A stretch of DNA of 56,254 nucleotides from Patescibacteria group bacterium (GTDB lineage Bacteria > Patescibacteriota > Microgenomatia > UBA10105 > UBA927). Shown here one piece after another: positions 1 through 56,254 of this stretch. The notes below the pieces were generated by a model that did not search any database, had not been told where the DNA came from, and saw only the letters and a list, made by a program, of their open reading frames with translations. Positions within the stretch are counted from its first letter, which is position 1; every line of letters starts with the position of its first letter. Position numbers and translations under genes: made by a program. The stretch is from the NCBI GenBank assembly GCA_038063875.1, contig JBBTUH010000025.1, positions 1-56,254 on the forward strand. Direction: 5' to 3'.

Positions 1-359
1 GGATTAGCCAACCTTTGTACGCCTCCGTTACATTTTTGGAGGCAACCTCCCCAGTTAAACTGCCCATCTGACAGTGTTCTGTTCCGGGATTTTTATGCCG
101 GAATAAGTAAGATTTCCCAATGCCGAAGAGAGGTATTCCATTGTTGTTCGGCTTGCGCCGGACTCCCTCCTATACTCGACAATCAACACTAGGTCCTCAG
201 TGCCAAATTACAGTAAAGCTTCACGGGGTCTTTTTGTCCAAGTGTGGGTAGGCCGCATCTTCACAGCCATTTCAATTTCGCCGGGTAATGGTTCAAGACA
301 GTTGCTATGTCATTCTACCTTTCGTGCGGGTCGGAACTTGCCCGACAAGGAATTTCGCT

Positions 360-953
360 CTACATCACCTTGATGTCTGGACTATATCTTTCCCGATTGA
401 TTAACCAATCGGTTATCTAGCGTGTAGTCTCTGAGGATTCTAGACCCAACAATCGTGTACAAAATACATTAAATTGTTCATTTTTTGTTGTTTGTAGTGG
501 ATATTTTTTGAAAAATGGTATAATTTTGTTTTTCAAATCATCTTGTCTTCGTACACAGTAGCGAAGCAAGTTAAAGTTGTGATTGTCATGTCGGCGATTG
601 ATATAAATCGATCCGCAACCAAAATATGTTTTGATTGCTTCTATAGCAGGTCTACTCCGCTCTCCTTGCGTAACTACAAATTCATATAGAGTTTGATAGC
701 CACTTTTGCAAGTTGCGTTTTTAAATCTACTAACAGAAAAACATCCTTCACCATCGACAAATCCAACGATCCACCACGGATCTAGTCTTTCCTGCTGATT
801 GCCTGCTTGTGTAGCTTTGTCACTATGGTACATATAAACCATAGTAGCACACATATTTCAGGTGTTCCAGCATATAGCTAAATTTTTTCATTCTATTTAT
901 TACGCACGAATGAAGAGGTTTGACTACCCCACTATGGCAGCGCGATATTTTCC
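360..953 (-). ncRNA. Group I intron in 23S rRNA at E. coli-equivalent position 1931
   Basis: Splits CUAUGGU|AGCGAAAU. The exon ends in U and the intron ends in G (360). IGS GCCAUAG (932-938) pairs with exon CUAUGGU with a U-G wobble. Core elements AUGCUGGAA, AAUCAGCAGG (791-800), CAGAGACUAC (~424-433) and AAGAUAUAGUCC (~379-390) are present. Confidence 0.95.
417..854 (-). CDS. Intron-encoded single-motif LAGLIDADG homing endonuclease (start uncertain)
   Basis: WIVGFVDGEGCF motif, FVVTQ, YFGCG, IIPFFKKYPL; lies inside the intron. Confidence 0.93.
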   Translation of the reverse strand: MCATMVYMYHSDKATQAGNQQERLDPWWIVGFVDGEGCFSVSRFKNATCKSGYQTLYEFVVTQGERSRPAIEAIKTYFGCGSIYINRRHDNHNFNLLRYCVRRQDDLKNKIIPFFKKYPLQTTKNEQFNVFCTRLLGLESSETTR

Positions 954-2670
954 ACCATAGAACAGTTATAGTTACTGCTGCCGTTCACCGGAGCTTAAAA
1001 AGCTAGCTTCCTCTTGCGAGGTCACCAACCATTTTTAACTTACCGGCACTGGGCAGGTGTCAGCCCCTATACGTCACCTTTCGGTTTCGCAGAGACCTGT
1101 GTTTTAGTTAAACAGTTGCATAGCATCATTTACTGTGGCCCGCCAATAACGACGGGCAAGGCATCTCCAATAAGTTACGCCTAGCTTTTGTTGCCGAGTT
1201 CCTTGAACCACGATCACCCGCTTACCTTGGCATTCTTGCGCCAGCGCACCTGTGTCGGTTTGCGGTACGGACGATTACATGCTCCTCAACGAGGCTTTTC
1301 TCGAGTACGAAACTATATATGTTGCCCGCAGCTTGCGCCTTGGACTCCCCATCGCTTCTTCAGTTTAAAACGTAAGAACGGATTTACCAATTCCTACTAC
1401 GTGAAAGCTTAGTGGTGTTCCAACCAATATACACATCCCACACTGTCACCCCTTTGAGTCTTAATCAGCACATATTCGGTACTGGAATATCAACCAGTTA
1501 TACATCGAGCTACTCCCGCATCGCGGGACTCGCCTTAGTTCCGACTTACCCGAAGACGACGAACGTTGCTTCGGAAACCTTGCGCATTCGGTAAAAAAGA
1601 TTCTCACTTTCTAACGCTACTCATGCCGGCATTCTCACTTCTGTGCGCTCCACACCGGTTTCCACCGTATGCTTCACTGCACACAGAACGCTCCCCTACC
1701 AAATCAGTATGTATAAATACATACTGAATTCTTTGTCTTCGGCACCATACTTAAGCCTCGATCATTTTCGGCGCCGCGGCTTTCATCCAGTGAGCTGTTA
1801 CGCTTTCTTTAAAAGATGGCTGCTTCTAAGCCAACTTCCTGGGTGTCTTAAAACCACGACTTCCTTTCCCACTGAGTATGGATTTGGAGGCCTTAGACGA
1901 AAATCTGGGGTGTTTCCCTTTAGCCACACGAGCTTAGCCCCGCATGACTGACTGCCTGGATACTGTTGTCTGTATTCGGAGTTTCATAGAAATAACTCAG
2001 TTTCCCTTGACATTTCTTTGAGTGCTCTACCCCAGCAACAATTTATACCAGACGCTATACCTAAATATATTTCGGGGAGAACCAGCTATCTCCGGGTTCG
2101 ATAGGCATATTACCCCTAACCACAAGTCATCTCACAGATTTGTAACTCTGACGAGTTCGGGCCTCCTTCCAGATTTCTCTGGAACTCACCCTGCTCATGG
2201 TTAGCTCACCCGGTTTCGGGTCTATTACCTGCTACGATTGGTCGCCCTGTTAGGACTCGCTTTCGCTTCGGCTCCCCATATCTCTATGGTTAACCTAATG
2301 CAGCAAATAATAACTCACCGGCTCATTCTTCAATAGGCACGCGATCATCCCGCAGAGCGGGACTCTCGCTGTTTGTTAGTCGACAATTTCAGGTACTATT
2401 TCATTCCCCTTCCGGGGTGCTTTTCACCTTTCCCTCACGGTACTCGTTCACTATCGGTGCTAATGTGTATTTAGTCTTGGAGGATGGTTCCCCCAGCTTC
2501 CCACAGGACCTTCGTGTCCCATGGTACTCGGGTACTCTCTAGAGGAAAAAACAATTTCGCATACGGGATTTTCACCCTCTCTGATCTGCCATTCCGGACA
2601 GTTCTGCTATCGTTTTTTCTCTCATATTGAAAGCCCCACAACCCCCGAGATAAATCTCGGGTTTGGACTT

Positions 2671-2704
<34 letters not shown>

Positions 2705-3117
2705 AATTGTTTTATTTTCCTCATCTTACTTAGATGTTTCAGTTCAGATGGTATCCTTCATACCGCTATCTTAATCTTTCGATTATCTTTGCGGCACAAT
2801 AACCTTTACGGTTGGATTGCTCCATTCGGAAACCACCGGATCAAAGGATGTTGACTCCTCCCCGGTGAATATCGCTGCCAACTGCGTCCTTCTTCGGCAC
2901 ACTAGCCCTAGGCATCCATTGTCAACTTGTAGCGTTGCGGAGAACAAAAGATATCTGTCCGACTAAAGTCGAGACAGCTCTTTATTTTCTTCGACGAAAT
3001 GGCCGTCACTAAGAGAGATCACTCCCCCTTACGCGGCAATTACCTACAATTTACACTTATAAAATACTAATAAAAGAGGAATTTCACCTTTTTATTAGTT
3101 GCTCAAAATTATTTTGT

Positions 3118-3128
3118 TGTTAAAGTGC
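3118..3128 (-). promoter_or_regulatory. boxA-like rRNA antitermination element
   Basis: GCACTTTAACA between tRNA-Ala and 23S resembles boxA GCTCTTTAACA. Confidence 0.55.
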
Positions 3129-3204
3129 GACGCGCAAATTCAAGTAAACAGTGAACAGTAAACAATCATATATTTACTCCTCACTATATACTCTTTACTA
3201 AAAG

Positions 3205-3277
3205 TGGACCGTGGGAGATTCGAACTCCCGACCTCAGCATTGCAAATGCTGCGCTCTACCAGCTAAGCTAACGGCCC
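3205..3277 (-). tRNA. tRNA-Ala(UGC), CCA not encoded
   Basis: GGGCCGT/ACGGTCC acceptor stem with G3-U70, anticodon arm CAGCA-TT-TGC-AA-TGCTG, GTTCGAATC T-loop. Confidence 0.97.
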
Positions 3278-3330
3278 TTGACTGGTTTGATTTTTTAGCT
3301 CTCTTAGGTCCCCAATTTCCCTTATTTTCC

Positions 3331-3359
3331 AAAAAAAATCCCCGCCTTTATGCGGGGTT
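3331..3359 (-). terminator. Intrinsic-terminator-like hairpin upstream of tRNA-Ala
   Basis: AACCCCGC-ATAAAG-GCGGGGA followed by T8 on the minus strand. Confidence 0.55.
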
Positions 3360-3507
3360 GTCACAGTCCTCTAGAAAAGAAACTTCAGTCACCACGCAAA
3401 CGGGTCCAAATTACGGTTAGTTTGTCTGATGTGTTGATTCTCATGTATAGAAAAAGTGAGCGCCTCCGCATTCCCCCCATACTAGATATGGGGCAAAGGC
3501 AAATGCT

Positions 3508-3536
3508 ATTGTAGCGCAGACTATTCTCTCGTGCAA
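3508..3536 (-). promoter_or_regulatory. Sigma70-type promoter for the tRNA-Ala/23S unit
   Basis: TTGCAC-17 nt-TACAAT. Confidence 0.7.
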
Positions 3537-3546
3537 GCGGGGAAAA

Positions 3547-4740
3547 TTATTCTTTCACTGCGGTATTATTACGACCTTTAATCCAATTAAATAATATTTT
3601 TCCTCCATCATAGACTTTATTGGTTACCTTCCACGATAGACTATTATTTTTTTGATTATCAACGTCTCTATACGCGCCAATCAACAAGCCGACGGCCACA
3701 TATGCAGCCTTCAAATTTCCTTTACTATATTCGTTAAAAGATTGAAAATTTGACCATCGCGTCCACCCCTGCTCGACTAGTGCCCCAATAACCGGAACTT
3801 GATAAACAATACGAAATACGCTTTCTAAAGTAGGACCGTTTGAAACGTCTTCAATCTTATCTTTAAATCCATAGGTCAATAAATCGTTCAATTTATCTGA
3901 TGCCTCACTCGTAAACCACCCCTTATCTCCGGTAGCCTGTCGCATAATTGTATTCCCTACAGCTGTTATATTTTTATCATTCATAACTTCAAATAATTTT
4001 CCTCCTGCGTTTATATAATCAATCTTAGAATTTAATTTCTTGATTGCTTGCTGCGTCTCATCGCTTACTTCTCCTAAAGGATTAGCTTCTGAAATAGACT
4101 TCATCTGTTCACCCTCTGCTTGTTTATGTTTTGTTTTTAACTCATCCTTTAATGGATTTTTTAATATTTTTTCTATAAGATTTGGTGGCAAACTCGTCAA
4201 AATATCAAGTGCAATATTTGGCACCATGTTGCCTACCATCACCGCAGCGCGCATACCACGTGTTTTCATGTCTCCAATTTCCACCCCACCACGAAAGTCT
4301 TTATCAATCGCCATGATGTGTTCACCAATAGTTTTTGAAGTTGGATTTGTAAACACATCTTTTAATGCATCGAACTTCACAGGCCCGCGCTTTTGTTTAT
4401 ATGGAGATCGATCACCAGTCTGATACATTTCTCTAAAAAATGCCTGCCATTCTGTCGGTTCCGGCTCAGGAGCTTTAGGCGCGACCGCGTCTTTCTCGCC
4501 TTTCAACACAGAGACAACTAAATCTACCCGATCCCAATTGAGCCCATCTGGTTTCTCTCGCTGTAACGCTTCAAAAAATGATTCAGGGATGACAACTGGG
4601 GTTTCTTTTGTAGCTTCCACCTTTTCCTCTTCCCCACTCTTCAATCCCGCCACGACACCGACATTTGGATTGACAGGAGCTCCCACCACCTTCTCCGTGG
4701 CTGGGTATTCGATGCGTGTATAGTGAAATTCTTTACTCAT
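3547..4740 (-). CDS. Hypothetical protein, large paralog family L1 (397 aa)
   Basis: Long ORF; shares RQATG...SEAS and NGPTLESVFRIVYQVPVIG motifs with the ORFs at 4891 and 8545. Confidence 0.85.
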   Translation of the reverse strand: MSKEFHYTRIEYPATEKVVGAPVNPNVGVVAGLKSGEEEKVEATKETPVVIPESFFEALQREKPDGLNWDRVDLVVSVLKGEKDAVAPKAPEPEPTEWQAFFREMYQTGDRSPYKQKRGPVKFDALKDVFTNPTSKTIGEHIMAIDKDFRGGVEIGDMKTRGMRAAVMVGNMVPNIALDILTSLPPNLIEKILKNPLKDELKTKHKQAEGEQMKSISEANPLGEVSDETQQAIKKLNSKIDYINAGGKLFEVMNDKNITAVGNTIMRQATGDKGWFTSEASDKLNDLLTYGFKDKIEDVSNGPTLESVFRIVYQVPVIGALVEQGWTRWSNFQSFNEYSKGNLKAAYVAVGLLIGAYRDVDNQKNNSLSWKVTNKVYDGGKILFNWIKGRNNTAVKE

Positions 4741-4890
4741 AAAAAAAGCCCTCTATTTGGGCATTACAAACGGAAGTATACCAAACAAAGAAGCCTATAG
4801 CAAGAGGTGCGTTGTGTTAAATTCCCTTAGACTCCTCTAAAATCCTCTAACGAAATTTACCCAGTCTTTGAAGCTACTGCAGCCGCAGCC

Positions 4891-5658
4891 TTATTTCATA
4901 ATATTTTTTGCGATATGGTATCCAGTCACTGCTTTTGCAGCGATGGCGTTCCCATATTTAAAATTTGATGAATGCTCAAGCGCGTGGTTTAATTTCTCTT
5001 TCCCCCATGTTACTGCATTGCCTACAAGTGGAACTTGCTCAAAGATACGCACGGACGCTTCTACTGTCACAGGATTGATAAAGTTTTCCATAGGATGTGC
5101 AAGAATTACCCATCCGTTTAACTTTGTGATTGGAGACATTTCTCCTTTTTCATTAGTAATCGGCTTTTTCGAAGTTAAATCTTTTTCAACAAGCCCAAAC
5201 ACCCTACTATTAAGCCATACTTGCGCAATTGCATTCATCCATTCAGAAGCAAATGTTGACGCCTCAGAGGCATACTTCGCGTCTTCAACGCCAGTCGCCT
5301 TACGAAGCCACGAATTCATTAACAAAGAGTATGCGTTATCAGAAACATATTCTTCCGCAAATTTAAAGGCACCAAACGCACCCTTCATTTCCTTAATTTT
5401 TGACTCATTTGTAATTGGATCTTCCTTTAAATCATGCATCCATTTCCCGAAGGTTGCATGTTCTAAATGATGCACCGCATGACTCTCAATCAAATCAACG
5501 GCTAACCCTGCCCCCAATGCTATGGCATTAGCCCCTGCCTTCTCTATGCCCCCAGCTTCACCCTCAATTACTGAAAATTGAACGCCGCGAGGTTTCACAT
5601 CAAATAGTTTTTGATATCGAATTTGCTCTGGAGAAAATGATTGTACTTCTGCTGACAT
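4891..5658 (-). CDS. Hypothetical protein, large paralog family L1
   Basis: RKATG...SEAS and INPVTVEASVRIFEQVPLVG motifs; TGGTATACT -10 box 9 nt before the ATG at 5658. Confidence 0.85.
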   Translation of the reverse strand: MSAEVQSFSPEQIRYQKLFDVKPRGVQFSVIEGEAGGIEKAGANAIALGAGLAVDLIESHAVHHLEHATFGKWMHDLKEDPITNESKIKEMKGAFGAFKFAEEYVSDNAYSLLMNSWLRKATGVEDAKYASEASTFASEWMNAIAQVWLNSRVFGLVEKDLTSKKPITNEKGEMSPITKLNGWVILAHPMENFINPVTVEASVRIFEQVPLVGNAVTWGKEKLNHALEHSSNFKYGNAIAAKAVTGYHIAKNIMK

Positions 5659-5760
5659 AGTTTGGGGAGTATACCACATAAACTATCCTATAGCAAGCGA
5701 CTGTCTTCAGTCGTCCCGAGCGAAGTTGAGAGATCTCTCTATACAATAATGAAGTTATAT

Positions 5761-5810
5761 CCAAGGCTGAGCCTTATTGGGAAATATTTCTAGAAAAGGC
5801 TCAGCCTTGA
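5761..5810. repeat. 50-bp REP-like inverted-repeat element, copy 1
   Basis: caaggctgagcctt...aaggctcagccttg; 46/50 identical to 8418-8467. Confidence 0.85.
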
Positions 5811-5815
5811 AATAC

Positions 5816-6109
5816 TTACTTTGTAGTCAACAGTCCCATTCCCACCACAATCTCTGCAATTGCCTGCTGATTAAGGGTCGCTTCTTCCTCGGTCATACCC
5901 TCAACCATTTCCCCAAGTAACGCCTGCATTTCCTCTTTGCGCTTGGCCATTCGTTTTTCGTATTCACGATCAAATACGTCAATTCCAGCCTCAAGTTTTG
6001 TTTGATCTTCTAAGCTCGCCTCATCAAGCTTCACGAGAAGATCGACCTTCTGTGCATCAGAAAAAAGGCGCGTCGTTTGTATGGTGTTACGAAGCTGCTT
6101 TAAGTTCAT
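5816..6109 (-). CDS. Small acidic helical protein, paralog family S (97 aa)
   Basis: IQTTRLFSDAQK...SLEDQTKLE..ID.FD..Y aligns with 11514-11798; AGGAGG upstream of the ATG at 6109; overlaps the end of the upstream gene. Confidence 0.85.
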   Translation of the reverse strand: MNLKQLRNTIQTTRLFSDAQKVDLLVKLDEASLEDQTKLEAGIDVFDREYEKRMAKRKEEMQALLGEMVEGMTEEEATLNQQAIAEIVVGMGLLTTK

Positions 6110-7190
6110 ATTCCTCCTGTGCCTTTTGGTCAGCACTTTTCCAATTTGATTTTCCGTAGTACACTTTGTCTTTGTTCCCCTGCCACCTACCATCTTTACC
6201 CCGCGAAGTCACGCCGTGCGGGACGAAGTGGGGCATCTCCACTTTCTTTCCCACAATTCCCTTTTCATTTCTCACCTGCCGCACTTCTTTCCAATTCTTT
6301 TTCAATTCTCCAAGTCCACTCCATATCATGTCGACGCCAAGAATAGAGACTGGATTGGATAAATTTAACCCTTTCCGAATAAAATCCTCGATTGGATTTG
6401 CAATAGGCTTATCACCAATATTTTCATATTTTTTAAGCTTATCTTCTATTATCGCTCTTTTTTCCTGAAGTCTTGAGGCCGTTCTTGAAAAATCAGCAGA
6501 TCTATCATTCTCTTTCGATGAACGCGGTTGTTTCGATCCAAGCCAATCTAATTTATCAAATACCTCATCTAATTGCCCTTCATATAGCGCTTTATTTCCC
6601 ATTTTTGCATCATATTGCACTTGTTTTGGTAAATCAGGAGCAAACAATGCTTCTCCTGCATCAATAGCTAACGAAGCGAGTAAATGTTTGGCTTCAGCTT
6701 TTACAAACATTGGCTGAAGTCTAAATCCAAGTATCATATTATAAAATCCGCCGATTGCAAGATCTTGCACCCCTTCTTTTACAAAATACGCAGATCTAGC
6801 CTTCCAATTAAACTTAGAATCTTGTAGCGCAAAATTATTAAGCTTCTCTCCTACGTCTCCACCCATTCTAAATCGCTCAACAAGTTCGCTTTTTCCTTGC
6901 CAAATATTTGTCCAAAGCGCATCAGTTGCTTTTTCCATCCCCGCTCCCACTCCCACATTTACGACACCTCGTGCCGTCCGCATCAGCGCACTGTCCCCAT
7001 CAAACGTATCTTCGGCCATCTTACTTGCAGTATCTATGTCTCGAACAATGTCTGCCAATTTAGTACCGACTTTTTCGACCCACGGTTTTTCTTTCCCTTT
7101 CTCTGAGCCCCTCGCCACACGCTCCGCTATGGGAGGTTGTGCATTGGGTATTGGAGATTGATGTGCCGGTCCTCGTTCATTGTGCACCAT
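6087..7190 (-). CDS. Hypothetical protein, possible divergent L1 member
   Basis: Long ORF with EGVQD..N and LSNPV segments, a central coiled coil and VYYGKS near the C-terminus. Confidence 0.8.
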   Translation of the reverse strand: MVHNERGPAHQSPIPNAQPPIAERVARGSEKGKEKPWVEKVGTKLADIVRDIDTASKMAEDTFDGDSALMRTARGVVNVGVGAGMEKATDALWTNIWQGKSELVERFRMGGDVGEKLNNFALQDSKFNWKARSAYFVKEGVQDLAIGGFYNMILGFRLQPMFVKAEAKHLLASLAIDAGEALFAPDLPKQVQYDAKMGNKALYEGQLDEVFDKLDWLGSKQPRSSKENDRSADFSRTASRLQEKRAIIEDKLKKYENIGDKPIANPIEDFIRKGLNLSNPVSILGVDMIWSGLGELKKNWKEVRQVRNEKGIVGKKVEMPHFVPHGVTSRGKDGRWQGNKDKVYYGKSNWKSADQKAQEEYELKAAS

Positions 7191-7202
7191 ATATGTATTG
7201 CG

Positions 7203-7236
7203 CCCCACGAATCCGCCAACAGGCGAAGAAGTGGTG
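7203..7236. repeat. Nested palindromic element (intergenic)
   Basis: ccccacgaa[tccgccaacaggcgaa]gaagtgg resembles the element at 18781-18815. Confidence 0.6.
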
Positions 7237-7386
7237 CTGCATACTGTGTGAAAGGCAATTTGAATTTCTATGTATGTATCAGAACCGCGCTATCCACTAT
7301 CTACCAGTGTAGATGCTAAAGAAGATAGGGTCAACGCACACCAAGCAATACTTCCTCCAAATCCCCTTAACCTCCTCTAATTTCCC

Positions 7387-7788
7387 TTAAATCGTCAGTA
7401 CCTCTAACCCCTTCACTCGTTTAAAATGCTTTGGATTGCCTGTTACTATAACGGCCCCTGCATTCATGGCCGAAGCGGCAATCAAAATATCCATATCATC
7501 AATTTGCTCCCCTTTTTTTGCTAACTCTGCACAAATATTTCCAGCAATAGCGGCATCTTCTGAGGTAAACGGTAACACCCGTGACAAAGAAGTTAGTAAT
7601 GCATTCATCGCATTTCTCTTTTTTTCAATAATGCGTGCATCGCTTCGCTCAATGCCGCTTGTTAATTCAAAGACACATACCGCACTAGTTATCAACGTTT
7701 CTACTTGATGACGTTGAACAAACGAAGCACTTGGCTCTGTTTTTCGTAACAGATCAATAAGCACCGAGGTATCCAAAAAATATGTCAT
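7387..7788 (-). CDS. vapC: VapC-family PIN domain toxin
   Basis: YFLDTSVLID, FELTSG, DDMDILIAA, TGNPKHF. Confidence 0.92.
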   Translation of the reverse strand: MTYFLDTSVLIDLLRKTEPSASFVQRHQVETLITSAVCVFELTSGIERSDARIIEKKRNAMNALLTSLSRVLPFTSEDAAIAGNICAELAKKGEQIDDMDILIAASAMNAGAVIVTGNPKHFKRVKGLEVLTI

Positions 7789-8042
7789 AGAATAATCCCA
7801 AGATTCTTCTTGTTTTTCCGCTTCAACACTTTCTTCCAAAATGCATCATCATCCAGGTCCGTCCCCTTCCAACCACCAATGGCTTTCATGAGTTGCTGAT
7901 TTTTCACTTCAGGCATAGCTCGGACACTGGCATATGGCCTCCCGTCTCTCGTAAGAATTAACTCATCTATAATAGGAAGCATATCTGCATACATGCCAAA
8001 CTTTCGTATAAAATCACTAATCGGCAATATTTTTATATTCAT
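7785..8042 (-). CDS. Antitoxin (Phd/YefM-like N-terminus)
   Basis: ISDF..K, LILTRDGRPYA; 4-nt overlap with the PIN gene. Confidence 0.75.
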   Translation of the reverse strand: MNIKILPISDFIRKFGMYADMLPIIDELILTRDGRPYASVRAMPEVKNQQLMKAIGGWKGTDLDDDAFWKKVLKRKNKKNLGIIL

Positions 8043-8078
8043 ACCCCTATGCTAGAGCCTTGATATGTATTTTGTCAA

Positions 8079-8118
8079 GTATTAGAATATGTATTAGAAT
8101 ATGTATTAGAATATGTAT
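8079..8118. repeat. 12-bp tandem repeat (gtattagaatat) x3.3
   Basis: Read directly; abuts the TA -35 box (8073-8078) and contains the stop codon of 8106-8408. Confidence 0.9.
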
Positions 8119-8408
8119 ACAAACTTTCCAATCTGCTCTCTCGCTTTGGCGAGTAGCTCTTTTTTCTTTTCTTCCCCCACCCCATCTGTTTCCAATTCAT
8201 ATTCTAAATTTTTATACACCTCTTCCAACTTTTCTCTCAAATACTCCTGCCGAGCGTTCGAATGCTCATCAAACGTCTCAAGTAATGCACTCACTTTCTC
8301 CTTATACTCCTCCGGCAACGCATCAACTACAGCCACCAAATCCCGCTTTTCTTCAGTATTTAGCGCCCGACTATGTTCTACTACTTTTGTAAAATTCCTA
8401 GCTTTCAT
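8106..8408 (-). CDS. Small acidic helical protein, family S (100 aa)
   Basis: VEHSRALNTEEKRDL...LPEE...LETFDE aligns with the other S proteins. Confidence 0.85.
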   Translation of the reverse strand: MKARNFTKVVEHSRALNTEEKRDLVAVVDALPEEYKEKVSALLETFDEHSNARQEYLREKLEEVYKNLEYELETDGVGEEKKKELLAKAREQIGKFVYIF

Positions 8409-8417
8409 ATGTATTTA

Positions 8418-8467
8418 CCAAGGCTAAGCCTTGTTGGGCAATATTTCTAGAAAAGGCTTAGCCTTGA
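8418..8467. repeat. 50-bp REP-like inverted-repeat element, copy 2
   Basis: caaggctaagcctt...aaggcttagccttg. Confidence 0.85.
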
Positions 8468-8544
8468 TCGTATTGTTTATATCATCATGCTAACACGTTA
8501 ATACGCATCTATTTTTAATCAAAAAATGATCTATGTGGATCATT

Positions 8545-9477
8545 CTAAAAACTTGTCGACAGTGACGACGTCCCACTAGCTGGCTTTGTAGTTCCCACCG
8601 GCAAATACCCAAATTTCGTATAAAGCATCCGCGCCACCGTAAGATACGAAAGATACAATCCTCCATCTTGGTTTTTCAATTTATCATTGAGCGCGGTATA
8701 TATCTTTTCAACCCCTGCACCAAAGACAGGGATCGCTGCCATGCTTCGCAGTGATCCTTCGATAAATCCCGGATTTATCATAGAGCTAAATATCTTTCTG
8801 TGCAGTGGCCCACCTGCCGTATTCCACCCACCTATGGCAGTTGCCAGATTCCCCATTTCACTTATCGTATTGGCCAGTTGCGACGGATACCGCACGTCCG
8901 TCTCGTGCGTCAATCCTTTCACCGCCACATTGGCACCATACCCTACTATTTTATCCGCCGCAAATTCCAAACCGTCTCGTAATACATATCTATTCTCATC
9001 GGATAATTCTATAAGTGTTTTTTTAAAAATCGGATCTTTTATTTCTTTTTTTCCATCATGCAAAAATCTATCCACTCCACTATCTGCCACATAATCTATC
9101 GCAAACGAACCGCCTTGGATCAGGCCATTCATAAACACACGGCCCAATCGGTGTGGTACATCTTTCCCACGCCATGCAAAATCCACTTCACGTACCAGTC
9201 GCTTCCAATCTTTGTGCGTTTCAAACGCTTCCCACGGCTTCATTTTTTTCGCAAGTTCCGCGCCGGTGAGAAGTGTCAATTCTCCTTGCACTGCCGCCTG
9301 TTCCCCTATTTCTTGATACAGCACGGGCTCTGCCACATCAAAGACTTCTTTTAAGAATTGCGTATATTTTTTCTCCGAAGGATCTATCTCTTTTTTCGGC
9401 ACCATCGGCACGTAGCGCGCTTCCCCCACGAGAATTTGTTTTCTCCCTATTGCCTGTTGCATCCCTACTTCAGCCAT
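8545..9477 (-). CDS. Hypothetical protein, large paralog family L1
   Basis: EFAADK..N..KGLTH and INPGFIEGSLRSMAAIPVFG motifs; ATG lies 1 nt after the upstream stop. Confidence 0.85.
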   Translation of the reverse strand: MAEVGMQQAIGRKQILVGEARYVPMVPKKEIDPSEKKYTQFLKEVFDVAEPVLYQEIGEQAAVQGELTLLTGAELAKKMKPWEAFETHKDWKRLVREVDFAWRGKDVPHRLGRVFMNGLIQGGSFAIDYVADSGVDRFLHDGKKEIKDPIFKKTLIELSDENRYVLRDGLEFAADKIVGYGANVAVKGLTHETDVRYPSQLANTISEMGNLATAIGGWNTAGGPLHRKIFSSMINPGFIEGSLRSMAAIPVFGAGVEKIYTALNDKLKNQDGGLYLSYLTVARMLYTKFGYLPVGTTKPASGTSSLSTSF

Positions 9478-9478
9478 A

Positions 9479-9766
9479 TTACACGGGTTTTCCAATGCCA
9501 ATATACACTTTATTATCATCTATGGGCATCTCAATCTTCTCTCCCACTATCTCACTCAGCACACTCTCCACTCCTTTTTGTATATCCTCTGGGAATTCCT
9601 CCCGTATTTTTTCTTCGGCGGCTAGAAATGCACCCAGTGCATCAATTTGCTCTTCCGAAAGCCGCGGGAATTCATCGATGATATCCAATTTTTGCTCATA
9701 AGAAAGTAAAATACTGTCTTCTATGAGTATCATCAATGCATTCTGCTTATCTTTCATTGTTTTCAT
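9479..9766 (-). CDS. Small acidic helical protein, family S (95 aa)
   Basis: IEDSILLSYEQKLDII...LSEEQIDAL; C-terminal VYIGIGKP motif. Confidence 0.82.
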   Translation of the reverse strand: MKTMKDKQNALMILIEDSILLSYEQKLDIIDEFPRLSEEQIDALGAFLAAEEKIREEFPEDIQKGVESVLSEIVGEKIEMPIDDNKVYIGIGKPV

Positions 9767-9804
9767 ATTTCCCCAATCTCCCTTAGTTCCCCTATCACCC
9801 CTTC

Positions 9805-11127
9805 TTACGCTGTTGGTGAAAACACCGCAGCCGCCTGTTGTCTCTCCGCAATTTTCCCCAAACCTCGTTTCACTGTATATCCCAATACATCCAACGCCAT
9901 ATCTTTGGATACCATCACACTTTTATATCGATTAATTCCCATCTGCATCACAGCGGGGACCGCATCTATGCCATGTGCACCCAAAAATTCGGCAATACCA
10001 GTCGTATAGCTTATCCAATGTGGCACATCTGGGGTCAAATTAAGCCATCGTTCAAAAAAATTCTTAAATACGATACTTTTAGAGATAGATGCAGTTTTCT
10101 CAATAGCCTTTGGAGCTGCTTTTAACACCCGAGATTCTATTCCTTTCTGGATTATATTTTTTCCAAGCATCCTATCAGCTAAATGAGCATCTAATAATAA
10201 AGTTGTTTTATCTGTCACTTCCTTTGCGGCTGTCTTTGCGGATCGCAAAGCACCTCGATATTTCCATTTATCGACAAGGTTATACCATTTTACATCGTGT
10301 GTTAAACCAGCTTCCGTTAATTTACCTATGTATGCCACCTTTGCACCCAATTCAGCTCGCTTCTGTAACACAGATACACCCCGAACACCCGCCTTTTCCA
10401 TCATATTCTTTGCTAGCAATCTTGTACCCTTTTCTGAGGCCATACTATAATCTTTTGCAAGCGATGCCGCTCCCACATTTTTTACATTAAATGGAGATGT
10501 TACTATGCTGAATATATCTCGAGCTGCAGTTTTGGATCGATACAACAAATCCTTTGCCCACCCCACCTTTGGCATGTTTTTATACACTTCTTCAGCGGCT
10601 TTCAACGCTTCTACACTTCCTTTTACATGCACAATAGCATTTACGGAACGCCCTGAATTAAATGCAGTCTTTGCGTATCGAGCAGCTTTCGACAATCTCA
10701 CTGCTGGCTCAAATTTAATGGCTTTCGATGCGAATGCTGCTGCACTTACATCTTTCCAAGCAAGATCCGCATTTTTTGTTATCCCCAACAGCCCCGTCCC
10801 CAAGCCCTTCCCCTCTCCAATCACCGGAATTAAACTCAGGGCCAGCGAGGCGTTTGCTTTCAACTCTTTAAACATTATTTCTTTTTGCTTTTTTAGATGT
10901 GGCTTGATCGTCTCCCCCATCCCCTTCCAAAATCCCATATCCTCGATACTTCGGGTGACGACGTGTTGAGGACTCATCGCCTCTGCCATCATCCGTTCGC
11001 GGGCCGCCAACACCTTTTCCTGCTGTTCCGGCGCCAACTTTAAAAACTCCGGTAAGTCTTCTAATCGCGTTTGACGCGACATATCCTCCGGCATTGGTTG
11101 TGGTGGTCGTTCTCCCATCTCACTCAT
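9805..11127 (-). CDS. Hypothetical Ala/Lys-rich protein with hydrophobic segments (440 aa)
   Basis: Long ORF; LALSLIPVIGEG segment; TATACT 6 nt before the ATG. Confidence 0.85.
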   Translation of the reverse strand: MSEMGERPPQPMPEDMSRQTRLEDLPEFLKLAPEQQEKVLAARERMMAEAMSPQHVVTRSIEDMGFWKGMGETIKPHLKKQKEIMFKELKANASLALSLIPVIGEGKGLGTGLLGITKNADLAWKDVSAAAFASKAIKFEPAVRLSKAARYAKTAFNSGRSVNAIVHVKGSVEALKAAEEVYKNMPKVGWAKDLLYRSKTAARDIFSIVTSPFNVKNVGAASLAKDYSMASEKGTRLLAKNMMEKAGVRGVSVLQKRAELGAKVAYIGKLTEAGLTHDVKWYNLVDKWKYRGALRSAKTAAKEVTDKTTLLLDAHLADRMLGKNIIQKGIESRVLKAAPKAIEKTASISKSIVFKNFFERWLNLTPDVPHWISYTTGIAEFLGAHGIDAVPAVMQMGINRYKSVMVSKDMALDVLGYTVKRGLGKIAERQQAAAVFSPTA

Positions 11128-11168
11128 ACCTCTAGTATACGGAAATTACCCTCATTTTGCAACAACAT

Positions 11169-11202
11169 TGTCATTGCGAGAAGTCTTCAACGAAGCAATC
11201 TC
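11169..11202. repeat. REP/RPE-like element
   Basis: gtcattgcgag...cgaagcaatctc pattern. Confidence 0.55.
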
Positions 11203-11513
11203 TAAATCCCCTTATTTCCCCCATTTTCCTTAATCCACCAAGTTTCCTAAATAACTATAACATTCTTTTTTCTACTCTCTTCAAAATGAATACGTTTATT
11301 TCGACCAATATTCCTATGCCATCCGCGATATGTAATTCGTCGTTTTAATTTATCGATAATTTTTGCTTTCATACAAAAAGCATATCACAATTTCCATCGA
11401 ATATTGTATTCCCGCCTGAAGATTTTTCATATCGTTTCTTTTGGGTGAACAAAGAAAGCATGAGCAATGTTACAAATGCAAAAAATATATAAAAATGTTT
11501 ATGAAGCGACAAA

Positions 11514-11798
11514 CTAACTCAATATCCCATCCACTCCCGCTTTTATGGTAGACGCGGCGGTCTCCATTCTCTTTTTCTCTTGAAGCTTAGCCTTACCGAC
11601 TATTTGATCCAGCACCTCATACACAGATTTTTTATATTCAGAAATAGACGCTTTGTATTTCCCATCAAATTCATCAATAATCGTCTCTAAAGCCTTCGTA
11701 TCTTCCTCACTATACGTATCCACAGCCGCTAAGATCGCGATCTTATCTTCATCAGAAAACAGCGCCGTCTCTTTAATTTTTTGCTTTAAATTTTGCAT
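11514..11798 (-). CDS. Small acidic helical protein, family S (94 aa)
   Basis: IKETALFSDEDK...SEEDTKALE.IID.FD..Y. Confidence 0.87.
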   Translation of the reverse strand: MQNLKQKIKETALFSDEDKIAILAAVDTYSEEDTKALETIIDEFDGKYKASISEYKKSVYEVLDQIVGKAKLQEKKRMETAASTIKAGVDGILS

Positions 11799-11801
11799 AT
11801 A

Positions 11802-12401
11802 TTATTTCCCCATCGCCATCATAGATAATCCAGTTCCAATATTTCGAATTGCACCCATAGCTGGCGTACTCAGAAGCGTCGCAGCAACCCACTTGCCACC
11901 TGTGATGAGCAACTTGTTGTTTGGATTTGGTATGTCAGCAATTCCCCATCCAGCAACCATAGACATGATCCAATCAAGTGTTCCGGTTGGAAGTAAATTT
12001 TCCACGGCCGCCCGTTTATTATATGGTTGCCATACTGATTCAAACCCTAACGCTGCACCAAGTTGTCCAGCACCTAAAGCACCTTTGCCTGCACTAGTAA
12101 AAATATTTTCATTACCATGAGTTATGGCTCCGATTGCTCCACCAATCAATGCTCCCTGTATTCCAACACCTACTTCATTTTTTACAGTTTCTTCGAGTCC
12201 GACCTTATATTGCTTTATTCCTGCAGCAACGAGCTTCTTTCCCGCACTTTCACGAGCACCAGCGACTTGCTCTTGAAGCTTTTTCCCACTCTCGTTCATC
12301 ACATCCACGACCTGCTGTTGTTCGGGATTGAGCACAAATTCAGCTGGCTTCGGGGCTTCGGCTTTACCGACGTATTGAGGATGTGAGATATTTTCTGCCA
12401 T
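11802..12401 (-). CDS. Hypothetical glycine-zipper membrane-associated protein (199 aa)
   Basis: GVGIQGALIGGAIGA and GKGALGAGQLGAALG GxxxG runs. Confidence 0.82.
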   Translation of the reverse strand: MAENISHPQYVGKAEAPKPAEFVLNPEQQQVVDVMNESGKKLQEQVAGARESAGKKLVAAGIKQYKVGLEETVKNEVGVGIQGALIGGAIGAITHGNENIFTSAGKGALGAGQLGAALGFESVWQPYNKRAAVENLLPTGTLDWIMSMVAGWGIADIPNPNNKLLITGGKWVAATLLSTPAMGAIRNIGTGLSMMAMGK

Positions 12402-12439
12402 TCTAAGAAGAATGTATCACACACACACAGGAAAATCAA

Positions 12440-12838
12440 CTACTTGAGGAGTCTAAACCCATTCTGCTCGTAGTGATGATCAAAGGAGAAAAATGTTTTA
12501 ATTCCCAAATTTCGTGCGATTACCATGTTCGTACAATCCGTTAAAGATACTTTCTTTGAAGTTTGTTTTAAAAAGAACGTAAATACATCAGCAGCTAATG
12601 TTTCGACCATATATTGAATAATCGTATCAGAAGATTGAAGATTCGCAATAAATGCCCGCGCCATATCCCGACTGTAATAGTAACTCAACTTGGTTGTGAC
12701 CTCATCGACAACCTCCCATGAAGTCACCGTAGACTCATGCGACAACTCTAACATTTTAGCCACACGTAACGCCTTTACCTGATTTGAATCTTCTTTCAAA
12801 TTAAGCGCAAGATACGCATCAGAATCTATAAATATCAT
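12440..12838 (-). CDS. vapC: PIN domain toxin
   Basis: IFIDSDAY, VVDEV, SLTDC, FSFDHHY. Confidence 0.92.
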   Translation of the reverse strand: MIFIDSDAYLALNLKEDSNQVKALRVAKMLELSHESTVTSWEVVDEVTTKLSYYYSRDMARAFIANLQSSDTIIQYMVETLAADVFTFFLKQTSKKVSLTDCTNMVIARNLGIKTFFSFDHHYEQNGFRLLK

Positions 12839-13077
12839 GGAAGTTTATATAAATAATCATCGTTAGTGCTGAAGTCCTTCGGCACCTTCCCCTTATACGC
12901 ATGTTTTGCCATCTCAAGCATCACCTCGGCAGCTGGACGTTTTTTTATGAGTGCAGGAAGATCTTTTGCTAATTTTTGACGCGCTATAGAAGACACGCTC
13001 GTTTTTTGGGCCACAGCCAACGCTCGTAAATTAGCAAGCAATTCTTCTGGAAGCAAAAGCTGTGTTCGTATCATCAT
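12835..13077 (-). CDS. RHH/CopG-type antitoxin
   Basis: MIRTQLLL...SVSSIAR; overlaps the PIN gene; ATACACC x3 (13080-13100) in the promoter. Confidence 0.8.
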   Translation of the reverse strand: MMIRTQLLLPEELLANLRALAVAQKTSVSSIARQKLAKDLPALIKKRPAAEVMLEMAKHAYKGKVPKDFSTNDDYLYKLP

Positions 13078-13246
13078 ATATACACCATACACCATACACC
13101 ACTTTCTGTCAATACAACACAATCTCTAGCCTCCCATAAACTCCTTTAGATTCCTCTAAAATTCTTTAATCTTATAAAGAGTACGTACGTATTCTCGTTG
13201 TTTTCGCTGTGCCCTGCATAGTCTGGCTCAGCCAGACGACGTGGGG

Positions 13247-15673
13247 TTAATTCGGCCTCGCCATCCCCTGAAGCACCTGATGTGGCCCTAATTCTTTCAC
13301 TCGTTCATTTTTCTTATTAAGCTCTGAAAAATCTATCATCTGCTCAGCAATTTTCTCAAACTGTAGATCATGGGTTATGGCTATCACTGTCATCTCCGGC
13401 CTCTTTTTTCGAAGCGAGGAAATAATGTCGATCACCTGTTGCGCGGACCGTTCATCCAAGCTCGCCGTCGGCTCATCCAAAAATAAAATAGAAGGATTCT
13501 GAAGTAACGCCCGCGCAATGCCGATGCGTACCCTTTCACCACCAGAGAGATGTTTATTTTCCGAATCCAACCGTTCAGCCAAATGATCAAGGTTTAAGTC
13601 AGACAATGTTTGTCGTACTTCTTGATCAGGCACATCTCGCCGCACCCACTGCGTGAGATTTTCGCGAAGTGTCAAGCTTTCAAAAAACTTCACATCCTGA
13701 TTCGCATACCCAATTTTCGTAAACAACGACTCATCCCCATATTTTTTTATATTTTCCAAAGGAATCCCACCAATTTTTACGGTATCTTGTGGCAAATCAT
13801 AGAGGTTGAGAAGCGACCGCATAAACGTCGTTTTCCCTATGCCAGACGTCCCCTTTATCGTCACAAATGTGCCTTGCGGGATATCCACAGACACATCAGT
13901 CAAGATATTTTTATAATTAAGATTCGACACAGACAATGAAAAGTCTTTGACGTCACTTACTGGTATGCGCTTGGCTTCCTTCAGCCCTTCCGGCCGATCC
14001 AACTCATCATACGGCCCCAATAGATCCTCCATCTTTTGGATATCGTCGAGCAGAGGCAAAATACGATTTACATAAAGTCCTGTGAGCTGTCCAAATTTAG
14101 CCTCTATCCCTTCTTGTACGCGCTTAGAATCTTGCCATAATGCAAATGACAAAAATCCTTGAGTATATACACCTCGCATCGGATTTAAATAAGCATCTAA
14201 CTGATCAATTAACTCCTTTTTTTCAACTGGCACTGTACGAACTAAAGTATTTTGATTCGTATGATATTTAATAAATTTTTTATCTTCAAATAAATCGCCC
14301 AACGTTCCTATTTTGAGTTTGCCATCCTGCATTATCGAATCAACCTTTTTGTTATCCTGCAAAAACCAACTTTTTGTTTTCGCTAATAACGCTTCGTCTC
14401 GTTTAAATTGTCCAATATCTCCTTTTTTTACATCTCCCATCACAGTTTTCCAAAGCGCAAAAAGCTCAACTACTGCGGGCACTCCAATGTTTAATGCTCT
14501 AAACCATTTTTGCTCTGGCTCTTCTTCACGTAATCCTTGTCGCAACCCACCACTTCGTATGACGTCTTTCATCTCCATTTGCTCGGATAATTTTTGGCTT
14601 GCTGTATCCATCGCAGGAGATGTTTGTATATTTTCAATATTAGAAAGCGTCGTCAACACTTTCGCATTTACCTTATTCCACTGCTCTAGTTCTCTACGAT
14701 TGTCAGCCAATAATTCTTTCGCTTGTCTACGAGACATGTTTATAAGAGGCTTTATCTTGGCGGCACCCAAGGCAAAATCAGGAAGCCCTCTTCCAACGAG
14801 TGTCGCTGGATATGTTCCCATATCAGCCAATAACGGATACAGCTCAAGATGCATTGTGCGATAAAATTCTAGCGTCGCCTTTTTTCCACGCTCAACCGCA
14901 GACAACACTTCGGAAGCTGGAATATCTTGATACTTAGTAAAGCGCCCCATGACGACAGAGTCGCTAACACGTTTATTTATCTTTTCTTGCAAGCCTATGT
15001 ATGCGCGATCAAATAAGCTGGCAGCTCTATTTCGAAGAATTGACATCGGATATTTAAATAAAAATGGCGCCCATACAGGAGAAGTCTTAAGAGCAATAGA
15101 TTTAAAGTCTTTATCTGTTACTTTATTAAATTTTAGTCTTGTAATACCAAGATCCTGCACTTGCTTCCACACGTTTTTTCTAAGTGCTCCCCCTTTAAAG
15201 CTAAAAAAGACGCCCCACAATCCGTCTGTAACATTTCTAAATCCATCATCCAAGCCAAAAATTTTAGCTACTGTATTCCACCCCGCCTTTTCTTGCCCGT
15301 ATGTTTTATCTAAATCTTTAAGCGTTGAGCTTAACCGTCCAAAATCAAACGGATCTACATCGACTTCTTTTCCTTTCAGAGATTCAACTTTTGGAGGTTC
15401 TTCGGGTGTGATGATATCGTGCACTTCTTCCACCCACTTTTTCTCACCCTCAGGCGTTAATATCAGTCCTTCTTTCGCAAAATCTTTGGCTATCGCCTCG
15501 GCTAACTTTTTCTCATGAGACACTGATACATTTCCCTCGGCTATTACATCATTGACCACATCATTTGCCGCCTCCAAAGTCTTTTCGGACACCCGAAACG
15601 CCTCTGTCACTGCATGCAGCTCCGGCCCCTTCACGCGCGTCTTTACTGGCTGTTTGATCGCCTCTGCTCCCAT
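13247..15673 (-). CDS. ABC-exporter-like half transporter with intact ATPase and atypically polar N-terminal domain
   Basis: Walker A GTSGIGKT, Q-loop YANQD, LSGGE, ILFLDEPT, ITHD; TATAAT 6 nt before the ATG at 15673. Confidence 0.88.
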   Translation of the reverse strand: MGAEAIKQPVKTRVKGPELHAVTEAFRVSEKTLEAANDVVNDVIAEGNVSVSHEKKLAEAIAKDFAKEGLILTPEGEKKWVEEVHDIITPEEPPKVESLKGKEVDVDPFDFGRLSSTLKDLDKTYGQEKAGWNTVAKIFGLDDGFRNVTDGLWGVFFSFKGGALRKNVWKQVQDLGITRLKFNKVTDKDFKSIALKTSPVWAPFLFKYPMSILRNRAASLFDRAYIGLQEKINKRVSDSVVMGRFTKYQDIPASEVLSAVERGKKATLEFYRTMHLELYPLLADMGTYPATLVGRGLPDFALGAAKIKPLINMSRRQAKELLADNRRELEQWNKVNAKVLTTLSNIENIQTSPAMDTASQKLSEQMEMKDVIRSGGLRQGLREEEPEQKWFRALNIGVPAVVELFALWKTVMGDVKKGDIGQFKRDEALLAKTKSWFLQDNKKVDSIMQDGKLKIGTLGDLFEDKKFIKYHTNQNTLVRTVPVEKKELIDQLDAYLNPMRGVYTQGFLSFALWQDSKRVQEGIEAKFGQLTGLYVNRILPLLDDIQKMEDLLGPYDELDRPEGLKEAKRIPVSDVKDFSLSVSNLNYKNILTDVSVDIPQGTFVTIKGTSGIGKTTFMRSLLNLYDLPQDTVKIGGIPLENIKKYGDESLFTKIGYANQDVKFFESLTLRENLTQWVRRDVPDQEVRQTLSDLNLDHLAERLDSENKHLSGGERVRIGIARALLQNPSILFLDEPTASLDERSAQQVIDIISSLRKKRPEMTVIAITHDLQFEKIAEQMIDFSELNKKNERVKELGPHQVLQGMARPN

Positions 15674-15727
15674 ACGCCTATTATACCGCAAACTATGATT
15701 TTACTCCCTGTGTTATAATAACTTTGT

Positions 15728-15985
15728 ATGCAAACGACACTGCTTCAATACCAAGTGCTCATCAAACGGGAAGAAAAAAACTATATTTCCTATGTCCCAA
15801 CCTTGGGTATTTCTGACTTTGGTAAAACTATTGAAGAAACCCAAAAAAACACAGAAAACGCTATCATTTGTCACATTGAAGGACTTATAAAAACAAACAC
15901 AGACGTGCCAGCACCCGACAGTGGAGATGTATACCTTAGTCAAACAAATATCACGCTGCCCTATCCCATCCGCTTTGCTATCTAA
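15728..15985 (+). CDS. hicB: HicB-family antitoxin
   Basis: YISYVPTLGISDFGKTIEE...AI.CHIEGL. Confidence 0.88.
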   Translation: MQTTLLQYQVLIKREEKNYISYVPTLGISDFGKTIEETQKNTENAIICHIEGLIKTNTDVPAPDSGDVYLSQTNITLPYPIRFAI

Positions 15986-15990
15986 TTGCT

Positions 15991-16209
15991 ATGCCTAAAC
16001 TTGTGCCACGAAAGCCTCTAGAAATTGAGCGCATTCTTCTTCATAATGGTTTTGTTATGAACACCAGCAAAAGCAGTCATCGCCAGTATTTCAACGCCGC
16101 CACCAAGGCCCACACAACTGTCCCGTTTCATTCAAAAACTATTCCAGTAGGCACACTTCGCAGCATCGTACGTCAATCACTTTTATCAATCGATCTTTTT
16201 CGAAAATAA
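15991..16209 (+). CDS. hicA: HicA-family toxin
   Basis: GF..SSH...TTVPFH..IPVGTLRSI. Confidence 0.9.
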   Translation: MPKLVPRKPLEIERILLHNGFVMNTSKSSHRQYFNAATKAHTTVPFHSKTIPVGTLRSIVRQSLLSIDLFRK

Positions 16210-16234
16210 TCACCGCCAAGGGGTGTATAAATAG

Positions 16235-17005
16235 TTACCCTACAATCTTCCCTTCCACCACGTCTGCAGGATTTGGCTTGGTGTAGATCGGGCCTTCGTA
16301 ATGAGGTTGTGCCTCTCGCGCCGCCTGCGCAGCTGCTTGTTCTTTTTGTAAAGCCTGCGCCTGAAGATTTCGTATTTCTTGCCGCGCTCGAAGAAGCTCC
16401 CGCTCAAGCACCACAATTGTCGCACCACTCACAGAGACTTCTTTTTCCAACTGCCTTTTCTCCGCTTTCAACACCACCAACGTATGATCCACATGCTTAT
16501 ATTTCAAGGCCAACTCAATCTGCGCATCTTTCACCGTATCCAATTTTGCTTCTTTCACATGTTCCCCCACCGGACGCTTATTTTCGAGGGTATGCAGAGT
16601 TTTGTCATCAATGACTTGCGCCGGAATATTGATTTCTTTATGAAACTTACTCTTTATCGTTTCAAATAAATTCAACTTCTTCCATTCTCCTGATTTGCGA
16701 TCGTACTTCACTGGTTTGTCTGCCAATTTCCCCCACATATTGAGTTCCTTGGTATACGTTTTTCGCGTCGCAAATTGCACTTTGGTCATGTCACTTTTCT
16801 CGGGAAAACTGTAGTCGCTGATGACTTTATCGCCTTCGTTCACTCTATACACCTCACGATTTGGCTGCCACTCGCCTTTCACTTCGTAGTGGAAATGATT
16901 CTCAGGCTTAGGAATGAGGTCTGCCAACTCCTTTATTTGCAACGGCGTAAACGGCAACTCTTTCATCTTCGGCCGCATCTCGCCCATGGATGGTTTTTCA
17001 GTCAT
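16235..17005 (-). CDS. Hypothetical protein with C-terminal coiled coil (256 aa)
   Basis: Long ORF, heptad-rich C-terminal half, extended -10 6 nt before the ATG. Confidence 0.82.
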   Translation of the reverse strand: MTEKPSMGEMRPKMKELPFTPLQIKELADLIPKPENHFHYEVKGEWQPNREVYRVNEGDKVISDYSFPEKSDMTKVQFATRKTYTKELNMWGKLADKPVKYDRKSGEWKKLNLFETIKSKFHKEINIPAQVIDDKTLHTLENKRPVGEHVKEAKLDTVKDAQIELALKYKHVDHTLVVLKAEKRQLEKEVSVSGATIVVLERELLRARQEIRNLQAQALQKEQAAAQAAREAQPHYEGPIYTKPNPADVVEGKIVG

Positions 17006-17012
17006 GTTCTTA

Positions 17013-17342
17013 TTATATCACCTGTATCCCGTATTTACGGATTTCAGACGCCAATGGATCATATTTATCAGCCAAATCAATTGGGTTATACGGATGCGGT
17101 TCGATATCAAACAACCGGTCATCACGCGCCCGCATCAGTCCCACTCTTTCCGTATGTCTATTATTTCCAAAGGCTGGAGACACCACGCAGACATCGATAT
17201 CACTCCACTGTTTAGCAGTACCTTTGGCTTGTGAGCCAAAAACGATAAGTTGGGTAAACTGCACCCCCTTATCACGAAGCTCTTTTCCATACAAACGAAC
17301 TATGTCTGTAACGTGCGTATTTAAAACTTGTTTTGCAGCCAT
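17013..17342 (-). CDS. Minimal nucleotidyltransferase (MNT) antitoxin
   Basis: FGSQAKG...SDIDV. Confidence 0.9.
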   Translation of the reverse strand: MAAKQVLNTHVTDIVRLYGKELRDKGVQFTQLIVFGSQAKGTAKQWSDIDVCVVSPAFGNNRHTERVGLMRARDDRLFDIEPHPYNPIDLADKYDPLASEIRKYGIQVI

Positions 17343-17707
17343 ACAAAAACCTCCTCACACAACGCCTGCCATTTTTCTCGATATACTTTTTCAGTTACTT
17401 TTTTATAAAAACTTCTCTTGTAATCATCATACCGGGCATCAATACTATATGTAGTTATTTCATTAAGCCAATCTTGTTGAAGTTGAGACAGTGGTATTCC
17501 CGCTTGCTTTGCAAGCTTTAACAGATCATGAGTAAATATAGGAGTATCATCTTTTTTTGAAATTATTCCTTTAAATAGTTTTTCTATCGCTAAATGCCAC
17601 TGAAAAAATGCCCAATCATAATGTTTAGATGTATACGATTCGTTTGCAACTTCACGCGTTTCTACCGCCGAATCAAGCCAATATTTCACGCGCTCTTCAT
17701 TGCTCAT
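17321..17707 (-). CDS. HEPN domain protein
   Basis: WAFF..HLAIEK.FK, THDL..L, ARY. Confidence 0.9.
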   Translation of the reverse strand: MSNEERVKYWLDSAVETREVANESYTSKHYDWAFFQWHLAIEKLFKGIISKKDDTPIFTHDLLKLAKQAGIPLSQLQQDWLNEITTYSIDARYDDYKRSFYKKVTEKVYREKWQALCEEVFVWLQNKF

Positions 17708-17801
17708 GATTGTATTGTACCATGGAGGTTATAGTGCGCAAACATAACCTAAGGGTTCCTAATATACTAGGAACTAGGAATATATATGCATGTCATATTT
17801 T

Positions 17802-18737
17802 TCAACTACGTTCACCAGCAATTTTCTTTAAATACTCGCCAAATTTTTCCGTTATCACAAACGCACCGATACCCTTTCCAAGATCAACAATATCCCCCAT
17901 TTTTTTGTCCGTAAACACGGCAAAACCCTTACGCCACCACCCGGGCTTTAAGGCAATATCTTTATCAATCCACGCTACTGATCCGTCTGTATAAGACTTT
18001 ATAAAAAGTGGCTGCCATTGACCATCTGCATTAAGCGCCCTCGTGACAACTGCGTTTGCAATAGCCTCTGCTTGCTGATTATTTAAATCATGACTTCCAA
18101 AAGAGAAATTTAATCCCTTAGGTAAAATATTCTTTACATTGAACTGTTTATCTAACCTATCAAATCCCGCAATCAGCTCCTCTATCTCATCTTTATCAGC
18201 ATTCATCATCACCGTGAACATATTAGGTATTGGGAACTGCTCTGCCCGAGATTTGTTTTCCCCACTGGATAATTTCTTCTCTGGATCAGCTATAGGGGTT
18301 TTCTTGCGTACATTTCTCATTCGTTCACCAATTCTTGTCAAAAAGTCAGCTCCCCCCTGCCCAAATGCCTCTAAGCCTTTTCCAACAAATGGAACTTCAC
18401 CTGTCCATTTCCGAACAGTTTCATTCCCAACTAATAACCCTCCATACGTAATCGTCCCTGTCACCAATGCTGCCGCCCCATAGTTTCCCACCACTTTGAT
18501 CTTGGCAGCAGTAGCAATATCTTTCTCCAGCTTCTCCATCGCCTTCCCTCGATCTTCATCGGACAACGAGGAGTTTATTGCGATCATTTCTTGAATTTCT
18601 TTGGCATGTTTCTCACGCCACACTTCTTCCGCACCCTTGAAGGTAAATGATTTTCGAAGTTTCTCCTTGCCCCACGCCACGAGTGTCCGCTTCTCAGGAG
18701 CCTTCGCCATACCTGTAAACACCACATTCTCTGTCAT
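17802..18737 (-). CDS. Hypothetical protein, family L2 (311 aa), one hydrophobic segment
   Basis: N-terminal VFTGMAKAP; GAAALVTGTITYGGLLVG; paralog of 20004-20939. Confidence 0.85.
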   Translation of the reverse strand: MTENVVFTGMAKAPEKRTLVAWGKEKLRKSFTFKGAEEVWREKHAKEIQEMIAINSSLSDEDRGKAMEKLEKDIATAAKIKVVGNYGAAALVTGTITYGGLLVGNETVRKWTGEVPFVGKGLEAFGQGGADFLTRIGERMRNVRKKTPIADPEKKLSSGENKSRAEQFPIPNMFTVMMNADKDEIEELIAGFDRLDKQFNVKNILPKGLNFSFGSHDLNNQQAEAIANAVVTRALNADGQWQPLFIKSYTDGSVAWIDKDIALKPGWWRKGFAVFTDKKMGDIVDLGKGIGAFVITEKFGEYLKKIAGERS

Positions 18738-18777
18738 ATATTTTTCATTATATCACCCTAATCTCCCTTATCTCCTT

Positions 18778-19428
18778 TTACCTCGCCGAATCCGCCGGCT
18801 GGCGGAGAAGGCGGGCTTCATACTTCAACGCTCCTCTATCCTTATATGTCACCACTTCCCCATTCCCACTTTTCACGAGTTCTTCATTCACCAACGCGCC
18901 CTTCGTACACCCTTTCGGATTTTCTACCAAGCCTTCTTTCGACTGATTATTAGACAAATGCATATAGTCGGCAGGGAGAAACGTCGGTGTGCTTTCACAA
19001 TCCACCCACACCCACGCAAAAATTCGCTGTATTAAGGGTTCGTCTGTAAATAATTTCTTAAATATTTACAGTTACGACCCTTTATGCCGTATCTTCAAAT
19101 AAAAACAAGATTTTTTGATACGGCGTTGTCATCTTGATACCGACTTGCCCGCCGTAGCTTTAGCGAAGGAGGGTCCCTGCGCATTCACCCAGAGTAGCCG
19201 AACCGTCGCACCACTTTTCAGTGTAAACGTATCTCCATCTTCTACAACATCTACGCGTCCAACCACAGGAAACACGTTGGTATTCGTATAATAATTTGCA
19301 GGAGTAATGAGTTTTGCAGGATTCCACCCGAGAGCGATGGCCAAAAGGAGGCCAGGGATCATCACCATGGGGATTCCTAAAGCGAGGAGTCTTTTCCTAT
19401 TCCACAAAAGTTTCTTTTTCTTCTTCAT
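18778..19428 (-). pseudogene. Thermonuclease (SNase-like) pseudogene
   Basis: N-terminal TM, VEDGDTF, VRLL, RIFAWVW, LVNEELVKSG. RYQDD sits in a shifted frame; stops and palindromic insertions in the middle. Confidence 0.8.
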
Positions 19429-19495
19429 ACTCCCACTATATCGCGAATGTTTTTGCGTTAAAAGTTCTCTACCCCGCCACCACTTCGGCTTTCTC

Positions 19496-19717
19496 TCAAG
19501 CTTGAACAAATTCCTCTTTTTCAATCCCGCTTTCGCGCAGTATCGCCAAGAGTGTCCCTTTTTTCAAGTCTTTCAAATGGATGGGAATAACTGCACGTGT
19601 TTGGTGTATCGGATGTTTCATGGTCAAATGACTTCCGACCTGATGATGCGTTACAAATCCGAGTTTCTTAAGTTTTTTTACCACATCACGAGGAGTATAG
19701 CTAGGCAACTTAGGCAT
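19496..19717 (-). CDS. hicA: HicA-family toxin
   Basis: LGF...QVGSH...VIPIH...KGTL..I. Confidence 0.92.
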   Translation of the reverse strand: MPKLPSYTPRDVVKKLKKLGFVTHHQVGSHLTMKHPIHQTRAVIPIHLKDLKKGTLLAILRESGIEKEEFVQA

Positions 19718-19958
19718 ATGCAGCGTGAGGAGAAAGGGTCGATATATCTATCGTTGAGACAAAACTTATATCAGAAGGAGCTGATTCACCGTCTTTTGCG
19801 AGGCTTCCGAGGTACGATTCGATCGCCTCTTTAGCTGCATCGGACGCTGTTTCCACAGATTTACCGTAGGTCACACATCCTTTGAGCGCAGGGATTATAA
19901 CCGTATACCCACCCTCAGGCTCTTTTTGAAATACCGCAGTGTAATGATGGATTTTCAT
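19710..19958 (-). CDS. hicB: HicB-family antitoxin
   Basis: EGGYTVIIPALKGCVTYG...AKEAI. Confidence 0.92.
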   Translation of the reverse strand: MKIHHYTAVFQKEPEGGYTVIIPALKGCVTYGKSVETASDAAKEAIESYLGSLAKDGESAPSDISFVSTIDISTLSPHAAYA

Positions 19959-20003
19959 ACCAGTAGTATAGCATACTACCGTTCTCTACCCCGCCACCAC
20001 TTA

Positions 20004-20939
20004 TTAGGAAAGGTGTTTCCTCATAAGCTCCACCAAAGCCGCCGTTGGTTCTACGGCAAAATTATTGCCTCCTAATTCTCGTACCACAACCAATCCTTTT
20101 TTAGCCAACTCGTCCGCCTCTGGACGAAAACGTCTCGCAGTAGTAATACCCACTCTCACGCCATCTTGTAACTGCCCTGCAGCAACATGGATAGGCGTCC
20201 ATTTACCTTTTTCTTGAGCAAGATCAAACATCGCACCCACAATCTCTTCTGATTCAACATGACCAAACGCACTTTGTAGCGTTTTGTTTAATTTTCCTTG
20301 TAACTCTAGAGCGACAGTAGAATACGGCGCAGCAATATCCATCTTCGCAAGTGGATTATCCGTAAGCTTATTATAAAAATCAGCTAGATCGATGGGGGGG
20401 GGGTATTTTCAACTATTTTTTTACCAACTTTTTTTGCTACTTCTCTTACTGTCCCACCTTGATCAAAAGGCGCTTCTACCGCTTTCTTAAACGTGCTATC
20501 TCGTACGATTTTTGTAGCAACCCAATTCTTCGATTTATCTACTACACTAGCTATTCCACTGCGCTGCTTCTCAACCCACCCTGCAACACCACCTGCTGCA
20601 GCCATAGTCCTCCATCGTTCGCTACCTGCTCTCAAGACATTTTGAAACCGTTCTGATTTAACTCCTTTATATATGAGTACTCCACTAGCTGCGGTAATAA
20701 CAGCATCGTGCGCAACATTTCGACCAATCGACCAACCCACCCTCTCTTGTAACTTTTTCATTGCTTGCTCTCGTTGATCTTGTGTTAATTCACCAGAAAT
20801 TTTCTCTACATTGCGCATTTGCTTTTCTACAACTCCACTCGAAGTATAACGCTCGTGAAAAAAAACGCTTTAGCTTTGATAATACACCTTCTTTAGGCCT
20901 CCCCATCCCCTCAAATACTATTCCACCTGTTTCTGCCAT
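20004..20939 (-). pseudogene. Family L2 paralog broken by two homopolymer frameshifts (T8 at 20858-20865, C10 at 20394-20403)
   Basis: Removing one T and adding one C joins three ORF pieces into one 311-aa frame similar along its length to 17802-18737. Confidence 0.78.
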
Positions 20940-20946
20940 AGTTTTA

Positions 20947-21258
20947 TTAAACATTTTCTTCCGCCAACGCCTTGTCCACTTCACTCAACACTTCATTCAT
21001 CAGTCCCTCAATTTCCTTCAAAGCCTCACCATCTTTGATGGTGTCTTCGATGAGTTTGGCGTAGCTTTCCACCGTTACCCTGCTCTTTGGGTCGGCAGAA
21101 AGAAACTCTAACTGTTCCTTCGGCATGTACTTAAGGAGCACCGGCCACACCGTCGCCTGCAGACCTTCAGAAATCGTTGCATACAGCTCTGCCTTGTCCT
21201 CGTCAGAAAGTTTAGACTGTTCAATACGCGTTACAATTGCTTTTAATTTCTCTTCCAT
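20947..21258 (-). CDS. Small acidic helical protein, possible divergent family S member (103 aa)
   Basis: IEQSKLSDEDKAEL resembles the S-family N-terminus; sits directly downstream of a larger hydrophobic ORF. Confidence 0.8.
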   Translation of the reverse strand: MEEKLKAIVTRIEQSKLSDEDKAELYATISEGLQATVWPVLLKYMPKEQLEFLSADPKSRVTVESYAKLIEDTIKDGEALKEIEGLMNEVLSEVDKALAEENV

Positions 21259-21282
21259 ACTATTCCTTTCCGGCTTATGGCC

Positions 21283-21942
21283 TTATGACTTTCTAAAAAC
21301 GTTCTTTATTTTTTCACCAAATGTTGGCGGTTTTGGTTTTCCGTCAGGATACGCAAATCCCTCAAGAATACCTTTTGTTATCGACCCAACATTTTTCACT
21401 GCGCTTCCTGCGATGACTACTGCTTCTTTGGCCTTATATCCCACTATCTTTTTAGCCATAAACTTTTCTGCTGCCTGTGCTTCATATGTTCGTACTATTC
21501 CAGCTTTTGTCACGACATCTAGGCCTTTAAAAAATCCATAGACGCCGATACTAGTACCGCCAGAAAATGGTATCATTCCAAGCCCTATCGTTTTTCCTAA
21601 CACGCGTCCAGGCCACGTGGCGATTCGAATTGTTGTATCAATAAGTCCAGCGCTTGCATGAACACCCGCGGCAACAAGTGAAGATTTTACTCTGTAAAGC
21701 TTTGTGCTCAACTTGTCTCTGTCTGCTTTTGTCATTTGCCCAATATAGGCATCTGTGGCCATCATCCATTTTTTATAAACAGAGATCCTTAAATTCTTAT
21801 CTTTTACCGATAACTTATCACGCATTTTAGTAAACGCGTCATTCCCCTCCAATACTTTCCGCACCGCCCCACGAGCAGCTTCTACTGCTGGATTTTCATA
21901 TTTCACTTCTTGTGGTGTTGGTTGTTCAGACATTTCACTCAT
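21283..21942 (-). CDS. Hypothetical protein with Gly/Ala-rich hydrophobic region (219 aa)
   Basis: Long ORF; GKTIGLGMIPFSGG; ILEGFAYP near the C-terminus. Confidence 0.83.
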   Translation of the reverse strand: MSEMSEQPTPQEVKYENPAVEAARGAVRKVLEGNDAFTKMRDKLSVKDKNLRISVYKKWMMATDAYIGQMTKADRDKLSTKLYRVKSSLVAAGVHASAGLIDTTIRIATWPGRVLGKTIGLGMIPFSGGTSIGVYGFFKGLDVVTKAGIVRTYEAQAAEKFMAKKIVGYKAKEAVVIAGSAVKNVGSITKGILEGFAYPDGKPKPPTFGEKIKNVFRKS

Positions 21943-22087
21943 AACTCTCCCCTTTCAGGCAGTCTCGTATGTAACTATAGTATGGAAACGTTGCCACACC
22001 TGTCAAGCAATGGATTTATCTTTTTCACTTTTTAGCCTCGAAAGGCCTGGCCTTTTGAGGCTAAATTCTAACATCCTGTAAAATCCT

Positions 22088-22525
22088 CTAAATTCCTTTA
22101 GACTCCTTTGCTGTATCTATCACATCGGACGGTTGCACGATGGTCAAATTCGGCAATTTTTTAAATTCCATATCGTATGTACACAACCCTACTCCTTTTG
22201 GTATCTGCGTTGCAATCAGACAATCCGCCAGTTTTATCCCTGTTTGTTTATGAAGAATCAATGCCTCGCGAAAATTGGTTTTTTCTATAAGAACGAGCCC
22301 TTGTGTTGTTACCACCGTTTCTAAATCAGAAATTACATCCAGTTTTCCAATCTTATACACTGATCGTAATACATAACCAACTTCCAATAAAACAATTGAA
22401 GAACTGTACGGAGTTATTTCTCCTCTATTTATAGATTGAAATAATGCGGCACATGTATCAAACATTTTTGGATCATCAGCCATGATAAATCGAAGCCATA
22501 TATTCGAATCCAAAAATAATCTCAT
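22088..22525 (-). CDS. vapC: PIN domain toxin
   Basis: FLDSNIWLR, VLLEV, LADCLI, TYD. Confidence 0.92.
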   Translation of the reverse strand: MRLFLDSNIWLRFIMADDPKMFDTCAALFQSINRGEITPYSSSIVLLEVGYVLRSVYKIGKLDVISDLETVVTTQGLVLIEKTNFREALILHKQTGIKLADCLIATQIPKGVGLCTYDMEFKKLPNLTIVQPSDVIDTAKESKGI

Positions 22526-22785
22526 AAATCAGAATAATCGATATAATCACGAATATTATCAATATCAATCTTTTTATGCGCTGCAATTGCCTTATATTTC
22601 CCTGCTAAATCCAGTATGCTTTTCTCTTTTTTCTTTTTTATGACGACCTTTCCCCCATCAGAATATATCTTTCTTGCAGCAAATCGCACCAAGTCTCCTA
22701 CAGAAGTTTTTCGCTTTGCGGCCTCAGCCACGAGGATATTCCAGAGCTCTTCATCAAATAAAATATTGGTTCGCTTCGTTAACAT
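22522..22785 (-). CDS. RHH-type antitoxin
   Basis: KRTNIL...SVGDLVR; 4-nt overlap with the PIN gene. Confidence 0.8.
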   Translation of the reverse strand: MLTKRTNILFDEELWNILVAEAAKRKTSVGDLVRFAARKIYSDGGKVVIKKKKEKSILDLAGKYKAIAAHKKIDIDNIRDYIDYSDL

Positions 22786-22990
22786 ATATACCTTTCTTAC
22801 CGAGTTAATAACTTTTTTATTTAAATGTTATTAACTCGGTTTAGAAAGAGTTATACCCAGTGCAATTCTTATTGCTTTTGGTATAGAGATAGTATACACA
22901 TGTGTATGTGTATGTGTCAAGATCCTTATTTCAAATAGTGTATCATCATACTAACATGTTGATACGCCATTTAGCCTATTCTAGTAAGCC

Positions 22991-24409
22991 TTATTTCATC
23001 GCCTTCAAAATTCTCTCCAGCGCCACCACATATGCCGCTGTCCGCAAGTTCACTTTGTATTTCACTGATGCATCCCATACTTCTTTTGTGGCTTTTGCCA
23101 TTTTCGTTTTCAATTTTTTATTCACATCCTCTTTGGTCCAATGTTCACCTTTTAAGTTCTGCTCCCATTCAAAGGCTGAAACGGTAACGCCACCTGAATT
23201 ACTCAAAACATCTGGAATAACAGGGATTCCCTTTTTGAAAAATATTTCATCCGCTTCAGGAGCAGTCGGCCCATTAGCCATCTCAAGGATTACTTTTGCC
23301 TTCACCTTATGAGCATTTTCTAACGTCAACACATTCTCAAGCGCTGACGGAATCAAAATATCCACAGGAAGCTCTAATAGCTCGTCGTTTGTTATTTGTT
23401 TACCTTTTTTGAAGTCACAGACAGATCCAGAACAGTAGCATCCAGCCAATCCGCCAGCTGGCGGACCATTTTTCTTCTTACACTCAAGTGTTAATTCTGG
23501 GTTAATCCCTTCTTCTACGTATATGCCACCCTTACTATCTGATACAGCAACAACTGTAAAGTTATTCTCAAACAAAAACTTTGCCATGTTATACCCCACA
23601 TTGCCAAAGCCTTGTATAGCGACACGCAGTGGAGCGGCACCCCGCGAAGCCCTGCCTGCGCAGGCAGGCTTGGCGAAGTGGGGCAACTGCTCAAGCACAC
23701 TTTGTAATACATACAGTCCACCTAACCCTGTGGCTTCTTCCCGCCCCTCACTCCCTCCATCCTCAATCCGTTTCCCCGTAAACGTCGCCCGTAATTTCTT
23801 TTTTTCTTTGTCTGATAGCTGACCCGCTTCGCCGGAGCTTGAGCGAGGCGAGCGACTGATAGCTGAAGACTTAACAAACTCATCCACCATCCACCCCATA
23901 ATTTGTCCGGTAGTATTTACATCGGGAGCAGGCACGTCTTTATCTGGCCCAATCACATCTGCTATGAGTCGTGCATATCCACGAGATAATCGTTCAAGTT
24001 CTCCGGTGGAAAGCTTTTTTGGATCCACAATAATCCCGCCCTTACCACCCCCCAATGGCAAATCTGCCACAGCGCATTTTATCGCCATCCAAAAAGATAA
24101 CGCCTTCACTTCATCAAGAGATACGTTTGGATGATAACGAATCCCACCTTTATACGGACCTCTCGCGTTATTAAATTGAATTCTATAACCCTCAAAAATC
24201 TTTTGTGTTCCATCATCCATTTTTACAGGAATCGACACATTCACCTGTCTTTGCGGCTGTTTTAATACTTCTAATTTTTGACGTAATTCTTTCTTTCTAT
24301 TTTCTGTTAACCCTGCCTCGCCGGCAGGCAGGTCTTTACTATTTACTAAAACGCTTGCAGCGTTTTCCAGCTGTTTCATCGCACTCTCAAATGGATTTAT
24401 TGCTTTCAT
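22991..24409 (-). CDS. gdhA: Glu/Leu/Phe/Val dehydrogenase (glutamate dehydrogenase) with four in-frame palindromic insertions
   Basis: [40 protein letters not shown]. Confidence 0.93.
23640..23683. repeat. Nested palindromic insertion inside gdh
   Basis: 18-bp perfect palindrome cctgcctgcgcaggcagg (23651-23668) inside a 26-bp element that is 25/26 identical to 36506-36531. Confidence 0.85.
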
Positions 24410-24426
24410 ATATTCATTATCCTACT

Positions 24427-24729
24427 CTAATTTTGGAGCTTCTTCCACATCAGCTCCTCTTCCCGCACCTTTTCTGCCAAAAATATTTTCATCAAACTCT
24501 GATACGGCACGTCGCGCCGATTTGCTTGAATCTTAAGATCATCAACTAACGATTGCGGCAACCGAATCGTCACAGGAAACGTAGAAAATTTGAGCTCCGA
24601 AATATCAAGCTTCATTGGCTTTGAGAAATCAAAATAATCTGTTGCGTCGTGTGTCGCCCAAAAATCTCGTTCATCATCCTCAGATTTAAAATGAGGAATT
24701 GATTTAATCATTTGTTTATTTTTCTTCAT
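24427..24729 (-). CDS. BrnA/CopG-family antitoxin
   Basis: IPHFKSEDDERDFW.THD, VTIRLP, PYQSL. Confidence 0.88.
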   Translation of the reverse strand: MKKNKQMIKSIPHFKSEDDERDFWATHDATDYFDFSKPMKLDISELKFSTFPVTIRLPQSLVDDLKIQANRRDVPYQSLMKIFLAEKVREEELMWKKLQN

Positions 24730-24997
24730 ACTGACTCCTTTCTTTTTTACTTTGATCCCGAGCAGAAATGATTCGTATCATTTTTTTTCGATACGTAAAA
24801 AATACTACCAATCTTCTTCCTCGTTGTGTTTGTCCAAGTGCTGAAAATCTCTCCTCTATTGCCGAATGTTTTGAATCATTTCCTATTCTAAGCAATTGAT
24901 CACCAAACACCTCTTCACATTCTTTTTCTGTGACATCGTGTTTCGTTCGATTTTTCTCTTGATTTCCACTATCCCATTCAAATCCCTTCGGCTTCAT
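24716..24997 (-). CDS. brnT: BrnT-family toxin
   Basis: FEWD..N.EKN..KH, EERF, IRIISAR; TTGACA-17-TACCAT promoter at 25005-25033. Confidence 0.92.
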   Translation of the reverse strand: MKPKGFEWDSGNQEKNRTKHDVTEKECEEVFGDQLLRIGNDSKHSAIEERFSALGQTQRGRRLVVFFTYRKKMIRIISARDQSKKERSQYEEK

Positions 24998-25137
24998 GTA
25001 CATGATGGTACAATACATAACGCGTTATGTCAATCTATCAATATCTCATGAGATTTACACTGTAGAAAGGAGTTTGAAATAACTAAAATCAATAAAAACC
25101 TAATAAATAATTTTTATCCTCAATAATTACTATTTGT

Positions 25138-25827
25138 TTAATAAAATAGCTCCGTCTTGATCTGTTCTTTTGGAACATTTCTCTCTAAAAGTTTCGCGCT
25201 TACCTCAGAAACCATTGCTTTGTTTCCGCAAAGATAAAACTCACTATTTTCCATTTCTTTTTCATTATCCATCACATATTCTGTCACATGTCCCCTGTCT
25301 CCTGTCCATCCATCAGGAGGTTTGGAATATATAAGCTTCCACGAAAAATTGCTGAATTTTTTTTGAAGCAAATCAAATTCTTCACTCCAAAATAAATCTT
25401 CTTCATGTCTCAATCCCCAATACAAAACTATCGAACAGTCTGATGGCTTGTCTAAAATTATTGACCGAAACGGTGCGATCCCAGTCCCAGTGGCAATCAA
25501 CACTTTTCTTTTTTTTGTAGCAAGCAGTGACAACACGCCCCCCGTCGGTGCTACCAATGTCGCCTTGTCACCAATGATTAATTTCTCTGTCCATTGTGAA
25601 CCCAATCCATGGGGCGATATATCATGTGCCATAAGAAGCGTCGTATTTTCAATAGGTGGTGACGCAATTGACATCGTACGATTAACCCCCTCGCCCATCA
25701 TGACCATCATATTTTGACCCGACATAAATTCGATTGTTTGGGGAGAAATAAGTTTAAACGTCACGCAGTAGACTTTACTACTTACTTTTTGCTTTTGAAT
25801 GACTACTGCTGAATATTTTTGCGCCAT
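25138..25827 (-). CDS. FAD/NAD(P)-binding oxidoreductase (FNR family)
   Basis: RTMSIAS, IATGTGIAPF, YLCG..MV. Confidence 0.9.
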   Translation of the reverse strand: MAQKYSAVVIQKQKVSSKVYCVTFKLISPQTIEFMSGQNMMVMMGEGVNRTMSIASPPIENTTLLMAHDISPHGLGSQWTEKLIIGDKATLVAPTGGVLSLLATKKRKVLIATGTGIAPFRSIILDKPSDCSIVLYWGLRHEEDLFWSEEFDLLQKKFSNFSWKLIYSKPPDGWTGDRGHVTEYVMDNEKEMENSEFYLCGNKAMVSEVSAKLLERNVPKEQIKTELFY

Positions 25828-26744
25828 TATTTTTGTTCCTCAAGATATTTTTCTGCATCCATGGCAGCCATACAGCCTTGTCCTGCCGCGACAATCGCTT
25901 GGCGATATCGATGATCCACACAGTCGCCAGCAGCAAAAATTCCCAGCATACTTGTTTCAGTATTCTTCTTTGTCACCACATATCCCTTTGCGTCAAGTTC
26001 TACAACATTTTTCAAAAAATCCGTGTTCGGCCTATGTCCAATGGCCAAAAATACTCCGTCTGTTTTTATATCTTCCCCACTTTTTAATTTCAATCCTTGA
26101 ACCACAGGATCACCATATATTTCAATAATTTCTTTATTTAAAAGAAATGAAATCTTTGGATCTTTTTTGGCGCGATCCAGCATAATAGCGCTTGCACGGA
26201 ATTCATCACGCCTATGGATAATCGTTACTTTTGTGGCAAATTTGGTAAGAAATGTCGCTTCTTCCATGGCGGTGTCCCCACCTCCAACAACGACCACTTC
26301 TTTCCCACGAAAGAAAAACCCATCACAGGTGGCACACGCCGACACGCCTTTCCCAGCAAACATGTTCTCAGAAGGAAGTCCCAAATACATCGCCGTTGCG
26401 CCAGTCGCAACAATCACTGTTTTTGCTTCGTAGATTCCTTTTTCTCCTTTTAATACAAAAGCTTTTTGTTTTTCCGTATTGGGTATTGATGATTGGATAT
26501 TGGATATTGTGTCACTGACCACTTCTGTCCCAAACCGTTCAACTTGCACCTTCATATCCATCATCAATTGTGTGCCATCAATGCCCTTGGGGAAGCCAGG
26601 ATAGTTATCTACGTCTGTGGTAGTCGTGAGTTGTCCACCTATTTGAATACCAGTAAAAAGTACTGTCTTTAAAAACGCACGTGAGGTATACAGCGCTGCG
26701 GTATATCCTGCCGGTCCAGATCCTATTATCACCACATCATACAT
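25827..26744 (-). CDS. trxB: Thioredoxin reductase
   Basis: GSGPAG, CATCDG, GGGDTA, AAGD. Confidence 0.97.
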   Translation of the reverse strand: MYDVVIIGSGPAGYTAALYTSRAFLKTVLFTGIQIGGQLTTTTDVDNYPGFPKGIDGTQLMMDMKVQVERFGTEVVSDTISNIQSSIPNTEKQKAFVLKGEKGIYEAKTVIVATGATAMYLGLPSENMFAGKGVSACATCDGFFFRGKEVVVVGGGDTAMEEATFLTKFATKVTIIHRRDEFRASAIMLDRAKKDPKISFLLNKEIIEIYGDPVVQGLKLKSGEDIKTDGVFLAIGHRPNTDFLKNVVELDAKGYVVTKKNTETSMLGIFAAGDCVDHRYRQAIVAAGQGCMAAMDAEKYLEEQK

Positions 26745-26759
26745 ATAAAGATATTCTCC

Positions 26760-27080
26760 TTACGAAAGCCTTTGAAGTTCGCCGACTAACGTATCTTTAC
26801 TTTGGACACCAACAAACTGCTTTACGACCTGACCGCTTTTAAATATAAGCAGTGTTGGGATACTCATAATGCCGTATTTTTGTGCAGTAGCTGGATTCTG
26901 ATCCACATCTATTTTCCCCACCTTTGCCTTCCCCTCCATGGCAACTGCTACTTCTTCTACAATCGGTCCTTGCACTCGACACGGACCACACCACGTCGCC
27001 CAAAAATCAACAAGGGTTGGGATTGAAGACTGTGTAACTTCAGCATCAAAATTTGCGTCTGTGAAAATTATACCTACCAT
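26760..27080 (-). CDS. trxA: Thioredoxin
   Basis: DFWATWCGPC, SIPT. Confidence 0.97.
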   Translation of the reverse strand: MVGIIFTDANFDAEVTQSSIPTLVDFWATWCGPCRVQGPIVEEVAVAMEGKAKVGKIDVDQNPATAQKYGIMSIPTLLIFKSGQVVKQFVGVQSKDTLVGELQRLS

Positions 27081-27146
27081 AATGTATCATCCCCTTTCTT
27101 AGGATTTTTAGTCTATCACTCTTCTTCGTTTTTCGACAGTACTCTA

Positions 27147-27656
27147 TTATTCCATGGTCTGCTCAGGCCCATGATCCCTATCATAATCGATAAATTTCTC
27201 GATCCTTTTCTTGTCAAAAGAATCAAATTTGTCGATATAATTCCAAGCCGTCAACGCGATGGTGGTATCCAGTTGCGGTCGAGGAACAACGATGAGCTTA
27301 AATAGTTTTTTCTTGGTTGCTATACTTTCAAGTTCTGTTATAAGAGTTTTGCACGCTTCACTTTCATTGACTGCACAATTATAATGAATGACAACATATC
27401 CATGTTCTAGTGAGTGGAGAAGCTCACCCTCAGATTGCGGTATTTTATAAATGCCGGGTTTGACCCATGTCACGATGTGTTGTCCGGAAGTCGGAGGATT
27501 ACTATTATACGTAGTATTCTCGACTTCTTGTGGACTCACGTGTTCGCGCCCTTGATCTTCCATACGATTACCTGGCGCTGGCGTTAGTGCGATACGCACA
27601 ATCCACAAACTTACGACAAGAATAACTCCGCCAAATAGTATCGGTGTTTTTTTCAT
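27147..27656 (-). CDS. DUF3105-like membrane-anchored protein
   Basis: YNSNPPTSG.H, HSLEHG, IALTAW. Confidence 0.85.
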   Translation of the reverse strand: MKKTPILFGGVILVVSLWIVRIALTPAPGNRMEDQGREHVSPQEVENTTYNSNPPTSGQHIVTWVKPGIYKIPQSEGELLHSLEHGYVVIHYNCAVNESEACKTLITELESIATKKKLFKLIVVPRPQLDTTIALTAWNYIDKFDSFDKKRIEKFIDYDRDHGPEQTME

Positions 27657-27694
27657 CGTTACTCGAGTGTACCTGATTGAAATCGCAAGGTAAA

Positions 27695-28348
27695 CTAGCG
27701 CACAATTATCGAACGAAGTTTATTAAGATCAGGAAGGATGATCTGTCTTCCTCGTGTTTTTACCAGTCCTTTTTTTATAAGTCCCTCCACTTGTAAGCTT
27801 GCCGTCTCACGGGTTGTTCCGATCCATGATGCTATTTCTCTATGGGTAAGTGGCACAGTCAACACGATGCCTTCGTTTGTTTTTTCACCAAAGGTGTCTG
27901 CAAAATACAGAAGCAATAACACAGTATTGGTATACGCGTCGGCAAGCACCAGCTGCCCCACTCTACTGACAAACCCACACATGCCTGCCGCTAATTTTTG
28001 CGCTGCGTAATAAAGTACTGAAGGATTTTCTTGTAAAAAATGAATAAACTGCTCCTTCTTACCACGCGCAAGAACAACGGGAGTCATCGCCTCAAAGTGA
28101 TGTTGATTCGGTGTATCGTTTAATATCCACGTCAAGGGAAAAAATGATCCCGGTTTATAGATATGAACAATAAATGTATCTCCTGACGGTGACAATAAAT
28201 ACTGTCGCACATACCCCTCTTTGAGATAATATACGCCATAGGGCACATCTTCAGCCCGTAGAACACTTTGTCCCTTGGTATATCGTAAAACTTGTGCACT
28301 CCCAAAGTATGCATCTATACTTTTGAGTATTTTTTCATCTGTTTTCAT
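27695..28348 (-). CDS. Crp/Fnr family transcriptional regulator
   Basis: cNMP-binding-like N-terminus; LTHREIASWIGTTRETAS helix-turn-helix. Confidence 0.92.
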   Translation of the reverse strand: MKTDEKILKSIDAYFGSAQVLRYTKGQSVLRAEDVPYGVYYLKEGYVRQYLLSPSGDTFIVHIYKPGSFFPLTWILNDTPNQHHFEAMTPVVLARGKKEQFIHFLQENPSVLYYAAQKLAAGMCGFVSRVGQLVLADAYTNTVLLLLYFADTFGEKTNEGIVLTVPLTHREIASWIGTTRETASLQVEGLIKKGLVKTRGRQIILPDLNKLRSIIVR

Positions 28349-28440
28349 AGGATATACCCCACAATATATATCTCATATTGTTTCTTTCGTAATATACCTC
28401 ACTTTATTTTTCATGTAAACTGACATAGAATACGGATAGT

Positions 28441-28869
28441 ATGAACGTATCAAAACCTTGGATAAATCGTACTATTTTTGTTCTCTCACTGCTTGGTATC
28501 GTGATGGCAGTCTATGTATTGCAAAGCTTCGTACGTCAAGCGCCGATTGTATGTGTCTCGAATGGATGTGAAATAGTCAGAAAACATCCAGCAAGTTATC
28601 CTTTTGGCATACCCGTTCCTGCGTTTGGTCTCGTCGGCTATAGTATCTTGGCTCTCAGTGCATTTCTCAAAACGCTTGAGAGAGGCAAGAAATGGCAGTC
28701 AACCCTGACAAAAATCATGCTAGGTGTCGCGCTCTTTGGCGTTGGCTTTGTATCATGGTTTACCTATACAGAAATTACCATCATCAAAGGTATTTGCATG
28801 TGGTGTGCAATATCCGCGGTAAACATGGTAATAATCTTCGCATTATTAATGAAGGAGCCAAAAGTATGA
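28441..28869 (+). CDS. Vitamin K epoxide reductase (VKOR) family protein
   Basis: C-x4-C loop, FGIPV, CMWC, four TM segments. Confidence 0.92.
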   Translation: MNVSKPWINRTIFVLSLLGIVMAVYVLQSFVRQAPIVCVSNGCEIVRKHPASYPFGIPVPAFGLVGYSILALSAFLKTLERGKKWQSTLTKIMLGVALFGVGFVSWFTYTEITIIKGICMWCAISAVNMVIIFALLMKEPKV

Positions 28870-29501
28870 CCCTATCATCAGAAACGAAATTTTTCTTGGG
28901 TATTATTTGTACCAGCATTATCATCTTAGGACTTGGGATGCTGTATGTATCCCGTCCTGTTGCCACACTCACTATACCCAAAGAGTCCCTTATTCCTCCA
29001 TCGGCACACACGAAGGGAAATAAAGATGCGAACGTATATCTGGTCGAATTTTCTGATTTCCAATGTCCCGCATGCGCCGTATTTGCGCCTGTAGTTGATG
29101 CTCTTGTTGCAAAAAACTCTGACACGTTGTTTTTTGCGTATCGTCACTTTCCTCTCCCTAAGCATCAATTTGCTCTTCCTGCGGCAATAGCCGCGGAAGC
29201 CGCAGGAGTACAAGGGAAATTTTGGGAAGCATCAACATACTTATTTACGCATCAAAACACATTTTCAGACACGCTTTGGGATACCATGGCCAGAGACCTC
29301 TCGCTTGATACAGCACAGTTTACCAAAGATGTGAAAGCCCAAACAGGAAAATCTTCCATTGATCAAGATTTAGCGCAGGCTACCGCACTCAATTTTTCTG
29401 GTACGCCAACCTTTTTCCTCAACGGCGCATTACTCAAAAATATAAATAGTCCACAAGACTTGATTGCTATTGTAGAAACGGCAACTACCAGCGTAAAATA
29501 G
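28866..29501 (+). CDS. DsbA-family oxidoreductase
   Basis: EFSDFQCPAC, RHFPL, GTPTFFLNG. Confidence 0.93.
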   Translation: MTLSSETKFFLGIICTSIIILGLGMLYVSRPVATLTIPKESLIPPSAHTKGNKDANVYLVEFSDFQCPACAVFAPVVDALVAKNSDTLFFAYRHFPLPKHQFALPAAIAAEAAGVQGKFWEASTYLFTHQNTFSDTLWDTMARDLSLDTAQFTKDVKAQTGKSSIDQDLAQATALNFSGTPTFFLNGALLKNINSPQDLIAIVETATTSVK

Positions 29502-29520
29502 TAAAAGAAAGAAAAATGCT

Positions 29521-30282
29521 ATGTTCGATTTAACCAATAAGGTCGCCTTCGTTACAGGTGCTTCAAGCGGTATTGGTAGAGCGAGCGCTCTCGCACTTGC
29601 CAATCAAGGTGCAAAGGTCGTCGTTACCGCACGTCGTATGGATAAACTGGTAGCCCTTGCCGCGGAAATAAAGTCCCATGGTCACCAAGCACTTGCGATT
29701 GCCATGGATGTGACGAAAAAATCTGAGATAGATAGTGCGATAACAAAGGCAGTGAGTGAATTCGGGCGATTAGATATACTCTTAAATAATGCAGGTGTTG
29801 CAGAATTTGCCCCATTTCTCGACATGACCGAGGCCCAATGGGACAAAACGCTCGATACAAACCTTAAGGGATATTTCTTCGTCGCACAAACGGCTGCCCG
29901 AGAAATGGCGAAAAATAAATGGGGACGTATCATCAATATTTCCTCAATTGCTTCTGCAGGTGTCGGTGTTGGTTTCCCCCAGATAGCCCAGTACTGTGCC
30001 AGTAAGGGCGGCGTGATCGGTCTTACCGAGGCGCTAGCTGATGAACTAGCCCCTATGGGAATACTCGTTAATGCCATCGGTCCAGGAGTCATAGAAACAG
30101 ACATGACCACAGGGATGCTCAAAGACCCAACACAAGCGGCTCAACTACTCTCTCGTGCGCCACTCAAACGTGCTGGTAAAGCTGAAGAAATCGCCGCAGC
30201 GGTCGTCTATTTTGCATCAGATGAAGCTTCCTATACGACAGGGGCCACACTCTATGTGGACGGCGGCTGGCTGGCGACCTAA
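29521..30282 (+). CDS. Short-chain dehydrogenase/reductase
   Basis: TGASSGIG, NNAG, YCASK, VDGG. Confidence 0.95.
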   Translation: MFDLTNKVAFVTGASSGIGRASALALANQGAKVVVTARRMDKLVALAAEIKSHGHQALAIAMDVTKKSEIDSAITKAVSEFGRLDILLNNAGVAEFAPFLDMTEAQWDKTLDTNLKGYFFVAQTAAREMAKNKWGRIINISSIASAGVGVGFPQIAQYCASKGGVIGLTEALADELAPMGILVNAIGPGVIETDMTTGMLKDPTQAAQLLSRAPLKRAGKAEEIAAAVVYFASDEASYTTGATLYVDGGWLAT

Positions 30283-30289
30283 TTTGTTC

Positions 30290-30967
30290 TTACAAATACA
30301 ACGCCACCGTCATATTCCAAAAAATATGCACGAGAATTGGCGCGACTAATGAGCGCGTGTTATACAAAAGTAAACTATTGGCAAACGCGAGGACAAAGTC
30401 TGTAACAAAGAAAAGTGCGAGTGTTACACCATGAAGCTTTAATCCTGTAACCAAAATTGGCACATGTAAAAACACGAACATAATACTCGACAGGAAAGCG
30501 GCATAGGGCAAATTCTTTGTTTTCTCATATATCCTTGTAAAGACAAACCCCCTACTGAGAAGCTCCTCTGAAAACGCAGTCGCCAAGGATAAAAGAATCA
30601 TAAGACCAATCCCTAGCTCTTCAAATGGCGTATTGGGCAAAAGTTGTATCTTGCCGTATTTTATGGCATTTGCCGCAATTCCCTCGAGCGCAAAGACCAA
30701 TCCAAAACCTAATCCAATATAGATGCTGGTGAATATATTTTTTGTCGTCAGCCCGAGCGATTCAAACGATCGCTTCTCACGAACGCGTACATACCACAAC
30801 ACGGGAAGGGCAAACACCAGTGGCTTAAACACAAATTCATCAGCCCACTCAGGCAGGTGGAAAAAATATCGGTACAGAGCCCACACGATGACTATCCACC
30901 CCCATAAATGATAGAGAGCGTCAAGTGTTGAAGGGGGTGTTTTTTTCACAACGGATTTTTTAGACAT
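30290..30967 (-). CDS. CPBP/Abi family intramembrane metalloprotease
   Basis: EELLSRG, FVFLH, HIFWN. Confidence 0.9.
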   Translation of the reverse strand: MSKKSVVKKTPPSTLDALYHLWGWIVIVWALYRYFFHLPEWADEFVFKPLVFALPVLWYVRVREKRSFESLGLTTKNIFTSIYIGLGFGLVFALEGIAANAIKYGKIQLLPNTPFEELGIGLMILLSLATAFSEELLSRGFVFTRIYEKTKNLPYAAFLSSIMFVFLHVPILVTGLKLHGVTLALFFVTDFVLAFANSLLLYNTRSLVAPILVHIFWNMTVALYL

Positions 30968-31022
30968 ACTTGTACGATACGCTCGTTTTCACTCCCTTGC
31001 AAGAGCTATTATCCCGTTTTCT

Positions 31023-31484
31023 TTATCGGATAAATACATACGTTTCGATAATAAATACTACAACAAATCCAATAAGGATCCACTGCTGTATCCGCACGTG
31101 CACCATGTCTGCAGTCATTCGGTACCACGAGGCGTTACTCCCTGTCAGTCTCCACTCCCCGACTTGCCAGAACAAAAGTTGTAAAAATAAAGAGAGAACA
31201 AGGCCTCTTGCTAACGCGACACTTGATGATGTCGTCACAAAAAAACTCACAAAAACGTAGACACTCATAAATACGATCGAACGAAATGGTGAAGGCGTAA
31301 GTGCAAAAAAATCTTCTGCCACATCCAAAAAATAGATACCGACAATCCCGCCGACCATAAACCATGCCGTATCGAAAATAGGATGTATACCCCACTTCAA
31401 AAGTGTAACGACCAAAAGGTACGTCAGTGATCCAATAAGAAAAAACAAGGGCTTCTTTTTTATTATGGTTCGGATTTTATCCAT
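31023..31484 (-). CDS. Hypothetical membrane protein
   Basis: Several TM segments; operon context. Confidence 0.75.
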   Translation of the reverse strand: MDKIRTIIKKKPLFFLIGSLTYLLVVTLLKWGIHPIFDTAWFMVGGIVGIYFLDVAEDFFALTPSPFRSIVFMSVYVFVSFFVTTSSSVALARGLVLSLFLQLLFWQVGEWRLTGSNASWYRMTADMVHVRIQQWILIGFVVVFIIETYVFIR

Positions 31485-31490
31485 AGAGGT

Positions 31491-31748
31491 TTACGGTATC
31501 TTTCGCAATTCCTTCATCTTCCACATAAAAAGTCGTGCTTTGTTTCTTGCTTTACTATCCTTTACAAAGGAAAGTGCTTTCTCAAGAATTGCGCGTGGGA
31601 TAGTTTTTGCTAGGCGAATATAGAGCGATTTATGCTTGTAGTCATCAAGTGTTTCTGACAAAAACACCCCATACGCTTGAAATTCACGAGAGATGTATTT
31701 ATCTTCAATCGGGTTAAACGTTTTCAGAATTGAACCTATGGTTTGCAT
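31491..31748 (-). CDS. Hypothetical protein (85 aa)
   Basis: Coupled to pth; plausible basic helical protein. Confidence 0.75.
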   Translation of the reverse strand: MQTIGSILKTFNPIEDKYISREFQAYGVFLSETLDDYKHKSLYIRLAKTIPRAILEKALSFVKDSKARNKARLFMWKMKELRKIP

Positions 31749-31749
31749 A

Positions 31750-32343
31750 TTAGTTAAATTTATTCATCGCTTTATCAATGCCTTCAATAAGCCCAGTTCT
31801 CACAGCCTCCATGCCACGTTTGACAAGGTGTCGCAGATCTCCCGCTTCACTTCTTCCGAATCTGGACAATACATATTTAATCACCGATGATTTATGCATC
31901 TTTGGCTCTGTTTGTCCTTCTGTTTCAGATGTTCCTCTTCCAATGCCTAGTCGAAAGCGAATAAATGAATCGGTTTTTAAAGACGCAATAATTGATTCGA
32001 TACCATTGTGTCCTGCTGTACCACCTCCAGCGCGTATGCGTATTTTTCCCATGGGTAAATCAAGATCATCATGGACTACCCATAAGTCGTCAGGCTTCGC
32101 TTTATAAAAATTGAGAATTTTTTGTGCAGCTGTGCCGCTGCCATTTACAAACGTCTGTGGTTTCACAAGAATCACATCACCAAATTTTATCGTTTCAGAT
32201 ACAAGTGCTTTACTTTTTTTCCACCCATCAGTTTTTCCAATGCCTAACTCTAACGCAAGTTTATCAACAACCATAAACCCTATATTATGCCGAGTGCCAT
32301 CATATTTTTCACCTGGGTTTCCCAGTCCAACTATTATTTTCAT
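31750..32343 (-). CDS. pth: Peptidyl-tRNA hydrolase
   Basis: GLGNPG..Y..TRHN, VHDDLD, GHNG. Confidence 0.96.
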   Translation of the reverse strand: MKIIVGLGNPGEKYDGTRHNIGFMVVDKLALELGIGKTDGWKKSKALVSETIKFGDVILVKPQTFVNGSGTAAQKILNFYKAKPDDLWVVHDDLDLPMGKIRIRAGGGTAGHNGIESIIASLKTDSFIRFRLGIGRGTSETEGQTEPKMHKSSVIKYVLSRFGRSEAGDLRHLVKRGMEAVRTGLIEGIDKAMNKFN

Positions 32344-32438
32344 AGGCAACCGTTACTCTTCCCTGCTACCTAATCAAGGAAACGTGAACAACGACGCTTT
32401 CTCTATGGGTTGTTCACGTTTATTGATTACGTAACCAA

Positions 32439-32777
32439 TTACTTACCCATCTTTGCCAACTGCTTTTCTGCCATAACGCCCACGTACGGAACTTTATACA
32501 TTTCGCCTTGGAATGCTTTCCACATACACAAAATCCAGAGGATAAACGTAGCGAAACTTAATAAAAGCCCGACGAGCCATCCTAATATTGGGATGAACCC
32601 GAGAGCGATGTTTGCCACAAACACTCCTCCAAAAAGGAGCGTTGATTGCATTGCATGAAATCGGACGAATTTACTCTGCTTCTCAATAAGAAGCATAATA
32701 ATTCCAGTCACAAATCCCAACAAATATGAGGCTGCTGCCATCATATTTTCATTGCCTTTTGTTGTTGATACTGCCAT
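32439..32777 (-). CDS. DUF4870-like membrane protein
   Basis: FVRFHAMQS, IPILGW, KAFQGE.YKVP. Confidence 0.85.
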   Translation of the reverse strand: MAVSTTKGNENMMAAASYLLGFVTGIIMLLIEKQSKFVRFHAMQSTLLFGGVFVANIALGFIPILGWLVGLLLSFATFILWILCMWKAFQGEMYKVPYVGVMAEKQLAKMGK

Positions 32778-32863
32778 TTTTCTTCACCACCTTTCCTATA
32801 TCCACAATACCACGCCAGTTTTTATAACGTCAACGACGCGATTATTCTTTCCTTGGAGTATAC

Positions 32864-33289
32864 CTACGAGCGCGTGGGGTGGACGATAAATTTCGCTCTC
32901 GTAAAATGCTCATCAAACGTCGCCACATCAGTAAGCCCCAGACGCTTCATGACGGCAAATGATACACAGTCCGTAAAAGAAAGTTTGCTCCAATCCATCT
33001 CAAACCATTCCCACGCCCCCGCATCGTCATCTACCATCACACGAATTATTTTTATATATTCAGCATTCTCATACAGAAGATCGCGAAGTTTTTTGGCAAC
33101 TGGGAAACCACATCGAAAACGAATAAGGGTCAGAGACTCATCGATGATGTAATTTGTAGTAACAAGCTCCGTGTCTTGTTGACGGAATAAATCCCATTGT
33201 ATTTTTGCTTGATTATGAAAGTCGTCTTTGGAATCTAATAAAGCCTTAAAAAAGCTTGTATCGAGATATATAGCGTGTGATACATTCAT
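32864..33289 (-). CDS. vapC: PIN domain toxin
   Basis: YLDTS, IIDE, SFTDC, TFDEHF. Confidence 0.93.
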   Translation of the reverse strand: MNVSHAIYLDTSFFKALLDSKDDFHNQAKIQWDLFRQQDTELVTTNYIIDESLTLIRFRCGFPVAKKLRDLLYENAEYIKIIRVMVDDDAGAWEWFEMDWSKLSFTDCVSFAVMKRLGLTDVATFDEHFTRAKFIVHPTRS

Positions 33290-33564
33290 GAATCGTAAAT
33301 GATTTTATCATCCTCTGAAAGCTCATATTTTTTTCCAGTATTTTTCATTTTTGAGATAGCGAGCATAGCGTCAAAGAAGACATGTCTTTTTTCTGTACGC
33401 GTTGGTTGATTGTCTTTTGCCATGCTGCGTTTGGTGGCAGAGCTGGTGACGAGCGTATGAATATATTCGTTCACACTCATACCAAGCTCCCCTGCCATTG
33501 CTTTCACTTGCAAGTAGTCTGATCGGGGCATACGAAGATTAGTAACGACCATCGATTGTTTCAT
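33286..33564 (-). CDS. RHH-type antitoxin
   Basis: TNLRMP...MSVNEYI; 4-nt overlap with the PIN gene. Confidence 0.8.
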   Translation of the reverse strand: MKQSMVVTNLRMPRSDYLQVKAMAGELGMSVNEYIHTLVTSSATKRSMAKDNQPTRTEKRHVFFDAMLAISKMKNTGKKYELSEDDKIIYDS

Positions 33565-33575
33565 ATAGTATGAAA

Positions 33576-33589
33576 CATACTATAGTATG
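33576..33589. promoter_or_regulatory. Palindromic operator candidate in a TA promoter
   Basis: Perfect 14-bp palindrome catactatagtatg just inside TTGACA (33597-33602). Confidence 0.55.
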
Positions 33590-33656
33590 ATTAGTATGTC
33601 AAGACTACATTTTATTTCATGATATAATACGCGAGTACTAGCAATCTATCTCGAAC

Positions 33657-34376
33657 GTGAATAAAAAAATATACGATCAGATTTATCCAAAAGTCTCTGT
33701 CATCGTCCCTTGCTATAACGAACGAGAACGCATACTCCCAGTTCTTGAGAGCATCAAAAAATCGTCCTACGTTGAAGAAATTATCGTCGTTGACGACTCT
33801 TCAGAAGAAAAAACTATACAACTACTCAGATCTCTAAAAAATATCACACTCATTACCCTCAAAGAGAATAAAGGCAAAGCGTTGGCACTTAAAATCGGCG
33901 TCTTAAATGCACATACAGATACTGTAATGTTTGTGGATAGTGATCTTAAAAATCTTACGCCAGAAAATATTGACCAGATGGTCGAAGCATTTTTTGATGG
34001 AGGATATGATATGGTTATTGGTGAACGAGAAAGGGAGTGGATCTTCGCACGATACACTGGTATGGCAACGACACTTGCGGGAGAAAGAATCATCAAAAAA
34101 CAATTACTATTAGACCACATGGAGCTCTTTAAAGCGGAAGGATACTTAATAGAATCAGCGATCAATAAACTATTTTTTAAACAAAAAAAAGTTGGGAGAG
34201 TGCTTCTTTATGGAGTCGGACAATTTTGGAAAGAACAAAAATCAGGAATAGGCGCAGTCTTTCTAAAAGACATACCATGGATGATTCGGTATATTCGATT
34301 CTTAGGAATTAAAGATTTTTTGGGGCAACTCTATTTTGCCAAAAAATTACCGTTTATACCATCCTCAAGAAAATAA
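33657..34376 (+). CDS. Glycosyltransferase family 2
   Basis: SVIVPCYNE, VVDDSS, FVDSD. Confidence 0.9.
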   Translation: MNKKIYDQIYPKVSVIVPCYNERERILPVLESIKKSSYVEEIIVVDDSSEEKTIQLLRSLKNITLITLKENKGKALALKIGVLNAHTDTVMFVDSDLKNLTPENIDQMVEAFFDGGYDMVIGEREREWIFARYTGMATTLAGERIIKKQLLLDHMELFKAEGYLIESAINKLFFKQKKVGRVLLYGVGQFWKEQKSGIGAVFLKDIPWMIRYIRFLGIKDFLGQLYFAKKLPFIPSSRK

Positions 34377-35186
34377 TTCTTTTGTAAAATTTTTAAGTTT
34401 CCGTTCATACTTTTTTAGCACAGACTGCTTTACGAGCTTTCTCTTTTCATACAAATGTCCGCCCATAATGTACCCAGGCATTTTTTTCAAAGCACTTTTG
34501 GTAAAAAGTGCGACTAATCCGGCAGTAATATACTGCTGAACTACTTTTAAAGTCCCCTGCTTTCTATATCTTCGTAATGAATACACACAGATAGTTTCAC
34601 GCAAAACAGACAATGTATATCCAGTTTTTGCTAAGCGCAATCCGAAATCTACATCCTCATTAAATGCATGCTCTTCATCATATCCACCGACACTGTCATA
34701 GGCAATTCTTGATACGAATGTAAGTGGACCAGGTGTTAATTGTCGTTTTACGACAAGAGACATCTCTATGGTCAAATTTGTTACAAGTGTAAACAAAGCG
34801 TCGCCTGATATAGGGCTATCCGGCATAAACCATGACGTGAATACCGTAGGCTTAGTAGTCAATATAAATACTTCACAACGTTTTAGTGCATATGGTAAAA
34901 AAATCCCATCTGCATCAACAAACACGAGCCATTCACCTTTTGCGTATTTGGCTCCGTAATTTCTCTGATACGGAAGGCTTGCTTTTGGACTTGTTACCAC
35001 AGCCAACGAGGGTAATTTTTTCGCATATGATTTTGCCACTTTCACGGTATCATCTTTCGATTTTCCATCAACGACGATCACCTCAAAAGACTTCATCGTT
35101 TGTGCGGCAAGGGAAGAAAGAAGGGTTGGAAGAAATTTCTCTTCGTTTAGTGCTGGAATAATAACAGAGAACAACGGCTTTCTCAT
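34365..35186 (-). CDS. Glycosyltransferase family 2
   Basis: SVIIPALNEE, VDGKSKD, FVDAD, GGYDE, EDVD. Confidence 0.92.
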   Translation of the reverse strand: MRKPLFSVIIPALNEEKFLPTLLSSLAAQTMKSFEVIVVDGKSKDDTVKVAKSYAKKLPSLAVVTSPKASLPYQRNYGAKYAKGEWLVFVDADGIFLPYALKRCEVFILTTKPTVFTSWFMPDSPISGDALFTLVTNLTIEMSLVVKRQLTPGPLTFVSRIAYDSVGGYDEEHAFNEDVDFGLRLAKTGYTLSVLRETICVYSLRRYRKQGTLKVVQQYITAGLVALFTKSALKKMPGYIMGGHLYEKRKLVKQSVLKKYERKLKNFTKELFS

Positions 35187-35213
35187 GCACCAATTATACC
35201 ATTTAGACTCTCA

Positions 35214-36155
35214 TCATTGCCTGAGAAACTCAAAAAACACAAACATGCCATAAAAGAGTAAAAGCCCCAACCCTTCTTTGCGTGTTATATCTCTGCGTGA
35301 TGAAATCGCCCACACAAAAAATAATGTAACGGTACAAAGAAGCACCAACGAAAAAAGCATACGTTCTGAATTTTCTACTCGAAATGGTGCGACTAATCCA
35401 AGCACGCCTAAAATTGGTGTATTTGCAGCAGCGCTCCCCAATAAATCCCCAAAGGCTATTGATTTGGTTTTTGATTTGCCAGCCTGCCACGCGAGTGCGA
35501 ATTCAGGTAAATTAGTACCAAGTGACAAAAGTACTAATCCAAATACAAATGCAGGAATGTTAAAAAATGCTATTAATTTCGTCGCAAATTCGACGATAAA
35601 ATATGAAGCAACAAACATTGTGACAAGCCCGAGTGCTAAAAACATAAAAGACTTCCACAACGCTGATGGGTGGTTAGACGTGTGTGCTGCGTGTCTATTT
35701 ATTTTCGTTTCATTACGCAAAAGCAGTGCGTGGATTATGTAGGTGCCAATAAGGAGCGCTCCTTCTATACGAGTAAGCGATCCATCCCACAAAACAGTAA
35801 CGGGCGCTACAACGACAAGACTAGAGAGGACAATTTCGCCAAATGTCATGCCGTGATCAAGCGTTATTTTGCCATACAGAACACTACTTAATCCCATGAC
35901 AAGAGACAAAAGGAGTATTGATCCACCTATAAGATTACCAACGGACAGTTGTGGCACGCCTTCTACCACTGATCGATACGCCACAAACATTTCTGGCGCC
36001 GATGTACAAAAACCCAGAAGGAGAAACGAAAGCGAAAATCCTGTAATCCCCATGACACGAGAAATATGAGCGACAGACCGAGACACAATACGCGCGCCAC
36101 TGGTTAAAAATATACCAAGACCTAGTAATGCTACGATTTGTAAAAAGTATTGCAT
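35214..36155 (-). CDS. Sodium/calcium exchanger family protein
   Basis: TSAPE and GTNLPE alpha repeats, GNLIGG, GDLLGS. Confidence 0.9.
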   Translation of the reverse strand: MQYFLQIVALLGLGIFLTSGARIVSRSVAHISRVMGITGFSLSFLLLGFCTSAPEMFVAYRSVVEGVPQLSVGNLIGGSILLLSLVMGLSSVLYGKITLDHGMTFGEIVLSSLVVVAPVTVLWDGSLTRIEGALLIGTYIIHALLLRNETKINRHAAHTSNHPSALWKSFMFLALGLVTMFVASYFIVEFATKLIAFFNIPAFVFGLVLLSLGTNLPEFALAWQAGKSKTKSIAFGDLLGSAAANTPILGVLGLVAPFRVENSERMLFSLVLLCTVTLFFVWAISSRRDITRKEGLGLLLFYGMFVFFEFLRQ

Positions 36156-36158
36156 AGT

Positions 36159-37919
36159 CTATTTTTTATGGGTACTTTTCTGCAGTGCGTACATAGAAGC
36201 AATTTCTTTTGTCGTTGTCGCATTGGACACACCCTTGTCCTCTCGTACACGAACAAGTCTTGGAAATCGTACAGCATAGCCGGCACTATGAAACGGTGAC
36301 CTCGTAAGATCATCACCAGCAATCTCAACGACCACCCGTGGTGAGACCCAAACATCGGGAACAAGCATATCTGATACTTCGCCGTATTCTTTCGGTTTTT
36401 GGTGTGTTTCAAACGTGGTAAAAAGTGTTTTTAAAATCCCCCACTTCTCATCAGTCACCCCAGTACCGATTTTCGTGAGGGTCACGATCTCATCGTTATG
36501 GCTTGCCCCGCGTAGCCTTGGCGAAGTGGGGACCCCGACGAGAAACGCACCAATGCCAAATCCTGATCGCTTCCCTTCTCCTTTATAATATCCCATCACC
36601 ACTGCATCTATGGTATCGGTTAATTTCCCCGTCTTTCCCTCTTCTTCTTTAAACTTTACCCATGAGAACCCTTTACGACCCGTCTCATACGGACTATCAA
36701 TTTTTTTTACTACCACACCTTCTAATCCCTCTTTAATCTGTGCCTCATGATAGTCACGAAGCTCCTGTGGATTGTTGGTAACGATATGAGGAGAAATGGT
36801 AAGCACCGCGCCCCTTTTAATAGTTTGCTCGAGTATAGTTCGTCGCTGGTCAAGCCTTCGTGCAATGAGATCTTTCCCATCACGATATAAAATATCAAAA
36901 ACAAAAAATGTGAGAGGAATTTCTGACTGAGCCTTTTCTATACCATGTTTTCTTTTTCGTGTGATTGTGTCTTGAAATGATAATCGTGCACCTGTTTTTG
37001 GATCCATGCCGACTGCTTCTGTGTCTAAAATGACATCATCAGCATTAAGTTGATTGCCAATCTCTAATAGTTCAGGAAACATTCCTGTCGTTTGTTCTAA
37101 ATTACGCGAGTACGACGTGACTTTGGGTTTTCTGTCAGGACCACCATGTCTTTGGTAATGGATTTGTACGCGTATTCCATCATATTTAGGCTCAACCGAT
37201 ACAGTGTTCATTTTTTCTATCATTTCATCAGCCGTTGGTAACCGAGAACAGAGCGCAGACAATATAGGAGCACCGACTTTTGCTCGTACATGAGTCAAAC
37301 CCTGTACCCCATATTTTTTCAGCTCGACAGCGATAAATCCCATGTCAGGATACACATTAAACGACGATTCTATTTTGTCTCTCAATGATTTATCACCCGC
37401 AAGCATCATGGATAAGGCATCGATGATGGTAACATCAGAGAATCCAAGCCGCAGTTTATCCAAAGGAATACGCACGATGTACCGAGCGCTTAACTTGTCT
37501 ACCTTTTGGAGAAGTTTTGCAATCTGTTCTATCTTTTGTTCTTGAGAGCCAGCACCACTACACTCTGCTATATCACGGAGTGCACGATACACGTGGGTAA
37601 TGCTCAGTTTTTTATCCGTGCCGTTATAAACAGCCTGTGAAACAATCCCTAAATCACCATGCTTCTTAAATTCACGCAAAACGGTGTCGATAGGCACATC
37701 GTACGCCTTTGCTATCGCACGGATAATAAACTTGTCTGCCATCCCAAATTCAAGCGGTTCATAGATAGGGGTCACTCTACCCTGTAGCAAATAACAAAGC
37801 TCGCTGATTTCTGAAACATCCGCCTTTAAAAACACTTCGCTTAACAGACGTGTCATTTCATTGCGTAGTGTTGTGTTCTCAATAGAGGAAATGTATACGG
37901 ATAATAATGAAAATTTCAT
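36159..37919 (-). CDS. ATP-dependent DNA ligase (archaeal/eukaryotic-type architecture)
   Basis: EPKYDGIR, FDIL, EGVVVK, WVKFK, RFPR; N-terminal DNA-binding domain with LRLG. Confidence 0.95.
   Translation of the reverse strand: MKFSLLSVYISSIENTTLRNEMTRLLSEVFLKADVSEISELCYLLQGRVTPIYEPLEFGMADKFIIRAIAKAYDVPIDTVLREFKKHGDLGIVSQAVYNGTDKKLSITHVYRALRDIAECSGAGSQEQKIEQIAKLLQKVDKLSARYIVRIPLDKLRLGFSDVTIIDALSMMLAGDKSLRDKIESSFNVYPDMGFIAVELKKYGVQGLTHVRAKVGAPILSALCSRLPTADEMIEKMNTVSVEPKYDGIRVQIHYQRHGGPDRKPKVTSYSRNLEQTTGMFPELLEIGNQLNADDVILDTEAVGMDPKTGARLSFQDTITRKRKHGIEKAQSEIPLTFFVFDILYRDGKDLIARRLDQRRTILEQTIKRGAVLTISPHIVTNNPQELRDYHEAQIKEGLEGVVVKKIDSPYETGRKGFSWVKFKEEEGKTGKLTDTIDAVVMGYYKGEGKRSGFGIGAFLVGVPTSPRLRGASHNDEIVTLTKIGTGVTDEKWGILKTLFTTFETHQKPKEYGEVSDMLVPDVWVSPRVVVEIAGDDLTRSPFHSAGYAVRFPRLVRVREDKGVSNATTTKEIASMYALQKSTHKK
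36506..36531. repeat. 26-bp palindromic element inside the ligase gene
   Basis: ccccgcgtagccttggcgaagtgggg, read as PTSPRLRG. Confidence 0.8.
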
Positions 37920-38101
37920 CGGATGAAAAACCAATATGCTCCTGCTATAAGGATCAGAAGAAAAATGCCGATACCAACAGCGACGATTCCATCAGCCTCT
38001 TCCCGCGTCATCTTGATAATACCCTGTGCTATGACGGTCATCGCAAAGAATGATGGTATAAGAAGCATCGCATACGTGATCGCTTGTGATGAAAAATCCA
38101 T
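37916..38101 (-). CDS. Small two-TM membrane protein
   Basis: Hydrophobic hairpin; 4-nt overlap with the ligase gene. Confidence 0.65.
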   Translation of the reverse strand: MDFSSQAITYAMLLIPSFFAMTVIAQGIIKMTREEADGIVAVGIGIFLLILIAGAYWFFIR

Positions 38102-38106
38102 AATCT

Positions 38107-39150
38107 TTATGTACAGAGCACGTAGCGTGCCCCTTTGGTAGTTCCCTCTTTTTTGACTATACCTTTTTTCAAGAGATCCTTCAAATCACGAAGTACCGTG
38201 TCTTCAGACACCATGGGGAATAATTCAAAAAATGCTTTATTTTGTAAAAAACCATTCTCTTGTACAAATTCAACAATTTTTATTTGTCGCTCAGTGAGCG
38301 TCATTTGCTGACCTCCAAAAGATTTTTTTATTTTTAGATCAGTGGAGAGAGACTTCACTTTTTCTTTCACTCGCGTGAGCTCTATGGCTAGACCTTCAAT
38401 AAAATATTCGAGCCAATGAGTAAGGTTACCCTTCTCCTTCTCAACCCCTTGCAGCGCCTCATAGTAAGCTAAAGGTTCGCGATCATAATGCTCTTCGAGA
38501 GAGAAAAATCGCTTGATGTCATAGCCATGGATAAAAAGTACTAACATAGCAATGGCTCTGGCAACTCGACCATTACCATCCAAAAATGGGTGTATTCGTA
38601 CGAGTTCATAATGTACGATGCCGGCTTTCAACGCTGGGTGCATATCCTCGTCTCCGACTCCGTCAAGCCATGAAAGAAAATCAATGAACAAAAATGGTAT
38701 CTCTACAGATGGTGGTGGACGAAATGTCACTTCACCTGTTTGGGCATTTTTTACGACCACTTGCGTCTTTCTGTATTCGCCGACATTTGCGTCTGCAAGT
38801 ATTCGATGCGCCACAAGTGCGTGCACGTGCTTTATAACCTCTTCTGTAAGAGTGTTCCCTTTATAATCCTCTATAAATCGTAAGACATTTCTATAATTTA
38901 ATACTTCTTGGATATCTCGCTCGCGTCCAATAATTTTATGGCCCGCCAAGACTTTTTCCGCCTCAGTAAGCGTCAAATCGTTGCCTTCTATGTGTGTGCC
39001 GTGGTGAACCGTACGCACTATCGCGTCTTCTCGAAACTTTGCTTCCCAAGCCGGTACGAGTGGGCTATTTTCAATAACCTCTTTGGAGGCTTCGATGACA
39101 CCAATGTGCTTTACTATTTTGTTCGTGATGGTAAATTGAGGCTGGTACAT
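38107..39150 (-). CDS. Fic family protein with C-terminal wHTH
   Basis: HPFLDGNGRVAR; THIEGN. Confidence 0.95.
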   Translation of the reverse strand: MYQPQFTITNKIVKHIGVIEASKEVIENSPLVPAWEAKFREDAIVRTVHHGTHIEGNDLTLTEAEKVLAGHKIIGRERDIQEVLNYRNVLRFIEDYKGNTLTEEVIKHVHALVAHRILADANVGEYRKTQVVVKNAQTGEVTFRPPPSVEIPFLFIDFLSWLDGVGDEDMHPALKAGIVHYELVRIHPFLDGNGRVARAIAMLVLFIHGYDIKRFFSLEEHYDREPLAYYEALQGVEKEKGNLTHWLEYFIEGLAIELTRVKEKVKSLSTDLKIKKSFGGQQMTLTERQIKIVEFVQENGFLQNKAFFELFPMVSEDTVLRDLKDLLKKGIVKKEGTTKGARYVLCT

Positions 39151-39192
39151 GAGTGAATAGTAATTCCCGCACTATTACTGTATAATAACCGC

Positions 39193-39441
39193 ATGGCGAC
39201 AAAAAAACAACTCCACATCACCATTCTTACCCAAATGCTCACACTGGCCACCTCTGGATTTGGACTTGTTGCAGCCCTTGCATGGAATAATGTCATTCAA
39301 GAATTCGTTAATACAAAAATAAAGCCATTTATCCCGTCAGGCGGCCTTGTTTCACTTTTTATTTACGCAATCCTTATTACCATCCTCGCCGTCACCATTA
39401 CCTATCAACTTAGTAAACTCATAGAAAAGTTAAAAGAATAA
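39193..39441 (+). CDS. DUF5654-like small membrane protein
   Basis: SGFGLVAALAWN. Confidence 0.82.
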   Translation: MATKKQLHITILTQMLTLATSGFGLVAALAWNNVIQEFVNTKIKPFIPSGGLVSLFIYAILITILAVTITYQLSKLIEKLKE

Positions 39442-39568
39442 TGTAATACTGTTTTGCAAGACCCCCTAATCCCCCCAAATTCCCTCATTTCCCCCACTCT
39501 AATCTGCACACCACTGAAGCGATGACGTGGTATAAAACAAACTGCCCGAACTTCCAAGACGCCGCGCT

Positions 39569-39958
39569 CTACGGCTCTATTCTTTTGATCCAATCAAAAT
39601 TTTTTAATCCTTTATCATATGAATACACCTCGGTAATATTGTTCTCTTTCATCAAAAACATATTAAGACAATCAGTCCAATCAACTAAATAGTTTTTATA
39701 ATATTGCAATGTATGTAATACGATATTTTTATTATCTATATCAATATCAAGCATCAATATTTTTTCAAGACATCTCACAACATCTTTTTTTGGCAATTCG
39801 TAAAATGATCGAAGCACCCATTCAATTTCAGAAATAACCAAGCTGGTAGTCACTAAATTATTCTCTGATTCTAGAAGTTTTTTACACGAATCTGATTTTT
39901 TACCAAATCGTGTAAATATCTCAATAAAAATATTCGTGTCAACGAAGCATGCGTTCAT
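39569..39958 (-). CDS. vapC: PIN domain toxin
   Basis: FVDTNIF, ISEI, WTDC, YSYD. Confidence 0.92.
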   Translation of the reverse strand: MNACFVDTNIFIEIFTRFGKKSDSCKKLLESENNLVTTSLVISEIEWVLRSFYELPKKDVVRCLEKILMLDIDIDNKNIVLHTLQYYKNYLVDWTDCLNMFLMKENNITEVYSYDKGLKNFDWIKRIEP

Positions 39959-40214
39959 ACTTTTTTCCTAATCGCTTCCCTTCTTTTTTCCTTGCAATCT
40001 CGATGATTTGTAACGTCGTATATTTTTTAGACATTGGATGATCGGCCAAAAGTCCTTGTAGGTCTTCCCATGTATCGTCTACCTTTTCCAACACGACTGT
40101 ATTGTCTTTTACACTCGTCCAAAATTTGCTACCCTTATTAAGACCCAAAAGAGAAACTATAGAGACAGGGAGCGTGAGCTGATTTTTTGAAGTAAGTGTC
40201 AATACTGTTTGCAT
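39939..40214 (-). CDS. AbrB/MazE-type antitoxin
   Basis: LTSKNQLTLP....LGL.KG. Confidence 0.88.
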   Translation of the reverse strand: MQTVLTLTSKNQLTLPVSIVSLLGLNKGSKFWTSVKDNTVVLEKVDDTWEDLQGLLADHPMSKKYTTLQIIEIARKKEGKRLGKKYERMLR

Positions 40215-40262
40215 ACCTTACTTTATATCATTTACCTTACTTTTTGTCAATTACCTTACTTT
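40214..40262. promoter_or_regulatory. Three 11-bp direct repeats (taccttacttt) at 19-bp spacing; operator candidate
   Basis: Copies start at 40214, 40233 and 40252, interleaved with the -10 and TTGACA boxes. Confidence 0.65.
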
Positions 40263-41022
40263 CTATAAATAATCTTCTCATGGTTTTTGGAATCTGATTT
40301 GCTAAATCCGTCGCATTAATAAATGGTCCGACGGTTTTATATAATTCATCCCCTGCTTTTTTATTAATAGTGCTTCCAATAACCGCTGAAGTAAACGGGT
40401 CGTTCATACAGGCTAATGCCGCGATAAGTCCTGCTAACACGTCCCCTGTCCCCCCCTTGGTCATCCCCGCATTTCCCCCAGTAATAATTTCAGTCTTCTC
40501 TCCATCGGAAACTATATCTTTTTCCCCCTTAAGAAGAACTATGCACTGATGTTTTTTAGCAACACTCTCAATAGTAGCTTCGTCGAATATCCGTGTATAT
40601 TCCCCATGATGTGGCGTCAAAATTGCATTCTTTGGAATCAAAGAAATATCCATCATCTGAAGCGCCCCCGCATCAATCACCCACTGTTTATTCGGATAAG
40701 CCTTCAGTAATCGATTCGTGAGCGTTTTTGTTTCTTCATCTCGGGTCATTCCAGGACCGATCAGGACACAATCATCTTCCTCTATATAACTTTCGATATC
40801 ATCCCTACGAATCACGATGCCGTTTCGAAATTCTTTTTTGGCTTCACGGACAAGCTCATTATTCTCAGGTACTGACGCATAGTGAACGAGGTCTACAATG
40901 CGTGACGCGACAGTGAGAGACCAAATACTTGCCGCATGAAATAATGAGCTGCCCCCGATAAGAAGGAGCCTACCATTTTGTCCTTTGTGTGAGCCCGCAA
41001 GAGGAACATTAATATGTTTCAT
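40237..41022 (-). CDS. nnrD: ADP-dependent NAD(P)HX dehydratase
   Basis: SHKGQNG, IGPGM, VIDAGAL, TPHHGE, GGTGDVLAG. Confidence 0.92.
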   Translation of the reverse strand: MKHINVPLAGSHKGQNGRLLLIGGSSLFHAASIWSLTVASRIVDLVHYASVPENNELVREAKKEFRNGIVIRRDDIESYIEEDDCVLIGPGMTRDEETKTLTNRLLKAYPNKQWVIDAGALQMMDISLIPKNAILTPHHGEYTRIFDEATIESVAKKHQCIVLLKGEKDIVSDGEKTEIITGGNAGMTKGGTGDVLAGLIAALACMNDPFTSAVIGSTINKKAGDELYKTVGPFINATDLANQIPKTMRRLFIESKVIDKK

Positions 41023-42083
41023 AAAGGCAATCGTATCACGTCTATATCTCCCAACTCTTTTTCTATATGCGTATCTGCAGTAGTTAAAATTGTTTGTTGT
41101 TTTCTCATAAGCGACCGCACAACATCTCTATGTTTACGATCAAATTCAGAAAAGACGTCATCCAATAATACCACTGGGCGTTCTCCGTATACCGCTTCTA
41201 TATATGCTGCTTCCACACACTTGAGCCACAACACGGCTGACCGTTGCTCACCCCGAGAACCAAACTCTCGCACGTTGACCATCATCTCTTTTTTAGGAAT
41301 GGTCATCATAATGCGAAAATCATCTCTCTGTGGACCTACCAAGGTCGACTTGGCAGCAACTTCTTCACTGGCGTACTGGAGTAGCCGTGCTTCTGTAATC
41401 CGGCTTGGCTCATAAAAAACACGAAATATTTTTATATCCACATCAGGTGCGTTTCTCGTAAAGTCTATATAGGCTTCTCGCTTTTTGGTAATATAATCCC
41501 CTGCTTTTATAAGCAGCTGATCCCAAAACAATAGCTGATTTCTGGTCGCTTGGCGTTTATTGATCCTCTCTAGAAGCATATTCCGCTGCCGCAACCCTTT
41601 CTCGTACGACACTAAAAATCGACGGTATTCGATATCTGTTTGCGATAACACCGTATCAAGATACCGCCGACGCATACTCGGACTATCGGTGACTAAATCA
41701 AGATCTTGCGGCCAAAACAACACAACTTTAAGATTTCCAGTCATATCACTTGATCTTCGGCTGATGCCATTAACAAAAAACTTCTTGATCGGTGCTCTCT
41801 GATCCTGCAGTATTCCTTGTGTCACATACATTGCCACAGAAACTTTTTCTTTACCGTGTATAACCTGCGCAGTAACTTTTCCAATCTCTTGACCAAATCG
41901 GACTACGTCACGATCAGCAATCGCGCGAAAGCTTTTCCCAGTAGCCAACAACATAATAGCCTCAAGCACATTAGTCTTCCCTGTCGCGTTTTCCCCAACG
42001 ATCAATGTGACCCTCTCTGAAAAAGAAAATGTATGCTTCTTATAGCTTCGAAAATCAGAGAGTACTAACGATTGTAGTTGCAT
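41019..42083 (-). CDS. recF: DNA replication/repair protein RecF
   Basis: FRSY, GENATGKTN, GPQRDD, GSRGEQR, LLDDVFSE. Confidence 0.94.
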   Translation of the reverse strand: MQLQSLVLSDFRSYKKHTFSFSERVTLIVGENATGKTNVLEAIMLLATGKSFRAIADRDVVRFGQEIGKVTAQVIHGKEKVSVAMYVTQGILQDQRAPIKKFFVNGISRRSSDMTGNLKVVLFWPQDLDLVTDSPSMRRRYLDTVLSQTDIEYRRFLVSYEKGLRQRNMLLERINKRQATRNQLLFWDQLLIKAGDYITKKREAYIDFTRNAPDVDIKIFRVFYEPSRITEARLLQYASEEVAAKSTLVGPQRDDFRIMMTIPKKEMMVNVREFGSRGEQRSAVLWLKCVEAAYIEAVYGERPVVLLDDVFSEFDRKHRDVVRSLMRKQQTILTTADTHIEKELGDIDVIRLPL

Positions 42084-42090
42084 GTTGGGG

Positions 42091-42792
42091 CTATGAGATG
42101 GTGGTTCCGACAAACGCCTTGTTATCAAGTGCTCGTGCGAGGTTGTCCAAATTCTTTCCATTTACTATTTTCACCGTCACAGCAAATTGTTCAGCTAGCT
42201 TACTTGCAATAGGATCAAAGGGCGCATTCAACCCAGGACTCCACTGGTTACCCGCCATTTCTCGATATGTTGACCAGCTTATTTCGCTCAAAGGCTTCGC
42301 ATCTGGAAATTTCTTGGGATCCTTGGTATACACCTGATCAACATTGGTCATATTGATAACCTCACGCATACCGTAATCCTGACACAGGGTTACCGCACAA
42401 TAATCAGTACTCCATCCTGGCTTCCAACCCGCAGCAATTGCCACAGGCGCGTCAATTTTTAATATCACCTCATAATGCTTAATCACCCGCAGATCGGCGA
42501 TATCTTGAAATACAGTGCGTACAAGCTGTGCATTGAGTCGCGTGGCGTGGACACCGAGCCAATCAGCGTCAGAGTCTGTGAGCTCTTGCCCTCGTACAGT
42601 ACTTGCAGCTTTTTGATAATGTCTCGTTATCACACCGCCACCCACCACAATAAAAAATCTCCGCTTATGTTCGGAGACTTGGTTGCGGATAAAATCATGA
42701 AATTTGATGAGAAAGTCGGTATCAATACCACCCTCAGGAACGACGAGGGATCCGCCAAGTGAGAGCACAAATGCTGATGTAGATTGTTGCAT
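42091..42792 (-). CDS. pyrH: UMP kinase (archaeal-type)
   Basis: SLGGS, VGGG, PGWSTD, DP..FPDA, PFDP.A. Confidence 0.9.
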   Translation of the reverse strand: MQQSTSAFVLSLGGSLVVPEGGIDTDFLIKFHDFIRNQVSEHKRRFFIVVGGGVITRHYQKAASTVRGQELTDSDADWLGVHATRLNAQLVRTVFQDIADLRVIKHYEVILKIDAPVAIAAGWKPGWSTDYCAVTLCQDYGMREVINMTNVDQVYTKDPKKFPDAKPLSEISWSTYREMAGNQWSPGLNAPFDPIASKLAEQFAVTVKIVNGKNLDNLARALDNKAFVGTTIS

Positions 42793-42841
42793 GGGACAAA
42801 TCTAATGCTATCATTATCCCTCAAGTCGTGCAAATGAACCA

Positions 42842-43636
42842 TTATTTTAAATGCGCCAAGCCATTTATTCTTGCCAATCGAAACGATCGAATAAAAAATG
42901 CTAATGCCAACATAAGAAATACTGCGTTCAATAAATAACTTTTTATCATCATGTCTGTCTGAAATGACCCAGTTAATAGGACTGATCGCATACCCTCAAA
43001 TATATAAGAAGATGGCAAAAAATGTGCAACTGCTTGCACCCAATTCGGCAAGGAATCCAAAGGATAGTATGTGGCAGAAAAAGGCATAAGAGCAAACCCG
43101 CCCGCCCATGCAAGAGTTTGTATATTTGTACCAAATCGCAAAAATAACCCTGCAATAAACAACCCAAATCCCCACCCCATAATAAGCAAACCCACAATAA
43201 ATGGGATAAGAGCAAATCCTAAGTGAAATATATTTACAGCATACAGAAAATATGCAACCAATGCCGTAAACGCAATTGTCAAAATTAATTTAAGAAATCC
43301 AAGAGCACATAGTGCAATTGTCCACTCAGGAAGCGTTAACGGAGAACTAAACAGATTGCCTAAATTTTCACTCCATAATTCTTCTAATAAATTTACGGTG
43401 ATCTCATATTGTCCCCGCCATAAAACGTACCAAAGAATAATGCCAGAAACAACCATGCTTATCTGAATGATGGCGCCCTGTCCCTGTTTTGTCAGTGCAG
43501 AAATCGTTAATCCCCATATAATAATATCCAATGATGGCCAATAAAATGCATCGACAATTCTATCCCAAGAATGATAGAAGTTATATAAATGACGCAATAC
43601 TACAGCCCAAACTCGATGCCACGCGATTGGTTTCAT
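42842..43636 (-). CDS. ABC-2 type permease
   Basis: About six TM segments; YYPLDSLP.W. Confidence 0.9.
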   Translation of the reverse strand: MKPIAWHRVWAVVLRHLYNFYHSWDRIVDAFYWPSLDIIIWGLTISALTKQGQGAIIQISMVVSGIILWYVLWRGQYEITVNLLEELWSENLGNLFSSPLTLPEWTIALCALGFLKLILTIAFTALVAYFLYAVNIFHLGFALIPFIVGLLIMGWGFGLFIAGLFLRFGTNIQTLAWAGGFALMPFSATYYPLDSLPNWVQAVAHFLPSSYIFEGMRSVLLTGSFQTDMMIKSYLLNAVFLMLALAFFIRSFRLARINGLAHLK

Positions 43637-44544
43637 ACAGCTCCTTTACTTACCGATAAGAAAAAATTTTCTAGTGAGGGTCTTGTAATCTCTATCTCAT
43701 CATATTCAATACCCTGCTTCCCAATGTCCAAAAGAAAAGGAGCAATTTTACTTTCAGGAATAGTTATTGTTATAAATCTATTCTTTTCCACATACGAAAA
43801 ATTGTCACGAATAGCGCTTTTTACCAATCTTTTTAACCCATCTTTTATCATAAGGCTTAACTCAGCCTTATCGTTTCTATGTGCTAATCCTGCTGGGGTA
43901 TCTACAGCAAATACCTTTCCATGATTGAGAAATACTACGCGATCGCACATTTCCTCGACTTCGCTCATATTGTGAGATGTAATAAGCATAGACATATTAC
44001 GGCGACTTCGTTCTTCTAAAATAAAGTTTCGAATTTTTTCTGCTATATCAGGGTCTAAACTCGCCGTTGGTTCATCCAAAAGTAACACCTCTGGATCGTT
44101 TAAAAATGCTTTGACCAAAAGTATTCGTGTCATTTGTCCTGCCGAAAGATCTTGAAATTTTTTTGGCAATAAATCCAACACTTCAAACCTATCAGACAGA
44201 GAATAAATTTTTTCTTTACGATTAGCCACCTTATACATATACGCATAAACATTTAAATTTTCCCAAACCGTAAGTCTCCATGGGAGACGCGCATACCCTG
44301 ATGAAGTGTTTATTCGTTGCAAAATTTCTTCATGATGTGAAAAAAATGATTTTCCGAAAAATGCTATTGACCCAGATGTTGGCGACATGAGAGATAAAAG
44401 CATCTGGATGGTCGTCGTCTTCCCAGCGCCATTAGGTCCCAACAATCCAACTATTTCTCCTTCTCCTATAGAAAAGGAAACATTGTTGACCGCAGTAAAC
44501 GTGCCAAATTGTTTATGAAGATTTTTTACCGTTAGGACGTCCAT
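43633..44544 (-). CDS. ABC transporter ATP-binding protein
   Basis: GPNGAGKTT, LSAGQ, LLDEPT, TSH. Confidence 0.95.
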   Translation of the reverse strand: MDVLTVKNLHKQFGTFTAVNNVSFSIGEGEIVGLLGPNGAGKTTTIQMLLSLMSPTSGSIAFFGKSFFSHHEEILQRINTSSGYARLPWRLTVWENLNVYAYMYKVANRKEKIYSLSDRFEVLDLLPKKFQDLSAGQMTRILLVKAFLNDPEVLLLDEPTASLDPDIAEKIRNFILEERSRRNMSMLITSHNMSEVEEMCDRVVFLNHGKVFAVDTPAGLAHRNDKAELSLMIKDGLKRLVKSAIRDNFSYVEKNRFITITIPESKIAPFLLDIGKQGIEYDEIEITRPSLENFFLSVSKGAV

Positions 44545-45628
44545 ATTTTTCTACAAACGATTGTATTTCTTTGACAAATCGTTCTTTGCTAAACTTTTTT
44601 GCTTGTTTCCTACATTCCTCAGGAGACAAGTCTATTGTATTACTTTTCTTGATTGCCTCAACCAAAGATTCTACGGTGGCCTCACGAAACAAAACGCCAG
44701 TTTTCCCATCCACTACAGTCTCCACAACTCCTCCTTGTGATAATCCGATGACAGGCGTTCCTGCTGCCATAGATTCAACAGGTACGATACCAAAATCTTC
44801 ATCAAGGGCTGCAAATATCGTCGCTTTCGCACCACGATATAACTGTGATAATTGTTCATCGCCCACTCCTCCAAGAAATTCAACAGTCGGACCGGCCAGT
44901 GCTTTCAAGCGCTCTTCTTCTGAACCCGTGCCTACTATCTTTAATGGGATCTGTAATCTGTTGGCCGCTTCAATAATAATGTTCGTTTGCTTCGACCACG
45001 CTAATCGACCAACACTTAAAAAGTGCGTTCTCGGTGGACCTGCCCGCAACGCCTTCGCAGGCTTGCCTAGCGTGGCAGGAGGGTATATAACTGTTGATTC
45101 ACGTCGATAAAACTTTTCTACTCTTCGTGCCGTCTCTTTCGAATTCGCTATAAAATAATCCACTTTTTGCGCTGTTTCAAAGTCGTAATGTCTAAGGAAA
45201 AAATTAATCACGCTTGTGTATACACGCACTGGCCAGTATCGTTGCCATGTGCCGCCTGTCGCGTAGCCGTATAAATTACGTGGCGGATGATGAATATAAC
45301 AGATTTGTAACGGAGCTTTTACTCCGCGGCACATAAACCAACCACTCGAAGTAATCACGACGTCAAATGCTGATAAATCGAAACTTTCCCAAATTTTAGG
45401 AGCAAGAAAACGAAGCGGGGAAATAAATTTTTTGATAAACCAATATTTTTGCACCCAGCTTGACCGAATATCCCAGCCTTTAAACCGTACACTATGCTTT
45501 CCCATTGCCCTAAAATCCACAAACGCCGTGTACAAGGGCGCCTCCGGATATATTTCATGAAACACCTCCAAAACGCGTTCCGCCCCCCCATACTCGCGAA
45601 GATAATCATGAACAAGTGCAACGTTCAT
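44513..45628 (-). CDS. Glycosyltransferase family 4
   Basis: GGAERV, IANS, EDFGIVPVESMAAG; in-frame palindromic insert at 45039-45079. Confidence 0.94.
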   Translation of the reverse strand: MNVALVHDYLREYGGAERVLEVFHEIYPEAPLYTAFVDFRAMGKHSVRFKGWDIRSSWVQKYWFIKKFISPLRFLAPKIWESFDLSAFDVVITSSGWFMCRGVKAPLQICYIHHPPRNLYGYATGGTWQRYWPVRVYTSVINFFLRHYDFETAQKVDYFIANSKETARRVEKFYRRESTVIYPPATLGKPAKALRAGPPRTHFLSVGRLAWSKQTNIIIEAANRLQIPLKIVGTGSEEERLKALAGPTVEFLGGVGDEQLSQLYRGAKATIFAALDEDFGIVPVESMAAGTPVIGLSQGGVVETVVDGKTGVLFREATVESLVEAIKKSNTIDLSPEECRKQAKKFSKERFVKEIQSFVEKYGRPNGKKSS

Positions 45629-46041
45629 ATAGTGATAAATTCATCTAAGCTCACGCTAATATTAGGAATCATCAAAAGCTCTTTATCATTCGTTATCAAC
45701 CTTTGTTCAAGCCCACGAGCAAGTGAAACGTACAACGCATCATAGACAGTAATACGTTCGCGTATGGCGACTTCTGACAATGCACCAATACTACGAAATG
45801 AAAAATCAATGAAGTTGATGCCGCTTTTCCCAAGTAATTCAATAAACTCTTTGACCTTCTTGGTGGGTATTTTTTTCTTTTTCAACAGCACATTGAGGAC
45901 TTCAATCAAAAGAAAAGAAGGTGCAGAAGCCACAATATGTCCTTTTTGTATTTGATCAAAAAATTTCCAGGCTTTCTTACCCGCCTCTGCCTCATCAAAC
46001 ATTTGCAGGATAATACTTGCGTCAACAATAATATTGCTCAT
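45625..46041 (-). CDS. vapC: PIN domain toxin
   Basis: VDAS, EVLN, YDALY, ITND. Confidence 0.92.
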   Translation of the reverse strand: MSNIIVDASIILQMFDEAEAGKKAWKFFDQIQKGHIVASAPSFLLIEVLNVLLKKKKIPTKKVKEFIELLGKSGINFIDFSFRSIGALSEVAIRERITVYDALYVSLARGLEQRLITNDKELLMIPNISVSLDEFITI

Positions 46042-46292
46042 TCATCCCTATCCCTCTCTTCTCGTATCAGTTTCATCCAATCCGTTTTTCCTGCTTTTTT
46101 TGCCATTTTTTTGCATAAATTACGAAATGCAATAAGATTTTTTTCAACTTCATCATCACTCTTAAGATAATTATTGTTTTTCACCAAACCATCGACAAGC
46201 TCTCCTAATGTTTTCTTTTTAGAAAAAGACTGTAACATAAGAAATTCGTGCGTATCACTGGGTATTGTGATTGTTGTCCTTACTAGATTCAT
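46038..46292 (-). CDS. RHH-type antitoxin
   Basis: RTTITI...TLGELV, IREERD. Confidence 0.78.
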   Translation of the reverse strand: MNLVRTTITIPSDTHEFLMLQSFSKKKTLGELVDGLVKNNNYLKSDDEVEKNLIAFRNLCKKMAKKAGKTDWMKLIREERDRDE

Positions 46293-46337
46293 ATACGTAT
46301 GATAGCATCAAAATGCTTTGATGTCAAGATGATGTTG

Positions 46338-47294
46338 TTAAAATAACGACTGTTGTCTCGTTTCTTCATTTTCTGTTTTAGCTTTAATCACAACTTTTAC
46401 GTCTTTATTCTGTTCGATACCAATCAATCTCCGAAGCAGCGATTGAAATCCGTATTTCTCAAGCTCTTTTCGCGCGGACATACTATCCAGTGTTTTGATG
46501 TGCGCAGCGCTTTGAGAAAATGTAACAGGTGCGTCACGGCGAATAGTAGCTAATTGTAAACTAAGATACGCGCTCTCTTTTCCTTTTGTAAGTTTTTCGA
46601 TGACTCCTTTGGATAATGTGGTTTTAGAGTCCTCAAGTGCCGCATAAAGGGCATCAATTGATCTATAGGGTGTGAGTATCGACACGGCAGTTTTCGGCCC
46701 TATTCCAGGCACCCCAGGATAATTATCCGACTGATCACCAGCCAAAGCTTTAAATTCGGGTATTAATTTTGGGGGTATACCTAATCGCGTGACAACGTCC
46801 GCTTCATGATAAATCTTTCCCTCCGACAATCCCTTGGTCGGCATAAATAATAACACCTTCTCATCTTCCACTAACTGCAAGATGTCCCGATCTCCTGTAA
46901 TAATAATTACCTGATCAATCTCTTTCTTGCTCTTTGTTTGTTTAGTAATTGTTCCAATCACATCATCTGCCTCAAATCCATCACACTCGTATGCTGAGAC
47001 ACCAAAGGCTTTCACAGCATCATGGACCATTGAAATTTGACCAATGAAATCGTCATCAATCTTTGGCCTCTGCTTTTGATATTGTGCATACAGTTGATCA
47101 CGAAATGTGGGCCCCGGCCTATCAAATGCCACAGCCATATGAGAGGGATGAAAGTCGTGATAAATTTTTATAAGCATGGAGAGAAACCCATATACCACAC
47201 TTACCGATTTCCCGTCAGGAGAAGTTAGAGGTGGCATCGCGTGGTATGCTCGATGCATAATGGCATTGCCATCGATAAGAATCATTCGATTCAT
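46338..47294 (-). CDS. Stand-alone 5'-3' exonuclease (PolA N-terminal domain)
   Basis: IDGN, EADDVIG, TGDRD, GDQSDNYPGVPGIGPKTA. Confidence 0.93.
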   Translation of the reverse strand: MNRMILIDGNAIMHRAYHAMPPLTSPDGKSVSVVYGFLSMLIKIYHDFHPSHMAVAFDRPGPTFRDQLYAQYQKQRPKIDDDFIGQISMVHDAVKAFGVSAYECDGFEADDVIGTITKQTKSKKEIDQVIIITGDRDILQLVEDEKVLLFMPTKGLSEGKIYHEADVVTRLGIPPKLIPEFKALAGDQSDNYPGVPGIGPKTAVSILTPYRSIDALYAALEDSKTTLSKGVIEKLTKGKESAYLSLQLATIRRDAPVTFSQSAAHIKTLDSMSARKELEKYGFQSLLRRLIGIEQNKDVKVVIKAKTENEETRQQSLF

Positions 47295-49177
47295 GCTATT
47301 TTCTTCTTTGGCCCACCCATGAGTTGTTCAAACTCATCAAACTCAACCGTTTCTTTTTTGATAAGCGCTGCTGCTACTTTATCCATATCTTTTACGTGCT
47401 TTTTTACAATGGTTAATGCGTCCTGGTATGCGGTGTCGAGAAATTTCTTCACCTCGCGATCAATTGCTCCCTGCATCTCTTGAGAAATTTGTGCTTGTTC
47501 ATAATACCCTTTCCCCCATGCAGTGATATCTTGCTGTGGGCCAAAATTAATTGGACCCAAATCACTCATCCCAAACTCCATCACCATGTATCGGGCTATG
47601 CGTGTTGCTTGATCTATATCATTTGCGGCACCACTAGTCATCTCTTTAAATATCACTTGCTCTGCGGCTCTTCCGCCCATAGTCATTGCCATTTCCTGAA
47701 GAAGCTGTGATTTTGTTTCATGGAGGCGATCTTTTTCTGGGGGAGACATCGTGTACCCTAATGCCATACCTCGGGAAACTATAGAAATTCTGTGCACCAT
47801 ATCCAAATACGGACTGTAATAATTGACAACTGCATGTCCCGCTTCATGATACGCGGTCATTTTTCTATCCAAATCACTTTGCAACCTTTTTTTCTCCGGC
47901 CCTAATTTTACTTTCGTAGCCGCTTCTTCTATATCTGCCATATCTATTTCTTTTTTCTCGCCACGCGCTGCCATAATAGCCGACTCGTTTAACATGTTTT
48001 CGATATCAGCGCCGGAAAATCCAACTGTTCGTTTGGCCACCTTATCCCAATCGACTGCCGTCGCGTATGGCTTACCTTTCGCATGAATTTTGAGGATATC
48101 TTTTCTTCCTTCTAAATCAGGAAGATCAAGAGTGACGCGTCGATCAAACCGCCCAGGACGCGTGAGTGCAGGATCGAGTAAATCCCCACGGTTGGTGGCG
48201 GCAACGACGAGTACCGCAGTGTTTGGTTCGAATCCATCCATTTCTACGAGTATTTGGTTTAATGTTTGCTCGCGCTCGTCATGCCCACCCATCACGCCAG
48301 AACTTCGCATTCTCCCAATAGCATCTATTTCATCGATAAAAATAATTGCCGGTGCGTTCTTTTTGGCTTGCGCAAATAAATCTCGTGCACGAGAAGCGCC
48401 AACGCCCACAAGCATTTCCATAAACTCGCTACCTGCAATTGAGTAAAACGCCGTCTTGGCTTCCCCCGCCATGGCTTTAGCAAGAAGCGTTTTCCCTGTT
48501 CCTGATGGCCCCACGAGGATCACTCCTTTTGGCGTTCTGGCGCCGAGCGCTTTGTATTTGGCTGGATTTTTGAGGAAATCAACCACCTCTTCTAATTCTT
48601 TTTTCGCTTCATCGACTCCTGCCACATCCGCAAATGTGACCTTGGGTAAATCTTTATTAAACACGCGCGCTTTCGATTGACCAAATGAAAATACGCTATC
48701 TTGTGCGCCTCTTGCCTGACGAAAAATAAAAAGAAAAAATACGACAGTAAGTATAAATGGCAATAAATTAGAAATAATCCCCGCCCACAATTGCATACCG
48801 CTTAAATCTTTTACTGAGATTTCTACAGATTTAGGATCAACGCCCGACGCTTCCAAAAGTTTAATAAATGAATCCTGTGGTTCTTTTTGAGAAATAAATT
48901 TCTTGTCATCTTTATATATTGCGACAATTTTAGATTCTTCTACTTCGATCTTTGACACTTTTTGATCTTTAATATCAGATATCAAAGAAGTGAGCGGTTT
49001 TTTATCAAAAAGCGTTGATGGATTTGAAAAACTCCCTATAAGGGAAAAAATCATGAAGACGACAAAAAGCCCAATAAAAATATTTTTAAGATTAAATTGA
49101 AACTGCATCTGGAAAAGTTTCTTCGAACCTTTTCCGTTTCCATTTCTTTTTACTGGGTGTGGATGTTTCTCTGCCAT
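47291..49177 (-). CDS. ftsH: ATP-dependent zinc metalloprotease FtsH
   Basis: Two TMs, [25 protein letters not shown]. Confidence 0.98.
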
Positions 49178-49200
49178 ACGAGCTTGAAGTATAGCACGGA

Positions 49201-49458
49201 TTACCGCAAAACGTCTTTGAGGAGTCTGTACACTTCTTTCCGATGACCGATAAGAATGATATATGCGAAATTTCCTCGTCGATATATAATCCGGTAATTC
49301 CCCACCCTCACCCGATAGATATCCTTATATCCGGAAAGTTTTTCTTCATTGGATATTGATTCTAGACGGCTTCTTATTTTTTGAGTAATTGCGATTTGAT
49401 CGAACTTTTGAAGTTTCCTAAATTGCTTCTCGGCCCGCGGCGAGATGACTATCTTCAT
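49201..49458 (-). CDS. relE: RelE/ParE family toxin
   Basis: YRVRVGNYRIIY, GHRKEVY. Confidence 0.93.
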   Translation of the reverse strand: MKIVISPRAEKQFRKLQKFDQIAITQKIRSRLESISNEEKLSGYKDIYRVRVGNYRIIYRRGNFAYIILIGHRKEVYRLLKDVLR

Positions 49459-49694
49459 AGTCCAAGACTTTTTGCAACAGTTTCAAAATCTTTCCCTTTG
49501 GAAAAATCTGCATCTGCTATCGCTTGTCTATCTATCTTGTCCTCCAACATAGCTATCATCTTTTCATACAACAATTTCCCAATCACATATGCCTGCACCT
49601 TGTTTCTATTTTCAACCGCCACAGGGTAGTCGGCTGCCATAGAAATGATAGCAGAAGGATTCACTTTCAGCTGCGAGATCGACGTTGTATTCAT
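49455..49694 (-). CDS. Phd/YefM-like antitoxin
   Basis: SISQLK.NP, PVAV.NRN...AY; inverted repeat aaacaggtct/agacctgttt at 49714-49740 upstream. Confidence 0.85.
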   Translation of the reverse strand: MNTTSISQLKVNPSAIISMAADYPVAVENRNKVQAYVIGKLLYEKMIAMLEDKIDRQAIADADFSKGKDFETVAKSLGL

Positions 49695-49790
49695 ATAAGT
49701 AAATACTATCACTAAACAGGTCTCATTTCAAGACCTGTTTGACTTTCCTCTCTCTCTCTCTCTGCGAAAATCTCAGGCAGGATTAATCAT

Positions 49791-50006
49791 ATGGCCAAAA
49801 AGACATCATCAAGTCCTGGAAAGATAGAAGCATCTGATGGGCGCATATTTGCGCTCGCAGCTACAGCCGGTAAATCAGAAATTCCCGGAGATGTATTTCT
49901 CGAACTGTACAAGGAAGGGCTTGAAAGAATACTCAAAACTCGTGAGCCTGTTCAAATAAACTATTTAGTTTTACCACGACGTCAAAGAAAAAAGAAGGCA
50001 AAATAA
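49791..50006 (+). CDS. Small hypothetical protein (71 aa)
   Basis: Fills the intergenic gap; AGGA upstream. Confidence 0.5.
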   Translation: MAKKTSSSPGKIEASDGRIFALAATAGKSEIPGDVFLELYKEGLERILKTREPVQINYLVLPRRQRKKKAK

Positions 50007-51875
50007 TTATCTAATCTTCGCTCCAACCGTCATCCCCTCTGCGGATATAAATTGTGGTTTCTTATCAGGTCCGTCTACCGCCATAATCATACCTTGTGAA
50101 TATTCATCCATCATTTTTCGATACGCAAGATTAGTGATAAAGAAAAATTGTTTATTCAAAAAATCTTCAGGTGTATATCCGTATCCACGAACCCCAGTAA
50201 AAATTGTCCTCAACCCTGAGCCTGTCGAAGGGTCTATGACTCCAAAATCCACAACTAATCGTATCAACTTCTCACTCCCCTCTTTATTTGTAGCTTCTAA
50301 TACTTTTCCAACACGAACCTCCACCCTTGCAAAATCATCAATCGTTATCGTGTTCTGCAAGGGGGCCCCTTGCAGACTATATTTCGTCGTGAGCCCTATA
50401 GCATCACGCACTGACACCATAGTCTTGGTCGCGATTACCATTGCCCCCGATTGTCCTTTTTGCAATATTTGCTTCACCAATGCTGGATTATTTTGTAACT
50501 CATCGTACGCTGCACGAGCAGGAGCAAAAAACGTCATCAGCGATTCAAATAAATATTCTTTTACTTCGACATCACCAACTTTTCCTTGCGTGTAGAGATT
50601 TTTTAAACTCTCTACTTTACTTTTCTCACCGAAGAAATCTAGATATACAAACACCATGTTCCCCTCAATGTGTCCCTGATCAGTTGCGTGTTTACGTGTC
50701 GGATCGGTATAGATCCCCATCACTTGTTTTCGTATCACCTCTTCAGACTCAAACATCGAAACCACGTTCCCAAGGCTTTTACTCATCTTTCGTTGTCCAT
50801 CTGTGCCGAGCACTGACTCTACTTCTTCTGGAATAAACGGCTCTGGCAATTTAAATACCTGTTTTTTAAAAATTTTATTAAACCGTTCTGCGATATCACG
50901 AGTAATTTCTATATGCTGCTTTTGATCTTTCCCGACCGGTACGAAATCCGGTTGATACAAAAGGATGTCTGCCGCCATCAACATGGGATAACTAAAAAGC
51001 CCAACATTTATATCATCCTCCATCACATCTTTTTGTAATTTATCTTTGTACGCATGTGCGCGTTTAAGTAATCCTAATGGAGTCACGTTATTTAATATCG
51101 ACTGACACTCGGTGTGCATGGGCACATCAGATTGACGAAAAAATATAATCTTTTCAAACTCTTCTTTCGTTAAAAATCCTTTAAGAAGCGCCAACTCATT
51201 GAGAATTAATGTTTCGATATTATGCTGCAACTGTTTTTTATCTTGAATCGTCGTAAGCCCATGAAGATCAGCAACCATCAAATATGTCTCATTCGTTTTT
51301 GCCATCTCAATAAACTGCCGTACGGCACCTAAATAGTTGCCGATATGCAGACTTCCGTCGCCTGATGGTGTAATTCCTGAAACGATACGTTTACCAATTG
51401 GTAAAACTTTTTTTCCAAAAGAAGTAAAATCGCCAACTTCTCCATTATTCACATTCAATAAATCAGATGCATTCATTGACATGCCTACTCTTTTGTCCGC
51501 TGCGATTCCATACACCTTTCCAAGAGAGAACACTTTCTCGTCAACATAGTATGGAATATCCAGCCCGAGATACGGAACTAACCCCGATTCAGCTCCTAAC
51601 GATTTCAAATCTTCTTTTGAAGCAAACACTAATTGTTTCAAATTAGAAACCTTCTTAAGCTTTTCTTCATCTATCTGTGTATCTGCGCGTTTCGTTGCTG
51701 CAACTATCCCCTTTTCTGTACGATACAAAATCGTAACCATTGCGTTGGCCATCTTGATTCCATGAAACACAGCGTGCGACGCCACGTCCGGCGGCAAATC
51801 TTCCGACAACGGAATAAATTTATAATCTACTTTTTTTTCTTTCAATATTTTTTCAATTTTATCTTTTAGATTCAT
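50007..51875 (-). CDS. trpS: Bacterial-type tryptophanyl-tRNA synthetase fused to N-terminal YbaK/ProX-like and C-terminal tRNA-binding OB domains
   Basis: SGITPSG, HIGNY, YPMLMAADIL, VGKDQ.QH, KMSKS; N-terminal G.VP/YVDE; C-terminal IDDFA.VEVRVGKV...SQGMI. Confidence 0.93.
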   Translation of the reverse strand: MNLKDKIEKILKEKKVDYKFIPLSEDLPPDVASHAVFHGIKMANAMVTILYRTEKGIVAATKRADTQIDEEKLKKVSNLKQLVFASKEDLKSLGAESGLVPYLGLDIPYYVDEKVFSLGKVYGIAADKRVGMSMNASDLLNVNNGEVGDFTSFGKKVLPIGKRIVSGITPSGDGSLHIGNYLGAVRQFIEMAKTNETYLMVADLHGLTTIQDKKQLQHNIETLILNELALLKGFLTKEEFEKIIFFRQSDVPMHTECQSILNNVTPLGLLKRAHAYKDKLQKDVMEDDINVGLFSYPMLMAADILLYQPDFVPVGKDQKQHIEITRDIAERFNKIFKKQVFKLPEPFIPEEVESVLGTDGQRKMSKSLGNVVSMFESEEVIRKQVMGIYTDPTRKHATDQGHIEGNMVFVYLDFFGEKSKVESLKNLYTQGKVGDVEVKEYLFESLMTFFAPARAAYDELQNNPALVKQILQKGQSGAMVIATKTMVSVRDAIGLTTKYSLQGAPLQNTITIDDFARVEVRVGKVLEATNKEGSEKLIRLVVDFGVIDPSTGSGLRTIFTGVRGYGYTPEDFLNKQFFFITNLAYRKMMDEYSQGMIMAVDGPDKKPQFISAEGMTVGAKIR

Positions 51876-51933
51876 AGGTCTACCTTTCTATAATACCGTT
51901 TTAATATGCTCTCGGCGAGTATCGAAAAACGTA

Positions 51934-52416
51934 TCACCACAACCATCCGTCGCCAGATGGCCCTTTTGGATTACGATAATATCCATATTCAATAATCTTT
52001 TTTGCAATATTAATAACAAAAGCAAAGCTAAAATCTATATTCCCTTCTTCTCCTTCTGGTTTTGGTACATAAACAAATTCAATACCGCTTTTATGATATA
52101 TATCTTGCGTTGCTTCCCAGTGACTCAACGACCCGCCAATAATTCCCGTACCTCGATCTCTTTTTGCTATTGGCAACTCATTAAGCAGCGCTTGGAAGGG
52201 CGGGTCATGAAGCACAAATAATCCCTTTTTCGTTCTACCGACTCCTGCCAAACAATTTGATGCATTGTCTGTCATAATAGTTGCTTTGGGATATCGTTCG
52301 GGTCTAAATAATTGCCTATGTCTAGTCCCTAAGTGATACGACTGCTCTCCTATTGCCTCAATTTGCTTTTTATTAAACTCGATGTGTCGCAACAAATATT
52401 CACCTAGTTTCTTCAT
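51934..52416 (-). CDS. Hypothetical protein, possible CheD/NTAN1-like Cys-His fold
   Basis: TDNASNC...LHDPP...IIGG; 4-nt overlap with the upstream TrpRS. Confidence 0.6.
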   Translation of the reverse strand: MKKLGEYLLRHIEFNKKQIEAIGEQSYHLGTRHRQLFRPERYPKATIMTDNASNCLAGVGRTKKGLFVLHDPPFQALLNELPIAKRDRGTGIIGGSLSHWEATQDIYHKSGIEFVYVPKPEGEEGNIDFSFAFVINIAKKIIEYGYYRNPKGPSGDGWLW

Positions 52417-53504
52417 ACAACACTCCTATTCCTTTGTTGTTCGTCTACCAATCCGACAATAAAATCAGCAGTAATATTTTTTAATTCACTTGTCGTCATG
52501 CGACCAGTGATGTATTCATTTCTCATTTTTTCAACAAATCCATCATCAGGATGATGATTTTGAAGTAGCGAAAACACCGAACATATTTCTGGAATCCCGC
52601 CAAATTTTCTATGGTCTTCAAGCGAACTCACAGCACCCGTATACGCTCTATTGATCTTTTTTCTGATCACTTCTTCGGTATCACTCAAATAAATTGCGGT
52701 ATTGGGTTTGGATCCAGACATTTTTTGCTCGGGATCCATGAGGCTTGGCTGAAACTTTACGACGAGTTCACTCGGTGGGATCATGCCAAGTTTTTTTGCA
52801 ACATCGCGGGCGAGGAGTATGTATGGATGCTGATCGATACCCACAGGAATAAGTGTTGGTTTAGGTCCACCAAATTCCGGGAGCTGCGGCAAAAGAATTT
52901 GCGCAAGTTGCACCACCCCGCGATAAAATATCTGCCCTACGTTTACGAGCGACTCTTTGCCAAACACCGCCTCTACCATATCGTAGGTGACGAGTCTGCT
53001 TATACTCATTGCAAATCGATAAATGATCGGCGTTTCTGTAATAAGATATATATTCGTTTTCTCCGGAATAAATCCAAACGCGTTAATATCCGGCAAAATC
53101 TGCTCCATCGCTATTTTCTTACTTGCCTCTATAGATTCGGCTTTCCCATCAATATACGACTCATCATTGGTCAGCGGTATTTGCACATCTGCGCCAAGCT
53201 TTTGGAGGTCAATGAGCACATCAAAAAGCGCTTTGTGACCCAGGTGTAAAGGTGATGAGGGGTTAAGCCCAGATACGACGGTGAATGGCTTGTGCCGCAC
53301 AATGCACTCAATAATTGGCTCTATATCAAGATGTGCAAATGCAAACCCCCGCCGAATCGAGCGGAAAATATATTCATCTGGCAAATACGCCTTCACGCGG
53401 TCAAGGCTTGATAATCCATTTTTCTGCGCTTCCTTCTTATAGTACGAGCGGAGCTTTTGCGCTATTTGTGTCTTTTGTTGATATTCTTCAGAATAGTGTT
53501 TCAT
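52413..53504 (-). CDS. Archaeal-type tryptophanyl-tRNA synthetase
   Basis: RRG.AFAH.D, SGLNPS..LHLGH, GIDQHPY..LARD, KMSGS, A.TG..S.EDHRKFGG. Confidence 0.92.
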   Translation of the reverse strand: MKHYSEEYQQKTQIAQKLRSYYKKEAQKNGLSSLDRVKAYLPDEYIFRSIRRGFAFAHLDIEPIIECIVRHKPFTVVSGLNPSSPLHLGHKALFDVLIDLQKLGADVQIPLTNDESYIDGKAESIEASKKIAMEQILPDINAFGFIPEKTNIYLITETPIIYRFAMSISRLVTYDMVEAVFGKESLVNVGQIFYRGVVQLAQILLPQLPEFGGPKPTLIPVGIDQHPYILLARDVAKKLGMIPPSELVVKFQPSLMDPEQKMSGSKPNTAIYLSDTEEVIRKKINRAYTGAVSSLEDHRKFGGIPEICSVFSLLQNHHPDDGFVEKMRNEYITGRMTTSELKNITADFIVGLVDEQQRNRSVV

Positions 53505-54339
53505 ACGTTGTCTCCTTTCTAAAATGCTGTGCCAATCTCAAAATATTCTCTACATCCCCTACTGGATCGGGTAAACCTGTTTGTTTTGGCATAAAAGATA
53601 TCTTGATAAGTTCTTGCGTGCGTTCAAAGGATGTTTTCCCTAAAATAATCCGGTGATCTTGTAATTTATTACTCCCTGCTTTATATGGAGTGAGACCAAA
53701 CCTTTCTATTTCGGGGTGTTGGAGAAAATACAAAAAATCCATTCCCAATGGATACGTTGGCGTTAAATAAATACTCTTGTAACATTCTCTTTTCAATTCT
53801 TTCGCAACAAGTTGAGCTGCTTCATCATAAAACCGCTCTCGCGGTGGCCCGACTTTTAGATCGAATGAGAGTGACGTTGCAATAGCTTCTACAGCATATT
53901 TGTACGTGGATTTATCTTCTTGTTTGATACGATTTTGCAACACCGTTTTTTGAAGCATTGTTTGAATTTTTGGCGACTGTATCACAACATCCTGCATTTG
54001 TTTAATCAGCTCTTGCACATGAGGCTCCTTAAACAACTCACTCATCAACGTCACGTGTATCGGAAGATGATATGTTTGAATAATTTCCTGTATATGACTC
54101 AGGCGCTTCTTGCCTTCATCAAAAATCGTTTGTGTATCCCCCGAAGACTGATTAATTGCAGACGCGGTATCCGCAATGAGAATAGTTGAATCAGGAAATA
54201 ACCCCACAAACAAATAATATTTCAAAGAATCTATCGTGATTCCCAACAGGTCATACGTTTCCCCATACAGAATTTTTACGTTGTCTTTGTTGAACACGTC
54301 AAACACCTCCCGTTTTGAAGGGAAGTAGCTATGAATCAT
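53488..54339 (-). CDS. Class I aaRS-like accessory protein with degenerate motifs
   Basis: ILYGET, ILIAD, KVGP..E, PYKAGS at spacings like class Ic synthetases; overlaps the TrpRS start. Confidence 0.75.
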   Translation of the reverse strand: MIHSYFPSKREVFDVFNKDNVKILYGETYDLLGITIDSLKYYLFVGLFPDSTILIADTASAINQSSGDTQTIFDEGKKRLSHIQEIIQTYHLPIHVTLMSELFKEPHVQELIKQMQDVVIQSPKIQTMLQKTVLQNRIKQEDKSTYKYAVEAIATSLSFDLKVGPPRERFYDEAAQLVAKELKRECYKSIYLTPTYPLGMDFLYFLQHPEIERFGLTPYKAGSNKLQDHRIILGKTSFERTQELIKISFMPKQTGLPDPVGDVENILRLAQHFRKETTYETLF

Positions 54340-54369
54340 GTTGTTATATTTTTTTAATATCTTCATAGG

Positions 54370-54440
54370 TGGGATCATCAGGATTCGAACCTGAACAAAG
54401 TGTTCTGGAGACACTTGTGCTACCGTTACACCATGAACCC
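54370..54440 (-). tRNA. tRNA-Trp(CCA) with G1-C72, A73 and G37
   Basis: GGGTTCA/TGATCCC acceptor (U4-U69 mismatch), AGTGT-CT-CCA-GA-ACACT, GTTCGAATC. Confidence 0.95.
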
Positions 54441-54777
54441 AAAATTTCTTTCTCGGCTTTCGCCGAGTGTTTAATGCCAGAGACCAAATGTTCCAACATT
54501 ATTCGCAAATCTCTGCCTATCTTTTTCTTGCACTCGCATTGATCTTTCAAATAACTTTGGTACGATTCTCAAATATCGAAAGAATTTATTAACCTTCTTA
54601 TTTTTAGTATCTTTAGCTTATACTGTTTTCATATTTTCACCTCCTTTCAAATTTCGCACTATCCCACACCGTGCTTTTCTCCTCCCGAGGGCTACGTCCT
54701 CGCGTCGGAGGGGCGCAGGTAGCGGGATTGATGGTTTCTAATCTCGCGAATAAGAATTCGCTCAATAAGTGACCATC

Positions 54778-55050
54778 AAAAAAGCCCTTGCAAACCCATG
54801 AGATGAAACTCATGAATCTGCAAGGGCTCTCAGAAGAGAACGGTACCACCTTGCTTATCGCTTACAAAAAATCCTCCGAAATGGAGGAGTATGTAAGAAA
54901 TATCTTTACATGCTCCGCTTATGGCGACACATGGTGCTATATTTTTACAGTTTAGCTTCTGGACTTGATTTAAGAGTCAGCTACCTCAGAACAATTAATA
55001 GGAATTAATTTTCTGAGTAGACCCGGTTCCAACCCTCCGGATCAACGCTT
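54778..55050 (-). promoter_or_regulatory. T-box riboswitch with intrinsic terminator
   Basis: AAGCAAGGTGGTACCG (54841-54856) pairs with CCCTTGC; competing terminator AGCCCTTGCA/TGCAAGGGCT plus T-tract; short 5' hairpin with TGG in the loop; TGGTATACT promoter at 55071-55079. Confidence 0.8.
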
Positions 55051-55085
55051 TTATTTACTTGTGAATACGTAGTATACCATATGTG

Positions 55086-55481
55086 TCAAATTTCGTTGTC
55101 AAAACCGTATATTCTGACTCCTGGAAGTTTTTCGAAATGCTTTTTGTTCAATGTCACTATTTCTGCCCCGAGAGTGATTGCGGTTGCCGCGATAATATAA
55201 TCTGGAAACTCCAGGTGTTGTATTCCATTTCTATATATCTCTCCTGCACGTTTTGCTATTTTCCATGTCACATCAACTACATCAAAATATGAAAGAAGCT
55301 CCTGCATGGCTTTTTGTTGATCTTCATTTTTTGAACTTTTTCCGGCAAATAACTCAAATCCTACGACCGAAGAGACATATAATTCGTGCTCAGATTTTTC
55401 AAAAGACTTCATCAGGGCGATCCCTTTAGGCTGAAGCCGTAATGCGTCAATAAAAATGTTCGTATCAAACACCAGTTTCAT
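55086..55481 (-). CDS. vapC: VapC-family PIN domain toxin
   Basis: FDTNIFID, FELFAG, DYIIAATA, TLNKKHF. Confidence 0.93.
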   Translation of the reverse strand: MKLVFDTNIFIDALRLQPKGIALMKSFEKSEHELYVSSVVGFELFAGKSSKNEDQQKAMQELLSYFDVVDVTWKIAKRAGEIYRNGIQHLEFPDYIIAATAITLGAEIVTLNKKHFEKLPGVRIYGFDNEI

Positions 55482-55744
55482 GATATTTCTCTTTGTTCCA
55501 AAAACCTCATTGCTCCCTTTTTTCTTAACGGGTTATCATTTTTCGAATACGTATACCCTTTCGCTGCTTTATACAAGGCTTTTGTTAACCCTTTATATTT
55601 CATATCTGACATACCCGCTGGCTGCATTTGGGCAACTGTTTTGTTATCTTTTTCAATCACTACCAACATGCCAGCTGCCACCTTATCAAGCAGTTCAAAA
55701 AAATTATTCCGTGCGGCGGTTGCCGATACTCGTATAGTATTCAT
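55478..55744 (-). CDS. Phd/YefM antitoxin
   Basis: SATAARNNFFELLD.V. Confidence 0.9.
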   Translation of the reverse strand: MNTIRVSATAARNNFFELLDKVAAGMLVVIEKDNKTVAQMQPAGMSDMKYKGLTKALYKAAKGYTYSKNDNPLRKKGAMRFLEQREIS

Positions 55745-55777
55745 ATACGCTCATATTAGACCTCAATGTACATCTTG

Positions 55778-56131
55778 TCAATAGACATTCTCGTAATGTG
55801 TCAATCTTTTTATACCGTTTTCCTCATCCAACACAATGGCGACTACGTCGATGCGGCACTGCCGTAACTCTCCCTTCATATACATCGTGGCCATATTGCG
55901 AACTCGTTGGAGTTTTCCTGAATTAATCATTTCTTCCGGTATTCCAAAATCACTGCCGATTTTTGTTTTTACTTCTACAAAAACCAAAATATGTTTATCT
56001 CGCGCAATAATATCTATTTCACCAAATTTATTGGAAAAATTCTGCTCGAGAATGATATACCCCTTTTTCTCTAAATAGGTAGCTGCATACCCCTCTCCCG
56101 CTCTACCTGTCTGACGATTAAACTGTTTCAT
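55778..56131 (-). CDS. yraN: YraN family (UPF0102) endonuclease-like protein
   Basis: G..GE..A..YL, GEIDII, FVEVKT, RIDVVAI. Confidence 0.93.
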   Translation of the reverse strand: MKQFNRQTGRAGEGYAATYLEKKGYIILEQNFSNKFGEIDIIARDKHILVFVEVKTKIGSDFGIPEEMINSGKLQRVRNMATMYMKGELRQCRIDVVAIVLDEENGIKRLTHYENVY

Positions 56132-56140
56132 AATTGGTGA

Positions 56141-56203
56141 GTTCAAATTTTCTGCACGGAGCCGGACCCCGCTTGCGGGAGTCGAGTACAGAAAAATTTG
56201 AAC
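56141..56203. repeat. Intergenic hairpin element
   Basis: gttcaaattttctg...cagaaaaatttgaac with a GC-rich inner hairpin. Confidence 0.55.
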
Positions 56204-56219
56204 GAGCCGTGTAAATAAT

Positions 56220-56254
56220 TCAAGTCAGCTGTTTATACTGCAATGCTTCTGCCA
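56220..56254 (-). CDS. 3' end of a probable YifB/ComM Mg-chelatase-like ATPase (partial)
   Basis: AEALQYKQLT* matches the family C-terminus; yraN is a common neighbour. Only 11 codons are visible. Confidence 0.55.
   Translation of the reverse strand, partial: AEALQYKQLT

Follow-up and report, generated by a model that had tools for sequence, protein, structure and literature searches.

Several bacterial secretion systems pair a larger substrate with a small acidic partner, such as the class I chaperones of type III secretion, the Eag-type chaperones of the T6SS, and the WXG100 and PE-PPE proteins of the T7SS. Bacteriocin and polymorphic-toxin cassettes, which include glycine-zipper contact-dependent bacteriocins, carry immunity genes and a dedicated ABC exporter. 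In the PCAT and HlyB-type exporter families, an N-terminal domain has a role in substrate docking. The window studied here (the whole stretch of 56,254 nucleotides that was analysed) comes from the Gottesmanbacteria, a clade of ultra-small groundwater bacteria. It contains a gene cluster of ABCB-like half-transporters (1-3), about ten basic, all-helical, non-Sec proteins and small acidic helical partners of 95-105 residues whose genes come immediately after most of the large genes. The cluster is conserved and lineage-specific for one genus of Gottesmanbacteria, with a reduced version in a sister genus. No published description of it was found and none of its proteins has previously been described. 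Its inferred role is probably the export of surface or membrane-active proteins.

The gene order is GDH, S5 units, C, (L1-S1), one to three ABC genes, (E), L2-S2, L3-S3, L4-S4, B and A. The first cluster gene after GDH and a PIN module is L5, and the last is A, which lies before tRNA-Ala and the 23S rRNA gene. The cluster is syntenic in loci from 17 same-genus genomes and the window, and is complete in these or interrupted solely at contig ends; the copy numbers of S5 units, ABC genes and L1-S1 differ among genomes. Since the compared genomes are close kin, the co-occurrence and covariation counts given below are not independent. Toxin-antitoxin (TA) insertions, assigned with Pfam, have settled among these genes: a PIN gene with an 85-aa upstream gene (7387-8042, minus strand), and RHH/PIN-like (12440-13122), HicA-type (15728-16209, plus strand), NT/HEPN (17013-17707) and HicAB (19496-19958) insertions. 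They are absent from the corresponding sites in most related loci and fall between units, none separating a large (L) gene from its small (S) gene in the loci compared. These modules are window-specific insertions that lie outside the L/S-ABC system.

The preliminary description had proposed five large-then-small pairs, and all ten ORFs were found on the minus strand where it had placed them: L5 (21283-21942) with S5 (20947-21258), L1 (11802-12401) with S1 (11514-11798), L2 (9805-11127) with S2 (9479-9766), L3 (8545-9477) with S3 (8106-8408) and L4 (6087-7190) with S4 (5816-6109). The synteny and co-occurrence check that it called for revealed conservation of the pairs in the window and in 20 loci of 19 related genomes; across this set, an ORF of 100 aa or longer lies on the same strand no more than 250 nt upstream of 84 of the 85 S-type ORFs. 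Each small subfamily is matched to a large family, S2 to L2 (18/18), S3 to L3 (18/18) and S4/S1 to L4 (19) or L1 (5). The spacing between the L stop and the S start ranges mostly from -26 to +12 nt, so that stop and start codons mostly overlap or abut. L4 and S4 overlap by 17-26 nt in 16/17 loci, and the gap between L1 and S1 is 1-4 nt in orthologs. L1 with S1 is an accessory unit found in some genomes of the genus and gained or lost as one among genomes; a second L1-like/S1-like pair is carried by contig C37 of the same assembly. A locus from another family (L023) holds a B-like gene with an S gene after it as a lone pair. In the window, the S genes carry SD-like sequences, and L2, B, C, E and ABC carry -10 boxes 6-9 nt ahead of the ATG (6 nt upstream for L2; 9 nt for the TGGTATACT box of B). 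The L-S pairs are specific, conserved units, and their gene arrangement supports translational coupling. In the S5 sub-array the direction of pairing is ambiguous, since S and L genes alternate there and an S5-type gene comes right after GDH.

Conserved pairing contradicts the reading that there is no system here, only unrelated lineage-specific hypothetical genes that are neighbours by chance. CPR genomes do hold many unannotated genes and no family in the cluster has a known function, but this reading is hardly credible in view of the synteny over 17 genomes, the adjacency of 84/85 S genes to a large ORF, the family-specific pairing, the overlapping stop and start codons, and the common N-terminal and phi-P-phi-phi-G motifs, both well above background.

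The charges of the paired proteins are also related. Median pI values are 7.8-9.9 for the L proteins and 4.5-6.6 for the S proteins, and the net charge ranks of the five pairs run inversely. Across genomes, net charge covaried negatively for L2/S2 (rho -0.74, n=16) and L3/S3 (rho -0.57, n=18), and both coefficients were the lowest in their rows; such covariation was absent for L4/S4 (rho +0.30). These values show the L and S charges to be complementary.

The small proteins of the window are all acidic (pI 4.3-5.2). S1 (94 aa, nearest S4), S2 (95 aa, pI 4.3), S3 (100 aa) and S4 (97 aa) are assigned to one family by their BLAST E-values (7e-11 for S1/S4; 0.004 for S1/S2, S1/S3 and S3/S4; 0.008 for S2/S3) and by hhalign (S3 versus S4 81%; S2 versus S4 25%). 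S4 is the most conserved member, with 16 invariant columns across 17 orthologs. The view that all five small proteins are paralogous thus stood for S1-S4 and not for S5. For the latter (103 aa, acidic and helical), paralogy was not demonstrable: BLAST against S1-S4 gave E 0.23 or worse, hhalign of S4 versus S5 gave 2%, and a pooled S1-4 profile reached 39% over just 30 columns.

S5 instead appears to form a separate family, probably a distant relative of Pfam DUF5663 (PF18908), small Patescibacteria proteins with no known function. The length and helical pattern are the same, and DUF5663 clusters are the protein-language-model neighbours of S5 in a protein atlas (scores 0.89-0.91; 202-208 of 256 features common). 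By hhalign, S5 versus 34 DUF5663-type ORFs gave 84% (E 8e-6, 101 columns; reversed controls at most 1.4%), compared with only 32% for S1-4 versus DUF5663. As a further likeness, after 10/34 DUF5663-type genes comes an ORF of 440 aa or more on the same strand; as a difference, many canonical DUF5663 genes lie, from a reading of gene contexts, in a translation-factor neighbourhood. The Pfam DUF5663 model did not match window S5, had no match at E <= 0.01 in the 17 same-genus genomes or the window genome, and was missing from the 25 families listed for 29 S5 members. DUF5663 was detected in 64/401 sampled Patescibacteria genomes and 0/14 control genomes, and no mention of it was found in the papers searched.

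S5 is present in 1-4 copies per genome and also occurs as tandem genes and, elsewhere, as fused S5-S5 proteins, of which 24 were found. The fusions suggest that the S5 type may act as a dimer. Such dimers, together with a helical length of about 100 aa and the fold matches of the ABC protein to the peptide exporters McjD and PCAT1, would suit a model in which the S proteins are exported cargo, as WXG100-like helical dimers, and the large proteins serve the apparatus as membrane-associated components. We consider this very improbable: neither a WXG motif nor a double-glycine-type leader was visible by eye in the S alignments, the strict one-to-one pairing of S and L families better fits partner binding than a common cargo, and S5 is highly conserved, unlike most secreted host-contact factors.

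Among the large proteins, L1 (199 aa) is a glycine-zipper protein (GALIGGAIG), L2 (440 aa) is basic (pI 9.8) with an IPVIG motif, L4 (367 aa) is basic, and L5 (219 aa; pI 9.9) is basic with Gly/Ala-rich, weakly hydrophobic helices and has orthologs in 3 loci by BLAST. L3 is an all-alpha protein of 310 aa and a paralog of A (3547-4740, minus strand; 397 aa) and B (4891-5658, minus strand; 255 aa from the ATG at 5658, in an ORF that extends to 5679), with hhalign values of 98.9% for L3-B and 92% for L3-A. A and B have no S partner in the cluster. The other members, all on the minus strand unless given by position only, are C (17802-18737), a conserved basic protein of 311 aa with a VPFVG motif whose orthologs in other genomes have 165-294 aa; D (20384-20818), a basic protein of 144 aa and unknown family with an N-terminal helix motif like that of C and a weak BLAST link to C-group proteins; F (positions 20004-20342), 112 aa, after D and also of unknown family; and E (16235-17005), 256 aa with a coiled-coil-like C-terminal half, which adjoins ABC genes in 4 further loci. 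Paralogy was limited to L3, A and B; the large proteins belong to at least five unrelated families. The large proteins matched no Pfam or NCBIfam family and have no signal peptide and no Kyte-Doolittle segment of 1.4 or more. The statement that no known family is recognisable thus held for the L proteins and S1-4; it failed for S5 and for the ABC protein.

The motifs attributed to the large proteins were recovered, with GxxxGxxxG glycine zippers in L1, L2, L5 and A, and [IV]P[VLFI][IVF]G in L2, L3, A, B and C (background 16 matches in 303,018 residues). Their amphipathic character was borne out in part: the helical hydrophobic moment lies at the 92nd-96th percentile of the genome for L2, L3, L4 and A alone, and is average for L1, B and C. 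An N-terminal motif, M-[small]-E...P, was counted from the translations in 7/10 large proteins, the ABC protein among them, against 9/910 genome ORFs, a count in which an internal ATG was chosen for B and ABC while background ORFs took the first start codon. Since the ABC protein itself carries this motif, it is a poor fit to a secretion signal.

Glycine zippers in L1, L2, L5 and A would be in keeping with large proteins that are membrane-damaging toxins (bacteriocins or effectors) exported by the ABC protein, with the S proteins as cognate immunity proteins, an arrangement that the preliminary description had considered. The small gene directly downstream of each large one, the exporter-type ABC protein within the cluster, the many TA modules settled in the locus and the internal stretches of L2 that are replaced in one strain variant are also consistent with it. 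The evidence as a whole argues against this model. The same 1:1 orthologous pairs occur in the same order and a housekeeping context in 17/17 same-genus genomes examined, with no strain-to-strain turnover of cassettes, and the cluster is therefore not a polymorphic toxin-immunity array. No L or S protein matched a toxin or defence family. The S proteins are soluble and acidic, whereas it is usually a membrane protein that confers immunity to pore formers. S5 is conserved above its partners (median identity 59%, maximum 88%), and A and B lack an S gene. Toxin-immunity cassettes are thus distinctly improbable.

What had been described as an odd ABC ATPase (13247-15673, minus strand; 808 aa from the ATG at 15673) is indeed an ABC protein, a full ABCB-like half-transporter with the type IV exporter fold in its model. 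An N-terminal helical extension spans about aa 1-130 and six long helices lie at about 187-552; the NBD (about 575-790) matched Pfam ABC_tran (E 4.6e-29) and is nearest to ABCB1, ABCB4 and BmrA. Its AF2 model (pLDDT 67) matched MsbA, McjD, PCAT1, Atm1 and TmrAB in Foldseek (E ~1e-16, ~700 columns, target TM-score 0.5-0.7). In sequence the ATPase motifs are intact, namely Walker A (GTSGIGKT), the LSGGE signature, Walker B-Glu (LDEPT) and His (ITHD). Pfam ABC_membrane was passed by 5/10 remote family members and did not match the window protein. The membrane helices are weakly hydrophobic (alignment-mean KD at most 0.95; no segment of the window protein reaching 1.4), and membrane insertion itself is therefore uncertain. 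The N-domain defines a tiny family (38 clusters in 1.84 billion representatives), found in 11/11 same-genus genomes sampled and in genome G020, and in 0/17 genomes from the family's other genera. G020 has its ABC gene on a different contig than the L/S genes, and genome G025 has a B-like/S pair and no ABC match.

Alternatively, the L and S proteins could assemble on the cytoplasmic side into a structure that shapes the membrane or has a structural role, either helical heteromers lining the membrane's inner face or a cytoplasmic scaffold, with the ABC protein as a lipid or small-molecule exporter or a mere neighbour and no secretion at all. Fixed 1:1 orthology and synteny resemble a multi-subunit machine, signal peptides and strong TM segments are absent, and the AF2 model of L3 (pLDDT 76, pTM 0.69) is a bundle of long helical hairpins, for which no fold match was found. 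The lipid translocators ABCB4 and MsbA among the nearest solved relatives of the NBD, the unlinked ABC gene of G020 and the strong conservation of S5 point the same way. This assembly is nonetheless unlikely, given that the L proteins evolve fast (median identity to the window 29-41% versus 68% for the adjacent GDH), that the copy numbers of S5 units, ABC genes and L1-S1 vary, and that the ABC family and the L/S genes are found in the same two genera.

Specific, coupled, charge-complementary pairs beside a co-occurring exporter-type ABC protein fit a substrate with its chaperone or partner, in line with the effector-chaperone-like reading offered earlier. The gene models, the families and their synteny are established, as are the specificity of pairing, the start/stop coupling, the complementary charges and the exporter fold; from these we infer L-S binding, ABC-mediated export and a surface or host-contact role. 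Our best explanation, which we hold tentatively, is that basic non-Sec proteins are co-translated with the small acidic proteins, which serve as their partners or chaperones, and that a dedicated ABC protein exports the basic proteins or inserts them into the membrane. Each S protein would be made together with its large partner and bind it in the cytoplasm, as a chaperone or co-subunit that shields the partner's basic or weakly hydrophobic helices. The ABC exporter, possibly via its N-terminal domain, would then export the large proteins or insert them into the membrane, and these may function in the envelope or at host-cell contact. A pore-forming, fusogenic or lipid-scavenging role is a guess.

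The substrate-plus-partner arrangement proposed here resembles the T3SS, T6SS and T7SS partner pairs in that an acidic helical protein of about 100 aa adjoins, and is specific for, a larger non-Sec protein, and several pairs and an ATPase share one locus. In contrast to those systems, the locus has no injectisome, T6SS or FtsK-like EccC/EssC gene, its ATPase is an ABC exporter, its gene order is large then small, and its S and L proteins have no sequence relation to the known partner families. Bacteriocin cassettes likewise place an ABC exporter by cationic glycine-zipper non-Sec proteins, each followed by a small gene. The large proteins of the window are, however, 20-48 kDa rather than peptides and lack a leader or toxin domain, the small proteins are soluble and acidic, and the orthologous order is fixed genus-wide. 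Compared with type I secretion and other ABCB-like exporters, the locus lacks a membrane-fusion or outer-membrane partner, and the membrane helices of its ABC protein are far less hydrophobic than usual for type IV-fold exporters. The N-terminal domain is all-helical in the model, has no Pfam match and is unrelated to the C39 peptidase. The ABC protein nevertheless shares with type IV-fold exporters the six long helices preceding a C-terminal NBD, and with PCAT and HlyB-type exporters the presence of an extra N-terminal domain.

All genes of the cluster are carried on the minus strand, between a glutamate dehydrogenase gene (GDH; 22991-24409, assigned with Pfam) and the genes for tRNA-Ala (3204-3277) and 23S rRNA (1-2942), which are also on the minus strand. 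In order of transcription, the locus reads GDH, a PIN module, L5, S5, D, F, HicBA, C, HEPN/NT, E, ABC, an RHH/PIN-like module, L1, S1, L2, S2, L3, S3, a PIN module, L4, S4, B, A, tRNA-Ala and 23S rRNA. L1-L5 denote large basic proteins and S1-S5 the small acidic partners encoded directly downstream of them; the preliminary description had proposed these five pairs, and all ten ORFs were found in the positions proposed. A and B are L3 paralogs without an S partner here, C, D, E and F are further proteins of the cluster, and ABC is an 808-aa half-transporter (13247-15673). Pfam returned no family for L1-L5, A, B, C, D, E, F or S1-S5, and NCBIfam returned none for the nine proteins scanned (L1-L5, A, B, C and E). 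The cluster is a syntenic block of ~15-19 kb and ~20 genes in an assembly of 1.06 Mb (47 contigs). The exporter is its sole recognisable component, the ABC domains being the only named family among the cluster's proteins. A mobile element was considered and rejected, since the position is fixed between GDH and tRNA-Ala/23S and an integrase is absent from the locus. Within the 23S rRNA match lies a 145-aa ORF (417-854, minus strand), whose sequence, by eye, resembles a homing endonuclease of the LAGLIDADG type, as in the rRNA introns of CPR bacteria.

Synteny was read in 20 loci of 19 genomes, comprising 17 genomes of one groundwater Gottesmanbacteria genus, one of a sister genus (G020) and one of another family (G025). 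In 17 of 17 genomes of the genus the order was GDH, S5-type units (1-4), C, (L1-S1), ABC (1-3 copies), (E), L2-S2, L3-S3, L4-S4, B and A, either complete or interrupted by contig ends alone. A mixed S profile, which includes S5, matched all 17 same-genus genomes with 4-9 matches each. It also matched one of seven other genera of the family (G020), and beyond these gave marginal matches only. A scan for the S4 pattern in one genome per species (185,579 species) confirmed 16 loci, which appear to belong to the same group. In a sample of 401 genomes of the class, the N-terminal helical extension of ABC (N-domain) was present in 11 of 11 same-genus genomes, in none of 17 from the family's other genera and in one distant genome (G093). 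G020 has the N-domain on another contig, and a search of G025, G027, G030 and G040 did not find it. Since the genomes are kin, the co-occurrence with ABC counts as approximately two independent lineages. That these genes form no system at all is highly improbable. The full cluster was found in one genus only, with a reduced version in one sister genus, which limits the reach of the findings for now.

Of 85 S ORFs, 84 are preceded within 250 nt by an ORF of 100 aa or more on the same strand, in agreement with the proposed adjacency of large and small genes. Clustering showed S2 next to L2 in 18 of 18 cases and S3 next to L3 in 18 of 18, plus the G025 pair; S4/S1 genes stood with L4 (19) or L1 (5). 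S5-type genes adjoin several L5-like families, and two of their seeming partners were GDH. The distance from stop to start was -4 to +1 nt for L1-S1, mostly -4 to +2 nt for L2-S2, mostly -8 to +10 nt for L3-S3 and -26 to -17 nt for L4-S4. The alternation of L and S genes allows the direction of pairing to be argued either way, and in the S5 sub-array it is ambiguous. We favour the large-then-small direction on the basis of a lone B-like-then-S pair in G025, the gain and loss of L1-S1 as a unit, a second L1-like/S1-like pair on contig C37 of the window's own assembly, and the placement of toxin-antitoxin (TA) insertions. The pair on C37 (1.5 kb; 187-1264) encodes an L1-like protein of 262 aa and an S1-like protein of 95 aa, and contig C31 of the same assembly carries a truncated S1-like ORF of 69 aa (4854-5063). 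They may represent a second copy or a strain variant, or may have been left over from binning.

The partners are of opposite charge. The net charge per 100 residues was +6.8 for L5 and -8.7 for S5, +4.0 and -7.0 for L2 and S2, +2.6 and -4.3 for L1 and S1, +2.6 and -3.2 for L4 and S4, and +0.3 and -1.0 for L3 and S3, and the ranks of the five L and five S proteins are inverse. Across genomes, charge covaried between L2 and S2 (rho -0.74, n=16) and between L3 and S3 (rho -0.57, n=18), with +0.30 for L4/S4 and -0.42 to +0.47 for non-cognate combinations, statistics that are weakened by the kinship of the genomes. Prediction of the L4-S4 complex, in three runs without controls, gave scores of 0.79, 0.00 and 0.00, with the median under the mark, and weighs neither for nor against binding. 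The reverse assignment of roles, in which the S proteins are the cargo, seems to us quite unlikely.

Six TA modules were observed within ~19 kb, at 7387-8042, 12440-13122, 15728-16209 (plus strand), 17013-17707, 19496-19958 and 22088-22785. They comprise three PIN-type modules, NT/HEPN, HicAB and a HicA-type gene on the plus strand, and Pfam confirms the genes as PIN, HEPN, NTP_transf_2, HicA, HicB_lk_antitox and, weakly, RHH_5. The modules sit between the conserved units and none splits an L from its S. In the 20 loci read, they are mostly missing at these sites; a PIN module recurs between S3 and L4 in two related loci and a HEPN/NT module in one. L-S pairs were themselves considered as toxin-antitoxin pairs, which was rejected, as the L proteins are too large and have no family. 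A related proposal is that the L/S pairs are toxin-immunity cassettes. Median identity to the window was 29-41% for the L orthologs, consistent with exposed or fast-adapting proteins, compared with 68% for GDH and 59% (maximum 88%) for S5. The strong conservation of S5 argues against toxin-immunity, as does the fixed orthologous synteny, and no toxin domain from Pfam, NCBIfam or PADLOC was found in the L or S proteins scanned. Together, these results make toxin-immunity cassettes unlikely.

The nucleotide-binding domain (NBD) of ABC matched PF00005 at residues 591-737 (E 4.6e-29) and the NBDs of ABCB4, ABCB1 and BmrA in the PDB with E values down to 6e-37. Walker A, LSGGE, LDEPT and ITHD are all legible. 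The NBD is of the exporter kind (ABCB/MsbA/CydDC); PADLOC matched ABC at the level of the NBD only. No Pfam family was found for the N-terminal 570 residues, and ABC_membrane (PF00664) did not match the window protein at E <= 0.1. Among 10 remote members of the N-domain family, ABC_membrane scored above the 28-bit cut-off in five and below it in one, with no match in four. This N-terminal family is very small, with 38 clusters among 1.84 billion representatives. An AF2 model built from 15 sequences was of moderate confidence (pLDDT 67) and placed helices before the NBD at residues 187-242, 253-295, 297-344, 382-416, 420-449 and 483-552. Foldseek aligned ~700 columns of the model with MsbA, McjD, PCAT1, Atm1, TmrAB and CydDC (E ~1e-16), with a target TM-score of 0.5-0.7 for MsbA, McjD, PCAT1 and Atm1. 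ABC is predicted to be a half-transporter of the type IV fold. It has two oddities, an extra helical N-terminal domain of ~130 residues and 'membrane' helices that are very weakly hydrophobic: no 19-residue segment of the window protein reached a Kyte-Doolittle value of 1.4, and peaks of the alignment mean were at most 0.95, compared with 1.07-1.79 in paralogs. The N-terminal 135 residues matched neither the S nor the DUF5663 profiles (at most 10%). It is possible that ABC is a lipid or small-molecule pump and that the large proteins form a non-secreted, membrane-associated assembly.

The small proteins had been described as a single paralogous family, with S5 as a weak member. This was upheld for S1-S4 and not for S5. 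S1 and S4 matched each other by BLAST at E 7e-11 and the remaining pairs among S1-S4 at E 0.004-0.008 (five-sequence database), and comparison of ortholog profiles gave 81% for S3 with S4 and 25% for S2 with S4. S5 compared with S1-S4 gave BLAST E values of 0.23 or worse and profile values of 2-5%; a pooled S1-4 profile reached 39% with S5, confined to the N-terminal 30 columns. In a protein-language-model search, the neighbours of S5 were clusters of DUF5663 (PF18908), with scores of 0.89-0.91 and 202-208 of 256 features in common. An alignment of 29 S5 sequences compared with 34 DUF5663-type ORFs of other Patescibacteria gave 84% (E 8e-6, 101 columns), and the S1-4 profile compared with DUF5663 gave 32% (E 5e-4); reversed controls were at most 1.4%. 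The DUF5663 Pfam model (cut-off 23.7 bits) found nothing at E <= 0.01 in the window's assembly or in 17 same-genus genomes, reported no match to the window S5 at E <= 10, and was absent among the 25 families listed for 29 S5 members. S5 is therefore probably a distant DUF5663 relative at the level of a superfamily, below Pfam-level membership, and S1-4 a separate family that is possibly related to DUF5663. A wide search with the S profile collected 243 unnamed proteins and added no name or domain, and no WXG motif was seen by eye in the S alignments.

Elsewhere in the genus, a single protein of 212-218 aa joins two S5-type domains; 24 such fusions were found (P0189-P0212; loci L029 and L031), and locus L022 has tandem unfused S5 genes. 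The fusions suggest that S5-type proteins act as dimers. Of the Patescibacteria genomes sampled, 64 of 401 carried DUF5663 itself, compared with none of 14 control genomes. Read from ORF starts, many canonical DUF5663 genes (loci L057-L083) directly follow a gene that resembles IF-2 in its N-terminal fragment, and face one that resembles methionyl-tRNA formyltransferase. By that reading, the canonical setting is a translation-initiation neighbourhood, and the neighbourhood of S5 differs. At seven loci (L053, L055, L073, L080, L081, L084 and L085), a DUF5663-type gene is followed 3-36 nt on by a same-strand ORF of at least 473 aa, a minimum length as these ORFs end at the locus edge. The seven ORFs form one BLAST family, of which the member in genome G019 has a glycine-zipper segment, and the order at these loci is small-then-large, opposite to that in the window. 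These ~480-aa proteins showed at most 0.6% throughout in profile comparison with the L families of the cluster.

The large proteins are mostly unrelated to one another. Among 28 profile pairs of L1-L5, A, B and C, only L3-B (98.9%), A-B (96.7%) and L3-A (92%) were related, and the remaining 25 gave at most 9%; each L family compared with the S profiles and with the ABC N-terminus gave at most 10%. Median pI was 9.3-9.9 for L1, L2, L4, L5 and C and 7.8-8.8 for L3, B and A. No Kyte-Doolittle segment of 1.4 or above was found. The large proteins had been described as carrying glycine zippers or [IV]P[VLF][IVF]G helices: GxxxGxxxG is present in L1, L2, L5 and A, and [IV]P[VLFI][IVF]G in L2, L3, A, B and C, the latter motif being found 16 times in the 303,018 residues that make up the remainder of the genome. 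Their proposed amphipathic character held for L2, L3, L4 and A (92nd-96th percentile of mean helical hydrophobic moment), but L1, B and C were average. An AF2 model of L3 (47 L3/B/A sequences; pLDDT 76, pTM 0.69) was all-alpha with long helical hairpins. The model had no PDB match by Foldseek better than E 0.29, and by VIA-align against 48,161 chains the best Z was 6.0 (MxB stalk), far under the meaningful level for helical bundles. L2 gave scores of at most 0.80 and TM of at most 0.32 in the protein atlas, and a wide search with the L3/A/B profile, limited to 8,000 candidates, collected at least 30 proteins and added no name or domain. One contig of a groundwater DNA run (X9) matches the flanks of L2 and differs inside (9541-10778, L2 and the end of S2), where 333 and 771 bases are replaced by 303 and 723 dissimilar bases, which points to a strain with diverged internal L2 segments.

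Several genes of the window have -10-like boxes (TATAAT/TATACT-like, often with an upstream TG) that end 6-9 nt before the ATG. Such boxes precede the starts of C (18737), E (17005), ABC (15673), L2 (11127) and B (5658), and also those of HicB (19958), HEPN (17707) and GDH (24409). The S genes in the window have sequences resembling Shine-Dalgarno sites. The boxes at L2, B, C, E and ABC, together with these sites at the S genes, suggest leaderless L-S bicistrons, and the boxes as a whole suggest that the organism commonly makes leaderless mRNAs. Counted on translations, taking the ATG at 5658 as the start of B and that at 15673 as the start of ABC, seven of ten large proteins of the locus begin with M-[STADGNV]{1,2}-E and have a proline within 10 residues (L1, L2, L5, B, C, E and ABC, which are otherwise unrelated). 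The background was 9 of 910 other ORFs of the genome (1%), one of which is a 628-aa ORF outside the cluster (47291-49177, minus strand) that starts MAEKHPHP. The motif is kept in the orthologs (loci L015-L034). Its presence on the ABC proteins as well means that it may not mark cargo; processing, targeting or leaderless translation could account for it. In an aquifer RNA-Seq library (X14), contigs were 99-100% identical over parts of L1, ABC, E, C and F/HicB, and among the matches listed none fell on L2-A, the uncovered parts being uninformative. This is a weak hint of expression, as contigs of an RNA library may hold DNA and give neither starts nor levels.

Collectively, these results are consistent with a dedicated module of basic, non-Sec proteins, small acidic partners made together with them, and an associated ABC of the exporter type. 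We tentatively propose, as a plausible reading, that the large proteins are exported or inserted into membranes with the help of chaperones and in dependence on ABC. A fuller version would be a new CPR export or insertion apparatus, in which ABCB-like exporters that combine degenerate membrane helices with a helical domain for docking put glycine-zipper and amphipathic non-Sec proteins on the cell surface or into the host membrane. Each such protein would have its own DUF5663-type chaperone and the common N-terminal M-x-E...P tag, and the wider DUF5663 family would be a general CPR class of partners or chaperones for large proteins. We consider this version rather doubtful. CPR bacteria (Patescibacteria) are thought to live on host cells; to our knowledge, little of their machinery for host contact or export has been described, and the genes specific to their lineages mostly lack annotation. 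Our literature search, supplementary files aside, turned up no account of the locus, of DUF5663 or of glycine-zipper proteins in Patescibacteria. The locus supplies large basic and small acidic proteins that can be tested as cognate versus non-cognate pairs, and gives a starting point for work on the function of DUF5663, which occurs across Patescibacteria and has no known role. If the proposed export holds, monoderm-like ultra-small bacteria would have an additional route for non-Sec proteins, based on ABC and assisted by chaperones.

The cluster differs from several known systems. Unlike polymorphic toxin and bacteriocin cassettes, it has no recognisable toxin domain and has the same orthologous pairs in the same order in 17 genomes, with no strain turnover. 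In contrast to type VII WXG100/PE-PPE systems, its proteins include no such Pfam family and no ATPase of the FtsK/SpoIIIE type. As regards phage and anti-phage systems, the proteins scanned matched no family of either kind beyond a generic ATPase domain: PADLOC gave no match for the seven L-type and two S proteins scanned and PHROG none for the ten proteins scanned. In our reading, the likeness is to systems in which a dedicated ABC exporter is accompanied by its client proteins and small partner proteins.

Follow-up and report, generated by a model that had tools for sequence, protein, structure and literature searches.

Encapsulin cargo-loading peptides are short and conserved, are joined through a flexible linker to unrelated proteins encoded near each other, and occur at either terminus. 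The encapsulation peptides of bacterial microcompartments lie at the N- or C-terminus of diverse enzymes of one locus and are attached by poorly conserved linkers. The signals used by ABC exporters include the C-terminal type I secretion signals and the N-terminal double-glycine leaders of PCAT-type exporters, which end in G-G, G-A or G-S and are cleaved off, and in type VII secretion the signal YxxxD/E is carried by one partner of a helical heterodimer (EsxB, PE proteins).

We analysed a stretch of 56,254 nucleotides (the window) from the genome of an uncultured, ultra-small groundwater bacterium of the CPR (genome G000), in which proteins of several families carry a terminal peptide that we refer to as the tag. 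As in encapsulin cargo peptides, a small residue is flanked by hydrophobic ones; the sequence is nevertheless different, and the tagged proteins here include a putative protease as well as an ABC ATPase. No match to the encapsulin shell family PF04454 was found in G000, which is 94% complete, and control matches were obtained in 3 of 14 genomes. The microcompartment peptides are amphipathic helices of ~18 residues, whereas the tag spans ~9 residues with a Gly/Ala-x-Gly/Ala/Ser core; the shell family PF00936 likewise had no match in G000, with controls matching in 2 of 14 genomes. The arrangement resembles type VII secretion in that a larger protein and its helical neighbour of ~100 residues form a pair with one tag between them, but the motif differs, and a search of 28 locus proteins revealed neither an FtsK/EssC-type ATPase nor a WXG100 family. 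With PADLOC models of anti-phage defence, 15 of 16 proteins gave no match and the ABC protein matched ATPase-domain models only.

The sequence-only reading had listed ten such peptides under the pattern hh-x-G-x-[AG]-x-P. All ten were located, on the minus strand of the window, but the pattern as written fits only four of them, and three to four are not conserved members of the class. In a post hoc count, the strict pattern had 3 matches among 1,131 C-terminal positions of locus ORFs and 18 among 318,155 positions elsewhere in the crude proteome; the fourth strict match lies in a 49-codon ORF outside the gene list used. An unbiased seed search of the termini of 15 locus proteins, in G000 alone, did not recover the shared motif. 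Its top motif was L-S-x-E-E-K of five small proteins, and its statistic was equalled in 51 of 400 random protein sets and is not significant. It is conservation in relatives, and not G000 alone, that decides that the motif is real.

In five locus families, orthologues retain the motif at the same terminus in the form Q-V-[YFL]-x-[GA]-x-[GAS]-[KR]-[PA]. The fuller consensus is approximately [HNK]-Q-V-[YFL]-x-[GA]-x-[GAS]-[KR]-[PA], often preceded or followed by a linker rich in Pro/Lys or Asp/Asn. The first family is a small helical protein of 95 residues (positions 9479–9766), which ends in VYIGIGKPV (9482–9508, minus strand, followed by the stop). In all 63 homologues of this protein, database homologues included, V-[YF]-[VI]-G-x-G falls within the final 16 residues, and in 59 of the 63 it lies 3–6 residues from the end. 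In their alignment, the motif columns hold 3.4–4.3 bits compared with 1.1–2.0 for the linker. In an exhaustive profile search, the 150 best clusters included 135 of small proteins and 24 that were scored as tagged; the tail is absent from distant relatives of 65–80 residues. In GIY-YIG nucleases of the same genome, the string V-Y-V-G-x-G also forms the first strand.

Three large Gly-rich helical proteins carry the tag as well. The 310-residue protein encoded at 8545–9477 (start MAEVG) has ILVGEARYVP near its N-terminus (9406–9435, minus strand), and this region is the most conserved nine-column window in the N-terminal 50 residues of the family. In the 199-residue protein encoded at 11802–12401, the N-terminal QYVGKAEAP (12351–12377, minus) has V11, G12, A14 and A16 invariant in 5/5 sequences at 35–39% identity. 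The 373-residue protein encoded at 6087–7208 carries VYYGKS (6147–6164, minus) 18 residues before its stop; no other window in the C-terminal 50 residues of the family is as conserved, and in another genus the site reads VRVYTGYGAS. The fifth family is an ABC exporter-like ATPase (13247–15673, minus) that ends in VLQGMARPN (13250–13276, followed by the stop).

With a looser pattern counted within 45 residues of the relevant end, the motif was present in 17/17 homologues of the 8545 protein and 3/3 of the 11802 protein (N-terminus), and in 17/20 of the small protein, 12/13 of the 6087 protein and 5/5 of the ABC protein (C-terminus). For eight other locus families the counts were 1/11, 0/10, 0/17, 0/16, 0/6, 0/12, 0/3 and 2/28 (0–9%), and the proteome background was 23/1005 N-terminal and 15/1005 C-terminal ends (1.5–2.3%). 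All these counts derive from a single genus together with one or two of its sisters and are thus phylogenetically dependent. They bear out the proposal that otherwise dissimilar proteins of the locus share a short peptide, and the termini of the tagged families exceed the proteome background. In each pair of a large and a small gene, one partner is tagged. The untagged neighbours, all on the minus strand, comprise a 440-residue protein directly upstream of the tagged small protein (9805–11127; motif in 0/6 homologues) and small helical proteins of the S type: one of 94 residues directly downstream of the 11802 gene (11514–11798; 0/12), one of 100 residues downstream of the 8545 gene (8106–8408; 0/16), one of ~96 residues downstream of the 6087 gene (5816–6106; 0/17) and one of 103 residues downstream of the gene at 21283–21942 (20947–21258; 2/28).

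The motif is retained among homologues at 24–50% identity, and its Gly, Val and Lys codons vary freely at synonymous sites. A strain in run X10 differs by 14 nucleotides within codons 1–30 of the 8545 gene, with a single residue change that falls just outside the motif, and no DNA repeat was found on the motif sites. Together these observations show selection acting on the protein and not on the DNA. The motif is a real short linear motif: its conserved island spans no more than ~10 residues, and the flanking linkers, which vary in length, part it from the domains. It also lies in regions predicted to be without stable structure, in agreement with the earlier description of low-structure tails: in AlphaFold2 models, pLDDT is below 50 for residues 1–79 of the 8545 protein and for residues 790–808 of the ABC protein.

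The remaining listed peptides lie outside the class or at its edge. VIEGEAGG (5548–5571, minus; gene 4891–5658) is not a member: it was found in 0/10 homologues, and the aligned orthologues lack it. VVEGKIVG, which precedes the stop of the gene at 16235–17005 (16238–16261, minus), is kept in 4/4 orthologues, yet it is a different sequence that ranked 23,512 and 11,979 in two scans. VFTGMAKAP (18696–18722, minus), at the N-terminus of a 311-residue protein (17802–18737), was found in 1 of 10 family members and in one further relative. VFEGMGRP (20895–20918, minus) belongs to the N-terminal part of a paralogue of that protein whose gene is frameshifted into pieces at 20790–20939 and 20384–20818; one relative starts MAETGNQVFEGSSA. 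Both peptides are lineage-specific. ILEGFAYP (21346–21369, minus), near the C-terminus encoded by 21283–21942 and followed by a Pro/Lys linker, is a variant: four related proteins have I-[LF]-x-G-G-E, and the counterparts in relatives read KILHGGER, NIFKGGEP and KILQGGER, 12–17 residues from the end. The expectation that orthologues would conserve the peptides held for the 8545, 11802, 9479, 6087 and ABC proteins and failed for VIEGEAGG and VFTGMAKAP.

We identified a further tagged family encoded outside the window, on another contig. This HExxH (zincin-like) family carries the motif near the C-terminus in 14/14 ORFs, 3 to 44 residues from the end. Its tails vary from HQVLVATAKAP through NQVLVGSSK to DVLFVGSARP, which links the Ala-type and Gly-type forms of the motif. 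Because this family also bears the motif, the proposal that the peptide ties the genes of this locus to one machine was too narrow.

A matrix built only from 48 tails of the HExxH family was scanned over 314,137 positions and ranked the ABC tail first, the N-terminus of the 8545 protein second and that of the 17802 protein fifth. Since locus termini make up ~0.76% of positions, by our own arithmetic the chance of two top hits in them is ~6e-5. Lower ranks were obtained for the 11802 protein (139), the small protein (601), the ILEGFAYP variant (790) and the 6087 protein (836); the ranks 601, 836 and 139 indicate that the Ala-type and Gly-type forms may be two tags and not one. Leave-one-family-out matrices, in which the register of the instances was chosen by eye, ranked the G000 instances 16, 19, 19 and 52 (the last being the 11802 protein) of 314,137. 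A matrix from the 12-residue ABC tail found the HExxH tail as its second-best hit at 25.8 bits, with the ordinary background at 13 bits. Short matrices of this kind also return false hits of similar score that are intrinsic to a fold, namely GIY-YIG nucleases, motif VI of the HsdR helicase and LemA.

The ABC protein comprises an N-terminal extension, a helical domain resembling a transmembrane domain and a nucleotide-binding domain (Pfam ABC_tran); Pfam matched families of the last domain only. Its AlphaFold2 model has a pLDDT of 73.7, with the N-terminal 110 residues forming helices and low-confidence loops. Foldseek aligned the model over ~700 columns with the type IV exporters CmABCB1, McjD, Atm1, PCAT1 and MsbA (E ~1e-16). 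Its relatives end in [HG]Q[VI][LY]E[AG] in 18 of 19 cases. This tail bears on the decidedly unlikely alternative that the peptides have no common function, their resemblance being due to chance or to convergence on strand-turn elements that each protein conserves for internal reasons. The first half of the tail (L-G-P-H-Q-V-L) fits the ordinary G-T-H-x-x-L end of an ABCB-type domain, NERVKELGPHQVL aligning with ABCB1 NGRVKEHGTHQQL (H-G-T-H-Q-Q-L), and solved domains with G-T-H-x-x-L-L align up to H-Q-V-L. The non-significant G000-only search, the false positives of similar score and the failure of three to four of the listed ten peptides also suit this alternative. However, the ABC protein stops 7–9 residues later, without continuing the helix, and its tail is predicted to be disordered. 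An element peculiar to ABC domains was ruled out, as the same 12-residue sequence occurs in the non-ABC HExxH protein. The agreement between the ABC-tail matrix and the reverse search, each of which finds the other's tail first or second, argues further against this alternative, as does the placement of the motif beyond variable linkers, 3–44 residues from the end, in tails of pLDDT below 50. The assignment of the ABC tail to the class, as originally proposed, is supported by these sequence comparisons although its first half fits an ordinary ABCB end.

The presence of one to three tandem ABC paralogues in mid-locus raises the alternative that the tag marks substrates, or substrate–chaperone pairs, for one-step export by the ABC exporter-like ATPases across the single membrane of this bacterium. 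Exporters of peptides and proteins (McjD, PCAT1) are among the type IV exporters that the ABC model matches, and the tagged proteins resemble the cargo of ABC exporters in being associated with such a protein without Sec signal peptides: neither a hydrophobic signal peptide nor a membrane segment is present in them (maximum 19-residue hydropathy below 1.5). Within the genus, tailed small proteins were detected in 16 of 17 genomes, and they were also detected in the sister genus G020; every one of these genomes has the special ABC protein, and the tail-less relatives in three genomes (G039, G053 and G056) are accompanied by generic ABC matches only. This co-occurrence, which fits the docking reading given below as well, amounts to two genera and is not independent evidence. 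We consider export unlikely, as the ABC proteins themselves and the HExxH enzyme are also tagged and the tag occurs at either protein end, which differs from known ABC exporter signals. Moreover, the "membrane" domain of the ABC protein is barely hydrophobic, at 1.06–1.79 compared with 2.44 for a normal exporter of the same genome. The proteins do not qualify as type I substrates, whose uncleaved signal lies within the C-terminal 50–60 residues, as the 8545, 11802 and 17802 families have the motif at the N-terminus, and no HlyD-type (membrane-fusion) or TolC-type (outer-channel) family was found among the 28 locus proteins at E <= 0.01. In contrast to PCAT exporters, no C39 peptidase domain was detected on the ABC protein by Pfam or in the model, nor was this family found among the 28 locus proteins, and the motif is G-x-G/A/S and not a pair of adjacent glycines.

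The gene order around the small protein is relevant to another alternative, in which the tags bind each other tail to tail, for example in an intermolecular sheet, and no separate receptor takes part. The stop of the 9479 gene and the start of the 8545 gene are one base apart, the tagged C-terminus of the one and the tagged N-terminus of the other are encoded ~25 codons apart, and V-Y-V-G-x-G is a strand-plus-turn sequence, as in the first strand of GIY-YIG. Yet Ala-type forms such as HQVLEAIAKP look more helical than strand-like, and in G020 the tagged small protein precedes a protein tagged at its C-terminus and not its N-terminus, which leaves assembly of this kind very unlikely. We regard it as highly improbable that the motif is a processing site, at which a dedicated enzyme (the tagged HExxH protein would be a candidate) would cleave or modify the proteins in order to mature or activate them. 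Small residues at two fixed positions (G/A-x-G/A/S) do resemble protease sites, and the HExxH family is part of the motif network, but cleavage 3–6 residues from the C-terminus or 7–25 from the N-terminus would free only a tiny peptide, and maturation signals do not usually occur at both kinds of terminus.

The sequence-only interpretation is thus partly supported. In one Gottesmanbacteria-like genus of the CPR and in one or more sister genera, at least six unrelated families carry the motif: the small helical S protein, the three large Gly-rich helical proteins, the ABC exporter-like ATPases and the HExxH protein. These differ in fold (ABC exporter fold, HExxH family, small helical domain), and an hhalign comparison of the 8545 and 11802 proteins aligned the N-terminal module alone, with a probability of 4%. 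The best explanation, to which we give about an even chance, is that the motif serves as a short linear tag, specific to this clade, for addressing or docking. A single common partner would read all copies of the tag, binding it on disordered N- or C-terminal tails, and would bring the tagged proteins to the same place or complex.

The terminal peptide borne by proteins of this locus approximates to [HNK]-Q-V-[YFL]-x-[GA]-x-[GAS]-[KR]-[PA]. Our analysis establishes this tag as real, new as a sequence motif, limited to a narrow CPR clade and extending beyond the locus in which it was flagged; literature listings searched for the motif and the locus showed nothing on either. All ten peptides listed by the sequence-only reading were found in the genes to which they had been assigned (genes are named here by a window coordinate). 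Four of them fit the proposed pattern, hh-x-G-x-[AG]-x-P, as written, and the other six do not. Matches to this strict pattern are enriched at the C-termini of locus proteins (3 in 1,131 positions versus 18 in 318,155 elsewhere), which proves little because the pattern was derived from the same sequences. The tag was not recovered by motif discovery at the locus termini against the proteome, where a seed search set 15 locus proteins against 400 random protein sets of equal size. Its statistic was reached by 111, 51 and 68 of the 400 sets for k = 3, 4 and 5, respectively (51 for the best score), and its top motif was the L-S-x-E-E-K of the small proteins. Thus, within this genome alone, a shared motif is not significant.

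Among orthologues, the tag is conserved in five families far above background. We fetched the corresponding neighbourhoods of relatives, grouped their ORFs into families and counted a loose pattern, [VIQ][YFLW][VIYLETQ][GA].[GAS], within 45 aa of an end; the homologues counted were 24–50% identical for most families. The pattern was present at the N-terminal end in 17/17 homologues of the 8545 protein and 3/3 of the 11802 protein, and at the C-terminal end in 12/13 homologues of the 6087 protein, 17/20 of the small 9479 protein and 5/5 of the ABC ATPase. The background in the source genome was 23/1005 at N-terminal and 15/1005 at C-terminal ends, and eight other locus families, counted at either end, gave 1/11, 0/10, 0/17, 0/16, 0/6, 0/12, 0/3 and 2/28. 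When the most conserved nine-column window of each terminal 50 aa was located objectively, it coincided with the motif for 8545 and for 6087. In the sister genus (genome G020), the small protein ends in EKVYVGVGKP, and the product of the next gene ends in VRVYTGYGAS followed by 10 residues. A DNA-level repeat was rejected as the cause of the motif, since no direct repeat lies on any motif site and the motif codons vary synonymously among orthologues, with three or four glycine codons used per invariant glycine. In a related strain represented in DNA run X10, 14 base differences in codons 1–30 of gene 8545 result in a single residue change (Met25 to Val) just beyond the motif, and two base differences in the small-protein tail change its last residue alone.

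The sequence-only observation is thus borne out in part, and not every listed peptide belongs to this class. VIEGEAGG, in the 4891 protein, has no counterpart in any of 10 homologues, and VVEGKIVG, in the 16235 protein, lies in a tail that is conserved but of another sequence. VFTGMAKAP (gene 17802) and VFEGMGRP (20939) occur in the source genome and one relative (MAETGNQVFEGSSA) and only there; the other eight members of the VFTGMAKAP family begin with M-x-E-[IA]-G-M-S and lack the tag. VFEGMGRP falls within the 5′ piece of a frameshift-broken paralogue of gene 17802–18737 (20384–20939, minus strand). The break lies some 27 codons into the gene, at a T run, and may reflect either a pseudogene or faulty assembly. 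ILEGFAYP, in the 21283 protein, represents a variant near the C-terminus, I-[LF]-x-G-G-E with a Pro/Lys linker after it, that is found in four related proteins.

The small protein 9479 offers the clearest view of how the tag is attached. In all 63 of its close homologues, a non-conserved linker leads into V-[YF]-[VI]-G-x-G-[KR]-[PA], the motif columns holding 3.4–4.3 bits of information versus 1.1–2.0 for the linker. In an exhaustive profile search with the 9479 domain (166 clusters), 135 of the best 150 were small proteins; the 24 of these flagged as tagged by pattern, one of them spurious by eye, were the closest relatives. The distant relatives, of 65–80 aa, terminate directly after the helical domain, so the tagged tail is an add-on to one sub-family. 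The same domain also occurs in two to seven repeats inside giant proteins of 1,000–2,400 aa.

Matrix scans of the source genome pointed to a further tagged family encoded outside the window. This is a 346-aa zincin-like HExxH protein without a Pfam match (contig C14:11053–12093; L081:7054–8094) that bears the tag near its C-terminus. Within the genus, the tag is present in 14/14 distinct ORFs of this family, 3–44 aa from the C-terminus, a count that leaves out a second G012 copy (L096) that failed the ORF filter. Among 61 database homologues (28–99% identity), 42 match a strict pattern for this tail, and of the 60 examined with a looser one, 48 match. The C-terminus of many members is formed by another conserved peptide, NGKRPLHSNT-x-R-[IV]-T-F, and a 100-aa neighbour at locus L086 ends in a similar HSNTPRITF.

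To compare families, we built leave-one-family-out matrices from relatives only and scanned the 314,137 9-mers of a crude proteome of the source genome. The left-out instance ranked 16 for 8545, 19 for 9479, 19 for 6087 and 52 for 11802, with the ABC tail at 742 and the 16235 tail at 23,512; because the instance registers were picked by eye, this is the weaker test. A cleaner one used a matrix built solely from the HExxH tails, outside the window. It placed the ABC tail first, the N-terminal end of 8545 second, the HExxH family itself third and the N-terminal end of 17802 fifth of 314,137, followed by 11802 (139), the 20939 fragment (514), 9479 (601), 21283 (790), 6087 (836), 4891 (6,343) and 16235 (11,979). 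In the reverse search, with a 12-mer matrix from ABC tails, the HExxH tail came second at 25.8 bits, against an ordinary background of about 13 bits; a helicase motif of HsdR that reached 23.5 bits was a false match. Further matrix matches in this genome were inspected and discounted, being either intrinsic to a fold or membrane segments, namely a LemA-like protein (C13:27154), a membrane protein (C4:20454), a glycosyltransferase-region protein (C2:75096), HsdR (C18:771) and GIY-YIG proteins (C3:623 and C15:539). The HExxH tails themselves form a graded series, from HQVLEATARP and HQVLVATAKAP through RQMLVAMAKP and NQVLVGSSK to NVMFVGSAKP and DVLFVGSARP, which links the Ala-type ABC tail (DHQVLEAIAKP in most relatives) with the Gly-type small-protein tail. 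Based on these sequence comparisons, we conclude that the peptides probably constitute one motif class with Ala-rich and Gly-rich poles; that both poles would be read alike is suggested by the bridging variants. The competing view, that the peptides are unrelated structural elements, is improbable.

A phmmer search against solved structures aligned the tail of the ABC protein (13247–15673, minus strand), NERVKELGPHQVL, with NGRVKEHGTHQQL of ABCB1, and the first half of the tail is therefore how an ABCB-type nucleotide-binding domain ordinarily ends. However, the protein stops 7–9 residues after the aligned element, residues 790–808 fall below a pLDDT of 50 in an AlphaFold2 model of pLDDT 73.7, and the 12-mer of the tail also occurs in the non-ABC HExxH family. 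For these reasons the ABC tail is kept as a member of the class, and it is possibly the source of the motif. The tail is conserved in 18/19 relatives, which has two possible causes. All 17 of the 17 genomes in the genus have a full-length relative of the gene, as do two further genera (G020 and G029), and relatives carry one to three tandem ABC paralogues.

The ABC model matches the whole type IV exporters CmABCB1, McjD, Atm1, PCAT1 and MsbA (E ∼1e-16, ∼700 columns), in agreement with the ESM Atlas. This exporter fold, together with the lack of Sec signals in the tagged proteins, speaks for the most specific version of an address, in which the tag would direct export by the ABC proteins. However, the tag is also borne by the ABC proteins and by the putative enzyme, and the helical domain hardly looks membrane-embedded: its maximum 19-aa hydropathy is 1.06–1.79 across 23 family members, whereas an ordinary exporter encoded in this genome (C23:32169–34028) reaches 2.44 and shows four clear segments. 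The ABC protein may be something other than a normal integral membrane transporter, and we consider the export signal unlikely. Signals of ABC protein exporters are a close analogue, although the position of the tag is not fixed here, and a Pfam scan of 28 locus proteins found no C39 domain, fusion protein or channel. Among the closest analogues are also the cargo-targeting peptides of encapsulins and microcompartments; we searched this genome for shells of both kinds and it encodes neither. Type VII secretion uses one signal per heterodimer. The tagged units resemble it in this respect, and the same scan of 28 proteins found no type VII ATPase or WXG family.

The source genome spans 1.06 Mb in 47 contigs, of which the window is one, and from about 3.5 to 22 kb every gene lies on the minus strand. 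At E ≤ 0.01, 20 of the 28 locus ORFs have no Pfam family, the remainder being the ABC ATPase and inserted toxin-antitoxin pairs (PIN, two or three times; RHH; HEPN with nucleotidyltransferase; HicA/HicB). These minus-strand pairs sit between locus genes at 7387–8042, 12440–13122, 17013–17707, 19496–19958 and 22088–22785; in the relatives' loci inspected, the locus genes adjoin without them. The orphan genes are of two kinds, large Gly-rich helical proteins and five small acidic helical proteins of about 95–103 aa with an N-terminal L-[SF]-x-E-[EDQ]-K (5816–6106, 8106–8408, 9479–9766, 11514–11798 and 20947–21258, minus strand), and none of them contains a hydrophobic segment (maximum 19-residue hydropathy <1.5). 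Relatives share the order 11802-type, small, one to three ABC, 9805-type, small (tagged), 8545-type, small, 6087-type, small, 4891-type and 3547-type. A search for related loci gave eight, a number too small for statistics on gene context. Each large-plus-small pair bears the tag on one partner, which is the large one for 11802, 8545 and 6087, the large one with the variant tag for 21283, and the small one instead for 9805. In the HExxH pair the large protein is tagged, and the 184-aa protein encoded upstream starts with an L-S/T-E-E-D-R element, as the small proteins do. A second tagged 11802-type gene (N-terminal DPHFVGSADA) with a small partner lies on a 1.5-kb contig (C37:187–1264), so this genome holds at least one further unit of the system.

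The best ESM Atlas score for the 440-aa protein 9805–11127 was 0.80, the noise level; NCBIfam returned, for 14 proteins, ABC-domain models and one weak GatB-like match (E 0.0036); PADLOC returned ATPase-domain models only; and the AlphaFold2 model of the 8545 protein has a mean pLDDT of 53.8, too low for fold comparison. Homologues in the databases bear the labels Candidatus Gottesmanbacteria or Patescibacteria group. M-[AST]-E starts are a second shared terminal feature (genes 8545, 9805, 11802, 16235, 17802 and 21283, and MAET in 20939), found in 6/22 locus ORFs versus 15/1,007 elsewhere (Fisher p ∼2e-6, with crude ORF starts). An internal motif near the C-terminus, [VI]-P-[VLF]-[IVF]-G-x-[GA]-V-E, is common to the minus-strand genes 8545–9477, 4891–5658, 3547–4740 and 17802–18737 (instances IPVFGAGVEK, VPLVGNAVTW, VPVIGALVEQ and VPFVGKGLEA), and across 26 sequences from the 8545/4891 family its P250 and G253 do not vary. 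Two families of purine-rich intergenic repeats form leaders just upstream of minus-strand genes (4818–4850, 7358–7390 and 13127–13169; 9765–9790, 11212–11237 and 18750–18775), and a 50-nt intergenic palindromic element in two copies 92% identical (5761–5810 and 8418–8467) looks like a terminator. Three contigs of an aquifer metatranscriptome run (X16) match 10572–10725, 11780–12241 and 12658–12879 at ≥99% identity, all outside motif sites, which weakly hints at transcription of the locus, with DNA carry-over possible.

The tag is short and conserved, follows a variable linker on a disordered tail, and occurs at either end of unrelated folds. These are properties of short linear motifs to which a partner domain binds, and the reading we adopt, at even odds, is a putative address or docking tag that a common partner would read. 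The docking or targeting signal proposed from sequence stands insofar as a peptide is common to unrelated folds on disordered tails, and falls short in tying it to the flagged locus, given the HExxH family on C14. Tail-to-tail assembly, in which the tags would bind one another, is distinctly improbable, and a processing site very much so. More speculatively, the address might belong to a clade-specific system in which the tag, about nine residues long and at either end, is read by the hydrophilic ABCB-type ATPase or a hub that gathers or exports large-plus-small units with the tagged zincin-like protease; such a reader would handle these heterodimeric units and the protease together. We offer this version with little confidence.

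Most CPR genes have no known function, and a conserved tag on unrelated proteins provides a handle on such dark matter. It indicates which proteins belong together, genes on other contigs included, and could serve as bait for the common partner. If the exporter-like ABC ATPases read the tag, it would be a new export or assembly signal; if they do not, an ATPase, a putative protease and several structural proteins are still linked in one network. If true, clade-specific addressing would give ultra-small CPR bacteria a new route for sorting proteins, by which Gly-rich helical proteins might reach the cell surface or a host cell.
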